In this document: positions 1 through 64,000 of the stretch, one piece after another
How positions within the stretch are numbered: the stretch's first letter is position 1
Layout of the letters: each line of letters begins with the position of its first letter
Assembly: GCF_964355755.1 (NCBI RefSeq)
Contig: NC_092678.1
Span: forward strand, 5,348,422 to 5,412,421
Reading direction: 5' to 3'
Length of the DNA stretch: 64,000 nt
Source of the DNA: Antedon mediterranea
Taxonomy: Eukaryota > Animalia > Echinodermata
The notes under the pieces: generated by a model
Told to the model about the DNA's origin: nothing
Seen by the model: the letters and a program-made list of their open reading frames with translations, nothing else
Databases searched by the model: none
Program-made: the position numbers and the translations under genes

Positions 1-2104
1 AGACGAAGCAACATCTCTCTCTGTATGTCACAATTTATAATAAACAAGACATACAACTGTCGATAATTTTCTAGTGTTGCCATCCGCTTTTATTTCCGAT
101 AATTGTCACTTTAAAGTTATTAGGATTGTCGTTCTAATTATTAGAGTAAAGATGAAATAAATCTGCGAAAGTTAGGAAAATCGCTAAACTCAAAGCTTGA
201 ATATCTGTTGCGTAATACATCCGGGACACGCTCTGGTGACGACGCATGGTGCAGGCTGGCGTATTTTTTAATATAATAATATATTGTATTTAGAAACAAT
301 TATGGCACAGACTCCCCCACTACAGATGGTATGACAGAAAGGTAATTTCTAGATTGATGGAAACTAAAAGGGTACAAAAGGACGGACAAACGGAACGTGT
401 GTGGCGGCAGAGTGATTTTAACACATCATGTGGTCATGTATGTGGCACGTGAAAATAATGTTACGATGCACCCATGACTAACATCCACTGTGATAATGAA
501 GCATTTGACCAACATCTGAATGTCTTCTTATAATATACAAGACAACTACAAATGTCCCTGTGTCATGTAATTTATACTGTCTGGCATCTACTAATCATGA
601 CCTAATAAATGTATTCATTAATAAACCTTTATCTCACAATCATTAAAAACGTTCTTGCAATTGTGTCGGGTGCAACTCTTTGTCTGTCTTAGACCAAATG
701 AATTTATATTACTTGCGTTTCTCTTGTATACGGTTATTGAAATTGATTTTGACCAATGAGCAATCGTGTTGAAGACGCGCCACGCGCGAATAAACTGCTA
801 TTGCGTCTAACATTCTGCGCATGCTTAAGTGTTTTTTGGGGTACGCAGTGACTTTTTGACTCGCGATAACTGCGCACCAGTCGAGTGGCGTGATAACGAG
901 CGGACGCTATATAAATATAATACGAGACGAGCATACCAGAAAATGATTTTTAAAAATTGTTTGACAGACTTTTGCGAATGATTTCTGAATGACCAGAAAT
1001 CAAACAATTAATGCACTCGAAGCATGCATCCAGTATGCTGTTAATATACCTAATAAGATACAGTATGCTTATACCTGAGTTTATACTAAGATTATAGAAC
1101 GAATTAAAATGGCGATTACAATGTATTATCATAAAGCTAAAATAATGTTATGCATTCTTTGTGGCAAATAACACAGAGTAGATTATACAGAGTTATGTTA
1201 GACAATGTACATACGTGTGCTTTTATTATTTTTAATGAATACACTGTATGTGTACAAAAGGCGTCTTATACGTTATCTTATTGAATCGCACGATGGGTTG
1301 CATTACAATGCGCTTGCATGCACCAGTATTTAGGAGATGCAACTGCGTATATTAAACCCTGTTTATTTCGAAATGAAGAGGCGAATTACGGAAACAATGA
1401 ACACGTTACTACGAAAACACTTTCTGACGAAAAAAAAAGGAATTAAAAATCAACCAGATAATTAAGCCACAGACAACATCTTTCCGATCAAGTTATCATT
1501 TAAAATATTAATTCCTTATCGCAGTCACGTAATCAATATATCAACATAACACACCCCATCCGCATGAGGGCAGTCTGCGTCAAACTGCTATCATCATATC
1601 AGGGAAGATTCTCTCTCTTTCCTGATCATACATCATACTTACACGAAGTAAAACATTACTCTATCAAAATAAGTACTCCATTAAATATAAGGACTCATTT
1701 TTTTTTCAAAACTCAATAGACATCTTGATTAGTTAGCTGTAGAACATTTTAATAGAACATACATTATATCAGATCGATCGCTAGCCGAAATATTTATCTA
1801 TCGAGGGGAAAAAACACACATAAGAAACATGTATAATATGCTCATAAAGTAAATATGTTTCTGTTGAAACTACCATTATTTAAGTGTCGCTTTGGTGTTG
1901 GATATTGTCACATCATCTTGATGATAAAAAAAAGCATACAATTCATAATAAATGTGTCAAATAAGCAAGTGATGTTTTAAATTTCTTGTTGGCGGCAATC
2001 GCTAGTATTCACTGTTGAACTCATGAAAAACATGTCATGATAATTTACGCATCATTTCACTTGTTTTCAATATTTTCCAAATTGCTTGTAAAAAACTGTG
2101 TAGT

Positions 2105-2186
2105 TTCACTCGGGCCTGGTTTCACTCAGACCTAGGTCCACTCAGGCTTAGGTCTACTCAGGCCTAAGTTCACTCAGGCCTGGGTC
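2105..2186. repeat. ~16-bp minisatellite (TTCACTCAGGCCTAGG-like), about 5 copies
   Basis: Directly visible imperfect tandem copies downstream of the EMC3 stop codon. Confidence 0.7.
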
Positions 2187-2527
2187 GACAGAATAAAGAA
2201 ATATAACTGTACTGCAAGCAACCAGTTATAATACTGACGAACATTTCTCAAAAATAATATGCAGCAGTCTCTTCTGATGTTTGGTATAAAACTATAAACT
2301 TATGATAAATATTGGTAAATACTGTTTTTGGGGGAAAAAATCTTCAATGAAACATTCTTCAAATTATTTGAAAAGTTGTCGTTGATACTTAATCATATCA
2401 ATAATAATCAATCATAATCAATATCAGCAACCTAGAAAGAAAGGACAAAACATGCTCTGATAATCTAGCAAGCACACTAGATGTTGAGCTCTTACATTGA
2501 TGACGTTTGATAGCTGAGTCATCATCT

Positions 2528-5500
2528 TCAAATATACTTGTCTTTAACATATCCTTCTTGTAGAGGGTAACTTTGCAGCAACTCATCCTCTACGTTTTCA
2601 AGCGCCCATTTGTGATTAGCAATTTCAAGCGCCTCCCATTCAGCCTAGAAAATGTATAGATAAATATCCTAAATACATTTTACGTTTGCTGCAATTCTGC
2701 AATACTAGAACAGGGATGTCACCAGCATTTTGGAGTGCCAGTCGGCAAACTTCCACGGGGGTATACCCCGGGGGTGGCCGTTATTTTAGCGAAAACAACA
2801 AGAATTAAGAAAATAAATAACAACAAATCGTGTCAGGTCTTGGCCTAACCTTGTACCCCCGGGGAGTCGCCGTTATTATTCGCGAAAACAAAAAAACGAT
2901 TACGAAATAAATAGCAACAGATCGCGTCAGGCCTAGCCTTAATGTGGACACTACTTTACTACCACTAGGCCTAGCCAAGGCTTAGATAGATGCCCCAAAA
3001 TCTGAATGCCACAAAAACAGGCGCTTCCTTATTGAGGCCTAACCCCTAATCAAATACTGTAGATAAATTATTAACCTAGACCACGTATGAATTATGACGT
3101 CGTTTGATGCTGTCTGAATTGGCCTTTAATGTGTTTCTCCTTACCTTGAATGCCTTGCCCATGTCAGGGCCTGGACCCATTCCCATCGGTGACTGCATTT
3201 GTTGTTGCATCATACGGGCTTGATCGGCAGCTGCAAGAAAGATTTAATTAATCACTGTGGGCGATAATAACCACTGATGTATTTCACTATAGGCAAGTAT
3301 TTAAAAATTGGGTTTTATGTGAATTACAAAATGCTTTTTAATTGTTTAAATAATTGTAGTTTTAACTTACCATTATTTTCTCCAAGTACTAATGAATACA
3401 CTGATCTTAGGCCGAAGACATTGAGAAAATACCAGCTAGCCGAGCTGACCCAAGATGCATCTAGAGACGCAAGTTCAACACCTCGTTGCAACATTGGTTT
3501 AAATCGTAGAGTAAGCGGAAACGGTACTTTTGCTGTAATAAACAGACAAAGGAAACGAATAACGATTGTTGCTCATGGCACATACTAGATTGTTCCATTT
3601 TTAGTTAAAGGCAAAATGGAACTTTTAAGTTTATTGACGAGTGTCCGACTTTAATGTTGTTTGTATTAGAAGAAGAAAATAAAGAACAATTGTTGCTCAT
3701 GTCAATCAAAAAAAAGAACAAAATAATTGGTTGTTCTATATTTATTTAAAGGAAATAACAATGGAACTTATCAGTGTTCAACTTTAATGTAGTTTGTAAT
3801 GTCGTTAGGTGGTTTCCCGATTAATTGTACGATCAAAACGGTACTCGAGGAACATGATTTATGAAGGTCATCACCGCAATAAACTTTACTTCACCAAGTG
3901 TTTCGTAACCATACAAACCTTTAAACAATATTCTATCACTGATAAATTATAAAACATTTTTATACTGAAAATTATAAGGTTTTCGTACTGATGACAAAGC
4001 CAGAGAATGCCCAGTTGATCCAGCCTCCAATAACAATCATCGGCAGAATGTTGGTAAGGTTACCTTTCATCATGTCAGTCATCATACTAGGATCTGAAAC
4101 AAAAAGGATGCAATATTAAAACAAAAATATATATATTTGTAAAATTTTATATTTACTTTACATTCAATATATTTATTAATATTTTTTTAAAATTTATTTA
4201 TTTTTGAAATAAGGATGTAAGCTGGTATAGAAAAAAAATTAAAATCAGATGGATCAATGAACCAAGTTAGTTATTGGACAATAACATTTAGAGGTTGAAA
4301 TGATATTTGTATATGATGTTCAGGTCTTGTGGTCCTTTAATTCAATTTAGTAACATTTCTTCAATAATGGAAGAACAAATAATACAAGAATATTAATAAA
4401 CAATTAAATAACAGTAATACAATACAAAAACAAGAAAAGGTAAATTAGACAAAGGAATGCCATCATTTGAAAAAGTTTCAATCAAGCAAAAAAAAGGGAT
4501 TAACGCATTTGTTTCATAGCCAGAGGCAGAACTTGACAGGGTAGTGCCCCCACAATGTAGCCAAATATACACAGACACAGGAAAAGTCCCTGTGATATTT
4601 GTGCAGCTTTCAGCTTACCTGTCATTGGGTTTTTCATCGCTGCACCTTCTCTCTTTTCAACCTTAAAGAATCCTTTTTCAGAATCATTGAAATAATACTT
4701 CCTGATTGTGAATGACTAAAACAGACAAAAACAATTATTTTATTTATTTTTATATAATTTATAATATATTCATATGTTATCTTACTATACTAGACTACAG
4801 TAATATGAGAAAAGTGGAAATGATAATTTTCAATTTCAAAGTTTTCCAAATCAAATGAGGCACATTTTCTTCAACAATGATTTGCAAAGAAACAATTTAA
4901 TCTTAAAATCACATGGTTTTTGTTATATTTCACCCTAAATCAGTAACAACATTTTAAAATGTAAAAGGAAATAATTTAATACAAAAATATTACATGTTTT
5001 GGAATAAATCGTCCATTTTCTCGAAGACATCGACTTCTTATAAGAGCTTGTCTGTTAAATAACAATAAAAAAGAAATATACTATTTTAATAATATTATTA
5101 CCAGTACCGTATATATCAAAAAGAAAATAGGCCATACTTATTTTTATTTTAAAATTTTTCTAGGCCCTAGGCCTAGCCTAGCTAGGAGGCTACCTCTACG
5201 GTACTAGCCGATCCCTCTAGCCTAGGCCTAAATTAACTAATTAGACCTAGCTAGGCTTGTTTGTTTCTTTATTTCCATTCACAACAAAATAAAACCATTA
5301 ACATACATAAATATTCATTACAAAAATGAAAGAATGGAAAGGGGGAATCTCTGAAGCACAGCTTATAAGTAGAAACCCCCTGTTACAAAACAGTTTATAA
5401 ATAGTAATATGAAAAAAAGGCACAACGGCATAGGCAAACAAAATGTAACTTTTAAGAAAGTTTCTTGTTTTTTTCTTTATCTTAAAAAGAGAAAAAGATT

Positions 5501-7756
5501 TCTCAGAGAGTAAGATGTAATTGTAAAAAGAAAAACCTGTTCTAATCAGAGTATTGCAAAAGTAATTTATTTTTGTATTTTATTTTAAAAGTTATAGGAT
5601 TCTTAAGTAACTTAAGAGTCTCAGGTATATCACGCCAAAGTTCAACCCCTTTACTAACTAAACTTAATGATTTTTGAGTGGTTCTTTTAAATTGTGGGTA
5701 GAAATGGTGTTTTTGTCGCGTGTATTTATCGTGGACAGCTGAGCATAAATGAAATTATTTTGAACAATCACTGGGAGTAAGTTATGAAAAGCTTTATGCA
5801 TTAGAGAAACGGTATATAGTTTTATTAAATTATAAAGATCAAGAGTTTTAAAAAAATTAAAAATTGGTTTACTTGGACTGGTGTATGGGACTTTCATAAC
5901 AAGTCTGAGTGCCTTTTTTTGTAATATGTATAAACAATTTAAATTAGTTTTAAAGGTATTACCCCAGACTTCACAACAATATGTAAAATAAGGCAAAACT
6001 AATGAATTATATAATTTAAATAAAGCTGATGTATTTAGTAAATGTTTTACTTTATAAATAATTCCAATACTTTTAGAAATTTTGGAATGAATATATTCAA
6101 TATGATACTTCCAATTTAGTTTTCCATCAATAATACTGTAACTCCTAAAAACTTTATTTTATTTACCCGTTCAATTGCAACACCACTAATAACTAAATTG
6201 GTTGGTTCATAATTGTTTTTGCGACTAAAAACAATATACTTTGTCTTACTATGATTCAACGTCAATTTATTTACCTTAAACCAAGTATCAATTTTTTTTA
6301 GCTCATCATTAATAATATTACAGATACATTGCAGGTTCTTACCAGAAAAAAGTATATTTGTATCATCAGCATAAAGCGTGTATTTCAATAGGGAAGAAGC
6401 ATTACAAATGTCATTAATATATAAAAGGAATAAAGTGGGCCCCAAAATAGATCCCTGTGGGATGCCACATAAAATGTCTGCTAATTCTGAGGTGGTATCA
6501 CCACGTATTGTCACAAATTGTTTTCTGTTAGAAAGATAATTTTGGATCCATTTATTGGCAATTCCACAAATACCATAAGCTTCAAGTTTTTTTATAAGGA
6601 TATTGTGGTCGATGGTATCAAACGCCTTTTTTAAGTCAATAAAAATTCCGATTGTATAGTTAGACCTATCCATCTCTTTAAGTATATACTCGGAAAAGTG
6701 AAGCAATGCATGGCTAGTGGACATATTTTTCCTAAAACCAAATTGTCCTGGGGCGGATTGCTATAAAACAGTCTTAACTAATGGTCTTAACTCCCCGATT
6801 AAAGACGGCTTTATCTGATAGACGGTTTTACTAAAGCCACCCCTGTTAGACCATTGCTATAAAACAGTCTTAGATAAGACCGCGTAAAGTAACAAATTGA
6901 GGGCGTACTTTGCGCGTAGAATACCAAATAAGGTAATGTTCGTCACGCTTGTTAAATTCACAATCATAACAGTACGTACATTTCTACGCAAGAAAATCTA
7001 TTCTAGGGCTATATAAGAATAAAATCACCGTTATTATTTGATTTAACACTTAAAACTCGTTCTATTGGTTGTCTTTGACGATAAATAATACGTAAAAGCA
7101 ACAAAAAGAAAGGTTTAAGACTGTTTTAAGAATCCTTCGAGTAGGCTTTAATTTTAGAGACCGTTTACAGGTTAGACCGCGGTATAGCAATGGTCTATAA
7201 AATAAGACTACTTGCTACGTCACGAATTATAGCCGGCTAAGCGCTAAGACCGGTTATAGACTGCTTATAGCAATCCGCCCCTGAGTATAGAATATTAAAT
7301 TTGTCAATAAATTTCAAAAGACGGTTGTTAAATAATTTTTCAAAAATTTTAGAAAATTGGGGCAGCATTATTAATAATACTTTAATTGTTTTAGGAAATG
7401 GTTATTAAAAGCCTAGATGTCTACATTTAATAGTCAGCTTCTTCTCAGTCCCCAATCTAAAAAGTGAACCTAGGCTAGGCCTCGACTAGTTTGTTGAGCG
7501 GCTGATAGCTGCTCAGCCAGTCTCGCTGGCGATCGAAATGAATGGTATTGCTAGCTAGGCCTACTAGGCTAGACCTAAGCTAGAAAACATAATTTAGATT
7601 ATCCTACCCGTCGCTCACTTGCTGTAATTCAACTTTCTTCTGACTTTGAAGTAGTATGCTTACATAATGTCGTATTATTCCAACAAAAAATGTTATAAAA
7701 ACGATGGGCAAAACAACCCAAACTCTAATATTTGAGTCCAAAAGTAACTCAGCCAT
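2528..7756 (-). CDS. EMC3: ER membrane protein complex subunit 3, 7 exons, 257 aa
   Basis: Exons 7756-7608, 5051-4994, 4715-4619, 4093-3989, 3532-3371, 3230-3145 and 2644-2528 are all GT-AG and phase-consistent (774 nt). The translation [19 protein letters not shown]...[18 protein letters not shown]...[28 protein letters not shown]...[17 protein letters not shown]...[15 protein letters not shown]...AEWEALE matches EMC3. Confidence 0.97.
2762..2940. repeat. Two tandem ~90-bp imperfect repeats in EMC3 intron 6
   Basis: TACCCC(C)GGGG..GCCGTTATT..GCGAAAACAA..AAATAAATA..CAAATCG.GTCAGG occurs twice. Confidence 0.65.
5257..7368 (-). mobile_element. 5'-truncated non-LTR retrotransposon (CR1/L2-group LINE), reverse transcriptase and C-terminal region, frameshifted
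   Basis: RT motifs [54 protein letters not shown] and KFLGV, then [18 protein letters not shown]. An AATAAA/(AAAC)-type tail lies near 5257-5275. Confidence 0.92.
6751..7280. mobile_element. Non-autonomous DNA transposon (PIF/Harbinger-type MITE) nested in the LINE
   Basis: TIRs GGGCGGATTGCTATA...TATAGCAATCCGCCC with CTG duplicated at 6748-6750 and 7281-7283. Removing the element and one CTG restores the LINE frame [16 protein letters not shown]. Confidence 0.9.
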
Positions 7757-9431
7757 TCGCTCTTTTCTTTTTTCAATCGACGAAAGAGAGGAGAAAACAA
7801 ATAACCACACACACACGAATTTAGGTCTAAACTATAGAGTACGCTGTTTGATCTAAAGTGTGACACGCCAAATATGCATTACAGTTTTCCTTTCCTACAA
7901 ACTTGTTTATCATGAACATGTATTGTAAACTCACACAAATGCAGCATCACCTACAGCGGCGCGGAAACGGGTCGGGAAGAGGGGAGGCTGGTCAGGGAGA
8001 GCAACTGATCTCCCAAAATAAGTAAGCTAAAAATGACACAAATTTCTTTGATATTCTTTTCAACATTAGTCTTAGCTCGTTTCGCAATACAAACATGCGT
8101 GTCAAAAACAGCCTTTACACGATAGGCTAATCTAGAACATTTTAATGCAAAAGTTCTCCGTTAATGTGTTATGAATGTTTTAGTAACTTGGCATCTGAAA
8201 ATAATATGGTCATTATTTGGCTACGCTTTGTTCATATTGTGTCATTCATCGTGAAAAAGGCGTATTTCTAGTGGAATTATTCGCGACCCTGAACCTCTAT
8301 CATATCAAAATATCCCGGCGGTCGGATCCAGTAGCGATTGCTTTGCGCTACCATTTTTGAAAGTCAAAATTAGATACAAAAACAAAAATAGACACGCCTC
8401 CGTACACTGATGATGCGCAAAGGGAGCGAAACAGAGCCAGACTGTCTGCCTCCTTAATATTATTAGTCCGCCGTATCAGAAATCCTGCTGGACCGTCACC
8501 GACTCCCTTCGGTCTCGAATTTGAGCGCCATTTCTATGACGGAGTTGCTGCATGGCCCCAACGGGAAATGTTTGTATTTATTTTTCGTGTAGGGTGTCAT
8601 TTTCGGGCCAACTAGACAAGAGTCATTTTATCATGAAATGTATGTGAAAGTTAAGTACCATTTCCAACCATCTATGTGTCATTTGCCTAAAATTGCCGAG
8701 TCCGAGCCCCCATCCCCTATTTAAAGATCTAGGATATACCCCTGAACCCTCAAACACAAACTCCCCCCTCCACCCCCACCCGACTTCACCAAAGACACAT
8801 TATTTTACAAACCCTAGTATCCTCTTTCTAAAATCTTAGATGAAATGTATTAAAAAGTGTAACAGACAAATAAGCGTAGTCCCTCTCCTTCACGAAATTG
8901 TAGGCCTATTTATGATAATAGCAATACGACTTTATCAAGAACGGACGCGATATCCACAATGTAAAACCCCTGAAGCAACAACAATATCGTAATGTTGTAT
9001 TTATTCAAACTGGGGTCATGCGTGCTTTCTATTATATGCATAATATGCATATCAATAATATTAAACGGTTAACCAATGATCAACTACTTCCTGAAATATA
9101 TAGGCCTAAAAATGAAGCGCCATTCAACGGATGGTATCCTCTTTCAGAAAATATTGTAGATTTAGCTTTAAAAAGAATATAATATAGTCTAGTGTAGAAA
9201 ATATAATAATAATAATAATAAATTTTGACTCATACAGCGCATAATGTATAATCCTCAATGTGCTTACAATAATTTTTAAAAATAACAAGATATGTAGATT
9301 AAAATACAAAAATAATAATAATGGAATAATTGTGGAAATGTCGTCATACAAAACCGTTATCAATTCACCCGTAACAATTACTGATACTTTGGCAGCGATC
9401 TTGATCGGTAGATAAAGACAAACTGCACAAA

Positions 9432-12400
9432 ATGTCGGCTTCCGTAAGTATACAGTTTTGTATTTACCATTCGGGCCTACTAATGCATTAGTTGGTGTAT
9501 AGATCAATCTACACTAACATGATTTGCACATAAAGTTATCACTTTGCTAATAATGATTATATTAATACTATATATTAATCTGGGTGGGGCACGTACGTTC
9601 GATGCGCTGTATGATGAGGGTAAAAGAACGGTTTCTTTGGTCTATGGTTTATGGTGTTCTAAAAAAAATTTACTCCTATAATTGAATTCATCCTGATGAT
9701 GGTACAGCATTAATCATGTTTTTTTTTCTTCCTCTTATTTACACATATAAAATATAAGATTGTAAATAAAGCATATCAAGGAAAGGGCTGAAAAGTTCAA
9801 CCCCTTAACATTAAAAAATAGTTAATAAATAATAATTTAAGGGCTATTTTTCTAACAATTACTATACAGTACATAAAACATTTTTTAAACAAACTTTCTC
9901 TTCGAATATATAATTCTCTTGTAGAAATAAATAAATATATTAAGAAACAAATGTGTTTTTTTGTTAAGAAACCTTAAATCATCTGTGATATAATTTAATA
10001 GCTTTGTTCCAGAATACCTGATATAATGCTGTCCTATATTATTTCTATATTTTGGTATATATACACATTTTCTCTTTGAAAGATCATTAAAAAACAACTG
10101 CAATCCATGTTTTTCAAAACAAAATACGACTTTAAATCGATAAAATAAAGAGCAATATCGAAAAACTAATTAATTTAGTTGTTAATTTGTGTTTGGTATT
10201 TCTAGATAGGAAGATCACTAATTTATTGTTTTTATTATTCAACATCCTAATGATAAGAAATAAATACAAACGACGCTAGTGTACCGTAATTACCAAGGTA
10301 TATTTCTTTTAATTCACTATTTCAGAAAGACTTTAATGACTTGCTTTATAATGTAAGCCGTAAATACGAAGGAAGCAAATTGAAGGAGCTAAGATTTCTG
10401 CTGAATGACCATTGTGATGGATCGACGTTGGCTGATAAACACGGAGGAGCATTCGATTTGTTTCGTGAACTCGAAACCAAAGGTTATATTTCAAATGATC
10501 CTACAGATGTAGAGATTTTGCTAGACACTGCGGAGGAAACCGAAACGGCTGATGCTTCAAAATTAATCAAAGCTTTTAAAACGAAGTATCCAAACATGGA
10601 GACAGGCTACGAGTATACAAAGAATAATCAAATAACACCATTTCGCAAAAAACTTCTAAAAGTTATAAAGAAAAATACAAATGGGGTACAATCTATGGCT
10701 GTCATTTACAAGCTAGGACATGTTCCGTTTGATAGTAAATGGGATTTCATTTTCAGACTTGAGAAGGATTGTAAACTGATTAACACACCAGACTCACTGA
10801 AAGAATTTGCAAAATGTTTGTCTGAAAATGCGTCAAAAATACTTCTCGGTATGTGACGTGTAAACATTATTTAATGACAAGTTAGAGAATAGTTTCAGTT
10901 TATTTATATTTACCAACATACAGTGTAATCATGATTTTTAACAATACAGTAATAACTTGTGGCAAGTAGAATTGGATACTGAAAAGACCCGGTAACCATT
11001 GTGATTACCCAATACTGAAATTAGAAAAATCATTCATTGTTATTTTGTGCAGATGATTATTGATAGGATTAATTAACCATAATATGGTGGGATTGCATTA
11101 TTATTGGAATCTTTTTCAAAAAACACATTTTATGCAAGTGTATACAATATTTAAACTTATTGTTTCAGGTACATCGCAGCCAGGTACATCGCAGTCAGGT
11201 ACATCGCAGTCAGGTACATCGCAGCCAGGTGCATTGCAGCCAGGTACATCGCAGCCAGGTACATCGCAGCCAGGTACATCGCAGTCAGGTACATCGCAGT
11301 CAGGTACATCGCAGCCAGGTGCATCGCAGTCAGGTACATCGCAGCCAGGTACATCGCAGTCAGGTACATCGCAGTCAGGTACATCGCAGTCAGGTACATC
11401 TACGGAATCTCCAAACACTACTAGAGACGGAGGCGCAAGTCAAGAAGGTAGAAATACACATCAATACACGTACAACTTTAATATTTATTATTTATTGGTA
11501 TAAAAATTCATTTATTAATATACAATTTTTGGCTTCTACAATTGTTTCAGGTACATCTAAGGAATCTCCAAACACTACTAGAGACAGAGGCGCCAGTCAA
11601 GAAGGTAAAAATAAAAAGTGTCAATGTTTACCATATTTTACACAATAATTGCCTTTTAAAATAATTTCTTCAAACTTTCCTATTTCTGTAATTTCTTTTT
11701 TTATTTAAATAAATTAATTTAATTCAGCTTTTTCAATTTCTATAAAATAAGAAGCTTAACTATATCACAAATATCTATATAATGGTTTTTTTCTCAAAAT
11801 CAACCAATCTTGCTAAAACTATTCATAGACACAGTGTAGATGATGATACCTCATAAACACTCACCATTGAAAATTAATTATTTATTCGTCATTTCAGATG
11901 AGACTGATAACCCAGGTGCTGCAACAAGTACTACACCTATGGTAATAAACGATACGGATAGGTATAATAACATAGCATAAAGCTACATAATGTGTATATG
12001 TTAATGTGTACTTCGTTAATCTTTGATTACCTTTTGAGTGCAATGTTTCGTATTTGCTATATGCGATATTTTATGTTTAACTTCAATGTTTTTATATAAT
12101 AAATTGCGATAAAAAAGTATACTAAACAAGTTAATAAGGTAATCCCACACAAAACTATCAGATCTTGTATAATTCCCATGGTGTTCTAATTATGTCTACT
12201 ACACATTAACACTGGCGAAGGCAAAGAAAGACGTCCCTATATATTTTTGTTAACCCCAAGAGTTTGCCCAAAAATTGATCTGCACCGTATTTTTAGTTAT
12301 ACTAACATGTAACTAATTTTATGACAGAATGTTGCCTGCCTGTTGTAGTCTTTTTCCATGGCCATCTGGGGATCAAAAGAAGAGTTTGAAGGTTAAACAT

Positions 12401-15400
12401 TAGTTTTTAAACAAATTGCCAGAGTACGTGTTTAATGCTAATGGTTTTTATTTTATGAATAGGAAACCTCCATTTGAAATAAGACAACTGAACGGGATTA
12501 AAAAATTGATCGAAGGTAATTTTCAACTAACAATACACAATATAAAATATATGTAAATGTGAAACATTATATTACAAATCCAAAGGCAAATTATAGAAAA
12601 TAATGACAATGCTGTGGGTATCAGTGGCTGGATCTCAATGGAGATACAAAAAACAAGGCCATATACATGGCTGAAGTCGCGTGCTCAAGTTAGTGTTTAC
12701 CGACCAACCGACCGACATAGTGAGCTGTATAGTCGCGTTGCACGCGACTAAAAAAGCGAAAAGTAAAACAGCCAGAAAAGTTAGCAGAGCCCTTCATCAG
12801 TGCATTAATTATATGAATTATATGAACTAGATGGCACGCTCGCTTCGCTCGCGTACCATCTAGGGGTGCTCACAGATGGTTCTCGAATACAGTAGAATCC
12901 ACGGACGGGGACTTTTTTGGGACACTAAACAAAAACGGAAGTGTCCCCCTAATTGGGGTATTCAGAAATAGAGACAACAAAACCAATACTGGATTCCATA
13001 AAGGACAATTAATTTATGTGGATTAAAGAAATTAGGGAGAAATGGAAATGTATGTACGGGAATTGGGCGGCACGTGGTGGTGGTGATGGAACCGCAGTAA
13101 TAAAGTTGATTGTATTTATATATTATAAGAACCAAACTAAATAAATAGACCTAGACATTCTGCGAAATGGAAATCGGAAATTCAAGCTCCTATTCAGTGA
13201 AAAATTAAACTGTAGTCTACCTAAATATTTAGGGCAAATCATCGGTTGTGGTGTTGAAATTCCTGTAAACATTTGTGTGAACCAAACTGGGTCGAATTTC
13301 TGTCATGAGTACTGATTTGTTGGCCTGTGATTTATGACGCCTAAGGGATCTATCTAGACTTATTTTTTAGAATAATGTACGTACCTGTCAGATACAATTG
13401 TCTTGTGTCGTATAATAAATAAGTACTGTAATAGTTACTGAAGTTACTATTACAATCTCGTCAATGAAAACACGAAAATGTATATGCACTTACTTATGAA
13501 AACGTATACAGTATTATACTCAGTTATTGAAACAGTAGGTTTAAAAAAGTTTCGTTTGTCTGTAAAATGATGTAATCAAGCTGTTTACACGAGTCTTAAT
13601 TTATAAGCACATCAATAATAAAATAGTTTATCTATCCTGTAATTGGCGAGATTATGGTCGCTGTTGAATGAAATAAAGCCAATCGGTATCATATTTGTAC
13701 AGAAACGTTTTCGCGGCCGAAGGGTGTAATACCTAAATTCGTTGTATTATCGTCAAGAACTAACTGTAACTAAACTTACATAGAAAGTAGGGTATCATAA
13801 ATTTGGCCTTAGCACTCGGGGGAGTGGCTAAGATGAAGTCCGTGGGACTACTAAATATAAATTGTAATGAACCTCGAGGGACATAAATAGGAATATTTCA
13901 TGTTTCATTATCAATGTATAATAAATGGAAACTGTTTACCGATTCAAATAATAGAAATTGGTTTTTAACATTTTCCGAACCTATTGCAAGTTTATTCTCA
14001 AAGGGCCCATATATTTACCTACCGTATGTGTTAAACCAAGGGCTCATAAATTTACCTACAGTACTTGTGTTAAACCAAACTCTGGCAGACTGAGAGATTG
14101 GGATGTTCCATTCATCGCAAATCAATACATTTGTATAATCGTATATTAAATCTATCAAAATAGTATTTTTTAAAGAAAATCGGCCTGTCTTCAACATTAT
14201 GATGGTGTACTCTAGCAATCTATCAAAATAGTATTTTTTAAAGAAAATCGGCCGGTCTTCAACATTATGATGGTGTACTCTAGCTGTTCAACCGGTTTTC
14301 AGCTATTAAAAACAATTATCGTAGGAGGAGATAGGAAAATGCGAAGCCTCCTCGCTATGTAACATTAGGGTTGAGGGATGGGAAAGCGGATAGGTACAAA
14401 GAGGAACAATTTTTAAATATATTCTTTATCCACTGAGTAACGAAATATTTTGTTCATGTTTTATAGGCCTATAAATAATATACCTCTAAATACAGTAGGC
14501 CTAAAACATTTGCGATTTAATACTTTGTTAAAACTGTCACTGTCATAATCGATTGAAATATTAAAGTACATGTCACGATACACCACTACGACGTTTATAT
14601 TTTTGGTAATTATTAATTAATACAAACGTTGAGAAGGAACTGTCAGTATAAAGTTTATTTGTATATCTAACAGTAGAGCCTATCCACAGTCTCAGTAATA
14701 AAGTTTATATTTTTATATTACATCTAACAGTAGGAACATTCACAGTAAGAAATGTTCGATTCAAATGAAAAATAGTTAATAGGTATTTACAGTATTGTCA
14801 AAGTATTGCAAGTTTATTCTCAAAGGGCCCATATATTTACCTACCGTATGTGTTAAACCAAGGGCTCATAAATTTACCTACAGTACTTGTGTTAAACCAA
14901 ACTCTGGCAGACTGAGAGATTGGGATGTTCCATTCATCGCAAATCAATACATTTGTATAATCGTATATTAAATCTATCAAAATAGTATTTTTTAAAGAAA
15001 ATCGGCCTGTCTTCAACATTATGATGGTGTACTCTAGCCGTTCAACCGGTTTTCAGCTATTAAAAACAATTATCGTAGGAGGAGATAGAAAAATGCGAAG
15101 CCTCCTCGCATTTTTTTGGCGGGTATTTTTCAAGATGGACATCCATTAGACAGTGTATACCACGATCGGAAAACACCCCTATTTGGGGCAAATCGTTGAA
15201 CCTAAATTCGTTTTAATCGTCAATAACTAATTATCTAACTCAATTTAATTAGTAAACAGGGTTACATCAGGCGGTTAAAATCAGTACCGAAAGTACGAAC
15301 CAACTTTACATACCATCGAGTGAAAATTCTAGAAGTAAGGCGCGATTTACCGAATTTTGCCCTTACGTAAATTTATATATAGATAAAAATTACTACATAT

Positions 15401-15979
15401 ATCTATTATTCTGGAATTCTATTCTGAAGTAATACGTTTCCAATTTAAGAATCATTTTTAAATGTATTCACAATTTCAGTTTATATTCCATAAAATAGAT
15501 AACAATATAAATTATTTTATGGATAGATGATCACAAAATTGAAGACCAAAGTTTGAAAAAAATATACTACGCGTTATGAACATTCACAACAACTTCATTT
15601 TGAAATACCTCGGACAAAAATCTTTCTTTTTATTTCAGATCATAAACAGTGGTTTCAACTATGTTGGTGTGGTTCAGGGATCCTGTTGATAATTACATTT
15701 GTCGTAGAATTTGTGATCATTTATCGTACTTCTTCAATAGCGGGACCTATAGTTGTTTTAACCATTTCTATACTACTATTTTTAGTTTTTATTATCTTGT
15801 CGTTCATTCTTGGTGGAGATTATGCAAAATGTATCGGTTTTATTGCAACAGTTGTAACCATAATACCAACTTGCTTTGCGTTATATTTCTTGGCGAATGA
15901 GATAGCACGTAATAATAGTAACGAAGGTATAACAACACATTTACCGTCGATGTCTAATGAAACAACTGTGGTTAAGTAA
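9432..15979 (+). CDS. Gene A: tandem-DED-like / GTSQ-repeat linker / 3-TM protein, ~441 aa
   Basis: Exons 9432-9443 (MSAS), 10326-10848, 11169-11447, 11551-11604, 11898-11961, 12463-12515 and 15639-15979 give 1326 nt, open and phase-consistent. DED-like FNDLLYNVS..LKELRFLL..DLFRELETKGYIS is followed by ITPFRKKL..WDFIFRLEK. The last exon has three hydrophobic helices. Confidence 0.8.
9850..10105 (-). mobile_element. LINE 3'-end fragment in gene A intron 1
   Basis: YIPKYRNNIGQHYIRYSGTKLLNYI resembles the C-terminus of CR1/L2-group ORF2. Confidence 0.5.
11166..11400 (+). repeat. Coding 15-bp minisatellite, (GTSQ[P/S]) x15
   Basis: CAGGTACATCGCAG[C/T] tandem units inside exon 3 of gene A. Confidence 0.95.
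12576..12801 (-). mobile_element. Penelope-like repeat fragment, interrupted by a short Helentron-like element
   Basis: Reverse-complement match to 45235-45375 (GAGATCCAGCCACTGATACCCACAGCATTGTCATT; CTGATGAAGGGC). Confidence 0.5.
12652..12754 (+). mobile_element. Short DINE-1/Helentron-like interspersed element
   Basis: AACAAGGCC..GTCGCGTG..(CCGA)n..AGTCGCGT.CACGCGACT hairpin; five related copies in the window. Confidence 0.7.
12827..15383 (-). mobile_element. Non-autonomous Helitron in the last intron of gene A
   Basis: On the minus strand it reads A|TC...hairpin...CTAG|T. Termini and internal blocks are shared with 34834-36382. Internal direct duplication 13982-14357 vs 14804-15108. Confidence 0.8.
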
Positions 15980-17898
15980 CAGCCATAACATTTGTCGTAA
16001 CTCAAATGTAACTAAATAAGATATAATACAAGAATAGATAGTAATTTGTAGGGATAGAAGGTCTACAGAAACAATCAATTACCGATCTTATGTAATGTAA
16101 GTCACTGGATACTGGCACACAAGTATAACATTCACCTTTGTGCACACTCTAACTATCAACAACAATGGTTGGATTGCATTATTTGTTCTTAATATCTCTT
16201 GGTAATAGTAATTGCTGTTTGTTCATGATTTCTTTTTGTGATATTTCATTATGCTTAAAGTAATTATGTTATAAAAAATGTATTTATAGTTTAGTGCGTT
16301 TTGTAGTTTTTATTTTTTATAGGCTTGTAATAAATAATATCAGCTTGCAGTGTACTTTAACTTTGACTACAATAGGCCTAAATGCTTTCTCGAATCAACT
16401 CTGTTGTAAGTAGAAGTGGGTCTATTACTTCTACAAAGGGTAATAAAATAAAAAATAATGATAAAAACCTAAAACCTGCCCCGAAACTACTAGTCCAGCG
16501 TGGGTGGATTAAAATTATACCTTTCAGCAAGAAATATTTATATTGCACTTTAAAAAAGGGATGGTATAGAAACATCTGATAGCTTGATAAAAGATGATTT
16601 TTGTATACAGTTTTGAAAATATTAAAAGATTAAGTAATATTGGACCATTAAGGAAATTCTATTCATATCGGTTATAAAATGGAATGGACCTGGTATCATA
16701 TTTATGTATCCTAGTTATGAAACGAGTCAGTCTAATAATTAGACACATTGGATTACAAGATAATAAATAAGATGGCGTCTAATAAATCTTACTTTGTCCT
16801 TATTTTGTCTTCAGGATCTCTTATCAGTCTATACAAAATGGGGAAACAGAAAAAGTACTTTTCTAATTAAATTTCAAAAAGTTATATTGGCTTTTATGAT
16901 AGTATGAACAACAAAATAGGCTTGGACACGATTTTACGATTTTACAATGCAGTACTGTGCATGCATTGATAACTGTCAATAATAAGGGCAAAAACAAAAA
17001 CTTTAACAAATGTGAAGTAAATTCCTCAAAGACGCCATACTTGTTTTTATGGTAATAATATACTAGTCAAATATAGCCCTATTAATGTGCATAAAAAACA
17101 CCAGCCATAAAGTAAAAGAGGCACAATTATAAACAGTATTGAAAAATAACTATATATTATAAAATACAATATTATTCGTTCATAAAATTAAGTACGTTAT
17201 TATTATTATTATTATTATTATTATTTAAGATTATTATTCTTATTATAATCAGACAATTGAAGAGGGAATGCTCAACATCAAGTACATAAGCTGTTGCACT
17301 ACGTTTCTAAAAAAAAACAAAATCTTAGATGAAAGTGTAACAGACAAATAAGCGTAGTCCCTCTCCTTCACGAAATGGTAGGCCTATTTATGATAATAGC
17401 AATACGACTTTATCAAGAACGGATCACGCGATATCCACAATGTAAAACCCCTGAAGCAACAACACTATCGTACTGTTGTATTCACAATTGTTCAAACTTG
17501 GGTAATGCGTGTCTTTCTATTATATGCATAATATGCATATCAATAACAGTAAACGGTTAACCAATGATCAACTACTTCCTGAAATATATATAGGCCTAAA
17601 AATGAAGCGCCATTCAACGGACGGTATCCTCTTTCTAGAAAATATTTTAGATTTAGGTTTAAAAAAAAAATAATATAGCCTAGTCTAGATAATATAATAA
17701 TAAATAATTTGGACTTATAAAGCGCATAATGTATAATCCTCAATGTGCTACACAATAATAATGGAATAATAATAATGGATAATTGTGGAAATGTCGTCAT
17801 ACAAAACCGTTATCAATTCACCCGTAACAATTACTTACTTTGGTAGCGATCTAGTATGCAAATATCATTGATCGGTAGATAAAGACAAACTGCACAAA

Positions 17899-20800
17899 AT
17901 GTCGGCTTCCGTAAGTATACAGTTTTGTTATTATTTACTATTTGGGCCTACTAATTATATTTGGTGTATAGATTAATCTACAAAACAAAAATATAAAGGT
18001 AAAGGTAAAGGTAAAGGTATTCATATTTGTCCTCAAGCTTAACTGGAAACTGAGGAAATTCGGATTAGGCCCTCACATAAATTATTCATTTGAAATTTGG
18101 GTGGGGCACGTATCTTGGGCGCGTTGGTTCCATTCTTCATTTTTTTGCTGTCGACCTCTTTCCTGTTATTTAACTTCTCCTGGTGAAAAGATCATAACAA
18201 CATTGCATACTACAGATATGTCGATAATTTCTTCAAAAGAAAATAAGATTTAAATAGACAAAATAAAGAAAAACATAATTAAAAACTATTGAATTGAGTT
18301 GATTTTTGTTTTGATAGCAATGTTTTCTATACTAGGCCAATACCATTGTCAATATTGCGCGGTACTCAGATGGGAAGATCACTAAACTTATTTCCTAATT
18401 AATTATTCATGATAAGAAAATAATTCCTAAAAACGATCTCGGTGTAATTGCTAAAGTATATCTTTAATTCACTATTCCAGAACAACTTTGATGACTTGCT
18501 TTTTGATGTAAGCCGTATATACGAAGGATACAAATTGAACGAGCTAAGACTTCTACTGAATAAGCGCTGTGATGGAGCGACGTTAGCTGAAAAACGCAAC
18601 GGAGCACTGAATTGGTTTCGTGAACTCGAAGCCAAAGGTTATATTTCTAAGGAACCTACAGATGTAGAAATTCTGTTGTCGTTGCTAACGAAACAGAAGT
18701 GACTGACGCCGTATCCTTAATAGACGATTATATAAAAAAACATCCAAACAAGAAGGAAAACGTTACGAAGGGCCTACCAATCACACCATTTCGGAAAAGA
18801 CTTCTAAAAGCTGCAAAAGCAAACCAGAGGGATGTACAACTTATGTCTCCTGCCTACAAGAAGCTCCAAAATATAAAATTTGACAATATTTTTGATTTCA
18901 TTTTTAAACTTGAGCAAGGTTGTGAACTGGAGGAGGAGAACCCAGACACAATAACAAAGTTTGCAAAATGTCTGTCAGAAAATGCTTCAAAAATACTTCT
19001 CGGTAAATATTATTTAATGACAAGTAAGAGAACAATAATACAAAAATAGAGTAATAAAAACTTATGGCATTTAGGTATGGAATTGAAATTGATATAGAGA
19101 GTTGGCATAACCAGAATGAACAACAAGTAGAATTGGATACTGAAAAGAACCGGTAGCTATATTACCCAATACTGAAATTAGAAAAATCATTTCCTTGTTA
19201 TTTTGTGATAATTATAATTCATATGATTAATTCAATAGAATAACCATAATATCGTGGGATTGCATTATTATAGGAATCTTTTTAAAAAACAAGGCCAACA
19301 GCCATTAAGTCGCGTGCTAGAATGCATAGTGATACCGGACCGACAGACAGACCGACCGACCGACCGACATAGTAAACTATAGAGTCGCGTCCACGCGACT
19401 AAAAACATGCATTTGATGCAAGTGTATACAATAGTTAAACTTATTGATTCAGGTACATCGGAGCCAGCTACATCGCAGTCAGGTACATCGCAGTCGGGTA
19501 CATCGCAGCCAGGTAGGCCTACGTCTACGGAATCTCCAAATACTACTAGAGACAGAGGCGTAGAAGGTAAAAATAAAAAGTGTCAAATTACCTTGAATTA
19601 CCTTCAAATGTTTTACACAATAATTGCCTTTTAAAATAATTTCTTCAAACTTTCATATTGCTGTAATTTCTTTATTTACTTAAATAAATTAATTTTATTT
19701 AAAAAAATTAATTCTCTTCTCCGTCTCAGAACGTACGTGGCGGAGAAGAAGGTAACATTCGAATACTACTATAGTTTTCAGTCAATAATCCAACCTGCTC
19801 TTATCGGGTCCTTAATATTTATCAGACAATCTTTCTTTAACAAGTTCAAGCGAATTTATTTATATAAACGCTACCTGAAACAATTACCAACAATAATACA
19901 TGGAATAGTTGACCATTGCTTCAATCTTATCGATAATGTGGAAAACAAGGAGATCATTTGAAAACTATGATCTTGATAATATTAAAAACGTCATTCCTAT
20001 TAGGCCTACTGTAATTTTATTGTGATTTATTTAGGCCCCAATTAGTTCAATTAAATTATTCGAAATAATTAATTCAGCCTCAGAATATCTAGTGATTTCT
20101 TCAGTATTACACAATCGTCTGATTTTTTCAAAATTACTTTCTTTAAGACAGTGTATATAATTACACCCTCACCATTAAAATAAATTTCATTTGTCATTTC
20201 AGATGAGCCTGATAACGCAGCTGTTGCCACAAGTACTACACCTATGGTAATACACGATAGGTATAACTAACATAGCATTATGCTATAGTAAACAATTATT
20301 AGGGTAATCCCACACAACTAAACCGTTATATGTTACTTATGTTGCACTTATTTACAGGAGGTTATACAAATTATTATATTAATTAAATAAATCATTATTT
20401 AGGGGGAGACCTACAATACGCGCTATGGTTTGTAAAACCTAAGTTGTCCGAAAGTGAAATTACTACATAGTATTTTCATATCCAGTTGAGCCATATAATA
20501 ATTTTACCATTTCCCACCCTCTAATTTTCAAAATGGATCTATACATCGTAACCAAGTGTTATACTATAGGAACTACTTTATAACATTTGCGCAATTGAAT
20601 CAACATAGAATTTCGCCTTCCTGATGTACGGTCCATAGTCATTTGGTGGATCCAAAGAGTAATTGAGGTTAGCATTGAGCTTAAACAATTGTTGCCTGAT
20701 TACATGGTTAATGACAATGGTTTATATTGTTTATTTCGATTAGGAACACTGAAACAAGCAGACTGAAGAGGATACAGAATTTTACAAAAAGTAATTATCA

Positions 20801-21292
20801 ACTGACAATATTTATATTCGATCTTTAGACTGAATAACAATCAAAAATGACATTGCGTTATGAGCATGACTAATATAAACTTATATATATATATATATAT
20901 TCATCATCATAAAATATATTTTTATATAAATAAATTTATTTATTTTTATTTCAGAAAATAAAAAGCTGTGTGTGTTTATTATTATATGGACACTATTGCT
21001 CCTATGTATTGGCTCGGAATTCGTAATCATTTTTTGTACTTCTTCAATAACGGGATTTTTAGTTGTTTTTATAATTTCTATAATATTACTTGCAATCTCT
21101 ATTTTCTTGTCAATCTGTTTTGGAGAAAAGTTTGAAAAATGTATTACTGCAATTGCAATAATCGGGACTTCAATTCCATTTTTTGTCATACTTTATTTCT
21201 GGGCGATTGAAAAGATAGGAGATAACAGTAATGAAGATATTATAACAACACAGTTACCGTCGATGTCTAATGAAACAACTGCTTTTATTTGA
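17899..21292 (+). pseudogene. Gene B: tandem-DED-like / 3-TM paralog with a 1-nt frameshift in DED1
   Basis: Exons 17899-17910, 18481-19002, 19453-19566, 20203-20260, 20744-20790 and 20955-21292 total 1091 nt. The frame changes at about 18679 (DVEILL | VANETEVTDA). Everything else is intact, so a sequencing error is possible. Confidence 0.7.
19287..19404 (+). mobile_element. Short DINE-1/Helentron-like element
   Basis: Same structure as 12652-12754. It is absent from the paralogous intron position in gene A (~11120), so an empty site is visible. Confidence 0.75.
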
Positions 21293-22219
21293 AGTGGTTA
21301 AATAACATTCTTAATGTTTGTCGTAACTCAAATGTTTCGAACTAAATAAGGTACTATACAGATAGATAGCAATTTATAGAAATAGAGGGTCTACAGCAAC
21401 ATAAACACAACATAAACACAATATTAATGCAAGTCACTGGACATTCTATAAACTATCAACAATAATGGTTGGATTGGCTTATTTGTTCAAAAAATCTCTT
21501 GCAATAGTGATTGCTATGCTTGCTGATTATCTTTTTGTGATATGTTTATTTTGCTTAAAGTAAATAATGGTAAAATTCATTTAGTTTAGTGCGTTTTGTA
21601 GTTTTTTGCCTCACTGTTTTGTTAATAATTAAATGCTTGTAATAGTAATAATAAATCAGCTCGCTTGTGTATTTATTTATTATACTACAAAATACATGCT
21701 TTCAAGAATCAACTCAGTTGCCAGTAGCAGTGGACATATAACTTCTACAAAGGGTAATAAAATAAGGCTAATCATAACAATAAAACTTCTTACCCTAACC
21801 AGCTCTTTTGATTCTTATGGTGGTTTTTAATGAGATTATATTGAAATATGTGTTCAACGTGGGTTGATTAAGGTTATACTTTTCACAAACTAATAAATAA
21901 TATTGTACTTTAAAAAAAGGAACTTAAAGAAACTAGAAATAGCTTATTGATGTAAAATACTGAAACTTAAAAGTAGTGAAAGGTAATGAATATATATATA
22001 CATATATATATATATATACATATATATATAAGTCACAAAATTACATAATAAAACAAATCAACCAATCAAAGATGTTAACAAACAAAAGGCATAGTTATAA
22101 AGGCACGCCTCCAAAAGCTATGGTGTACAAAGCAGGAATGGTTGCTTATAAAGCAGGACATTTAAAACAAAGACAAAAGCTTCAAGTGTAAATAATTGTT
22201 AATATGTGAATGTCTCTGG

Positions 22220-22393
22220 CAAAATTAATGTTTAAAGGATCTAAATTGTACATTTATGCCGGTAGGGGCAAGAGTGCCAAGCTTTACAATTATTCTTTCA
22301 CAAAAACTAATAAGAAAGAATAATTGTAAAGCTTGGCACTCTTGCCCCTACCGGCATAAATGTACAATTTAGATCCTTTAAACATTAATTTTG
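22220..22393. repeat. Perfect 80-bp inverted repeat with 14-nt spacer
   Basis: 22220-22299 is the reverse complement of 22314-22393. Confidence 0.92.
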
Positions 22394-22764
22394 TTGGCAA
22401 AACAAGGGAGTAAATTATCTAAATAATAATAATAATAAGATTTATACAGCGCACACATCCACTAAAGCTCAAAGGCGCTTGTGAAAACCATGAAACATAT
22501 TAACCTTAAACGTAAATACTACTGATAATTTTGACAAAAAAATGAATTAAAAACAAGTAAATATAGAATTTATGAAGTTTTCATATAGGCCAATATAATA
22601 GAAATAATGCATCTTTTATTTAGTGTTAAATCTTACTGTCAAATTAACTACAATGCTAACGAACTATTGTAGTACAGTCTGGGTATGGAAGGTACATACG
22701 ACACGCGTGTGGTAAGTAATAGAGCATTTAGAGCATAAAAGAGAAAAGGAAAGAGGATTCAATT

Positions 22765-22876
22765 TTTTAGTCGAGTGGACGCGACTCTATAGTTCATTAT
22801 GTCGGTCAGTCGGTCTGTCTGTCGGTCCGGTATCACTATGCGTTTTAGCACAGGACTTATGGCTGTTGGCCTTGTT
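22765..22876 (-). mobile_element. Short DINE-1/Helentron-like element
   Basis: Reverse-complement copy of 19287-19404. Confidence 0.72.
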
Positions 22877-23375
22877 AAAAAGAACGTTTGATTTGATTAA
22901 CTAGGCTATTATATAGTTTCAAGATACAGAATAATACAGGACAGGGCCCTGAAGAATTGGAATTATTACAATGAAATTAGCGCCTAAACATATAAAAGAT
23001 TGACGCTACCAACACCCAGCAACAAAACCTATTATAATATCAATAACCTTATGGCCGGTTCAGTGCAACAGTAATCGATGACGCCCACCACTCAACCATA
23101 GACAAATAATATCTTCATTTTAATCATTCAAGGACTGAAATATAACTAATAATAACTAACTAATTAATAGAGAAGATGAGACTAAATTACAAATGTTGCA
23201 ATTAATTTGATATAGGCTTCTAATTCCAATGTTTCCACCATTGGATTACTCAATGTCGTAATACAAACATGCTCATTCATCCATACAATCGTTTTGTATC
23301 GAATACATTAGGCCTTATACATATCATTATCCGATCGACATAAATTGTAAATCAGGCTGCGCATTGACCTTCAAA

Positions 23376-26300
23376 ATGTCGGCAAAACAGGGGAGTAAAT
23401 TATCTACCGTAAGTATACGATTTCGAAGGTTTTTACTTAGTAGTATCTGGTACTAATAACTATGGTGTAAAGTCTATAAACTATCCATTGTAATCTGTTT
23501 GAAGAGATAATTTCTTTGACGGCGGTGAATGCAAATGAATTTGAATTAGTTGCTTCTAGTGAGGGGTAATTACAAAACAAAGATTTGCCATTTGATAGGA
23601 CTACCGTGCCTCTGGGCGACAGTCATATCCGACAGTATTATACTGCAAGTACAGGCCTACTGTATATTTACATAGATGATAATTGCACGCTGATTATTCA
23701 TTCATTACTGATACATCAGGATATTTTTTTCAATTTCATATTTTGTTTACCGTTACAGACAACAGCAAGTCCCGATACATTCAGAAAATTACTTGAAGAC
23801 ATAAGTAATGCATATAGTGGTAAAAAAAGATATTTTTGGTTAAGACTTTTATTAAATGACCACTGTTCAGGAGGTATGTTAAGTAAGCCTGTAGATGGCA
23901 TGACAGGGCTCGATCTGTTTAATGACCTCAAAGATCAGCATTACATTTTTCCTGATCCTACAGATGTCGAGATTCTGTTAGATATTGGTACGGTAACAAA
24001 GCAGGCCTCGGTTGTTGAATTAATAAAAGATTTCAAAGAGAAGTATCCAAATACCGATGCCAACTACAAGTCCAAATGCAAAAAAATATCAACATTTCGC
24101 AAAAACCTTTTCAATGCTGTAAAGTCAAATGGTAATCCTGTAAAAAAAATGCATGCTAGCTACAACGACGAATTAAAAGGAGAAGTGTTTGATGATATTT
24201 GGGATTTTGTGTTCAAGCTGGAAAAGGAAGATTGCTTGACCGAGATTTCTAAGGAAAGATTTGCAAACCTACTCGACGGGAGGGCAAAGAAGATACTTCT
24301 AGATGCAGCGAATGGAAATGCACAAGGTGAATAAGCAGTAATAATCATTCCTTCTATTTGAAATCGTTTGAATTATTACAATAACAATAGGTATAAAAAT
24401 GACCAATACAAACTGTTAAAATAGCAATGCAAGAAAGAGTAGTAAACATGATGCTTTGCATAGGCCTATTAGAAAATGAACATAATTGTCAAATAGACCG
24501 TTTTCAATTTAGATTTAAAAATTGTTTACCTAATTCTCTGTCCTATTAAATATCACATTCATAATATTCGTAATAAAATGTCTTTTTTTTCTGAATATGG
24601 TTCAGACTTTAAAACCTGAAGATGTAATAGAAAATAAGAAACATTCTTGACTTTTTTGTTCTTCTGGTATTATAGTTGAAGAAGAAGCTTCTGAGGTATA
24701 CACACCCTACACACCCGAGTTGGCCAGAGGACAAGGTATTATTATTTATTATCAAAATAATTTCAACCAATTTTAACAATATATCATGACGATGAAGATA
24801 TCAACTTCCATTACTTACAGTTGATTTTCATTTTGTTTTGGAAAACTGTAACTCTAACCATAATGTTCAAAGAAGAGAATTCTCATCCCAAATTAATTAA
24901 TTTATATTCACAATTTACACAGTAAGCAAAATAATTCCCTTTTTTACTTGTATCATACAGTAGTCTACTTTTAATAAATCATAAATAATTGTGGAGTTGT
25001 TGGATCGAAGTAGCGATGACCTTACAACATACGTTTTGTTTTTGTAGTATCCATTAGCCTGATTTCACAAAATCTTAAAGCTCAGGTACAGGCATGAATT
25101 TTAAATATAATATCTGGTTAATTGTACATAAATCAAATATGTGTAACAGAAATCAAGATGAAAAACCATGAATTTCCCCTAATATGGTCAAATACAAAAA
25201 CCAGGAAGACTTTTTTTCAGTAGTTAGGTAGTTAACATAATGTAATAACATGTCTGGTGACTCCCTAGAAGGTGAAAAAAGATGGTGGATATACGGTGGA
25301 TAATTTTTGCTATAGCATGAAAATAAAATTCTGAAGTTGAATAAAAATACCAGAAATGTAAAATTCAAGTTATATTGCCTATATTTAGTCATCTGATAAT
25401 ATTTTTTACCACACCGTTTATTTTTCATAGCTTTTTAAAATGCCTCTCTATTTTCAAAATTTGTGTACAAAAGAATAGATTTTACTGTGTAATTTGAACT
25501 ATCCCCACACTGATATGAAAGTGCTAATTTTCAAAAAACAAATAAAATTCCAAAAATTATGAAACATAGGGGAAACTATAGATCGATAATTATTGGAATG
25601 TATGATCAATAGAAATGTTTTGCCCGCACCTGGCCTTTAACGAGACTGCCAATAAAGTGTAGCTAATATTCCGATTCTCGTGTACCATGTTTGAAAGAAA
25701 GAATGTACAGAATAAATTTTAGGTTGACTTTTTCAGGTGAATATCATCACACAGGAGAAGAAGAAAATAAACGGATGATTGAAGAACCTTCCACATCCCA
25801 GACTGATCCGATAGAAGAAGGTCATATTAAATATCACATTCATAATTAATCGTAATAAAATGCCTTGTTTTTCCGTATTATGAGAAAATTGTTCAGACTT
25901 CAAAACCTTATGATGTGGCAGAAAACAAGAAACATTCTTGCTTTTCTGTCACTGAATAACAATATTTAATATATGTTTTATAGATATAACATATCTAATC
26001 TTAATTTTCAAAGATGAATCTTCTCGTTTAGTTGAACAAGAAGGTTCTGTGGAATCCACACCCGAGTTGGCCAGAGGACAAGGTAATGTTATTTATTATC
26101 AAAATAATTTCCACCAATTTTGAAAATTTATCATGACGATGAAGATATAAATTTCCATGATTTAAATTTGATAGGATAACTATAACCCTTCATAATGTTC
26201 AAAGAAGAAAACTCTCATCCCATATTATAAATAACTTATTCTAGTGACGAGTGCATATCATGTATTGTTTTTCTTGTTTACTTCAGTCATCATCAAAGTT

Positions 26301-28399
26301 ATTGTTTGTTTTATCTGGAGATTCAGACATAAAGCCATTATGACTTTTTTAAATCTCCACACACAACCAAATGTAGAATTTTTCAATATTTATCAGTAAA
26401 AATGTACTTATACTATGTTGTGTGAAATAAAACTGAAAACTGAAGTCTAAACAACTCCAAATAAAGTGTAGCTAATTCCGGTTCTCGTGTGCCATGTTTG
26501 CAAGAAAGAATGTACAGAATAAAGATAACTTTTTATGTGAATATTTTGACACAGAAGACGAAGAAAAAGAAGAAGAAGAAGAAGAAGAAGAAGAAGAAGA
26601 AGAAGAAATTGTACAGATGATTGAAGAACCTTCCACATCCGAGACTGATTCCACGGAAGAAGGTACATATCAGTCCTGCTACTAAAATTAACATGTACAG
26701 TGAAATGAGAAAAAAATTGTTACATATTACAGTTGATGGAAAATACCAATATTGCATTCACTAGCCAAAAGTAACAAAATGAGATAGTGTGATGATAATA
26801 CAACTGACAAAATGGACTTCTGTAATGTTCAATTTTTTATTAACTAAAATGAAATAACAATTGTTATTCATTAAATCAATTTAGGTTAATATTCAAATCT
26901 ACAAAATATAAAAACAGTAATTCGAAATGATAAATTGAGCAGGACAGGCAGCAACTATACCATGCATACCGTATGGCCTACTGGCACAATAGTAAAATTT
27001 ATAAATAATAGAAAATTAAAACAAAATTGTCTTTGTTACCGTAATACAAAATTGACAGTATTGTTTTTAAAATAAAATATGATAATTGCCCTACTGAATG
27101 TAATACCTTGAAAAATAGTAGGCATATGTTTTTGAAAATATGAGTTTCAAAAACCAATAACAATTGTTTGATCTCGGAAAACAAACACCGTAGTGAAAAT
27201 GAAAACATTTCTTTTTTCTTTTCAGTTGTGCATGATGGAGACACATGGTAAATGACCTCTAGGTATAATAACATAATATTAGCTAATTATTCCGGTAAAC
27301 AATTATTGTATCACACGAATAGTAAACATTTAACTGTTTAACTATTACGTAAGATCTCCCTTCACAAAGCGAAACCCAACGAGGTTGCCTGAAATTTATG
27401 GAACAAAATAATCCAAAACAATGGCGAAGTTTACAGAACAACTATCCAGAGGTATCACCACTCACTAACTCCTTAAAAACGGATCTGCGTTCTTAAAACT
27501 GGATCTGCGTTCCCTTTTTAAGTTTGACCAAAAAGAGTGACTTCACATTTGCGGAATTCAATAGTTTTTTGAAAATATACTAAGAGGATTTGAAAATAGA
27601 ATACTGAAGGTTTAGAATAGTCCAACATAATTATTATTTGGCTATTATGGTTATGTGTTTTATTATATTGTTTTAATTAGCTTAATACTGAAGAGGATTC
27701 AGAATTTTATCGAAGGTAATTATTAATTTAAGACAAAATCTTAACGTAAATATAATGTAAATTGATATATACACCTACATAACAATGTAGATAAAAATGA
27801 CCGAAGTTAAACGTTGAATTACACACAACAGACTGTTTCATGAAGGAGATAAAAATATATTTTCAATCATCAGGTTTTATGCTCCGAGTCTAAAATTGTT
27901 GGTAAGAACTATTAGGCCTATAATCATTTACATAAAATAAATTAGCAGCTCCATCACTCCGTAATTATACTCCACACAATCATGAATGGCAGTTGTAAAC
28001 TATAAATATTTACATAAGCCTCTTCCTACTGAATCTTTTTCCAGTAAGACTTAATTTATTAATAATAATTAACTAAAGCTAGCATTTTTTATTCCCAATA
28101 CTTTGAAAGTGTTTTCTATTTATTTATTTATTTCAGAAAGAGAAAATCGATTTCAACAATGTTGGTGCGTTTGTGGGATTCTATTGATACCGTGTTTTAT
28201 ATTGGAAATAATATTTTATGTTACTTCAATTAAAGCGGGATATATAACTTTTCTTATAATTTTCATATTACTAGTTGTCATTTTTGCTGTATTGTCATAC
28301 AAATTTGGTAAAAAATATAAAGTATTTATCGAATGCATTGCTGCAATCGTTACTATAATTTCAGTGCTTGGCGTTATTGACCTAGTTCTTAGTAAATAA
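23376..28399 (+). CDS. Gene C: tandem-DED-like / acidic linker / 3-TM protein, ~407 aa
   Basis: Exons 23376-23408 (MSAKQGSKLST), 23759-24326, 24676-24735, 25737-25820, 26032-26082, 26555-26662, 27226-27247, 27681-27715 and 28137-28399 give 1224 nt open. Which linker exons are included is less certain. Confidence 0.72.
25079..25636. mobile_element. Probable non-autonomous DNA transposon with TTAA target duplication (Kolobok-like)
   Basis: TTAA flanks at 25075-25078 and 25637-25640. Imperfect TIRs AGCTCAGGTACAGGCA / TGCCCGCACCTGGCCT (12/16 match). Confidence 0.5.
26561..26607 (+). repeat. (GAA)n coding microsatellite, poly-Glu
   Basis: GAA run within the gene C linker exon 26555-26662. Confidence 0.85.
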
Positions 28400-29759
28400 C
28401 ATTTGCTTAACATTTCTCGTAACTAAAAACTAAAAAGTTAACTAGGCCTTATAATAGTAAATTATACCTAGTAAATTAGTAAATAACAGGCCTACATGTA
28501 CCATCATAATTTTGCGGATAGTAGGCCTACATTAAATTACCGTACGATGTCTTGGTATGATTATTGCTGTTTTTGTCCATTTTCAAAAGATGAAGGGATA
28601 CCAGGATAATCGCGCAAGCCAAGAAATAGAATACAACATTTGTTTCCGAAATTACGTGTAAAAGGTGCAAGTGATTATTTTTCTAAACTTTCTAATGCCT
28701 ACAAATGTCTATATATAAAATGCTTATATATAGACTATGTGGATGCAAAATGTAGTGTAGTATATTTTAATTAATTTATATTCACAATTTACACAGTAAC
28801 CACAATAGTTTATTTATAGTTCAAGCTTTTATGTCGTATACGGTAGTCTTTTGTGTAATAAATCATAGAATAAAATAGTTGTTGAGTTGTTGTACTGTAG
28901 TTGCAAATCTTTTCTTGGATCGAAATAGCCATGGCCTTACACCACATTGGTTGCTAAAATCACATAAATCTGTCTGGCTAAGTGATATAGAACAATCAAT
29001 ATCTTAATGATTACAAATTTAAAATAAAAATTAAGATATTATAAAACCACCATCCACGTTTGGATTAGATGAACATCTACTACAGATTCTTGATGTTAAA
29101 TATAACTGAGGCAGTTAGAGGTAGAAAAGGGGCAGATGGAAATATAGAACGCAGATTATGTAAAATAGTAATTTAAATTAAGAAAAGATGAATATCATTT
29201 TCTTATTTGTTGACGTTATCGAGAGTAACTGTAAAAGTAAATTATGCCAATGTCATTTATAGTAAAACCTAGCAGACAAAATGATTATGATGGAATACAC
29301 TGCATGTATAATGAAAGTAGTAAAAAGTAATAAACACAATGAACCTAATACATATCAAAGATGGACGCTAGCAACACACGCCAGCAACAAAACCTATTAT
29401 AATATCAATAACCTTATGGTTCAGTGCAACAGTAATCGACGACGCCAACCACTCAAAATAGACAAATAGTATCTTCATTTTAATCATTCAAGAACTTATT
29501 TCTGAAATATAACTAATAATAACTAACTAATTAATAGAGGAGATGAGACTAAATTACAAATGTTGCAATTAATTTGATATAGGCTTCTAATTCCAATGTT
29601 TCCACCATTGGATTACTCAATGTCGTAATACAAACATTTGCTCATTCATCCATACAATCGTTTTGGTATCGAATACATTAGGCTATGGAGGATAGGCCTT
29701 ATGCATATCATTATCCGATCGACATAAATTGTAAATAAGGCTGCGCCTTGACCTTCAAA

Positions 29760-32700
29760 ATGTCGGCAAAACAGGGGAGTAAATTATCTACCGTAAGTAT
29801 ACGATTTCGAAAGTTTTTACTTCGTAGTATCTGGTACTAATAACTATGGTGTACAGTCTATAAACTATCCATTGTAATCTGTTTGAAGAGATAATTTCTT
29901 TGACGGCGGTGAAGCCATGGAAATGCAAATGAATTTGTTGCATCTAGTGTGGGGGGGGGGGGCAATTATAAAACAAAGATGTGCCATTTGATGTCGTAGG
30001 ACTACCGTGACTCTTGGCGACAGTCCTATCCGACAGTATTATTAATTATCATTATTATTAATGCAAGTACAGGCCTACTGCATATTTACATGGCAGATAA
30101 TTGCACGCTGATTATTCATTCATTACTGATACATCAGGATATCTGTTCAATTGACATATTTTGTTTACCGTTACAGAAAACAGCAAGTCACGAAGAATTC
30201 AGAAAATTACTTGAAGACATAAGTAATGCATATAGTGGTAAACAAAAATTTTTAAGACTTCTATTAAATGACCACTGTTCAGGATATCTGTTAAGTAAGC
30301 CTGTAAATGAAATGACAGGTCTCGATCTCTTTAATGACCTCAAAGATCAGCATTACATTTTTCGTGATCATACAGATGTCGAGATTCTGTTAGATATTGG
30401 TACGGTAACAGATCAGGCTTCGGTTGTACAATTAGTAAAAAATTTCAAAGAGAAGTATCCAAACACCGATGCCAACTACAAGTCCAAATACAAGGACAAA
30501 CAAATATCAACATTTCGCAAAAACCTTTTTGAGGCTGTAAAGACAAATAGTAAGCCCGTAAAACAAATGCATGCAAGCTACGACGATGAACTAAAAGGCG
30601 AAATATTTGATGATATTTGGGATTTTGTGTTCAAGCTGGAAAGGGAAGATTGCTTGACCGAGGCTTCTAAGCAAAGATTTGCAAACCTCCTCGACGGGAA
30701 GGCAAAGAAGATACTTCTAGGTATGTACTGCATGTTTTTTAATCATACTAGGCCTACACTGCATTTATTAGTAAAAAAAGTAACAGAGTTATACATACGC
30801 CAGCAATAATTTTACAAATGCAACAAGCCTACTCGCCTAACAAACAAAACGAGTAAACAATGATAATTTAGTAATAATAAGAGTAATATTATGTATTCTA
30901 ATTAATGTGACCACTGTATGTGGGCGTTATAATAACGATATGCGCTATATAAGAACAGACTATTATTATTATTATTATTTCGATCTCTTAATCACACCGT
31001 ATACAACATGTTCAATCCATATTTATTTATTTGATTAACCACAAAAATTCAGGTCTTCTTATCAATCTTCCTCCGCTTTATAATCGGATTTTTTTTCAAA
31101 ATGGTTTTTTCTCTTAAAGCATAGTTAACTCTCTTTGTAATTGTAATTTGTTGTGATTTTTCTCTCTTAAAATGAATCGTCCTAACACTTGCAACACTGA
31201 TATTTTTTCTCTTGCCCGTTGTCGAATTAGCGTAACTAACAATGGTTTTATTCAAAGATTATCCAAGCTTTACAACTCAATTTATTTATTTATATATTTA
31301 TTTATATAAGCAGGGAAGAGTTTAACTCTTCCCTGATATAAGACTATCTATATTTTGTTAAAAGTTTGTCAATTTTTAGATATAAAGTTTTTAAAGCTTT
31401 TTAATTTTGCCAAGTTTTGTATAATGTTTCATATTGTATTTTCTGTGTTTTTAGGTATATATTTATATCCAAATATTTTAAGTCTTCCTATAATTTGCGA
31501 TTTTTCGCTGTTAGATGTAGTTGAAATAAAATAAAATAGATAAAACTAAAATAATATCATTATCATTATAATTAAATGTTAACAGGTGAGTCGTCGCTAC
31601 CAATTACATCTACAGAACCTGTATCCATGCCTGAAAACGAACGCAGTGGACAAGAAGGTAATACTTTTTGTAAAACAAATCCAACATCAAAATATACAGG
31701 CCTATTTCTTATTAGTCTGCATAACGCTATCATGTAAATTTTCATTTTGAGCCTCGAATATGGAATAAATCTTATTATTATTATTATCTATTATAGGCTT
31801 CAGTGTTGTTGATAATGGGGAACCGTCAACATTAAATGGAAAGGTAAAAACAAACCAAAGACTAACTGATAAGGCATTACACACAATAGCACATAGTTTT
31901 AATAAGGTACTATACTACGGAAAGAATATTATATAGCTATTAAGACATCATAGTAGAGACGATTAAACACACTTTTTATTTTGTAATTTAGCTTTCTGCT
32001 TTTCATCATCCTCACGATCTTGAAAATTAATAACCCAATATTTCTTCTTACCAAAAAAAGATTTCGTTATTTAATAAATTGTTTTTTCCTCAAGCAATAT
32101 TTCGAAACATAATATAATTGATTAATTATTTTTAAGGAAAGAAAAGAAAAAACACTAGATACACAAAGCATGGAAGGAAACGATGAAGTTATCAATAAAG
32201 CGGAGATCATCAAAAAACAAATAGAAGAGAACATTGATTGTGTTAATATAGGTAAACAGAAATTTCAAAACCGTGTAACAACATGTGAAACAGAAATAGA
32301 GAAACACAAGCAATCTCAAATTGACAGCATTAGTAAAATTCTTTCTGAAGATATACATGTCCTTGACAAAATACGCAAAGAAAAAAATGCAACATTTGCG
32401 AAGCAAGAAAGACATCTTCAATCACAGCAGACTGCTTTGAAGGATGTGATCAGTGACAGTATCAAAAACCCAAAGAAGACGGGGAATATTAAGTTGCAAA
32501 AAGTGGAGGAAGAAATCAAACGATATTCAGCAGAGACCTTTTTATTTGATAAAGAACACCATAAGCCAACAATCATCGAAGTTGTAATACCATATCCAAT
32601 TTTAAGATTAAAAATTGTTGACTGGGACTTTATTATTGATAATAAGGATAGTTCATTTTCAGTAACAAAGGGACAACCATTTACAGTGAATGTAGCAAGA

Positions 32701-33732
32701 CAGAAGAGCGATACATTTTTATCACCGATGTCTTTAGATGCTAGACTGATATGTCAATCATCAGGGGAAGAAAAACCTCTTGCTGTGGTGGAAGACAAGA
32801 AACATGGGAAATTTAGAATAACAGACAAATGTAATGAGGAAGGCAAGTGGAGGATGGAGGTTATGACTCCTGACAAATACTACATCAAAGGATCTCCAGT
32901 AAATATCACAGCAGTACCAATGGGAATTGTGAATGACACGACTATTACTGTATTCAACAAAATACCAAGAGGCCAGCGTGTCACAGACGTCGTATTGTTA
33001 GATACGGAAGGTAGCATGTTAGTATCAACCAACTGTGCATTTTTCAAATTCGATAACTCAGGAGAGTGTGTTATCAATACAAAATGTAAGAAAATAGTAA
33101 AAAGGTTGCATCAAAGTAATGGTTACATTATTTACATTGAAAAAAACAGTATTGTAAAGTGTGATGATACATTGAACAAAATAACTACATTTAAATTTGA
33201 TGATAACGAATTGGACTCGCCATCTGGCTTGATAGTAAGTAATGACACACGATTCATGTATGTTGTAGATCAATCAGCTCACTGTGTCTTCAAATTCAAT
33301 ATCGATGACGGGAGCCTGATTGGTACGATAGGTGAACATGGTAGCAAAGAAGGTCAAATGTACAATCCAAAGGATGTTGCTTTATTAGGGAGAGATCGTA
33401 TCGTGGTTACCGACTTCGGTAATCATAGAGTTCAAATGTTTGATGTAGTAGGCCTACACGGGAAGTACCTGAAAACAATTGCTGATAAAGGCGAGGGCGA
33501 TGGACAAGTTGAAGATCCCTGTGGAATTGTAATAGACGACGATGACAATATAATAGTATCCAGTAGAAATAAACTACAACTATTTGACAAAGATGGTGGT
33601 TTCTTAAGACGAATTGATGAAACTAAGGATGCTATTGATCTTCCAAGTTCAATCACTGTAATCTCAAAAAGACCAAGAAGATTAGCAGTTGTAAATTCAG
33701 GAGGGAAAAATGTGAAAGTATACAATTACTAA
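29760..33732 (+). CDS. Gene D: tandem-DED-like / coiled-coil / filamin-type Ig / NHL-repeat protein, ~763 aa
   Basis: Exons 29760-29792, 30177-30720, 31586-31657, 31797-31843 and 32137-33732 give 2292 nt open. Filamin-like signature YIKGSPVNIT; NHL repeats PSGLIVSND..YVVD..HCVFKF, GSKEGQMYNPKDVA..IVVTDFGNHRVQMFD and GEGDGQVEDPCGIVID. Confidence 0.82.
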
Positions 33733-33748
33733 ATGTTGAAACATCAAA

Positions 33749-33830
33749 TAAACAAGGCCATATACATGGCTGCAGTCACGTGCTCAAATTTGAGTTAGTG
33801 TTTACCAACCGACCGACCAGCATAGTGAGC
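33749..33830 (+). mobile_element. Truncated short Helentron-like element
   Basis: AAACAAGGCCATATACATGGCTGCAGTCACGTGCTC...CCGACCGACC matches 12652. Confidence 0.6.
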
Positions 33831-34200
33831 ATCACAACCGATGTGTTAATAATACAAACGATAGTAATCTAATCAATAGTAATTGTTAAACGATTTCCTA
33901 TAAAACAAAACGTTTCTTATATAGCCTACCGCTTACTAACGTCAAGATAATACACTTTCATTTCATTTCATTTATTTTGTCTCCATAAAAATACAATTTA
34001 CAAAACAAGGACAAAAAAAAACAACACACAAAACCAGGCAAAGACAGGATTGCTAAACACTATCTGGTAGGTCTCCTATTACAGTAGATGACCTTGTACA
34101 TTTAAATTTTGTTGACATTCAGAAGCATTTAATTGGTTATGCTCCTTATAAATAAGAATAAAACAATACACGCATGTAGAATAATTTTAGGTGTTGTTAA

Positions 34201-34542
34201 AGGCCCATTTACACTAGGGCGATAACGATCGGCGATAAAAAGACCTAAAACAAAAGAATTTAAAGTTTTAATCCTAGAACTATAGGATTATCATCTATGC
34301 TGCCTTTGATGAAAATAATATTTCCACACGTCCAATTAAATGACGTCATGATTAGTAAGAGCAATTATATCGTGATAATACGATTTTATTGTTTTTATTG
34401 ATCATGACGTCATTTGATTAGATTTTTTTTAAATATTTTTTTTATCAAATACAGCATAAATGATTATCCTATAGTTCTAGAACGAAAACTGTGTGTTTAT
34501 CTATTTATCGTCGATCGTTATCGCCCTAGTGTAAATGGGCCT
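34201..34542. mobile_element. Palindromic MITE (Tourist/PIF-Harbinger-like)
   Basis: TIRs AGGCCCATTTACACTAGGGCGATAACGATCG / CGATCGTTATCGCCCTAGTGTAAATGGGCCT, TAA on both flanks and internal symmetry. Confidence 0.88.
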
Positions 34543-34833
34543 TAAGGGGGTTTTTTTTGCGGTCTTCCGGAATTGGTACCTAAATTTATAGAAAACTGCG
34601 CAATGCTAAATAACTTTTCACGAACCAAAATGTTATGGTTAACTTGTTGATTCTAAATGATACTTTTTTTAGCTAAACCATTTTATATTTATATTATATT
34701 TTACTAATGTTTAATTGTACATAATTGTTTGGGTTTGTTCTGTAAGAAGTCTTACGTATTTCAGCCTCTGGTTATATTATTAATATTATTTTACAAAAAC
34801 AAAATTAAAGTTAAAACTAAGAAATTAAACGTA

Positions 34834-36382
34834 TCTATATATAAATTTACGTAAGGGCAAAATTCGGTAAATCGCGCCTTACTTTTAGAATTTTTACTCG
34901 ATGGTATGTAAAGTTGGTTCGTACTTTCGGTACTGATTTTAACCACCTGATGTAACCCTGTTTACTAATTAAATTAAGTTAGATAATTAGTTATTGACGA
35001 TTAAAACGAATTTAGGTTCAAAGATTTGCCCCCAAATAGGGGTGTTTTCCGATCGTGGTATACACTGTCTAATGGATGTCCATCTTGAAAAATACCCGCC
35101 ACAAAAATGCGAGGAGGCTTCGCATTTTTCTATCTCCTCCTACGATAATTGTTTTTAATAGCTGAAAACCGGTTGAACAGTTTGAGTACAGCATCATAAT
35201 GTTGAAGACAGGCCGATTTTCTTTAAAAAATACTATTTTGATACATTTAATATACGTTTTTACAAATGTATTGATTTGTGATGAATGGAACATTCCAAAT
35301 TATTTGGTTTAACCATACAGGTATAGATTTAGATTTATGGGCCTCCTTGGAGAATAAACATAAATAGTATTGCAATGCTGTACAATACTGTTAAGGTATT
35401 AACCACTTTTGATCGCAATTTGAATCGCAAATGTCTTACTGTGAGTGTTGGTACTGTTAGATGTAATATAAAAATATATACAAATAAACTTTATTACTGT
35501 GAGTGTGGGTAGGCCCTACTGTTAGATTATAAACATATAATATACAAATAAACATTCCAAATTATTTGGTTTAACCATAGAGGTATAGATTTAGATTTAT
35601 GGGCCCCCTTGGAGAATAAACATAAATAGTATTGCAATGCTGTACAATACTGTTAAGGTATTAACCACTTTTGATCGCAATTTGAATCGCAAATTTCTTA
35701 CTGTGAGTGTTGGTACTGTTAGATGTAATATAAAAATATATACAAATAAACTTTATTACTGTGAGTGTGGGTAGGCCCTACTGTTAGATTATAAACATAT
35801 AATATACAAATAAATAAACGTTATTACTGACAGTTGCTTCTCAACGTTTGTATTAATTAATAATTTAAAAATATATAAACGTCGTAGTGGTGTATCGTTA
35901 CATGTACTTTACTATTTCAATCGACTATGACAGTGAGAGTTTTAACAAAGTACCGTATTAAATCGTAAATGTTTTACTGTATTTAGTGGTATATTATTTA
36001 TAGGCCTATAAAACATTAAAAACAATATTTCGTTACTGAGTGGATAAGAATATATTTTAAAATGTTTCCTCTTTGTACCTATCTTCTTCCCCATCCCTCA
36101 ACCCTTAATGTTACATACAAAACACAAATTGGGTTTGTTTAAATGAGTCCAAATAAAAAAAATTTGTTTCTCTCTCGGAAGTAATTCCCAGGGTGCTAAT
36201 TTTGGTTGACTACATAAATCATTGTGTATATTTATTCGTTTCTGTAAACGACAATGTATTATAGTCCTGCGGTACGTACATTTGAAATCTCCATTTTTTT
36301 CTCGCTGGAAATACCGTGTATTCGAGAACCATCTGTGGGCACGACCTAGATGGTACGCGAGCGAAGCGAGCGTGCCATCTAG
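34834..36382 (+). mobile_element. Non-autonomous Helitron
   Basis: A|TCTATATA start; 3' hairpin CTAGATGGTACGC..GCGTGCCATCTAG|T. Same family as 12827-15383. Internal ~260-bp tandem duplication (35290-35550 / 35551-35815). Confidence 0.8.
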
Positions 36383-37499
36383 TCTATTTAAATTTATCTT
36401 ATCTCAACATTTATTACCCATTAATAAGAGGATCACCCACTATCAGGCACGATATGCATCTCGTGTTATGCCCTTTCCCACATTCACGAATTTGAAAACT
36501 ACATTGTCACTTTCCTGTTACTACGATCGCACGATGGGGATACGATATTGTTACGATAAATCTCCTCTTTTAGGGCCTTCATCCTATAATACCCAGTGGG
36601 TCTTTTTCTGTGTAAAGTTGGGGGCCGATAATTGTCGTGCTCTGTAACTCTCTTGGTCTTGGAGTCACCCAAATTTATAACAGAGAACCGGTAGGGATAT
36701 CAGCTACAGGGTCTGCTATTTCGATAGAATGGAGTGATGTTCTAAATTGTTTCTTTTTTAAACTTTTATCGAAAACAGTGGCCTCTTAATTACTTTGTAC
36801 TTAAATATTAACGGCATCATATCAGCACCGTAGCTCTTTCGTGTTATGAGCACCACGAATATTTTGTTCTGTCTTGTGTGAGTTCGTCCCACTTTTATTA
36901 CAATTCTCTGTTATAAATATATCTACATGTGACAATTAATAATAGTTACGGATGAGTACGAATGAACTAGAAGACGTCACGAAAACACTGAGACTGATGC
37001 CGCTGCGACTTGATTGATTTGATTTGATTTGATTTGATTTGACTACAAATGAGTTCACAGATACAAATTCAGATAAACTTTATTTCATCCTTCGCAAGAA
37101 AATTACACGGTCGCAGTTCAAGTAAAGTATCAAACAGATTATCTCTGAAAAATGTCGTTTATAACATCGTATCTTAGGGTAAACAAATGTCTATAGCAAT
37201 TCGTACTTGGCGACAATAATTTCTCTATCTCTCATTCTTCTTTATAGGTTGAATAGTACTGATGAGAATCATAATACATAATTCTAGCACACTGACCATG
37301 TCTAGCGCGAATTTAAACTATGTAAATATAGCGTCCGTGGTAATTTTTGGATCGACAAAGGGAACAAATGTTCCTTAACAATTTGGCAAAGAAAGCTATT
37401 TGTAAGGTTTTTCCCAACAGATTTCTGAAATATTTTCTACCAAGCTCTAACTATGACGACTGCCTTTAGGGCCTAAGTTTGAGTTTCGGTAATAAATAA

Positions 37500-38019
<520 letters not shown>

Positions 38020-39548
38020 AAATACAATATCGATTCAAAACTGTAACTATAAAAGCACAAATGTTAGTAACTAAGGTTAGGTGCGTAAATAAACTGTAAT
38101 TATTCCGGTGGGAGAGCACATTGTTATTATACTGACGTGGCATTACAACAATACTTGTACTGAGTATTATTATCAGAATGCTTTTGTTATGCGACTTTAT
38201 TATCGATTACTATTTTATGAAAGGTACTGTAGAGTGACATAAACGTACATAATAATATGCATACCCATAAACTACTGGCTAAACAAACACATTTTTACGA
38301 TTTCATCAGCATTGAACTGAAATCAACCGTAAGAACTATTTCTATAACATTCACTACGAATAATATTGTAGATAAAAAGTTCGACGATCCATATTAAATA
38401 CAAGAAGAAAGAATCAATCAAACCATGGAGTAATACACATTTTCTGGTTATGAAATCCAGTCACACAAATCAACAATTATAATTTTACTTTGACAATACC
38501 TGTAGCATCAATCATCAAAATGGCTGCGATGAGGGTGAAAGATAGGTAAGAATTAATAATTTTTTAGTTTTTCCATTTTTGTATTAATTATTTAAATATT
38601 TAGGTTACTTAATTTTTAGACAGTAAACACCCCTATTAAGGGTAAACTATCTTGTGAAACAAACGATAAGCAATATTATATAAAACTACAGCCAACCCTC
38701 TTTTCAATGACACTCCTTATTTATAATAATGTTGACACTAATTTGTTCGTGAGCTATGAAAAATGTTGTACTCTGTATTATTTTTTCCGAAATGAAAGAT
38801 TAAATAAAATGAATTGTATACAATTCTAGTTCTACTTACAGTACCATTTACAGTAGAGCCCATATTAAGTGGACATCCCTTTTTTCACTTATTCTTCTTA
38901 TTCATTCGTCATATATATAAAATAGCCTAAATACTAATAAATGTTCGTTAATGCTCCTCTTTTGTTCATTGTTTTCTACAATTTGATTCATAAATAAATT
39001 AATCAATATTGCCACAAGACCTATATTTATAGTCACTCTAATGGAAAAGTTAAGCAGAAACGTCAAATCATTAAGCCTAACTTTTTATTCCTTGTAATAA
39101 TTAAAGAAAATCACCAAAAGTCTTTATCAACCACCCTTTTTGACCTCCTGATCTGGTCACAGTTGCATATAATTACATACAAATCGAAGAAGAAGAATTG
39201 GTGTAAATATACTCCAAAACACCTATGTTTGTATTTACTCTTATAGAAATAAAGAAATGTACTAGTTTCACATTTTTTTTAAAATTCCCTACATAGAGGA
39301 TGCATATTTTAAGATCTGTGCACCATCAGAGACAGTTTAAACGCAAGCTTAAAACTATTCAGTGATGTTTTATCTAAATTTAAATTGGAAATAATTTGGG
39401 GCCAGCATAAAAAATCTATCTAGCCTAGTCTAAACTGGGAATTGCAGGGTGATATTATTGAATATAAGTTGTTAGTAATTGTGAACAGAAGAAGTAGAAA
39501 TGCATACATTATTTAAATGAGAAGGCAGTGTATGCTTGTGTAATCTGT

Positions 39549-40038
39549 TGTCACAAACTCCCTTTACGTATGTTTCCGAGCGGTTGAAAATACTTTAGGA
39601 ACTCCCTTGTGACATAAAAGTATACACACAAAATCCACAAAGTTGTAAAATAACCCAAAAACAAAGCTTTAATTTCAATCAACTTCAACTTTTAACAATC
39701 CAGTAAGCACTTTAAACAACAGCTTCACAATAACTTTACAATCGAATATCCAACCTCTAATATCAAACCTTCTTAAAAAATAAATGCGTCAATCAAAAAG
39801 CCTTCTCCCTTCTTACGATTGTCATACTTCCCCTTATATACAATATGTTCATAACCTTCTAGATCATTCCTTATACTTCTTATTCTATTTGATTACAGTT
39901 TCTATTAATAGCATACTGGAATGTTCCTGATTGTTCTTATAATAATTATACATGGTTTCTTAAATCAAAACATCTTATTTTAGAATGTTCATGTAGATAC
40001 TAAGTTACTGTATCTGTTAGGAATAGTAATTTATTACA
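39549..40038 (-). mobile_element. Solo LTR
   Basis: TG...CA termini, 5-bp target duplication TCTGT (39544-39548, 40039-40043) and high similarity to the LTR at 62709-63168. Confidence 0.92.
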
Positions 40039-40369
40039 TCTGTACATACAGGAGGCTATTTCGAGTTTATTCAAACAATAAATATTAAGAATACGAAAAT
40101 TATGAAATATACTTGTGGTATGGGATTGAAAAGGAACGCCTACGCAGATACGCAATGCGCGTTTCTGGAGTCTTAGGTGGACGTATTTTGGCGTTCAGTG
40201 CTTAGCCAAGGACATAATGTTTCGAATGTATTGATGCAGACAGCCCATGCGATATTACCATAAGAAAGATATGGTAAAATTGTTATTATTGTAAAAGTAC
40301 TATTAAAGGATTAAAATTATTATAATAATATACCCTGTTATTAGGAAATATAATCTTAGCTATCATGTT

Positions 40370-40620
40370 TATACTCAGATTTATCTATCATTTAAACCCA
40401 CATTGACACAGAGTGAATTAGCAATTGAATTGCTTGAAAACATGTATCTCTGAGCTTCATGTCTGGATGGCAAAAACTTTCTTAAACTTAATGATAATAA
40501 GACTGAGTAGTTTCTATTCGGATCTCAGCAACTAGATAAAATTCCATCTAGAGTGTTTCCATTGGTAATTCTCCATTAATGGTAGACATATCGGTGTAAT
40601 TGTTTATGCTAATTCTACAA
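40370..40620 (+). mobile_element. Degraded LINE reverse-transcriptase remnant
   Basis: Reads ..WMAKNFLKLNDNKTE*FLFGS, a typical L2/CR1-group motif, here containing a stop. Confidence 0.5.
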
Positions 40621-41490
40621 TATCGGCTTATATCTTTGTATTTTTTTTTACTTTGGATGAACCTACCTGTACCGAAAGTAATTGAAGCAATTAGCCAGTG
40701 ATATAAGACATAAACCTACAGAGAGTAAGTTTAAAACATACAATAATACTTTTTTATATTCAGAATATTTCTAGATCCTTAAAAGATACAAATGAGATAT
40801 ATAACAGTCTGTAATTACTGTAAACACAATTAAATTTTCAACAAAACGCATATGCAGAAGCTTTATACAAATGCACAGAATCAGTCAATCAGCAAACTAT
40901 TTAAAAATGGTCAGGAACCTATACACAAGGAAACCAATGTTTATTAACCATGCATGCACACTATAATGTTCATTATTCTAGGTCAGACCATTACAAAAAT
41001 TAGGTACTGAATTATTACCGGTTATTATTATTTTACAGTCAAGTCAAGAATTGCAAGGCACTGTAAGTGCATCCACACAGTAGAACGATTTTGAAAGAAA
41101 TGTTATAGAGAAGAGTTATAAAGCAGAAAATGATTGATGCTAATAGATGCATTGAACAAACTGAAGGGATGAAGTCACTTCATGATATCAAGCAAGAATT
41201 AGAAACTGCAGTGCATTCTATAATAGAGGACAAAACAGATTTTGAATATCATGTAAAGATAATCAAAAATGATATTAAAATAGCTAAAGAAGATATTATT
41301 TCTATAGAAGACGAAGACAAACAACTTGAGTTGCAGAAGAATAAAATGCAAACTGTTATTTTTGAAGGTAAAGAGATGAAAAGAGACAATAAATGCTAAC
41401 CTACTGTATAATAACAAGTAACCTAAATTGTTATAGAATCTGGGTCTGGGATGGGTGCATCCACATCTCAGACAGTCCTAATTATTGCAG

Positions 41491-44400
41491 AAAGGGGAGA
41501 AAATGCAGTACTAATAGTTTTAAATATTTTTTTACAAAGCATTAAGACATTTAATGAAGAAGTTATATGAGCAATTCAACAATATCCAACTGATGCAATA
41601 CTTTTATATACATGCGACTACTTGGGCTGTTGAATATATTAAGCTGGAAGGGAGCAGACGTTTGATGGGTACACAGGAGCCAACAGAAAGATTTGCAAAG
41701 CTTGACGAACTTTCAAAATATCTATATATTGGTTTGTATATATATTACTAAAATAAGAAAATAAACGAGATGTAATAATAAAAGCAGCAAATAAAAATAT
41801 GCTAATCTAATGTATTAAATATTGATATTTAATTAAGTATTAAACACAAACATACAATAGTGTATTTTAATGTTCACAGGTTATTATTCTGGTAGCAATG
41901 AACAAGAAGGTTCTATGGCATTCACACACCGGTCTGTTTTTACCATCGGAGGTAATATTAACATTTTTTCTAAAAAATATTCCAGTCTGGGGGACGGGGC
42001 ACCCACATCTCAGGCTGTAGTGTTATATAATCCAATTATGGTACTGTGCCTGTGCATAGAGTTATACATAAGCAAAGTGATTCAATATCATTTTATTACA
42101 TAATCATAAAATATAATATTTTAAGAAATAAACTAGTGTTAATGTTAATTTGTATTGTTTCTAATTTTAGAATTATATGTGGTAAGTGGTGATGTGGAAT
42201 GGGAAAAACAGGTGAAGCGGGAGCTGCGACGGAAAAACACAGTTAACCACACAATATCAAAAAGATGGGAAATAAGGGCAGTGTTTACTGTAGGAACATC
42301 ATCAACATGTTAGTTATTTATAAATATATAAACGACAGACACATAATAATAATGCACCCGGTAATATTTGCAAAAAAGATATAGGCCTAATATGTTAATT
42401 ATTTTAACTATACTCTATAGGTATTGTATTAAAAGAAAGAGTACAAACAAAAAAGCCGGAAATATTGTACAACTTATGGTCCATGGGTTTCATAGATCTG
42501 GCATCAATATTTGATGACAATGTTATCAGAAGAGCAATGAAAAATGGTAGGTTGAATTTTAAATACTGTTCACAAAAGTGAAAAGTTAAATGGGACTGTA
42601 AAAAAACACAAACTATAGAATGGTGCATGCTAATTAAGTAACACAACCTGTTGTAAATTTATTTAGATGCAGGCTACCAAAGAGCAACTGTCATCACAAT
42701 TACCATGAGTTGGCCTAATGCAGCACTTTTACTTAAGCATATGATCATTCCTGCGGTAAGTTTTCAATTATCAAACATAAGATATCTTTGGTCTCTATAG
42801 TGTACTTAGAAAAAAATATATAAACCCTTTTAGTGTCACCTCTGATAGTATTGTGAATATTGTCAATGTAGAGAACCGGTATTTATGTCAGAAATACATT
42901 ATTTTACCTTTTGAAAAAAATGTAGTTATTAAATAGAAAGTTAAACAAGCAATTGAAAATATAATAATATTGATTTATTTTAAAAGGAAAGAAAAAAGGA
43001 ACTAAGTACAAAAAGAACAGCTGTTAAGTATAAAAAAGCAAGTAATACAGCTTTCGAGAAAGCTGGGTTTCTCAAACAACAAATAGATGATGGCATTAAT
43101 TATGTTAAAAGGGGTAAACAAACATTTCGAGAAGATGTAAGAAGATGGCGAACAGAAATAAACGAACACAAGAAATCTAAAATTGACAACATTAATGAAA
43201 CTTGTACTGCTGATATGCACGTTCTTGACCAACTATGCGAAGAAAAGAATAAAATCTTTGAGAAGCAAGAAAGAAACCTTGAGAAGAATAAGACTGATTT
43301 GAATGATGCGATCAGAAAAATTAGAAACAACCCAGAGACAGGAAATCTTGAGTTGCAAACAATTGAGGAAGAAATAAAAAGATCTGAAGAGAGCTTTTTA
43401 TATGTAGAACATCTTAAACCAACAATCACCGGTGATGGATTAAAGATTGTGAATTGTAAACTTATCATTTATGATAAGGATAGATCGTTTTCAGTTACAA
43501 AAGGACAACCATTTTCAGTGAATGTACAAAGAAAGTACAAAAGTGATCACGATACATGCTTACTTGCTACTCTGATATGTCCATCCGGGAATGGACAAAG
43601 TCTTGCTGTTGTAGAAGACAAGAAACATGGAGAGTTTACAATAAGAGCTATGTGTGATAAGGAAGGCGATTGGATGATGGAGGTTATGGCTACTAATAAA
43701 CACTACATCAAAGGATCTCCAGTAAATATCAAAGTAGCACCAATGGGAATTGTGAATGACACGACTACTACTGTATTCAACAAATTACCCAGTAGTCAGT
43801 ATTTCACAGACGTCCTATTATTAGATACAGAAGGTAGCATGTTAGTATCAACCAATTGTGAATTTTTCAAATTCGATAATTCAGGAGAGTGTGTTATTAA
43901 TACAAAATGTAAGAAAAAAATAAAAAGGTTGCATCAAATGAGTAATGGTTACATTGTTTACACTGACAAAGAAAGTATTGTAAAGTGTGATGATAAATTG
44001 AAACCAATCACTACATTTGATGATGAAAAGTTGTTATCCCCAGTTGGCTTGACAATAAGCAATGAAACAAGAGTCATGTATGTTGCAGACAGTTCAGCTC
44101 ACTGTGTCTTCAAATTCAATATCGATGACGGGAGCCTGATTGGTACGATAGGTGAACATGGTAGCAAAGAAGGTCAAATGTACAATCCAATGGATGTTGC
44201 TTTATTAGGGAGAGATCGTATCGTGGTTACCGACTTCGGTAATCATAGAGTTCAAATGTTTGATGTAGTAGGCCTACACGGGAAGTACGTGAAAACAATT
44301 GCTGATAAAGGCGAGGGCGATGGACAAGTTGAAGATCCCTGTGGAATTGTAATAGACGACGATGACAATATAATAGTATCCAGTAGAAATAAACTACAAC

Positions 44401-44552
44401 TATTTGACAAAGATGGTGGTTTCTTAAGACGAATTGATGAAACTAAGGATGCTATTGATCTTCCAAGTTCAATCACTGTAATCTCAAAAAGACCAAGAAG
44501 ATTAGCAGTTGTAAATTCAGGAGGGAAAAATGTGAAAGTATACAATTACTAA
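41491..44552 (+). CDS. Gene E: coiled-coil/filamin/NHL paralog with a divergent death-fold-derived N-terminus; 5' end unresolved, possibly a pseudogene
   Basis: The terminal exon 42987-44552 is open (522 codons) and homologous to gene D. Upstream phase-consistent exons are 41880-41951, 42171-42308, 42421-42546 and 42667-42755. A degenerate DED2-like exon ends at 41731, with an apparent frameshift at the T7 run 41527-41533. Further candidate exons lie at 38520-38545 and 41109-41367. Confidence 0.6.
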
Positions 44553-45234
44553 ATGTTGAAATACTCTAGGCAAAATAACTACCAGTACAAACAATAGAAA
44601 ACAAAGCAACACAAATTAGGTAAATCAGTTGCAAATATTTTTAAAACCATGTCCTTTATTACCACAGGATCTTTATTGGTACATTGTGTGGTTTAATTAC
44701 GCCATGATTGGTGAAAACGTGGTTCTATGTCACAAAGGCGTAGGATTTTGGAAGCTGCACGTCTTACGGAGATGAAATCACTAAAGTTTAGAAAATCGCT
44801 TGTGGTGGGTTGGTTCTAATGCCTTACGGGCCTGCAGCATGTAGATTTATAAATATATATAAACATGTATTCAGAAATAATACGCAATACGTATATGCAA
44901 TAAAATAGACACATTTTTTATATTTTGTTTTTACGATTGGTAATATAGAGGTACTAATTTAATGTTTCATAAATTTGTGTAGGCGTACAGTGAAAATAGT
45001 TTATAAATTCCTGCATTCCTTGTTTTACTGTTGTGTGGTGTTATTGTTGGTGTGGTTTTCTAAATGAATTATTTTTATATTAATATCTGTTTATCCTTTA
45101 ATAATAATAATGATAATATTAATAAATATTGTAGCTGTCTAATTAGTAGAAATGTTTAAACTTTGTATGTAGTGTTTCAAAATATCAAAACCTGTAAGCC
45201 AATTATTTTTCAACTGACTTTTACATTTTTCCAT

Positions 45235-45375
45235 AGTGATGAAGGGCTAGTGTTGCCCAAAGCTATGCTAACTTTTTTGCCTGTTTTACTTTATCGTTTT
45301 GATTTTGCTTTTCTCCATTGAGATCCAGCCACTGATACCCACAGCATTGTCATTTTTTCAGTAATTTGCCTTTGA
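45235..45375 (+). mobile_element. Penelope-like repeat fragment
   Basis: Matches 12576-12801 in reverse. Contains a degenerate TGATGA-GGGC..GCCC-AAA hammerhead-like motif. Confidence 0.45.
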
Positions 45376-46791
45376 ATTTATATTATAAGTTAAAAATATA
45401 ATATAATTAAGTAGGGATATCCGAAAGCTTGGTACTTTCTTTTTGGTTATTTTACTTTATATTTTTAATTTTGCTTATTCATTCATAGATTGATAAAAAT
45501 TGTTTTACTGAAACCGTTTTTTGAAAACCGGTATTTGACATGGTCATTCATGTATTAAGAAATATGCCTTTGGATTTATACTATGGTTGTTATTCATCTT
45601 ATCACAACAACTTGTGAATATTAATTTAATATAAATACAGTACTCCAATTATTATATTACTTGATAAATTATATTGCATTTTCAATGAGTTATTTTGTTT
45701 ATCATCATTATAAAATTTATATTTTTTATATAGTTTAAATAATATGTATAATTTGAAAGAAGTTAAATAAATTTTCACTTAAAATGTTTAATGGATTCAC
45801 AATGTGCAAACTTGTTTTAATTTATTTCAGAATGCTATTAAGATCGCGTCGTTGAAGCTAAAACTGTTTTTTTAAACCAGTACCGGTATTTGAAGATCGA
45901 GTTAGGAATCAATTACAGTTTTGAAAACGTATTTAAAAATTGGGATTTTTTTTACGTGGACCGTTAAAGGTGCGAGCATTGACGACATTTCTTGCGTTTT
46001 TCAGATTTATAAATTTTTTTTGTTTATTTCATCATATTAGACATTACAAAGGAAAACATAATAAAATTAATAAAAAAGAATTAAATTAGAATTTCGTTAA
46101 ACAATGACTTCGTAAAAAAAAAATTAAAAATGTTACCTTCTATTTGCTGACTATCATCAATAATTTGACATAAATTTAGACATCAGAGAAACTGCATCTC
46201 TAAACAGGTATCATTTGAGCAGGTGATGGCAATTTTGGATTACTTCATAATCTGAAAGGGGTGATTTGTCAATCTTAACCATTTATTGAATTAATTGTAC
46301 ATTAATTATACCTGGGTTGTTCAATAGTGTAGTCGTCTCATTTCTATTTGAGGCCGACAATCCATTCAAATTGATACGCAATATGCAAACATCTACTCAC
46401 CATAATTGATGAATTTCATTCTCTATAGATGGTCCTGGATAATCAGAGTGTTGCAACATTATGTACCACATCCAGGTTAATGCGATAATTAATTAAATAA
46501 TACAGTAATAGTAACCGAGTATTGTTTGGTAACTTCCGCAAACACAAAATGTCTTTACTGAATTGTATTGAATTGAAACTACAATTAACATTGACGCAGA
46601 TCCTGGTGAAGGACATTCACATAATTTTTAAACAGCAATTTAATCCGAAGACATCAATTTCATTCTGTGCGTTTATGTAATAAACAAAAACATAACAAGT
46701 GTATGATGAATTTATTGTAATATTTGTATGATATGGTTTTCCGATAAACCAAATCGATGTCATTCAGAAAAAGTAATTAAAAATATTTTTT

Positions 46792-47859
46792 TTACAAGTA
46801 GGATACAAAGATGTTTTGTGTTGGAATATTTCTTTCCAGTTCATCATGACGAATGATTCTTCTCCTCATCTCTGAAAACCTTTCCATCAGTAAATGTTCT
46901 TCCAATGGTGATGGCGTCAGTCTGGCTGTTGGATGAAATGGCTTGAGCAAACCAAATCAAGAAGTGCTTGAACAAAAAAGGCAATGAAGTTTCACCACAT
47001 AAATTCAGCTTTGTTGAGACTGATGATGATGATGTTGATGATGATGGTGGTCATAGTGATGCTGGTCTTTCTCATAAAAGATAACAAAGACACAGAGATG
47101 GCTGCAGTCGCGTGCTCAAGTTAGTGTTTACTGACCGAACGACCAACCGACCGACCGACCGACATAGTGAGCTGTAGAGTCGCGTTGACTATTTAAAATA
47201 AATTTTACTTGGCCTTGTCTGGGATGGATTGAGGTGTGTGAAGGCACCGTACAAGCATTGGTCCTGACGTCCCATCAGCCTTTTCAAACATCTCTTTGTT
47301 TGAGCTTCTCAATATTTTTGGGTCTTTATTAAGACGAAACCTGAAAACAAATTGAGAATTTTACCCAGTAAACTGGAACACAAAAAGGAGATAAGGAGAT
47401 GACACTTCCAAGCATATAAGAACAATAAATGACATAAGACAGGAAATACAGTATTGTGTGAATGATGACATCATATTACACACAGTAATAAATAGTTTGT
47501 ACTGAGCAAGCTCAAAAGTGGAAAAGACATCAATACCTGTATGCCATTTCTTGACTGAATTCATTTGTTTCTTTATAGTGCTTAGGTTGTGGTGGCGTAC
47601 CAGGACGTGTTTTCATTGCGATGTGCCTTTTGCTCCGAGCAATTATAATGGCCCAGAAGTGACTTTCGTCGTTGCCTAAAACGTTCCTCCATTATTTGAC
47701 GTTTTTCAAATGCAAAACGAGCACATTCTCCTTTTTTTAAACAAAGTAGTTGATTCCTACAGTTAAAAAGAAAAACATTTTTAAACTTAGTTTACACAAG
47801 TACAACTCAACAATAGCAAAATACCTCGACGAAAAGGCGGCAAGAATATTTCTCGGCAT
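46792..47859 (-). pseudogene. Four-exon antisense gene remnant of unknown function
   Basis: Exons 47859-47825 (MPRNILAAFSS), 47756-47537 (one frameshift), 47340-47209 and ~46957-46792 (..PFHPTARLTPSPLEEHLLMERFSEMRRRIIRHDELE..). All introns are phase 2. Partial copies lie at 57990-58405 and 59526-59635. Confidence 0.55.
47098..47192 (+). mobile_element. Short Helentron-like element
   Basis: ATGGCTGCAGTCGCGTGCTCAAGTTAGTG..(CCGA)n..CATAGTGAGCTGTAGAGTCGCGT. Confidence 0.65.
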
Positions 47860-49587
47860 TGTTATAAACATTGTTATAACAACAGCAGTTAGGTCAGCAG
47901 TTTCCTCAGTGTCAACAAATTTATAAAAGTAGTATCATTTTATGATTATATAATACAGGTAATATAGTGGCGGATACAGTGGTGGATCCGCACGCCCCTT
48001 ATAAAACTGGAGAAAAAAAAACCTACCATAGGCCTAAGGGAAACAAAATTGGGGAAAAAAGCGTAAAAATGAGTAAAACACATTGTTTCAGCGCCGTGCT
48101 AATTTACTTTTATTAGAGGTCACCATTGCCGTTGCTGTCTGTAAATTTCTAAGAGTTGCGAAATGAATTGCCTATACCTATTTTTACCTGTAACGCAACA
48201 TGATATTGACGGTGTATCGTACCCATACTCGGGGCACGAACGATTCGTACAAAGGACACGCTATACAACCGCGTAGGCCTACCTATTGTTTAGATCGCTA
48301 GCAGTCAGCAAGCATAAATAAAAGTGTATATACGTCAAAAATGGAACGCCGTGGTTACCTACAGATCATTGTCATAGAGGATATGTTAATAATAATATAG
48401 TACAGTAACTGTGTTGTAACTGTGTACTGTAGTATACATTATAGCAACCGATTTTTTTTCTAGACCACCCACCCAACTGTATCAATATCAATTTATATTT
48501 ATATATTTAATTTCTTCAACAAATTGATGCAAATAAATATTGAGCTATAATAAGCATTTGAAATTTGCGCTTTTTCGGGGCTTCCCCTAGATGTACGTTC
48601 GCATTGAACTTGAACGCAACGCAATCAAAACTATACTGAGTGAATGAAATCGGAAACAAAATGTGATATCGTCCTTTAATTAGTCACGTGTGTTTATTGG
48701 AGGGAAAAAGTATGATCGTTTTGCTACATATGAGAGTGTCTGCAAATTAGAGGTGCCATTTATCATGAATTTTATGTGCGACAGCACCATTTCTTCCGGC
48801 CATCTCGGGCGTCATTTAAAAAAGTTCGCTTCGCCACAGGTCCTGTCGACGGCCCTCTGGACAAGCACCTTTTTTCCGCTATGTACGTGCAAACGCTTAC
48901 TTGCTCGAAACGCCCTGTTGTGACGCTTTTACTAAAAAAAAAGCCTATAGGAAAAATGTCACCCTTTAATAGGCTAGTACCTCAGTTTTCATACATAGGT
49001 GCGGATTGATATTGGTTTTTCATGGACCATTTCTATACAACGTTCTTAAGTGTATAGTTGTATTTTAAATATAAATCTATACAAGGAAGTTTTGCCCCAA
49101 CCCGGGTCATTTACCTCCGCCACTATACACATTGTATTTTGTGTTTATAATTGCATTATTCAACATAGCCCCGAGCTGAAATTTCATCTATCGCAATCAA
49201 ACGAACGCTATAATAATGGTTTCAATTGTGGTTATAATTTCTATTGATATGCATATCAATAATAAACGGTTAACCATATGAAGTACTTCCTTAATGTAAA
49301 TTCACTAATAACAGGCTACGCAACATTTAACTAATAAACTATGGAATCCTCTTTCAAGAAAATATTTTTAGAAAAACATTAAAAATAACGAAAATGCCTA
49401 ATAAATGTAATAATAATTCGTTAATAATATAACAATAATAATCTCTTTTTCTGAATTTTAATTTCCATTGCTAAGTTAACCAATAAAATACTAAATGTAA
49501 TCATACATTCCTACATAACAATCGTTATCGATTTTTATTAAACTGTGCATATCATTATTATCCTAAAAGATAAAACTGCTCTTCAAA

Positions 49588-51539
49588 ATGTCGGCACAAC
49601 AAGGGAGTAAATCCTCTACAGTAAGTATTTATCAATAATAATAGTTATTGCATATTGGTGTAAAAATCAACCTTGCTACCACTACTAAGTATCAATTGTT
49701 AAGCCTGGGTGGGGAACATACATACATGTTCTTGTATTTAAGGGTTAGGTCGTGAAGGCCGAGGAATATTATATCTAATTTGTTTCTAGTCATACGGGCA
49801 CAGCTTGTCACGGTCATACAAACACAAACAAAAGGTACAGATGATAGGACGGGAAGATGAGGATAGGCCCTTACCGTATAATAATGATATAGTAGCACTT
49901 TTATAACTAAATGATTTGCTTTAATGTTTTAGGAACATGCAAGTGACCAAACATTCTCAGAATTACTTAAAAAAATAAGTGATTTATATAAAAGTAGGAA
50001 GTATCGTTGGCTGAGACTTCTGCTAAATGACCACTGTTCTGGAGATTTGTTAAGTGAAAACGACATTACGGGGCACTTTCTGTTTAATCAACTCCAAACG
50101 CGAGGTTATATTTCAAACAACCCTACAGATGTCGATTTTCTAATAGACATTGCTACAATAACAGATCATGACGAGGCGTTACGTTTGACAACAGAGTTCA
50201 ACAATCAATATAACGAGGAAATCCACGATTCCAAATACAAACGTAAGCCAATATCAGAATTTCGCAAAAAACTTTTCAAAGCTTTAATTGCAAACATAAA
50301 TCCTGTGGCACCTATGGTTCTAAACTACAAAAAATTAAACGAAGAGGTGTTTGATAATACCTGGGATTTTGTGTTCAAGTTGGAGAGGGAACTATTGTTG
50401 ACGGAGGATAAAACGAAAATGAAAAGGTTTGCAAACTGCCTCGATCCGGTCGCAAGTGCTATTCTTCTAGGTATGTACATTCCTTAATCGATAGTATAAG
50501 CCTACACTGGTTTTATTTTAGGTGAGATAGGACCAGTAAGTCCCCTATTATATCCAGATCTAATCCTGTTATTTGTATCGAGTCGACGTTATCCAACTTT
50601 CATTTATTATTTCAGGTGAAGATGACAACCCGGATGCTGGAACACCCATGGTAATGCCCCTTAGGTATAATTTCAAATTAGCTAATAGTATAGTACAATG
50701 ACTGTAGTAAATCATATGATGCAGATTATGAAGAAGAATGTTCCCGCATTTTTAATGAGGATATCTTACAAACATCAACAGAAAGTTGAAACAACTGAAG
50801 TTGACAAACATTTTCATTTCCTTCCATCTAGAACTTTCCCAACCATGAAACGCGTTTTATATGCTTCTCTAAGACTATACTAACTGTATCACATTATCAC
50901 ACGTATTCAACGCAAAATGTCCTATACCTGATGTAGTCTATAGTTCTAAAAATAACACGAAGGAATCCCAAAGGTATTAAAGTTAAACATTAACCTAAAG
51001 GTATTGTTTTATTATATGTTTTGTATTCACAAATTCTGTTGATTTTTGTTCAATTAGGACCAATGAGCTAAGCCGAATGGAGAGGATTCAGAAATTCTTA
51101 AAAGGTAATTATAAAGACAATACATAAAAATAAAATACAAATGTAGGCTACACATCATCATCACTATTCTGTTCTGACAATCTATAAATAGATGTTATTT
51201 GTAAGTACTAAATAAAGAATTACTAAAAATAACAAGCACTTTAGATTTCAAATATTGTGTTTTCCCTTTATTTCAGCAAGAAGAAAGAAATGTTGGTATG
51301 TTTGTGGAGTTCTACTGCTTCTGTCCTTTATCCTTGAGTTTGTATTTATCTATGATTCTGTCCTAGCGGGATCTATGGCTATTTTCATAATTAGTATACT
51401 AGTGTTCATAGTTTTTATTGGCTTATCATTCGATCTTGATGGAAAATATGCAAAGGTTATTAACATTATTGCAACAATCGTGACTATTATTCCAACATAT
51501 TTTACGGTATATTTTTTGGCGACTGAATTAAATACTTAA
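49588..51539 (+). CDS. Gene F: minimal tandem-DED-like / 3-TM protein, ~309 aa
   Basis: Exons 49588-49620 (MSAQQGSKSST), 49933-50470, 50616-50664, 51058-51104 and 51277-51539 give 930 nt open. Confidence 0.82.
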
Positions 51540-52631
51540 TAATGATGTCAGAATAAGATAGTACTGTTTTTAATTTAAATTGTAGTACTACACATAATAA
51601 TGACAACAAAATGATACATTACGTTTTTTTTTTTTAAACATATATATATTAGAATTGTTTTCGCTTTGTGTCATATTACAAAATGCTTAAAGTAGATAAA
51701 GTAGGCCTACACAGATGTATCTCATTTATCTTCATATTTCGTTAGTAATTAAGCCCAGTAATGTAAATGTTGCGCTGGTACTTTTAAGGTCACTTTTATT
51801 CATATAATTGTAATAAACAATAACAAAAACAGTTTCTTTGTCTTGAATCAATTGAATTGCATGTATTATGGAATCAACTATTACTACTATATTATCATAA
51901 CAGTAAGGAATTATCCAACCCTAACAGATTAAACTTGTTTCTTATGGTTGTCTATTTGTCGACCATTCTTAAATTATCACTGTGCGCAAACTCGCTTTAT
52001 TTCTCAAAACATCTACAACATGAAAGTTGGAATTACGTATGGATTATGATTTTTTTCAGAAAAATCTTTTTGTTCTTTCACTTTCGAAATATGGAATGGA
52101 ATGACACGAAATGCTGCCCTAATCAAATTACTAAAAACAAATAAATCATTTGAGGTCCAAGAAAATAAAATAAAAAATGGCCGTCATAAATCAGATTGTG
52201 ACGTCGTATCAATAATTATTTTTATTATAACAGACCAAATAATGTCTTTAGTCATGTAGTAATAATTACTCCATTATTACTCCATGCTTCAGCTGATAAT
52301 TTCCATTATACGCACAATTTCCATAACAATAACTTAACAGCTCATGTTTCCTGAATGGTGCGAACAAAACGGACCTTTTTCAACAAACTGGCTTACGAAA
52401 AACTTTATAAATGTTTTTATATAATTACATTATGCCTAGATAATATATATTAACACAGTTTAAAATACAAAAATATTATTGGATATTTTGTGCAATTTTT
52501 AATTCCAATGTTCATGCACACAAACGGAATATCGAATGTCTTAATAATAGAAAAAATTGCCCATTCATCCATAACAATCGTGTTTGTAAAGATTTTTACT
52601 CCTCAACAATAAACTGCGCTTTGCATTCAAA

Positions 52632-55600
52632 ATGTCGGAAATAAATATATCCTCTACCGTAAGTATACAGTTGTTTACATGTTCATAAACTTTTACGTCA
52701 TGTTTATAAACGTCAGTAGGCTGAATACATTAATCTACAACAAGGTTTGCTACCAACATTGCCCATTGTTATCTGGGTGTAGCACGCACTGAAGCGTTGT
52801 GTGTAAAGTGGTCGAACAATTTCTTTGGGCTATGATTAGGTTTGGGGCGAAAAAATAAATTTATTATAAATTGTTCCTCATAAGGGACATTCATTATGAT
52901 TTTATGAATAGATAAAAAAAACGTAACCAATGAATAAAAATAAACATGTTTATGTATTAGGTTTATTATTTGATCTGTTTTAAAAAATGTATATTTTTTC
53001 TTTTCCAGGAAGAACAATTCGATAAATTACTGAAGAAAGTAAGTAAAAAATATAAAAGAAAGAAAGAATTGGTCGAGCTAAAAATTCTGTTGATGGACCA
53101 CTTTGACGATATGTCGTTACACGAAATAGAAAACATCAAAGCACTTGATTTGTTTGATCGACTCAAATCCAAAGGTTACATTTCTTATGAACCTACAGAT
53201 GTAGAAATTCTGATTGTCATTGCCGAGGAAACAAAAGAGGATGAGGCACTTCAATTACTAAATGAATTTAAAGATACGTATAAAAACAACAATCCCACGT
53301 ACAGATTTTCCAATGACACACCAATAGGAGAAACTCCGAAAATCCTTCTAAAACAAACAAGAGAACAAGGAACATCTGTGATGGGTCTAGAACGTAAACT
53401 TCGAGAATGCACTAATATGCATGAGCAAGTTTATGGTGATACACTCATGTCTGAGGAAGAACGTCAAATGGCGGATAGCACGGTATCAACGGTAAAGTTT
53501 GCAAATTTGCTATTTTTGGGTGATCATTTAGAATAAAATGATCACCTATTGTTATTTTATGAAATCTCTAATATTCTTCTTTCTGTACACTTTTTGTGTA
53601 ACAATTATCTCAAAAAGTTGAATGGCAATGATCACAAAAATTTCACAATGTCTTTCAAATACTTTAACTTAGTCCTAATAAGCTTTTCAGCGGTCAAGGT
53701 CAAGGGTAAAAATATTAGCAAAAAAAAACGCACACGCACGTAGGGTCATGCGCGTTAAAAATGTAAAAAGCTCAAATTTAAGTTTTGATCAATTTAGAGA
53801 ATGAATTAGGTCATTTGCGTGTTTCAAAAAATTACAGCGCAAAAACACGTTTTTGTGCGCGCGATACATACAATATAAAAATAAAAATACGTATTTTTTG
53901 TACAAATCGCCTTCTACTCATCATTCTTAGTACATTCACCAAATTTGAGTCCATTCATAAAATAACGCTATACGAGCAGGTTAAATATGACAAAATGCGC
54001 ACATTAATTGCACAAAAGTGCTGAAAATGGTAAAAAATAAGGCATTTTTAAAATGAAAATAATTCTTCAAAATGCACGGTGATTCCCAATTTTTTTTAAC
54101 TAATTCTGGAAGCCATTGAGTTGTAGATATGAATTCATGTACAAATTTGACGTACAAAATGACGTGACGTCATCAAATGGCCACTTGAATTTAAAAATTA
54201 GGATTTTTAATCTTTTTTTGTAGGTTATCACATTTAATAGAGCGCATCTCAGTTATTTGAGGCCGATTTTGGCTCAAACTTCAGTATGTGCTTGCTAAAT
54301 TAATTATATTTATCATGAGTTGCCACCTTTTTTCATTTTGATGACGTCATCACGACTAAAAACTTGAATAACGTAAGTCGTGTAATTCCACCTGCAGCGT
54401 ATATTTGATTATCTCACAGCTCTTCAGAATTAAAGTTGACCTTGGTGATTATGTGTTATGAAAGCTGAAGAAATTTAGATATGAATTTATATAAAAATTA
54501 AGCATATCAGATGTTGTGACGTTATGATATGGCCAGTTGAAGTTAAAAAGTAGTTTTTTTATTTCTTTAGTCAAAGTTATACAAATTTCAAAGAGCGCGC
54601 ACCGCCCTTCTACGTGCCACATTTTCTTATATATATTTGTTCAACTCATTATTTTTCGATATTGTTATCCACAAGTTTATTTTGATAATGTCATCATACC
54701 AAAAAATTAGAACATGATGTGTGTCCGTAATTTCACCAATGCTACACGTGTATATAGATATACAGTATACACTGAACATATTGTATGGAATATAATAGGC
54801 ACAACTCAGCACTATAAGCGTATAATAGGATGGCATACATCAACATTTTCCGATCGCATTAACATACGTGCATGTTTAAAAATATTATTTTATAAAAATG
54901 ATCACCTATAATTCGTCAAAGTGACGAATTATATTCTAGTTATTCTTTAATCCATTACAACAATTAGGATGGAGCTAGAACATGAGGACGAGTTCGAAGC
55001 ATCAGGAAGAGAAATGATGAACAATCCTAAATCATACGTAGGGCCCACTAATCTCAGAATATAATTTGTTTATGCCTTTTTGCTTTACTTTTCCAGAAAA
55101 ACAAATTTCATAATATGCTTTTAGATCTAAGTATTACATATGGGGGCGAGGACAAATTGCTCCAGCTAAAATACCTGCTGAAAGACCACTGTGACGGAAT
55201 GCCGCCCGACGAAGAAATACTGGGAGCACCAGCTTTGTTTCATCAGCTTGAAAAGAGAGGCTATATTTCTCATAACCCTACAGATGTAAAGATTTTGTTA
55301 GACATTACTAAAGAAACAGAAGATATGGAGGCATTTAATCTAATTCATGCTTTTAAAGAAAAGTATCCAAACAACGATCCCAACTACAAGTATACGAAGA
55401 ACAAACCAATAGAGGAAGCTCGTAAAAAAATTCTAAAACAAGCAAGAAATTATCATCTAGACTTAAATAAGATATATCATACAGATCCAGTGATATCGAT
55501 GGAGGATATGTATTGTTATATTCACTTATCTTCTGAAGACCTAAAACAAAAACAAAGAGGGTAAAGACTGTTTTTAAAGAAACGATAAATAAATGTTCAT

Positions 55601-56789
55601 AATAAATATTAAAACTTAATTTCCAAGACGCTGGCATATTTGATTATTGATTATACTGCTTACTTTAACCTGTAAAGTTTGATTGCTTGATTTTGTGTTT
55701 ATACTGGTTTATTTTCCTTCGATTAGGGCAATGCAGAAGATGTTTCACGAACTAGAAGAAAAGGAGAAAAAGACAGGTAACAATTTACAATGTAAATTTG
55801 TATGAAAATGTAATATAAATACACAGCAACTCCACTGCAATTGTTCACAATAAAAAAATAAAGAACATCAAGGCCATTCAGAAGAGGTATCTATAGTTAT
55901 GCATTCTCACAAACATAAACAACACCTAGTTAATTAGAAAGAAGCTGAACTGATTGCTACTGTTCCTTCTCGAGATGCGCCAGAGAAATCTACAAACACA
56001 ACACTGTTCATCGATTCAAGATATTGGATTTGTTATTAGTGATATTTGGCTATCTTTATTCAACAAGAACCTACAACAGTAAACCATGCCATAGTTCTTG
56101 GCAAGTTTACATTGTGCGGTTCACAACCATTTCCAGACACATGGTCGTTATACACTCAGCTTCCAGACAATGCTATTGTTTTTGGCTGCCCACGCCTCTA
56201 AAAAAAATGCTCTTCTATAGCTAGTTTCAATCCCTCCCATTGTGAACCTTGCTATTCTTTTAGCTTTCACATCAGTCCCATCCAATTTCACTTATATTTC
56301 CAGTTTCCTGGACTTCCTGCATTCTCACTCCTGAGGATGATCAAAGTACATTGATCGAAACGTCAAGAAACTCAACAGTTCTTTTCAGAACTGCATACGT
56401 GATGTACCTCAAACTTTATATCAACAATAAATAAATGTTCTTAAATTTAAATTCTGTCACAATCATTAGACATTATTGACTATAACAATCAGAGATTAAA
56501 ATGTTTACATTTGTTTATTTCAGAAAGAACAAAATGGTCCATACGATGTTGGTATGCTTTGTTAATTGTATTGGCGCTGTGTATTGTGTTGGAATTTTTC
56601 CTTTATTTTTTCAATACAACAGGATATATAGTTGTTCTTTTTATTTTGATATTCCTCGTTATTGTTTTTACTGTGTTGTCATTCATACTTGGTGAAAAGT
56701 ATTTACAAATTGTCAATTTCGTTTCAGATTTCATGACTATAATTTCAATCTTAACATTGTTGGACTTATTTGTAAATAACGATAAATAG
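52632..56789 (+). CDS. Gene G: two duplicated DED1-type exons / 3-TM protein, ~429 aa
   Basis: Exons 52632-52658 (MSEINISST), 53009-53491, 55097-55560, 55727-55776 and 56524-56789 give 1290 nt open. Alternatively these are two genes, the second starting at ATG 54969. Confidence 0.65.
53513..54940. mobile_element. Non-autonomous Helitron/Helentron-like element in gene G intron
   Basis: Subterminal inverted motifs GGTGATCATTT / AAATGATCACC at both ends. Terminal hairpin AATTCGTCA-AAG-TGACGAATT followed by CTAG|T. Confidence 0.6.
55830..56430 (+). mobile_element. Penelope-like retroelement remnant
   Basis: Degraded GIY-YIG-like tail (SIVMHSHKHKQHLVN*KEAELIA), followed by a CTGAGGA-stem-GAAAC motif and AATAAA. 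Confidence 0.5.
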
Positions 56790-57989
56790 CGATAAACAGC
56801 AAATACCTAATAAAAATAATTCTGCCTTCCCTTTTTAATTGAGTAGGCATAGTTATTGTACCTTCACACGAGCGGTACGAAAATAAACAAAAAACTGAAA
56901 TGGCTATCCCCACTAACTTAGTTGAAACCAGGAAGTTGCAAGGTGATCATGGTTGAAAATCTACCAATGAAATCAGAAATATGGAACAATATATAGTAAT
57001 AGTGAGAACTAATGTTATCAAATCTACGTTTCGCGGTACATGTGAGATAGATGAGGTAGGTATCCAAGGCGGAGATTTGTCCCGAAGTTTTCCCATTGTG
57101 CTCGCCTATGTCAGAATTAAGCATAATTTATATTTAGATACCTTGAACAATAACAATCTTATTTTATCTGATGTAATGAATATAAATTTAAGTACAGTAC
57201 TTTTACATAAACAAACTAACCCATTTTTGCAGCATAATCCTGGTGTAATTATACTATATTGCAACAGCATTTTTAAGATGATTATTTAGAATTTGTTGTA
57301 GTGAGATTTCTTAATATTTCAATTTTTTTATTTGGTTTTTATACTTCTACAAAATGTATTTCGTTTTTAACATTCTCATTAGTAGCAGGGTAACTTCGTG
57401 TTTGCTTTGTTCTGTCTTGACTCCATGGTTTTGTATATGTTTCATATTATTAAAGTGGTTTTAATTACTGTAGTATCACTAGTTTTAATTGTCGTAGACC
57501 TTTATGGTATTTACTGCACCTATGAGCAATGACTGATTAGATATATGTAAATGTTTTTATTATTATTATGCTAGTAATAATTACTGTAATACAAAAATAT
57601 AAAAATATTTTTAAAACTTATATGGTATATCAGTTAATAAAAAAAGTTCTTTGATTTACCTATTCTCATGTTCCTTCATTTAGTTGTCAGATGATGAGTA
57701 TTCTAACTAACTTCCACCTTGCAGTAAAGATGTCTTTAGAATAGATTGGGGTCGATTGAGGTTATAATTTTCAGCAAAAAAAATTTTTATTGCACTTTAT
57801 AAAACAAAAATATGATGGAATCTAGAAGTAACTGCATAATGAAAATAGAAAAAAAATTGACATATGTGCATCTACAAAACAAACAAAACTGCTATTGGAA
57901 AGTCATCACTGTAAAATGTATGATTCATGTAATAAAATAAATACTTGGAATGCAATGTTATTCAGAACAATACAAATATAAAGAAACTT

Positions 57990-58405
57990 TACAAATAGGA
58001 TACATTAGACACCAAGACGTTAGGTGTTGGAATAGAACTTTCAAGTTCATCGTGACGGATGATTCTTCTCCTCATCTCTGGAAACCTTTCCATCAGTAAA
58101 TGCTCTTCCAATGGTGAAGACGTCAGTCTGGCTATTGGATGAAATGGCTTGAGCAAAACAAATCTAGAATTGCATAAAAATAAATATTAAAAAAAAGCAC
58201 TGATAAAACATTGAATTCTAACCATATAAACTCAGCTTTTTTTAGACTGATGATAACATTGATGATGATGGTAGCCATAGTGATGATGATCCTTCTAATA
58301 AAAGATAAAAATATAAAGATGAAAAGCAACAAATTGATACAAATCATACTTGGCCTTGTTTGGGATGGATTGAGGCATGTGAGGGCATACAAGCATTGGT
58401 CCTGA
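57990..58405 (-). pseudogene. Partial second copy of the antisense gene (last exon and part of the penultimate exon)
   Basis: Homologous to 46790-47270; last exon FVLLKPFHPIARLTSSPLEEHLLMERFPEMRRRIIRHDELESS..SYL*. Confidence 0.6.
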
Positions 58406-58406
58406 T

Positions 58407-59442
58407 GTAAGCCAATATCAGAATTTCGCAAAAAACTTTTCAAAGCTTTAATTGCAAATATAAATCCTGTGGCACCTGTGGTGTTTGATAATACCTGGGA
58501 TTTTGTGTTCAAGTTGGAGAGGGAACTATTGTTGACGGTGGATAAAACAAAAATGAAAAGGTTTGCAAACTGCCTCGATCCGGTCGCAAGTGCTATTCTT
58601 CTAGGTATGTACATTCCTTAATCAGCATAGTATAAGCCTACACTGGTTTTATTTTAGGTGAGATAGGACCAGTAAGTCCCCTATTATATCCAGATCTAAT
58701 CATGTTATTTGTATCGAGTCGACGTTATCCAACTTTCATTTATTATTTCAGGTGAAGATGACAACCCGGATGCTGGAACACCCATGGTAATGCCCCTTGG
58801 GTATAATTTTAAATTAGCTAATAGTATAGTAGGCCTAATAATGACGGTAGTAAATCGTAAGTTATCAAGTAGGACGAACTGATGCAGATTATGAAGAAGA
58901 ATGTTCCCGTATATTCATTTCCTTCCATCCAGAACTCTCCCAACAATGAAACGCGTTTTATATGCTTCTCAAAGACTATACTAACTGTATCACATTAGCA
59001 CGCGTAATCAACGCAAAATGTCCTATACCTGATGTAGTCCACTAGTTCTAAAAATAACACGAAGGAATCCCAAAGGTATTAAAGTTAAACATTAACCTAA
59101 AGGTATTGTTTTATTATATGTTTTGTATTCACAAATTCTGTTGATTTTTGTTCGATTAGGACCAATGAGCTAAGCCGAATGGAGAGGATTCAGAAATTCT
59201 TAAAAGGTAATTATAAAGACAATACATAAAAAAAAATACAAATGTAGGCTACACATCATCATCACTATTCTGTTCTGACAATCTATAAATATATGGTATT
59301 TGTAAGTACTAAATAAAGAATTAACAAAAATAACAAGCACTTATACCTTTAGATTTAAAATACTGTGTTTTCCCTTTATTTCAGCAAGAAGAAAGAAATG
59401 TTGGTATGTTTGTGGAGTTCTACTGTCTTTTATCCTGGAGTT
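58407..59442 (+). pseudogene. Truncated duplicate of gene F (DED2, two linker exons, start of the TM exon)
   Basis: Near-identical to ~50243-51340 including introns. It lacks exon 1 and DED1, has a 30-nt deletion in DED2, and breaks off early in the TM exon. Confidence 0.88.
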
Positions 59443-60394
59443 ATCCTATAATTTTTAGGATACGGAAGACCCCTCCATTGTGACACTTCTATTCAGGAGA
59501 CATCTCTATTAAGGGGACCCTTTCAAGCATGGGATGGATTGAGGTGTGTGAGGACGCCGTACAAGCATTGGTCCTGACGCCTTTTCAAACATCTCTTTTG
59601 TTTGTGCTTTTAATATGTTTGGTTCTTTATTAAAAATTTTTTTTCCGGGGAAACCCATATTATTAAGGGGAAGATTTGATAGGTCCCGAATGTTTCCCTT
59701 TTGTATTATCTTAAACAAAATAGGCCTGGGTAAATATTTAGACTTATTATTCCAAACATTATATTGATGTTTGGATAGTTTTATTATCATAAATGCTGTA
59801 CTGTACCAACATTTATAACATATTATATTGCATTTTAAATTTGTTTTACGCTTTTACAATGCAGTACTGTATACATTGTCAAATGTCAATTGTACCTAAA
59901 ATACTACAATGCCTTAAATAAAATAATAAGGTCGGCTGCATAAAATAAAACTTTATAAATTTAAGTAATTTCCCCAGAGACATGTCATATTTGTTACTAT
60001 GGTAACTATTCAAACATAGTCTTATCAATGTGCATTATCAAACAATTAAAGAGGAAATTATGAACCTGTAAATTAGCTACTGCTTGCGTTTACTTTCTGT
60101 AAAGCATACAGATTTTTTGGGCACGAACAGACGGACGTGTATTGGACTAAAGTAGAAAAACAGCGATCAATTTGGAAAAAGTGAATTTGAAGTAAGTAAT
60201 TACTGTATTGTAAGCTTAACTTCTTCAACATTCGCTACCAACAGCAAAATGTATCTAGACTAGACAAAAACACTTTGGGACAACCACAATAGCCTAATCG
60301 CATTACCAGCTGCAAAACAATTGAGCTAAATTGAATTACTAATTTATTATGTAGTCAATATCAATATTATTATTATTCATTCCTCTTCCAGAAA

Positions 60395-62679
60395 ATGTCA
60401 ACAGACGACCTAACATTTGCAGATTTCCTTTCAAAATTAAGTAATGAGTATAAAGGTGAAAAAGTCTTTTGGCTGAAACTGTTGCTATTTGACCACTGTT
60501 CAGGAGCATTGTTAGGCAGAGATGACATCCCAGCACTTGAGCTCTTTAATGAGCTTGATGAACAGGGTTACATTTCTTACAAACCATTAGATGTAGAAAT
60601 TCTAGAGGACATTGCTGAAGTAACAAAGCAGAAGGAGGCTTTAGATGTGATAGAGAAGTTTAAAAATGAGCAAGCAAACACGAAAGTTGACAACTGCACC
60701 AATGGCGAACCAATAACACCATTTCGCAAAAATCTTTATAATGCCTTAAGAAAAAATTCAAAGAAAGTAAAAGTCATTGCTCCTGCCTACAATCTTGAAC
60801 ATGAAGAATATAAGAATATTTGGGACTTTGTATTCAAGCTAGAAAAGAGCAAAAGTCTGGTGGATACAAAGAAGTCAACAGAAAGGTTTGCAAAACAACT
60901 CGACAAAGATGCGGCTGATATTTTACTTGGTATGTAAACACAATCAATAATAACAATAATCATTTTATTGAAAAATAGTTAGAATTGGGAAAAGTTTAGC
61001 TTTAGCTTAAATTCAGATTGTCAGGTGTTGGGAGTTATACAAAACTATTTCTTATATATTCTGCTGTTGATTAACAAGAATATGCTGAGGCATTCACATC
61101 ACAGTTTGTTGACTCAATGACAGAAGGTAATATTTTTCTAGAATTAAAATGCATGCCCAACCCAAATTATGGGTCACAAATATAACATATCCAAATCATA
61201 GCAATTTTCTAGTCTTACGTTAGGCACTCCACATCTTGAGTCTCATTTGTTTATTGTTATATTCCTTCCTATTATCTTATGTTAACAGTGATGTTTACAA
61301 ATGGGTAAATAAAAAAAAATAAAATAAAGAAACCCTGAATTTAATGCATGATGTAAAATGAGCTTCAGACTAATGTTGGGAGATACAAACAGGGAAACAG
61401 GAAAAAAAAACCTGTGAGAAAATAAAGTAGTCTGCAACAATATATTCAATCAATCACATTAATAATGCAAATAAATTTGGATGTTGCACAGTTCAGTCCT
61501 GTCATACAGAGGAACAAGATTTGGTGGAAATCAAATTACAGTCTAAAATCCCTGGTATGGTGGTAACAATTTTGTTTAATTTTTCTTTGACATTATCGCC
61601 TAAAATTTATAAATTTAAACTTACAATACTTAGTATTGTATATTCTGTAATAGCCACTCCATAATCTCTTTCATTTTCTTCCTTATATCTATATACACCT
61701 TTTATAATGTTAAATTATTATTTTATACTAACACATATCATTGTCTCTTTTTATATTTAATCTATGTACAAGATCATTACACTATTTACCAAACTATATA
61801 CACTAATAATTTAATCAAACATTGTATACTCTATCTCTAACGAAACATTTAGATCTTCAATCAACTAAAGCCGAAGTTTAGTCATGTCCCGGAGCATTAT
61901 TTTATTTTTTTCATGAATAATTCATTACCTTAATTATTTTCTATTATAAAGAATTGCAAGATAGCTGATCTACTTCCTAAATATACTAAACCAAACCCTG
62001 TAAATAATCTCTTTTAAATATTTTTTAAAAAGTCATGTTCTTGTGCAAGTATTACAGCTTTTACCACTAGACAAAACATTTCAGTTGGCAAACTCTGTTT
62101 ACACAAGGTATTTAATTTAATCCATGCTTATATAGCGCCCTCTATAAGGTCCCATATTATATCATAGTTATTCTAATGAATTATTCATAACTTCCTGCTT
62201 TAATTGGATAGGAGAAAAAATAATGCATCCCAGGACCACACTCTATAAGTCATGACTATGAATGGATGATTTTTGGGAGCAGGAATGCTTGTAGACCAAA
62301 CCCAGTCCCGTTTTGATTCCGATCAATCAGGAAATCATTATTAATCCTCATTACATTATAAAGATTTCAGTCAACTACTTTTAACATGACTATTTCACAG
62401 GTAAATCTTCTGATGGGGAAGAACATTCAAAGGCACCCACATCACAGACTGTTGACTCCATGAAAGAAGGTAATAACATTTTAGCGTTTAAATGACACAT
62501 TAATGTAAGGAATACTTTTTTCACACACTAATAGTGCTCTGCATTGCTTGTGATACCTCTTGCCATGTAATGCTAAACTTGTTGTTGCTAACATAATTTG
62601 CTCTGTTTCACAGTTGAGACCTCTCACACAGAAGTACAAGGGGCATCAACATCACAGTATAAAGGTCTCAACAAATGTG
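60395..62679 (+). CDS. Gene J: tandem-DED-like protein, 3' end not in window
   Basis: DED exon 60392-60929 (MSTDDLTFADFLSKLSNEYKG..WDFVFKLEK..ILLG), then phase-1 linker exons 61079-61126, 61492-61554, 62401-62469 and 62614-62679. Confidence 0.72.
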
Positions 62680-62708
62680 GTAGTTTCTTTTATTTTAATA
62701 TCAATTAG

Positions 62709-64000
62709 TGTCACGAACTCCTCTCACGTATGTTTCCGAGCGGTTGAAAATACTTTAGGAACTCCCTTGTGACATAAAAGTATACACACAAAATCCACAA
62801 AGTTGTAAAATAACTCAAAAACAAAGCTTTAATTTCAATCAACTTCAACTTTCAACAATCCAGTAAGCACTTTAAATAACAGCTTCACAATGACTTTACA
62901 ATATAACATCCAACCTCTAATCCAACCTCTAATCCAACAACCTTACAATAGTTTACATCCCTTTATATACAAGATGCTCCTATCCTTCTAGATCATTCTT
63001 TATACTTCTCATTATTACATGATTACAGTTTCTATTAATAGCACTTCTGGAATGTTCTTGATTGTTCTTATTAATTATACATGGTTTATTAAATCAAAAC
63101 ATCTTATTCTAGAATGTTCATGTAAATACTATGTTACTCTATATGTTAGGGAATGGTAATTTATTACACTCCCTCCTCTTTCTGAGCTCAAAACTCTTTC
63201 TTGGAGTTTTGAGGGGCAAGTATACACGGACGTGGCAAAATTTAACCCACTCCTAGTCTATGAAACTTAAATACGCCATAATAACATACAACATAATTAT
63301 TAATAATTACTAATAATGAACAAACAATATTCATGTAAATTTGTCGGAATGGTTCACTAATTATTACTGACATAGGAATCATAAAATCCTTAAATTTAGT
63401 TTTATACTTTGAGGCTTTACAATACTCTGTCAACGAAATATCATGTGAAAATTTCAAAACACTATTACTGCAATGATATAAAACCAGTAATTTCTCTATG
63501 GGTTCTGTCTGGTGTTTAGTAAAAACATGCCTAAATAAAATTCCGTCCTTACAGACCGTCATATCTTCCCGACATAAACCTTCTTTCCTTTCAATATCTT
63601 CCCGATGTAAACGTTCTTGGTTATCCATCATCTGCTGCATCAGAAGACTCTGTTGTTGTATTTGTTGCTTCATTAACAACACTAAAAAGTCTATACTGCT
63701 GTACACTTTACCGGATATTGTTGTTGATTGTTTATCAGCCATATTTTAAATCTGGATGAGGGTCTTGTTACTAGTTAATCGTAGTTACCGAGACGTTCAC
63801 AAGTCTACTGTTCCAAATAAATAATGTACTGTTCTTAAAACAATGTTTGTGTTCTTACGATTAAACAAAACGTAGCACCGCGGCTTCCGTAAAATATCAC
63901 AGTATTGTAAGTACCGCTTTCACAAAATATCAATAAAGTACAGTTGATCCTAAAACAGCCACCAATCTATGGCAAAATACAGTAGATCAAACTGCTACCA
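62709..64000 (-). mobile_element. Internally deleted Gypsy-like LTR retrotransposon (3' LTR 62709-63168 plus internal remnant)
   Basis: The LTR matches the solo LTR at 39549. A polypurine tract AGAGGAGGGAG abuts it on the minus strand. ORF 63242-63742 joins a Gln-rich gag-like start to integrase-region remnants (DGILFR, VLKFSHD, EPFRQIYMNIV). Confidence 0.8.

Follow-up and report, generated by a model that had tools for sequence, protein, structure and literature searches.

A crinoid gene array joining a predicted tandem-DED module to exchangeable C-terminal exons

Known Death-Fold Systems

Detailed knowledge of DED signalling comes from a few vertebrate proteins, and the RxDL charge-triad motif is a feature of tandem DEDs of the caspase-8/cFLIP type. 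Death folds or DED-like regions also occur in membrane proteins. MAVS has an N-terminal death fold (one CARD), a low-complexity linker and a C-terminal anchor of one helix, and BAP31 and BAR are membrane proteins said to bear DED-like regions; BAP31 has N-terminal helices and a coiled-coil pseudo-DED. The proteins described here would resemble MAVS in layout, and BAP31 and BAR in having a DED-like region on a membrane protein.

The closest described gene families are found in invertebrates. The DED-TRADD-N proteins form lineage-specific expansions in oyster, amphioxus, cnidarians and sponge, and according to the sections of that paper drawn on here they share with our array a constant DED-containing module, variable tails and an occurrence in sessile marine animals; the tails include beta-propellers, B-box, STAND NTPases and membrane-linked forms (PMC8195603). 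The array differs in that its second domain is all-helical, aligns with DED2 of caspase-8 and holds no TRADD-N, and in that three helices at the C-terminus form its putative anchor. The main text of that paper does not contain the word crinoid. In amphioxus and sea urchin, "direct connection" shuffling of death folds makes the DED a mobile link carried by NLRs and caspases, as stated in part of PMC2575513; the DED-NACHT NLRs treated there have a counterpart in crinoids, where 14 NACHT proteins are found among the matches to our module profile, but the crinoid module is tandem and divergent and the genes of the array have no NACHT. A constant death-fold module with a variable tail is thus already known from amphioxus, oyster and sponge. 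The first-pass annotation of this DNA knew of no characterised family with this layout; as far as these parts of PMC8195603 and PMC2575513 go, that is too broad for the layout but holds for the crinoid tandem-DED module itself, which we did not find described and which is apparently new. We found little gene-level work on crinoid immunity in the literature.

The Gene Array

The window, by which we mean the whole stretch of 64,000 nt of Antedon mediterranea DNA that was analysed, contains eight co-oriented paralogues and one duplicated fragment, all on the plus strand. The co-orientation and the fragment had been recognized before, with a count of seven genes. The homologous exon proposed to be shared by them is present at nine sites, fragment included, with splice sites and nhmmer E-values from 1e-143 to 6e-42. 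The exon joins given below come from splice-site reading and, in the case of A, B, E and F, also from models in the database.

9432..15979, plus strand: gene A, tandem DED, S/T/Q/G/P repeat linker and 3-TM exon; frame open by splice-site reading
9432-9443, 10326-10848, 11169-11447, 11551-11604, plus strand: exons 1-4 of gene A (splice-site reading)
11898-11961 (or -11941), 12463-12515, 15639-15979, plus strand: exons 5-7 of gene A (splice-site reading)
10326..10848, plus strand: shared tandem-DED exon of A, phase 0 to 1 (tblastn; Pfam DED below cut-off)
17899..21292, plus strand: gene B, paralogue of A, DED exon 18481-19002, 3-TM exon 20955-21292 (tblastn, splice-site reading)
23376..28399, plus strand: gene C, tandem DED 23759-24326, acidic linker exons, 3-TM exon 28137-28399 (splice-site reading)
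29760..33732, plus strand: gene D, tandem DED 30177-30720, two linker exons, coiled-coil/filamin/NHL exon 32137-33732 (open model)
38520..44552, plus strand: gene E, coiled coil 41130-41366, DED2 remnant 41617-41702, C-like linker exon, NHL-type exon (RefSeq P0146)
47815..47855, plus strand: tiny remnant of a shared-exon end (nhmmer E 0.002)
49588..51539, plus strand: gene F, tandem DED 49933-50470, short linker, 3-TM exon 51277-51539 (RefSeq isoforms P0006, P0145)
52632..56789, plus strand: gene G/H, half-module exons 53009-53491 and 55097-55560, exon 55727-55776, 3-TM exon 56524-56789 (splice-site reading)
58407..59442, plus strand: duplicated 3' part of gene F with DED2 end, linker exons and truncated TM exon (87% nt identity to F)
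60392..62664, plus strand: gene I, intact tandem DED 60392-60929, linkers 61079-61126, 62401-62469 and 62614-62664 (weak donor) (splice-site reading)
Shared-exon starts, plus strand (tblastn, nhmmer): A 10326, B 18481, C 23759, D 30177
Shared-exon starts, plus strand (tblastn, nhmmer): F 49933, G 53009, H 55097, I 60392

The module is intact in five genes (A, C, D, F and I). The earlier description of its distribution has to be modified for B, E and G. In B, where no defect had been reported, the shared exon carries a 1-nt frameshift (522 versus 523 nt) leading to a stop at codon 78; the frame of the linker and the 3-TM exon is still open, and the database protein P0093 (108 aa) begins downstream of the frameshift. 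In E the exon, called degenerate earlier, has indeed decayed, but to the point that DED1 is gone and about 90 nt of the DED2 end are left (nhmmer E 7e-7). At the protein level this remnant scores 4.6 bits, a value equalled or beaten in 8 of 1000 shuffles, and it went undetected in six-frame searches; as the protein-level score is not significant, it is the DNA match that speaks for the remnant. Gene G was rightly seen to have an incomplete DED2, but there are two such half-modules, each with DED1 and just the first helix region of DED2, which probably form one gene. The model has 429 aa as one gene and 282 aa for H alone.

Two kinds of tail had been described, and they account for five genes ending in a 3-TM exon (A, B, C, F, G/H) and two ending in a coiled-coil/filamin/NHL exon (D, E), but I has no terminal exon inside the window and runs past its end. 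The five 3-TM exons are mutually homologous (profile E <= 5e-33). In the DED exon of C the donor used by the family is lost and the next one is taken. Further along, C has a donor pair at 27247/27262, and the model has 407 aa with the upstream donor 27247. Gene D, an open model of 763 aa, is 88% like C in its 5' half and 83% like E in its last exon, and is the only gene of the window to unite an intact module with NHL. For E the last exon is 42987-44552 and the RefSeq model P0146 has 806 aa, with a domain listing of NHL and SGL only; its first exon at 38520 is a guess. No matching database protein was found for C and D, and none was seen for G/H and I. A caspase or pseudo-caspase domain is absent from the 21 of 55 ORFs that were scanned, from the gene models and from the database isoforms, in agreement with the earlier description of caspase-less proteins with modular tails.

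The tails of D and E resemble TRIM-NHL proteins (TRIM2/3/71-like) in their order of coiled coil, filamin and NHL. They are 31-42% identical to crinoid TRIM2/71-like records and have 36 relatives at E <= 1e-40, most of them named TRIM2/3/71-like; Pfam NHL is above its cut-off and filamin is weak (E 0.004 and 0.018). Unlike TRIM-NHL proteins, D and E have no RING or B-box, and D carries instead a tandem DED followed by two short linker exons.

Read from the sequence, paired splice donors yield either membrane-anchored or soluble forms. In gene F the donor at 50650 gives a soluble protein of 204 aa and the donor at 50664 a TM protein of 309 aa, and the RefSeq isoforms P0006 and P0145 match both models. 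Gene A gives a TM form of 441 aa, for which no database record was seen, and soluble forms of 308-310 aa, which are the Antedon RefSeq isoforms P0005 and P0144. The short donors reproduce the exact C-termini of P0005, P0093 and P0006, and the long donor that of P0145.

The Tandem-DED Module

The shared exon is predicted to encode a caspase-8-like tandem DED, as first proposed from its motifs. An AlphaFold2 model of the gene I exon (pLDDT 94, pTM 0.88) has as its best structural match among 48,161 chains the caspase-8 tDED (4zbw), with Z 15.0 and rmsd 2.9 for 153 aligned residues over residues 8-179; MC159 follows with Z 12.7 and cFLIP-S with Z 11.2. The leading Foldseek matches are caspase-8/cFLIP assemblies, and the HH probability against canonical tandem DEDs is 99.4. 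Compared with one another, the DED1 and DED2 profiles show hardly any similarity (HH probability 2.5), and the case for a tandem is therefore made by the structure and by the likeness to canonical pairs. Two six-helix folds had been expected; DED1 has six helices, but in DED2 the model shows five with at least 4 residues and lacks helix 3. Pfam DED (PF01335), proposed as a check, finds all 8 aligned members at E <= 1 (2.8e-7 for the best) but stays under its curated cut-off, gene A reaching 30.2 bits versus 35.9 (E 5.5e-7, first half alone). Matches to PPR were rejected, being sums of weak repeats in designed proteins.

The likeness to caspase-8, cFLIP and the vFLIP MC159 consists of two DEDs packed in tandem and a hydrophobic DED1 motif, and the soluble forms are cFLIP-S-like in layout. 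Both positions of the FL-type motif of DED1 are hydrophobic in 148 of 153 modules, the window genes having FL (A) or LL (C, D, F, I). The crinoid DED2 differs by the missing helix 3 and F-L pair. Aligned to F122/L123 are VI (A), AS (C, D), LN (F) and PA (I), and a large hydrophobic residue at the F122 equivalent is found in just 6 of 153 modules; DED2 carries instead a family-specific Arg, Tyr and Trp. RxDL occurs in none of the five intact window modules and in 5 of 153 across the family. The window proteins differ further from caspase-8 and cFLIP in having TM or NHL tails where a caspase or pseudo-caspase domain would be. The part of PMC3477315 on this motif states that the DED2 FL motif is required by caspase-8 and that its loss halts caspase-8 chains. 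With this motif missing from nearly the whole family, the suggestion that these proteins nucleate caspase-8-type DED filaments is doubtful as it was put, and since the F122 equivalent and RxDL are rare, assembly cannot be assumed from caspase-8.

The Module in Other Crinoid Proteins

The two-domain module was found in 109 of 140 profile matches (a list of 107 plus two self-records), and all 29 named carriers are from Antedon or Anneissia (crinoid). Among the 140 matches there are, besides the NACHT proteins, 10 with Roc or COR, 3 kinases, 3 TIR, 4 death domain and 2 NHL proteins; the relatives with DED and TRIM-NHL are P0003, P0007 and P0157. Two module-bearing proteins (P0061, P0073) have an intact-looking caspase domain with SHG and QACR motifs. 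A fold search with the P0061 model gave caspase domains, subtypes not being told apart in this low-confidence part of the model. The prodomain of this type of crinoid caspase gives a similar model, in which DED2 also has five helices, and in a quick tree these caspases sit on a different branch from the window genes. The array, once proposed as a candidate stand-alone system, is, as judged from sequence, one branch of a genome-wide crinoid module that NLRs, Roc proteins and kinases carry as well, as do adaptors and caspases.

The module is fused to several TM helices also in P0001 and P0038. The Anneissia protein P0001 has the same DED-linker-3TM layout, and its tail shows no detectable homology to the 3-TM profile of the window (E 0.46). 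The 3-TM module matched no Pfam family, with weak differing matches at most, and an Atlas search returned no usable feature match; the structures it listed were generic helical bundles that stayed below the naming bar.

Models for Function

The reading which we tentatively prefer, at a little under an even chance, is that the array proteins are membrane-tethered docking adaptors in a crinoid-specific DED network for immunity and cell death, with the soluble splice forms as brakes. The DED pair would face the cytosol, the three helices merely anchoring it; we read them as an anchor because the loops between them have about 5-13 residues. Basic residues precede TM1 in 5 of 5 3-TM exons, and the tails of A and B have glycosylation sequons. 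An activated module-bearing sensor would cluster the tethered DEDs at the membrane, and the cluster would recruit module-bearing effectors (the caspases P0061/P0073, kinases) through DED-DED contacts using an interface unlike the FL knob of caspase-8. The soluble forms would compete, like cFLIP-S, which terminates tDED filaments according to the relevant part of PMC7864959. Gene D would act sensor-like, with an NHL propeller in place of the anchor. Constraint on the module, with dN/dS of 0.26-0.73 across 21 DED-exon pairs, speaks for this reading; the missing FL knob, the separate branch of the module-bearing caspases, the broken or partial copies, the lack of database proteins for several genes and the non-homologous Anneissia tail weigh against it.

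It is unlikely, but worth weighing, that every form is a decoy or inhibitor of the cFLIP-S or vFLIP kind, which would cap assemblies of module-bearing NLRs and caspases, the anchor setting the place alone. The TM class has no catalytic or ligand-binding domain, the soluble isoforms share the layout of cFLIP-S, and none of the intact window modules (A, C, D, F, I) has in its DED2 the F-L pair whose loss stops caspase-8 chains (PMC3477315, in the same part). However, the NLRs and caspases of the family also are without this motif, so its absence does not mark the array genes as caps, and gene D bears a possible ligand-binding propeller.

A bolder and improbable extension of the preferred adaptor reading is that crinoids have, alongside the usual pathway, an entire death-signalling network of their own that is built on this tandem-DED module and comprises sensors, FADD-like adaptors, kinases and caspases, assembling by a non-canonical interface. 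The array would then be its membrane arm, DED-gated three-helix proteins nucleating or executing death at a membrane, and a frame-shifting splice choice would turn them into soluble inhibitors.

The array could also be, for the most part, a side effect of exon shuffling in which a small number of transcribed copies with little function stand among decaying ones, which we hold to be decidedly improbable. Of nine units, four (B, E, G/H and the fragment) are damaged or incomplete, dN/dS is 0.6 for C/D and 0.79 for the NHL exons of D/E, and mobile-element remains lie within the window. Against this, five genes (A, C, D, F, I) retain open exons of 170-190 codons, with dN/dS below 1 and synonymous distances that reach 1.8; a second crinoid has the same layout, and database isoforms exist for A and F. 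The birth-and-death evolution proposed earlier is supported; unequal crossing-over and gene conversion likely go on reshuffling the array. Haplotype duplication as its origin was ruled out, the paralogous exons being 33-81% identical as proteins. The near-identical tail of D and E could be an assembly collapse.

That the 3-TM module is an effector, DED-driven oligomerisation building a membrane lesion or channel for caspase-independent death, is very improbable: three closely spaced helices exceed the needs of an anchor, a Glu near the TM1 end is retained in 5 of 5 copies and multi-TM fusions recur (P0001, P0038), but neither Pfam nor Atlas names a family for it, TM2 and TM3 are plainly hydrophobic and the TM exons drift fast (dN/dS 0.32-1.05, 10 pairs).

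Perspectives

About a hundred crinoid proteins with a divergent tandem DED lacking the caspase-8 knob are a natural test of alternative DED interfaces, and the module also tests whether DED assemblies stay insulated from the canonical pathway. Within 55 kb the array brings together module swapping, likely gene conversion and splicing that decides between an anchored and a soluble protein.

The array and its gene models

The window is eukaryotic DNA (~32% GC), and the array in it is real. Five database proteins, named as Antedon mediterranea (a feather star), match the window at full identity in every exon. Translated and DNA searches of the window located the shared exon with E-values from 1e-143 to 6e-42.

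Starts of the shared exon (genes co-oriented, + strand)
10326, +, gene A
18481, +, gene B
23759, +, gene C
30177, +, gene D
49933, +, gene F
53009, +, gene G
55097, +, gene H
60392, +, gene I
58407, 3' fragment of the shared exon

A short first exon lies upstream in A, B, C, D, F and G. Five of the eight genes end in a 3-TM exon, all of a single family, two in an exon that encodes coiled coil, filamin and NHL, and one is open; the linker exons of gene I are present and its last exon is absent within the window. Models assembled by splice-site reading stay open in A (441 aa), C (407), D (763), F (309) and G+H (429), and the module is intact in A, C, D, F and I. The homologous exons, the fragment and both tail types described in the first-pass annotation were all found. 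Gene E, called degenerate there, is without DED1, and what survives in it is ~90 nt from the end of DED2 (80% to gene I; nhmmer E 7e-7). To this has to be added that the shared exon of B is frameshifted by 1 nt. The exon said to lack its second half in G proved to be two exons, G and H, each retaining DED1 and little of DED2.

Searches that scored 1067 and 7995 candidates turned up no protein record of either C or D, and the DED-NHL join of D is therefore our own model. The relatives P0003, P0007 and P0157, database proteins from the two crinoids Antedon and Anneissia, carry the module before B-box or RING, coiled coil and NHL.

The fold of the shared exon

The proposal that the shared exon encodes a tandem DED was borne out by AlphaFold/Foldseek and profile comparison. 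Pfam DED gave weak matches, lying in the first half, to all 8 of the members aligned. AlphaFold2 modelled the gene I exon from 41 sequences with pLDDT 94 and pTM 0.88; in the model DED1 has six helices and DED2 five. Foldseek ranked DED assemblies of caspase-8/cFLIP highest, one of them at E <= 0.001, and the best of 48,161 chains was the caspase-8 tandem DED, with Z 15.0 and rmsd 2.9 for an alignment of 153 residues spanning 8-179. Comparison of a profile made from 153 family modules with one made from seven canonical DED pairs gave a probability of 99.4.

The hydrophobic pair of DED1 is kept in 148 of the 153 modules. At the F122 position of DED2 a large hydrophobic residue is found in only 6, and RxDL in 5; what DED2 keeps instead is an Arg (149/153), a Tyr (121/153) and a Trp (151/153). 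The accessible text of two studies describes the DED2 FL motif of caspase-8 as required for chains and activation (PMC3477315; PMC7864959). Since this motif is mostly absent, any assembly by the crinoid module would differ from that of caspase-8.

The wider module family

When a profile built on seven window exons plus one Anneissia protein was searched, 140 representatives out of 1.84 billion passed E <= 0.001. Of these, 109 (107 listed and two self-records) have the two-domain module over >130 columns. Species were looked up for 30 of the 140: 29 are module carriers, all crinoid (25 Antedon, 4 Anneissia), and the remaining one is a canonical bivalve caspase. This sample, 29 of the 109 carriers, suggests a crinoid-specific module.

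Pfam on all 140 gave NACHT (14), Roc or COR (10), death domain (4), kinase, TIR and ZU5 (3 each) and NHL (2); a very large GTPase, NB-ARC/TPR, UCH, ubiquitin, fibrinogen and ENTH turned up once each. P0061 and P0073 are module-bearing caspases with SHG and QACR motifs in their caspase domains, and the P0061 prodomain model has the helix pattern of the gene I exon model. P0075 and P0092 combine module and death domain in a FADD-like layout.

A quick tree was built from 150 modules, leaving out isoform duplicates and self-records and entering B with X at the break. The eight window exons fall within a clade of 14 with SH-aLRT 99%; the other six are Antedon modules, two of them on NHL proteins. 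The module caspases lie outside this clade, and NACHT, NHL and TM carriers are each scattered. The Anneissia protein P0001 has module, linker and three helices. Because these helices do not match the window TM profile (E 0.46), the two kinds of 3-TM tail seem to be separate fusions.

P0061, P0073 and the TIR protein P0099, all module-bearing, form one branch (97%); their neighbouring accession numbers, on Antedon contigs of equal length other than that of the window, suggest a second cluster. Close locus numbers and contigs both of 225,513 suggest that P0001 and P0092, both from Anneissia, belong to a mixed cluster too.

Alternative donors and a model for the TM class

The last linker exon of A, B and F has two donors, spaced 20, 14 and 14 nt. 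The upstream donor shifts the frame to a stop in the next exon and gives the exact C-termini of the database proteins P0005, P0093 and P0006; from the downstream donor the frame continues into the TM exon, which yields P0145. The short-form stop lies 38 nt ahead of the last junction in all three, within the distance that usually spares a transcript from decay in mammals. Gene C has its two donors 15 nt apart and in reversed sense, the upstream donor leading to TM and the downstream one including a stop. Database models and sequence together indicate that paired donors would give either frame-shifted short or TM-reading forms.

The TM class is without enzyme or ligand-binding domain, and its layout resembles that of MAVS. 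Basic residues precede TM1 in 5 of 5 and sequons occur in the tails of A and B, which would fit with the DED pair lying in the cytosol and the tail in the lumen. Our tentative first choice is that module-bearing sensors would cluster these tethered adaptors, which in turn would recruit caspases or kinases bearing the module, while the soluble forms would act as cFLIP-S does. It is less probable that every form, tethered or soluble, is an inhibitor.

Shuffling, divergence and repeats

C and D are 88% identical over 1.4 kb, stopping at the DED exon donor, and the NHL exon of D is 83% identical to that of E, so gene D appears to combine the head of a C-type gene with an E-type tail; in its linker exons it matches neither C nor E. 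The D/E exons have two differing sites in the last 151 codons and dS 0.45 over the first 160 aligned, and the near-identical ends would be either recent conversion or local assembly collapse. By simple counting, dN/dS lies between 0.26 and 0.73 for 21 pairs of DED exons and between 0.32 and 1.05 for 10 TM pairs. That the array is mostly shuffling debris we consider unlikely. The TM1 Glu kept in 5 of 5 copies speaks for the helices themselves being the effector, an explanation to which we give still less credence.

Repeats and other elements
5664-6760, -, LINE-type reverse transcriptase in broken pieces (Pfam RVT_1, E 1.9e-31), upstream of the array
11165-11400, coding tandem repeat in the linker of A (15-bp unit, 15.7 copies; 4.4 copies in B)
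13940-15385 (intron of A) and 34832-36117 (between D and E), dispersed repeat with internal duplications, opposite orientations
26553-26607, poly-Glu run in the linker of C
37492-38016, pure AT dinucleotide run of 525 bp, upstream of gene E
39549-40038 (gene E 5' region) and 62709-63168 (directly after gene I), 490-bp repeat, 85% alike, possibly a pair of LTRs or a solo LTR
46790-47330, 57990-58410 and 59520-59630, -, three related pieces, 77-84% alike; in two of them stops interrupt a hydrophobic TM-like frame; none matches the 3-TM profile
63242-63745, -, 167-codon ORF adjoining the second 490-bp copy, without clear Pfam match

Comparison with known systems

The first-pass annotation knew of no characterised family with this layout. 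In the literature searched, with subscription papers mostly outside it, nothing was found on crinoid tandem DEDs, their module or layout; the accessible part of PMC11359984 does not cover the module, and source data of PMC8195603 might list crinoid proteins. The principle is older: as far as its accessible text goes, PMC8195603 describes expansions in oyster, amphioxus, cnidarians and sponge which, like the crinoid array, join a constant DED-containing module to variable tails, propellers and membrane-linked forms among them. The available part of PMC2575513 describes the fusion of DED with NACHT in amphioxus, sea urchin and Nematostella. The kind of system is already known, and what is new is the crinoid module with its non-canonical second DED, apparently undescribed, of which the array is one fast-changing branch.

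Follow-up and report, generated by a model that had tools for sequence, protein, structure and literature searches.

The window analysed here is a stretch of 64,000 nucleotides from the crinoid Antedon mediterranea (contig NC_092678.1). It contains a tandem array of exons for DED-like domains. Five terminal exons coding for three hydrophobic helices (TM1 to TM3) lie on the + strand, and all five have a DED-like exon upstream on the same strand; they are referred to as genes A to E. Gene D is represented in RefSeq by the records XP_071960880.1 and XP_071960881.1. The features are, in the order of the window:

10326..10850, + strand, tandem-DED exon of gene A; best Pfam DED match, ends ...ILLG with donor G|gtatg in phase 1
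11165..11400, + strand, linker of gene A; a 15-nt tandem repeat in 15.7 copies, coding for (SGTSQ)n
15639..15979, + strand, terminal exon of gene A; three hydrophobic helices, Glu at residue 23, stop codon TAA
18448..19004, + strand, tandem-DED exon of gene B; in two reading frames with a shift near 18680
20955..21292, + strand, terminal exon of gene B; a paralogue of that of gene A (50% identical), N-E-T in the tail
23765..24301, + strand, tandem-DED exon of gene C
28137..28399, + strand, terminal exon of gene C; short tail
30183..30725, + strand, tandem-DED exon g4; 81% identical to that of gene C, no three-helix exon downstream within the window
49588..49620, + strand, exon 1 of gene D; codes for MSAQQGSKSST
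49933..50470, + strand, tandem-DED exon of gene D; residues 12-191 of XP_071960880.1
50616..50664, + strand, exon 3 of gene D; linker
51058..51104, + strand, exon 4 of gene D; codes for TNELSRMERIQKFLK, modelled as a single helix running on into TM1
51277..51539, + strand, terminal exon of gene D; residues 223-309 of XP_071960880.1
53066..53512, + strand, DED exon g6; second half diverged, no three-helix exon of its own
55079..55528, + strand, DED exon of gene E; DED1 can be recognised, the rest is not matched by the DED2 profile
56524..56789, + strand, terminal exon of gene E; the most divergent one (37% identical to that of gene A)
59387..59449, + strand, degraded D-like terminal exon, a sixth copy; reads RKKCWYVCGVLL--SFILEL and then a stop codon
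60383..60934, + strand, tandem-DED exon g9; start Met inside the exon, no three-helix exon before the end of the window

Three DED exons thus have no three-helix exon in the window, and the second DED is not recognisable in gene E and g6. The degraded sixth copy is preceded by a partial DED exon (58376-58621). The tandem array adjoins NHL-repeat genes. Direct splicing of the g4 exon to the downstream NHL exon was rejected, since a phase-1 donor would meet a phase-0 acceptor (at 32135).

The terminal exons start at 15639, 20955, 28137, 51277 and 56524. Each is preceded by a polypyrimidine tract followed by 'tttcag' and is entered in phase 1, the first two bases finishing a codon. The stop codons are TAA (15977-15979) in gene A, TGA (21290-21292) in B, TAA (28397-28399) in C, TAA (51537-51539) in D and TAG (56787-56789) in E. 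Judged by acceptor, phase and stop codon, the preliminary description had placed all five exons correctly. The translations comprise 112, 111, 86, 86 and 87 amino acids for genes A to E, so that frames of 86-112 codons stay open five times in DNA of approximately 31% G+C. In an alignment of the five translations the other exons are 37-53% identical to that of gene A, and tails and lengths vary freely. When the 1481 six-frame open reading frames of at least 25 amino acids in the whole window were searched with a profile built from the five exons, the profile matched these exons with E-values of 1e-32 to 3e-40 and one extra fragment at 0.0044; all remaining frames had E-values of at least 0.024.

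Nearly all sequence features given for these exons in the preliminary description were recovered. Three hydrophobic segments are present in every exon (maxima of 2.9-3.4 in Kyte-Doolittle windows of 19 residues). Ten columns are invariant, in the numbering of exon A C8, L16, E23, G35, I42, I44, L53, S54, T73 and I75. The contexts of the Glu in TM1 (VVEF, GSEF, ILEI, ILEF, VLEF) are exactly as described, as are the Gly at the start of TM2 and the Thr within TM3 in all five exons. The Cys ahead of TM1 is likewise found in all five and is followed by Trp in four, gene B reading CVF. The motif in the TM2-TM3 loop exists, but its spacing is one residue longer than had been stated, namely LS-x3-(G/D)-x2-(Y/F). 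The two tails reported to carry an N-E-T sequon, those of genes A and B, do so; the 26-residue tail of A holds N-N-S in addition. TM3 of gene E contains two Asp residues.

In the annotation of gene D the DED and the three-helix exons are connected. XP_071960880.1 (309 aa) is a RefSeq model that splices the DED part to the exon at 51277, and its exons map to the window with 100% identity. For gene D, this model thereby makes the join that the preliminary description had postulated in calling the three-helix exons terminal exons of DED genes. Its N-terminus (MSAQQGSKSSTEHASDQ...) is hydrophilic and hence there is no signal peptide, as had been claimed. The second annotated isoform, X2 (204 aa), is devoid of the membrane part: an earlier donor of exon 3 after 50650 shifts the frame, which leads to a stop codon in exon 4, and the protein ends ...TPMDQ. 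A contig from sequencing run X1, which is RNA only by guess, spans 51275-51986 and is joined to about position 51096 in exon 4, thereby skipping the annotated last intron. Since the RNA status is guessed, 49400-50415 has zero cover and one contig runs unspliced across 50622-50953, this run gives only a weak hint on gene D splicing. Within the terminal exon the contig differs from the window at six positions, four synonymous and two non-synonymous, and represents a second allele.

For gene A, reading frames and exon phases suggest that DED exon, linker and three-helix exon form one gene. From its frame and phase-1 borders, the repeat-coded linker is probably spliced into the transcript. The frame shift in the DED exon of gene B would mark either a pseudogene or an assembly error.

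The 309-residue protein was modelled with AlphaFold2, resulting in a mean pLDDT of 77.6 and values of 80-96 for 10-residue blocks over most of residues 21-190; the alignments under this model and under that of exon A alone consist of paralogues of this window only. In the predicted structure two six-helix death-fold domains pack against each other as in solved tandem DEDs. A Foldseek search of the PDB placed only caspase-8 or cFLIP tandem-DED chains at ranks 1-12, each with a probability of 1.00 over 178-191 aligned columns. The TM-scores by target were 0.64-0.69 (0.26 for the 544-residue 5jqe chain) at E-values of 5e-3 to 0.13, and the sequence identity was 11-20%. Against BFVD, ranks 1-3 were taken by MC160L, a herpesviral v-FLIP and an unnamed entry (probability 0.99), and E8 followed at rank 6. 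No match in either database reached an E-value of 0.001.

In sequence comparisons, a profile of seven DED exons found the caspase-8 DED among PDB sequences with E-values of 2e-4 to 4e-3; designed PPR proteins, which topped this search, were dismissed as sums of weak repeat matches in which no stretch passes alone. The Pfam family PF01335 matched four of the eight DED-exon reading frames at E-values up to 1 (5.5e-7, 5.2e-4, 0.011 and 0.038), and none reached the gathering score (at best 30.2 bits, in gene A, against 35.9). The sequence of XP_071960880.1 itself gave a best E-value of 0.68 against the PDB. TRADD-N was ruled out as the second domain, because the model is all-helical there and aligned as DED2. 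The N-terminal half of the 309-residue protein is therefore predicted by modelling to be a tandem DED of the caspase-8/cFLIP/vFLIP type. No caspase domain comes after it: XP_071960880.1 goes on with a linker and three hydrophobic helices, and no Pfam match to peptidase C14 was found in the exon reading frames.

In the AlphaFold2 model of the gene D protein the helices of the membrane part comprise residues 208-249, 251-275 and 278-308 at moderate confidence (pLDDT 62-79); exon A modelled alone has helices at 2-29, 34-57 and 60-99 (pLDDT 67). The preliminary description had proposed cytosolic DEDs and a C-terminal tail on the other side of the membrane. This topology agrees with the positive-inside rule, since Lys and Arg summed over the five exons amount to 21 in the N-terminal flank and the TM2-TM3 loop versus 7 in the TM1-TM2 loop and the tails. 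Three membrane crossings with a cytosolic N-terminus and a C-terminus outside are thus predicted. Crude insertion-energy sums, with scale values after Hessa et al. 2005, were -4.2 to -6.3 for TM2, 0.0 to -3.0 for TM1 and -0.8 to +4.0 for TM3, the value of +4.0 belonging to gene E. By this crude sum TM1 and TM3 are only marginally hydrophobic, hence fewer spans are possible.

The three-helix domain had been called unrecognised, and in our searches, too, it matched no Pfam family, no PDB sequence, no relative and, as far as a model of this confidence allows, no specific fold. All 14 Pfam-A matches of the five terminal exons stayed under their cut-offs; the best was Yip1 with 16.7 bits (cut-off 28.6), and 7TMR-DISM_7TM obtained 15.9 bits (cut-off 29). 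Among PDB sequences the best E-value was 0.17, for a designed membrane protein. Foldseek with the three-helix model, whose pLDDT is only 67, gave a best E-value of 1.6 in the PDB. The best VIA-align Z-score of 11.0 belonged to soluble three-helix bundles and lies below the noise level for helical bundles of approximately 13. An Atlas feature search reached 0.80 at best with nothing usable, its structure rows all being 'under the bar'. Against longer proteins, none of the 240 candidates for exon A had an E-value of 0.01 or less, and none of the 7999 candidates scored with the five-exon alignment matched. The five-exon profile found nothing at an E-value of 0.001 or less among 1,835,955,588 representative proteins. 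These blanks in the sequence searches weigh little, since the carrier XP_071960880.1 is itself hidden behind its cluster representative XP_071960881.1, which has no membrane part; other genes and other crinoids may likewise be hidden behind cluster representatives. In sum, the searches of protein representatives, PDB and Pfam found no relatives of the domain outside the window.

The Glu of TM1 is the sole charged residue retained within the hydrophobic segments. It is located about five residues from the outer end of TM1. All five exons keep it, as do the degraded sixth copy and the second allele of gene D. Its codon is GAA in four exons and GAG in gene D, i.e. one synonymous change has occurred. 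Since invariance extends to 9 of the 64 columns of the hydrophobic segments, it is by itself weak evidence among five paralogues. A conserved helical face was not significant, as 566, 898 and 3073 of 5000 shuffles reached the observed moments. The dN/dS ratios range from 0.40 to 1.02 in the membrane exon (0.9-1.0 for the pairs B-C and C-E) and from 0.31 to 0.74 in the DED exon. By these ratios, constraint on the three-helix exon is weak to moderate. The Glu is a real and probably selected feature. The preliminary description had preferred oligomerisation, ion conduction or partner pairing to a passive anchor, for which we found no direct evidence. The pore or sensor role suggested there for the Glu-bearing domain was not supported; a 'DED-polymerised pore' and a 'stress sensor' are speculation.

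We consider it somewhat probable that the three-helix domain crosses the membrane three times and likely tethers the predicted tandem-DED module there. We interpret the genes as a lineage-specific family whose products are FLIP-like tandem-DED adaptors tethered to a membrane. Having a tandem DED and lacking a caspase domain, the proteins would behave as viral FLIPs or FLIP-short do, entering or capping FADD/caspase-8-type DED assemblies, though only on a membrane surface. The linker, which is disordered and reads (SGTSQ)n in genes A and B, would serve as a tether, and alternative splicing would release a soluble form. Membrane insertion would be carried by the strongly hydrophobic TM2, with TM1 and TM3 being marginal. 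The invariant Glu, the Gly after the very short TM1-TM2 turn, the Ser and the Thr most likely form polar and tight-packing contacts, which may hold together the bundle, several copies or the protein and a partner. The invariant Cys beside the membrane is a candidate for palmitoylation. Invertebrate immune or cell-death genes typically expand in fast-evolving tandem arrays of this kind.

In a purely passive anchor, with neither oligomerisation nor a partner nor conduction, Glu and the other conserved residues would either aid insertion and packing of the marginal TM1-TM2 hairpin or persist in young paralogues that have yet to lose them. This is possible but rather unlikely. It would account for the dN/dS ratios of 0.4-1.0, the freely varying tails and lengths, the lack of a significant conserved face and the fact that invariance is not rare in the membrane columns (9 of 64); moreover, a Glu at its distance of about five residues from the outer end of TM1 could reach the interface. 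However, one helix would be enough for an anchor, and the Glu costs insertion energy. A passive anchor would accept Ala, Gly or Val there, each one base change away, yet all five exons, the degraded copy and the second allele retain the residue with one synonymous change. An improbable alternative is that the Glu pairs with a basic residue of another membrane helix in the style of DAP12 or the T-cell receptor, the tandem DED then being the signalling arm for a receptor without a death-fold domain of its own. In its favour, the domain has a single conserved acidic membrane residue and no conserved basic one to neutralise it, and fast evolution with tandem expansion resembles immune receptor-adaptor sets. 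But within the window we saw no protein with a basic residue in a membrane helix that might be the partner, and known pairing adaptors have one helix rather than three.

The tandem DEDs of caspase-8 are established to polymerise. It is conceivable that polymerisation clusters the three-helix domains so that a ring of Glu lines a cation-conducting or membrane-breaking pore; we regard this as very unlikely, and just as much so its extension, in which a death-fold filament needs no caspase to act directly on the membrane and is restrained by the soluble splice form. Only the conserved Glu and the known polymerisation speak for a pore. Generic three-helix matches do include channel pore domains, but with Z-scores of 8.4-9.6 and noise at approximately 13 they are uninformative. 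No helix has a conserved polar face, TM2 is aliphatic throughout, neither fold nor sequence ties the domain to any channel family, and the exon evolves fast. It is scarcely credible that the three-helix exons are relics or untranslated, 3' UTR-like frames in most genes. Such decay would agree with the frame-shifted DED exon of gene B, the degraded copy at 58376-59449 and dN/dS ratios near 1 in some pairs, and genes A, B, C and E are known at the level of DNA sequence. Nevertheless, five frames of 86-112 codons are open at approximately 31% G+C with conserved acceptors and residues, the exon is part of the RefSeq model for gene D, and the second allele has four synonymous versus two non-synonymous differences.

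Compared with known systems, the putative membrane-tethered adaptors resemble cFLIP-short and the viral FLIPs (MC159/MC160, herpesviral vFLIP, E8) in their predicted tandem-DED fold with no protease domain after it. FLIPs, however, are soluble, whereas the Antedon proteins add a linker and a three-helix membrane domain, and the identity is only 11-20%. Assembly between DEDs is known to use conserved surface motifs, a charge triad (RxDL) and a hydrophobic patch of DED2. The ER proteins BAP31 and BAP29 are alike in outline, being three-span proteins that show a death-pathway module to the cytosol. The cytosolic tail of BAP31 engages caspase-8 and holds a 'variant DED'. Its three-span topology and its cleavage by caspase-8 are described in PMC2172754. 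The order of BAP31 is opposite, with the membrane part first, a luminal N-terminus and a coiled-coil tail with a KKXX end. The Bap31 Pfam family gave no match at E-values up to 1 in the five terminal exons, hence no sign of homology was found.

MAVS consists of a polymerising CARD, a low-complexity linker and a C-terminal anchor that confines the assembly to the membrane surface. It has one CARD and one tail-anchor helix, in contrast to two DEDs, three helices and an intramembrane Glu in the Antedon family; instead of a single C-terminal membrane helix as in MAVS, three hydrophobic helices were found in all five exons. BFAR (BAR) combines a RING, a SAM, a single DED-like region and C-terminal membrane segments in the ER. 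It likewise ties a DED-like module to an internal membrane via C-terminal hydrophobic segments, but it has one DED-like region instead of a tandem, and no Pfam match to RING or SAM was found in the DED-exon reading frames. A lineage-specific expansion in oyster combines an extracellular Cys-rich domain, one membrane helix, a DED and TRADD-N, according to Kaur et al. 2021 (PMC8195603). This family is also invertebrate, lineage-specific, expanded and endowed with a DED tied to the membrane, and its members are receptor-like type-I proteins in which the DED follows the membrane helix and a TRADD-N domain is present. The Antedon proteins, by contrast, have the tandem DED at the N-terminus, its second domain being all-helical in the model, and three membrane helices at the C-terminus.

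Our claim is a modest one and concerns a family seen, at the level of sequence, in this window only. In the literature as far as it was available to us, no earlier description was found of a protein in which a tandem DED carries a multi-span membrane anchor of its own. Death-fold domains signal via polymerisation, and the site of assembly matters, MAVS on mitochondria being the classic case. Should the Antedon proteins prove to be FLIP-like regulators that are bound to a membrane and have a soluble splice variant, they would provide a natural system for studying how membrane confinement bears on the nucleation or capping of DED filaments. With its conserved buried Glu, the orphan three-helix domain would also be a compact system in which to study polar residues of membrane helices. 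If our reading is true, the family would represent a further case in which the cell-death and immune repertoire of echinoderms was rewired by domain shuffling and tandem duplication.

With the death effector domain (DED) exon of gene D as query, one protein was found at 100% identity, an uncharacterised one from Antedon mediterranea, a crinoid. Its cluster comprises two isoforms, X2 (P0001, XP_071960881.1, 204 aa) and X1 (P0002, XP_071960880.1, 309 aa). Alignment of P0002 to the window gives five exons:

49588-49620, + strand, P0002 exon 1
49933-50470, + strand, P0002 exon 2
50616-50664, + strand, P0002 exon 3
51058-51104, + strand, P0002 exon 4
51277-51539, + strand, P0002 exon 5

Thus, the annotated X1 splices the DED exon to the terminal exon coding three hydrophobic segments (TM1-TM3; 3-TM exon), at exactly the start, 51277, that the preliminary description had read from the sequence. 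Exon 3 (+ strand) has two alternative donors 14 bases apart. Use of the earlier one, after 50650, in X2 shifts the frame, resulting in a stop in exon 4 (...TPMDQ) and a truncated product. The choice of donor would thereby set whether a soluble (X2) or a membrane-anchored (X1) protein is made. A contig from read set X1 (distinct from the isoform), RNA only by guess, spans 51275-51986 and is joined to ~51096, with the last intron skipped. Within this 3-TM exon it shows six differences from the window, four synonymous and two not (L19I, D26A), and the same Glu codon, which weakly hints at expression and purifying selection.

The animal DNA of the window is AT-rich (G+C 0.27-0.37), and the 3-TM exons of the tandem genes A to E start at 15639, 20955, 28137, 51277 and 56524. 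Residue numbering follows gene A:

15639-15979, + strand, 3-TM exon of gene A; polypyrimidine tract and 'tttcag' acceptor at 15636-15638, stop TAA at 15977-15979

Its translation is ...HKQWFQLCWCGSGILLIITFVVEFVIIYRTSSIAGPIVVLTISILLFLVFIILSFILGGDYAKCIGFIATVVTIIPTCFALYFLANEIARNNSNEGITTHLPSMSNETTVVK. Acceptor hexamer and phase (phase 1) are identical in the other four exons, whose translations share 37-53% identity with A. All five agree at ten alignment columns (C8, L16, E23, G35, I42, I44, L53, S54, T73, I75). All motifs previously named are present, but the loop motif had been mis-spaced and reads LS-x3-(G/D)-x2-(Y/F). A five-exon profile, run over every six-frame ORF of the whole window with a minimum length of 25 aa (1481 in all), recovered the same five exons (E 1e-32 to 3e-40) and no other full copies. 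Its one extra match lies at 59306-59455 (E 0.0044), a short and degraded version of exon D in which ...SFILEL can still be read.

DED-like exons were located by tblastn with upstream ORFs at nine places:

10290, + strand, gene A
18448, + strand, gene B; two reading frames, shift near 18680
23780, + strand, gene C
30189 (also given as 30183-30725), + strand, g4, intact tandem DED
49954, + strand, gene D
53066, + strand, g6
55079, + strand, gene E
58376, + strand, partial copy
60383, + strand, g9

A 3-TM exon lies downstream of five of the nine and the degraded fragment downstream of one; after g4, g6 and g9 the profile detected none among the six-frame ORFs of the window. Upstream of the C and g4 DED exons (23369-23416 and 29753-29800, +) there are stretches with 90% identity to the region of gene D that holds its start-codon exon, so both genes probably have the same short first exon. 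In gene A the last residues of the DED exon are ...ILLG and its donor is phase 1, and the 3-TM exon has a phase 1 acceptor. Between them, a 15-nt tandem repeat coding (SGTSQ)n (11165-11400, +, 15.7 copies; 4.4 copies in gene B, 19450-19515, +) forms a phase-compatible putative exon, so that a join of DED, repeat and 3-TM exons is suggested. The repeat would be a length-variable, Ser/Thr-Gln-rich linker from the DEDs to the membrane part and may resemble SQ/TQ cluster domains, known as targets of kinases. Within its long intron, gene A also holds a repeated element (13887-14284 and 14769-15052, +) with identical ORF text twice, and 37-nt and 68-nt tandem repeats.

Elsewhere in the window, two long, closely similar ORFs (32122-33732 and 42984-44552, +; 536 and 522 aa) match coiled-coil, Filamin and NHL-repeat models (NHL E 4.6e-10 and 4.6e-12), resembling TRIM-NHL C-terminal halves; upstream of them in the window, neither a RING nor a B-box ORF was seen. 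An ATG in frame lies at 32170 in the first ORF. Because DED material precedes both, g4 (30183-30725) before 32135 and a weak DED2-like remnant (41524-41748, E 0.0035) before 42984, a DED exon plus NHL exon may be the duplicated unit. A direct splice between the two is out of frame (donor phase 1, acceptor phase 0). Two adjoining ORFs at 5664-6760 (-) are probably those of a reverse-transcriptase-like retroelement with a visible YADD motif, and a microsatellite of ~600 bases (37447-38100) is open in six frames as (IY)n.

The Pfam DED model matched four of eight DED-exon ORFs, all below cut-off (best E 5.5e-7, 30.2 against 35.9 bits). In the PDB, a profile of seven DED exons matched DED sequences of caspase-8 (E 2e-4 to 4e-3), ranked below designed PPR proteins that were dismissed as repeat artefacts. 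P0002 was modelled with AlphaFold2 from an alignment of 13 rows, all paralogues from the window; the model has a mean pLDDT of 77.6, with most of residues 21-190 in blocks of 80-96. Against the PDB, the first 12 ranks all go to tandem-DED chains of caspase-8 or cFLIP, aligned over 178-191 columns with probability 1.00 and E 5e-3 to 0.13; their TM-score by target is 0.64-0.69, except for the 544-residue 5jqe chain (0.26). MC159 and other vFLIPs stand at lower ranks. In a viral library the first three ranks went to MC160L, a herpesviral v-FLIP and an unnamed entry, and rank 6 to E8. Because of these best matches and the weak sequence matches, we accept a tandem DED as the predicted fold of the N-terminal half, with weak sequence support. 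In E and g6 the DED2 profile search recognised no second DED.

The P0002 model contains three further long helices (208-249, 251-275, 278-308; pLDDT 62-79), as does that of exon A (2-29, 34-57, 60-99; pLDDT 67), all of moderate confidence. Crude insertion-energy sums make TM2 strongly hydrophobic (-4.2 to -6.3) and TM1 (0.0 to -3.0) and TM3 (-0.8 to +4.0) marginal, so that three spans are likely but not proven. Summed over the five exons, Lys and Arg number 21 in the N-flank and TM2-TM3 loop versus 7 in the TM1-TM2 loop and tails. This fits the orientation proposed earlier, DEDs cytosolic and C-tail outside, which a cytosolic tandem DED without signal peptide requires.

That the domain is unrecognised, as first stated, held in every search. 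All 14 Pfam matches of the five exons were under their cut-offs, the best PDB sequence match had E 0.17 and the best Foldseek match of the domain model to the PDB E 1.6. An exhaustive structural search gave soluble three-helix bundles (best Z 11.0, below the tool's noise level for helical bundles), and the Atlas only generic three-span proteins, all under the bar. The domain belongs to none of the membrane families tested. A profile search of 1.84 billion representative proteins returned 0 matches and two word-based searches no relatives; these blanks are weakened since P0002 itself is masked by a cluster representative without the membrane part.

The Glu lies at residue 15 of ~20 in TM1, ~5 from the outer end. 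Its invariance is by itself not rare, since 9/64 columns in the hydrophobic segments are invariant, and no significant helical periodicity of conservation was found in the 3-TM helices. A purely passive anchor is accordingly a possible reading, if a rather unlikely one. A Glu within a membrane helix carries an insertion-energy cost, and this is the sole charged residue retained in a hydrophobic segment. Because its codon is a single mutation from Ala, Gly or Val and yet it is kept in all five exons, the relic fragment and the second allele (one synonymous codon change), the Glu is probably under selection, with modest statistical weight. Pairing with a partner protein bearing a basic membrane residue would also use this charge and appears improbable; a pore, as initially suggested, is very improbable. 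That the 3-TM exons are decaying or untranslated copies is hardly credible. Pairwise dN/dS is 0.40-1.02 for them and 0.31-0.74 for the DED exons, highest for the C-E pair and pairs with B, whose DED exon is frameshifted. There the frame changes within ...EILL/VVANETE... (18640-18700, +) and the original frame runs into a stop, which reflects a pseudogene or else an error in the assembly. The 3-TM exon of B is still open, with higher dN/dS (0.70-0.90).

With some reserve, we favour membrane-tethered, FLIP-like tandem-DED adaptors as the products of the five genes. At the membrane surface, the tandem DED would become part of DED assemblies of FADD/caspase-8 type or cap them, the low-complexity linker would serve as tether and alternative splicing would supply a soluble form. 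Anchoring would fall to the three-helix domain, in which Glu, Gly, Ser and Thr may give intramembrane packing contacts, either inside one bundle or from copy to copy, and the juxtamembrane Cys is a candidate palmitoylation site.

Like FLIP-short and vFLIP, these proteins would have a tandem DED without protease; like MAVS, a death-fold domain, linker and C-terminal anchor; and like BAP31 and BFAR, they would be membrane proteins presenting DED-like modules. BAP31 has three spans and a link to caspase-8, according to PMC2172754. Among the closest in working is the oyster expansion of membrane-DED-TRADD-N proteins, as described in PMC8195603. A tandem DED fused to a multi-span anchor was not found in the literature searched, including the available sections of PMC2575513, PMC8195603 and PMC2172754. 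Known from one locus and with a function that is predicted only, the family is of interest to those who study how cell death and immunity evolved.

Follow-up and report, generated by a model that had tools for sequence, protein, structure and literature searches.

Death-effector domains (DEDs) are known as heads of variable sensor modules: the available portions of three reports (PMC2575513, PMC8998645, and PMC8195603) describe DED-NACHT NLRs, DED-RLRs, and DED-TRADD-N-WD40 proteins, and the amphioxus DED-TRADD-N proteins bear variable beta-propellers. In pyrin (TRIM20), according to the available part of PMC4455283, a TRIM scaffold carries a death-fold domain where a RING would be. No publication on a DED combined with a TRIM-NHL or filamin-NHL tail was found in a literature search that covered the main texts of mostly nonsubscription papers. 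The searched text of the three DED reports gives no NHL or filamin combination, and the term NHL does not occur in PMC2575513 or PMC8195603; such fusions might still appear in the source data of PMC8195603.

Here, we analyzed a 64,000-nucleotide window of the feather star Antedon mediterranea (contig NC_092678.1, positions 5,348,422 to 5,412,421), the whole stretch to which all coordinates below refer. An earlier note on this DNA had given one of its genes, gene D, a death-fold head and a TRIM-type coiled-coil/filamin/NHL tail, and fold prediction for both parts bears this out. We predict, with a probability of roughly 0.45, that gene D is a five-exon gene for a 763-aa pyrin-like intracellular sensor or adaptor. 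The coordinates of gene D, gene C, and a second NHL locus, N2, are given in Table 1.

Table 1. Features of gene D, gene C, and locus N2 (positions within the window)
Feature	Position	Strand	Description
Gene C	22983-28399	+	Head as in D; exon 2 ends at 24326, 24 nt beyond the lost donor; linker exons acidic; last exon (28137-28399) encodes 3 TM
D upstream region	29344-29759	+	Duplicate of C 22983-23375; putative promoter, by position
D exon 1	29760-29792	+	MSAKQGSKLST; phase 0 donor; homologous E exon in RefSeq model P0168
D exon 2	30177-30720	+	Tandem death-effector domain; phase 0 to 1; ends at family donor
D intron 2 start	30721-30769	+	Homologous to E intron start; absent from C
D exon 3 (predicted)	31586-31657	+	Phase 1-1 linker exon, akin to A linker exon
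D junction interval	31658-32036		From tDED-family to NHL-gene sequence; A-like exon ends at 31657, N2 similarity begins at 32036
D exon 4 (predicted)	31797-31843	+	Phase 1 to 0 adaptor micro-exon restoring the frame; weakest part of the model
D exon 5	32137-33732	+	Coiled coil (aa 12-132), filamin repeat, six-bladed NHL; no RING or B-box
N2	41039-44552	+	Second NHL locus; RefSeq P0001 100% identical over 521 aa
N2 B-box/coiled-coil piece	41039-41370	+	Broken
N2 tDED 3' remnant	to 41731	+	With donor; followed by C-like linker exon and TIR-like start
N2 CC-filamin-NHL exon	42987-44552	+	83% identical to D exon 5

Gene model of gene D

Gene models were built by hand, an approach that reproduced the RefSeq model P0168 exactly for gene E. 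For gene D it yielded five exons with GT-AG ends and an open frame. The DED exon does lead to the coiled-coil/filamin/NHL exon, but not by the direct join that the earlier note had drawn: splicing exon 2 straight to 32137 pairs phase 1 with a phase 0 acceptor, and the resulting frameshift exposes 57 stops. Two micro-exons, exons 3 and 4, are required to bridge the gap. The best match of exon 3 in the whole window is the linker exon of gene A (score 68 against a background of 36 +/- 5.5), and exon 4 has no homologous exon in the 64-kb window. Exon 5 uses a phase 0 acceptor homologous to the one in the RefSeq model of N2. Its frame has been retained against neutral expectation: when neutral evolution was simulated, the frame remained open in 5 of 2000 runs at d=0.1 and in 63 of 2000 at d=0.05. 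Compared with N2, seven of its nine indels are in frame and the remaining two sum to a net 6 nt; in noncoding C/D sequence, 1 of 11 indels is in frame.

It is probable that the head and tail of gene D are carried on one mRNA, along the predicted splicing path. We regard it as unlikely that they are separate units, D giving a short tDED-linker product or being silent and the NHL exon starting from its own ATG at 32170 or serving another transcript. Exon 4, which is without a homologue in the window, would fit such a split, as would the short RefSeq isoforms of A and E (P0069, P0070, and P0169): because these end after the linker, D could stop before exon 5. No annotated D protein was found either, as none of the database proteins exceeds 49% identity to C or D exon 2 or 70% identity to D exon 5. 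Against the split, the exon 5 acceptor is common to N2 and the ATG at 32170 is not conserved there, the family exon-1 motif is absent between 29756 and 38516, and the micro-exons that bridge the gap are compatible in phase. Transcript support may be missing for both D and C. The neighbors A, E, and N2 do have annotated proteins, unlike D. A run termed X1, which is RNA only by guess and in small share, contains pieces over 33340-33741 that include no splice joint, a result that speaks neither for nor against the model.

Head of gene D and its relatives

Exon 2 was modeled by AF2 with a pLDDT of 89.5, and structure comparison with PDB entries (pdb_via) aligned 155 of its residues to the caspase-8/cFLIP tandem DED (Z 15.0, rmsd 2.5). 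The top 20 structural matches are all tandem DEDs (Z 11.2 to 15.0), while PYD structures reach a Z of 6.4 or less. Foldseek returned an E value of only 1.3e-3, and the Pfam DED profile scored the head at 11.7 bits (E 0.31) against a curated cut-off of 35.9; paralogue A scores 30.2 bits, and several multi-DED relatives pass the cut-off. As modeled, the head is two packed death-effector folds of the caspase-8/cFLIP type, not the single DED claimed before.

We found 101 relatives of the head and scanned 71 of them; these include 11 NLR-type proteins with NACHT, 6 with Roc/COR, 3 with a kinase, and 1 each with RIG-I, a caspase, and a very large GTPase. In A. mediterranea, the caspase P0127, which bears a QACR motif, has a head of this family (25% identity, E 1e-11), and P0156 is a candidate DED-Death adaptor. 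The head family also leads a crinoid tDED-RIG-I protein (P0164) and a crinoid tDED-HELZ2 protein (P0066). The analogy with RIG-I drawn for gene D fits these two better: by Pfam, D has no DExD/H helicase and no C-terminal RNA-binding domain, both of which are present in P0164. The combination of DED and NHL tail, for which the earlier note had proposed a search, is present elsewhere in three RefSeq models: P0025 and P0067 of A. mediterranea, the latter with a RING, and P0012 of Anneissia japonica. Searches of a protein-cluster atlas matched TRIM-NHL clusters and DED clusters, all at 0.90 or below, and no cluster with both; a blank in this atlas is uninformative.

Tail of gene D

Pfam detects NHL in exon 5 above the cut-off (E 4e-10) and filamin below it (E 0.004). 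In the AF2 model (pLDDT 83.9), a coiled coil is followed by a short return helix (exon 5 helices 12-110 and 118-132), and Foldseek matches the exon to Lin41 filamin-NHL (E 8.5e-23) and to the TRIM2 NHL domain (TM 0.81 by target). On this model the tail is a TRIM2/3/71-type filamin domain with a six-bladed NHL propeller. The exons of gene D contain neither a RING pattern nor a Pfam RING; they also contain no B-box, which is present in P0025 and most paralogues.

Across 36 crinoid NHL paralogues, the top face of the propeller is more variable than the bottom loops (2.49 bits at 30 sites versus 0.97 bits at 48 sites, p 4e-11), and the changes between D and N2 lean weakly to the same face (7/30 versus 24/239, p 0.06). 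Such a face may serve ligand recognition, but it also fits neutral surface drift or binding outside immunity. Positive selection is not demonstrated by the pairwise dN/dS values, 0.66 for the C/D heads and 0.80 for the D/N2 tails, neither of which is significantly below 1.

The earlier note had cast the NHL propeller as an RNA sensor. By manual blade mapping, with approximate anchors in blades 1-2, only 3 of 8 basic RNA-contact positions of LIN41 (R564, R581, R611, K628, R676, R707, R752, and R770 of DrLIN41) are basic in D; R581, R611, R676, R752, and R770 correspond to N, I, S, D, and N, so that one is reversed to Asp, and the net charge of the D propeller is -3. The LIN41 pocket is thus not kept, and RNA sensing by this propeller is unsupported, although other modes of RNA binding are conceivable. 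The RNA surfaces of LIN41 and Brat are missing from TRIM2/3 as well (PMC5908797).

It is also doubtful that gene D is expressed as a decoy or brake, its tandem DED capping DED filaments in the manner of cFLIP and viral FLIPs, or its coiled coil pairing a RING-less TRIM with RING-bearing TRIM-NHL paralogues. The head does match cFLIP and MC159 structures (Z 12 to 14) nearly as well as caspase-8 (15), D has no enzyme domain, and 18 of the 36 crinoid paralogues carry a RING that could serve as partner. As a likely output module, however, the head family leads many sensor-type proteins, and a propeller face this variable is well suited to recognizing ligands.

Head duplication, junctions, and order of events

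Genes C and D share a recent head duplication. Comparing the two genes, by blastn and alignment, matched 22983-24302 to 29344-30720 at 88.0% identity over 1389 columns, and the similarity extends, as previously noted, through upstream DNA (16 mismatches at 389 aligned sites), an identical exon 1 that encodes MSAKQGSKLST in both (0/33), intron 1 (28/350), and the DED exon (51/538). Its sharp end was also placed correctly, after ATACTTCTAG, where the DED exon has its final base. Beyond this break the two sequences are unrelated (1564 of 1810 background windows score equally high); past exon 2 the alignment contains not one base of intron 2 common to C and D, the shared tract that exon shuffling by intronic recombination with C as donor would call for.

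The odd junction belongs to C, not D: D keeps the family donor and an E-like intron start. The form G|GT closes the DED exon in seven of eight aligned paralogue ends, gene C alone differing, so that ATACTTCTAG in D is a normal splice donor of the family. The start of D intron 2 matches that of E: blastn extends into the intron, and at z 6.4 to 6.6 only 3 of 1801 background windows score equally high. The intron of C after 24326 resembles the intron start of gene H (0 of 1809 background windows equally high), and the 24-nt extension of C exon 2 has no matching exon in the window; this junction may reflect intron loss or recombination. The path of the C head to a 3-TM exon holds, the C model being open over 407 aa with three hydrophobic segments.

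Nor is there support for a fusion caught in the act, as had been thought. The D/N2 tails (dS 0.40 in coiled coil and filamin) are more diverged than the C/D heads (dS 0.14). With a DED remnant in N2 and predicted tDED-NHL proteins elsewhere in two crinoids, the fusion appears not to be new-born. The remnant matches the exon end of gene H over 81 of 118 nt (E 1e-10), with a weak signal at the protein level (E 0.017 to 0.17). C, D, E, H, and N2 are built as mosaics of each other's parts, in agreement with the module shuffling proposed for this cluster. We suggest that (i) a tandem array of tDED genes would exchange heads, phase 1-1 linkers, and tails, (ii) the tDED and the NHL tail would have been united before the C/D head duplication, and (iii) the recent event most likely handed gene C a D-type head.

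It is quite improbable that a recent copying event placed the promoter and DED cassette of C on a TRIM-type NHL exon, in place of its RING, to give a RIG-I-like RNA sensor. The recent head duplication does take in upstream DNA, the D tail is a TRIM-NHL family member, and a head swap onto an already present D locus is possible; three of the LIN41 contacts are basic, and an NHL-like domain, that of TRIM56, binds viral RNA according to the available part of PMC11768893. There is nevertheless no support for the C/D breakpoint as the landing site of a C cassette, D having the ancestral donor, the E-like intron, and an A-like rather than C-like exon 3, and the residues at the remaining contacts and the net charge of the propeller speak against an RNA sensor. 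The swap of a ubiquitin-ligase head is not supported either: the four tails nearest D in the trees have no RING in their annotated models, a placement with moderate support. These trees comprise a quick tree of 38 rows and tests on 20 and 21 rows that took in every Antedon tail and 8 Anneissia tails (LG+G4), with D/N2 forming a long branch. If the RING gene P0024 is admitted to the clade, the test does not reject a single tDED-NHL origin in Antedon (p-AU 0.19).

A misassembly of two loci or haplotypes is very improbable: among the listed contigs none spans the whole of gene D, and a repeat lies near 30930-31075, but the distance of D from C (9.5% in exon 2) and from N2 (dS 0.4) shows that it is not a collapsed copy. 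The end of exon 2 and the step from linker to NHL are both traversed by contigs with 0 differences, and the C junction is traversed in 3 of 4 runs. The DNA-run contigs, from one sample that is possibly the assembly's own, bridge 30620-30967 in all four runs and 31568-32655 as a single piece in one of the four, with no differences; 30967-31243 is not covered by any single listed contig, a gap that is uninformative. Lower contig depth over D had suggested a one-haplotype gene, a reading that we rejected, as depth is not copy number and a second diverged copy is present in the same runs.

Proposed function

As a pyrin-like sensor or adaptor, gene D would bind ligand through the variable propeller face and cluster as coiled-coil dimers, its tandem DED drawing in tandem-DED partners such as the tDED caspase of the species. 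Dimerization, ligand binding, and caspase recruitment are predicted properties. If D is expressed, an immune role is rather likely, and feather stars probably have several such mix-and-match immune sensors, D among them. More tentatively, feather stars may have expanded a set of intracellular receptors in which hypervariable NHL recognition, comparable to NLR LRRs and the B30.2 of pyrin, was repeatedly rewired to outputs of the tandem-DED, TIR, or RING kind, with gene D as a fully stripped death-signaling member that activates a tDED caspase.

Should D prove to be expressed and to signal, NHL propellers would be added to the LRR, B30.2, and helicase modules that serve as variable sensors wired to death-fold signaling, and this in a class of echinoderms with a little-described immune repertoire. 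The surprise is limited because the grafting of death folds onto sensors is known and the architecture already exists, unnoticed, among RefSeq predictions. This cluster offers a compact test case of head, phase 1-1 linker, and tail exchange.

Comparison with known systems

The closest relatives in architecture, P0025, P0067, and P0012, are uncharacterized predictions that have the head family and tail type in common with D; unlike D, they keep a B-box (and P0067 a RING), and their tails, about 34-38% identical, lie elsewhere in the tree. The head of P0025 is sister to that of P0062, which has another tail, in parallel to the D head being sister to C. The likeness to the caspase-8/cFLIP tandem DED is one of fold across the whole 181-aa D exon, at 17% identity, and D has no caspase or pseudo-caspase domain following it. 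The invertebrate death-fold grafts differ from D, which has no NTPase, helicase, or TRADD-N.

With pyrin (PYD-B-box-coiled coil-B30.2), gene D shares a death fold in the RING position and a long linker from head to coiled coil, whereas D has a tandem DED instead of a PYD, filamin-NHL instead of B30.2, and no B-box. The comparison is one of working principle only; we saw no sign of a common origin, and gene D, if it is expressed and signals, would be an independent parallel. The TRIM-NHL proteins (TRIM2/3, TRIM71/LIN41, Thin, and Brat) have the same tail of coiled coil, filamin, and six-bladed NHL as D, which differs from them in having no RING, B-box, or LIN41 RNA pocket and in belonging to a crinoid expansion with a hypervariable face.

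Tandem array of tDED genes

The window, with a GC content of 32%, contains genes arrayed in tandem that all have an exon of about 180 aa in common, the tandem-DED (tDED) exon (see the table). Genes A and E and the second NHL locus, N2, match Antedon mediterranea RefSeq proteins at 100%. A gene family composed of a tDED, a low-complexity linker, and three TM segments occupies 9432-15979, 23376-28399, and 49588-51539, with open models for A, C, and E and further TM exons near 20950 and 56525. No Pfam match with an E value of <0.01 was found for the 3-TM tail in the two exons scanned, and A and E have RefSeq isoforms without the TM exon. B is a duplicate of A (8854-11724 versus 17332-19699) with a DED-exon frameshift near 18685, and the A linker contains a 15-bp tandem repeat (GTSQP/S). 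A partial duplicate of gene E (50243-51340 versus 58407-59442, 87%) begins within exon 2, and its TM exon looks truncated.

Shared tDED exons and other sequence features of the window
Feature	Position	Remark
Gene A, shared exon	10326	
Gene B, shared exon	18481	Frameshifted
Gene C, shared exon	23759	
Gene D, shared exon	30177	
Gene E, shared exon	49933	
Gene F, shared exon	53009	
Gene G, shared exon	55097	
E'	58397	Partial copy
Gene H, shared exon	60398	
Reverse-transcriptase-like fragment	5664-6760 (-)	Judged by eye from ORF list
Transposon-like sequence	13940-15385, 34832-36117	Inverted pair
Palindrome	34200-34543	344 bp
(AT)n run	37492-38016	About 520 bases, between D and N2
Common element	39549-40038, 62709-63168	490 bp

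The C/D duplication and its breakpoint

The similarity of C and D across upstream DNA, exon 1, intron 1, and the DED exon, described in the earlier note, was borne out: 22983-24302 and 29344-30720 are 88.0% identical over 1,389 alignment columns. Mismatches number 16/389 upstream, 0/33 in exon 1, 28/350 in intron 1, and 51/538 in exon 2, so that the coding exon 2 is no less diverged than the intron. This likeness is far beyond chance, and the divergence is too great for a collapsed copy. The similarity stops after ATACTTCTAG.

In seven of the eight aligned DED exon ends (A, B, D, E, E', H, and the N2 remnant), a splice donor directly follows the ILL-G codon position; C is the sole exception and continues for 24 nt. 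The start of the D intron resembles that of E (z, 6.4 to 6.6; 3/1,801 background windows as high). The post-break sequence of C is unrelated to that of D (1564/1810 as high), the C intron after 24326 resembles that of H (0/1809), and the C linker exons resemble those of N2. Judged from these exon ends, the breakpoint belongs to gene C and not to gene D. In the simplest reading, D would have kept the ancestral state, and C would be either the recipient of a D-type head or an intron loser. The join of the tDED family to the NHL gene in D was placed within 31658-32036.

Gene D model and predicted domains

Gene D has a phase 1 end to exon 2 and a phase 0 acceptor at 32137; a direct join of the two was rejected (57 stops). 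Exons 31586-31657 (phase 1 to 1) and 31797-31843 (1 to 0), with GT-AG ends, yield an open frame of 763 aa; a version with exon 3 skipped is open too. As a control, a hand-built model of gene E was identical to its RefSeq protein (P0168) letter for letter. Exon 3 is related to an A linker exon (score of 68 versus 36 ± 5.5). No homologue of exon 4 was found within the window, and this exon is the weak link of the model. Exon 5 stayed stop-free in 5 of 2,000 neutral simulations (0.1 substitutions per site), and 7 of its 9 indels relative to N2 are in frame; by these comparisons its frame is under constraint, its splicing to the head being a separate matter.

In contigs from four DNA runs, all of one sample that may be the assembly's own, 30620-30967 is bridged (4/4 runs), as is 31568-32655 (1/4 in one piece), without differences. 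Contigs of this sample also contain a second, diverged version of the linker region (31603-31828; 18 differences and 32 gap letters, 3/4 runs) and of a stretch of the propeller (33274-33604; 39 differences, run X2), either another allele or a paralogue elsewhere. No stored protein corresponding to C or D was found, though A, E, and N2 are annotated, which weakens, or at any rate does not strengthen, the case for expression of C and D.

The exon 2 product has a confident predicted fold (pLDDT, 89.5) and resembles the tandem DEDs of caspase-8/cFLIP along its length (Z, 15.0; rmsd, 2.5; 155 aligned), although its best Foldseek E value is only 1.3e-3 and Pfam DED barely scores (E, 0.31). Exon 5 is predicted to fold into a helix of 99 residues with a return helix, then a filamin repeat and a six-bladed propeller; its nearest structural matches are Lin41 filamin-NHL and TRIM2/3 NHL. 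Neither a RING nor a B-box was found in D.

Age of the tDED-NHL arrangement

Between the D and N2 tails, dS is 0.40 for the coiled-coil and filamin part but 0.013 for the last 156 codons. Their near-identical 3' ends (33262-33741 versus 44082-44561) are likely a gene-conversion tract; beyond residue 379 only two amino acid differences exist, of which K412M lies on the ligand face. N2 also retains the 3' portion of a tDED exon, donor included (E of 1e-10 to gene H, 81/118 nt; weak at the protein level). Because of this remnant, and because the tails (dS, 0.40) are more diverged than the C/D heads (dS, 0.14), a tDED probably stood upstream of this NHL tail before C and D were duplicated, and the proposal of exon shuffling "caught in the act" lacks support. 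A later head swap at the D locus is conceivable alongside this older origin.

N2 itself (41039-44552) is a mosaic of a broken B-box/coiled-coil piece of the P0029 type, the tDED remnant, a linker, a TIR-like start (35% over 31 aa to P0004), and the NHL exon. Its RefSeq model runs through frameshifted sequence; N2 may be a pseudogene or the model an annotation artefact.

Relatives of the tail and the head

Among 36 crinoid tail paralogues, 18 carry a RING, two a tDED (P0025 of Antedon and P0012 of Anneissia japonica), two a TIR-like head (P0004 and P0011, the latter with Pfam TIR_2 at an E of 0.007), and 14 none of these; P0067 (Antedon) represents a further architecture, tDED-RING-NHL. Tail trees place D and N2 beside four RING-less Antedon genes and, away from them, P0025 and P0067 with the RING gene P0024. 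A clade of the Antedon tDED-bearing tails alone was rejected (p-AU, 0.012 and 0.002), as was its extension to P0012 (p-AU, 4e-49), whereas an Antedon clade admitting P0024 was not (p-AU, 0.19). At least two origins of tDED-NHL genes in crinoids are likely, and two within Antedon are favored but not proven. D and C form a pair in the head tree, as do P0025 and P0062.

A head profile search returned 101 proteins among 1.84 billion, two of them (P0025 and P0067) with an NHL tail. Among the 71 scanned for domains (omitting 28 shorter than 310 aa and two already covered), the domains found were NACHT (11), Roc/COR (6), kinase, Death, and MAM (3 each), and RIG-I, caspase, very large GTPase, TIR, UCH, ubiquitin, and NHL (one each). 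The taxa of 20 relatives were looked up: Antedon accounts for 15, Anneissia for 3, and Ptychodera for 1. The head family also occurs on a HELZ2-like helicase/RNB protein (P0066, A. mediterranea, 3,044 aa; E, 1e-28) and on a RIG-I helicase (P0164, A. japonica, 962 aa; E, 7e-4), which are closer RIG-I analogues than gene D. In A. mediterranea, the prodomain of the caspase P0127, labelled "caspase-6-like," is a tandem DED belonging to this family; P0127 is thus probably an initiator caspase, and P0156 (tDED plus Death) is a candidate FADD-like adaptor.

Proposed mechanism and ligand face

DEDs nucleate filaments, consistent with the titles of the tDED structure matches. In gene D, the propeller would bind a variable ligand, the coiled coil might dimerise like that of TRIM proteins (an established property of TRIM20; PMC4455283), and the clustered tDEDs could recruit same-head partners, such as caspase P0127 (head identity, 25%; QACR motif present) or P0156. 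The same parts fit a decoy. Across the 36 paralogues, variability averages 2.49 bits at top-face positions and 0.97 in the bottom-face loops (p, 4e-11, optimistic as the paralogues are related); D and N2 differ at 7/30 top-face and 24/239 other sites (p, 0.06).

The suggestion that D senses RNA found no support. Eight basic RNA contacts are named for zebrafish LIN41 (Kumari et al., PMC5908797). Manual mapping by blade position via the 6fpt alignment (blades 1-2 approximate) puts R, N, I, K, S, K, D, and N at these sites in D, of which 3/8 are basic, and the net charge of the D propeller is -3. LIN41-type binding is unlikely. Other modes of RNA binding are possible, because NHL surfaces change fast (PMC5908797) and the NHL-like domain of TRIM56 binds viral RNA (PMC11768893).

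Comparison with known systems

The combination of tDED and NHL was not found in the full-text literature searched, whose scope excludes most subscription journals; the architecture does exist in uncharacterised RefSeq models. Gene D is not a TRIM in the strict sense, nor does it belong to the LIN41 RNA binders or the RLRs. It would work like pyrin, in which a PYD takes the place of the RING, and like the expansions of invertebrate DED-NLRs, DED-RLRs, and DED-TRADD-N-propeller proteins (PMC2575513, PMC8998645, and PMC8195603). Gene D is a real, apparently undescribed variant of a known design.
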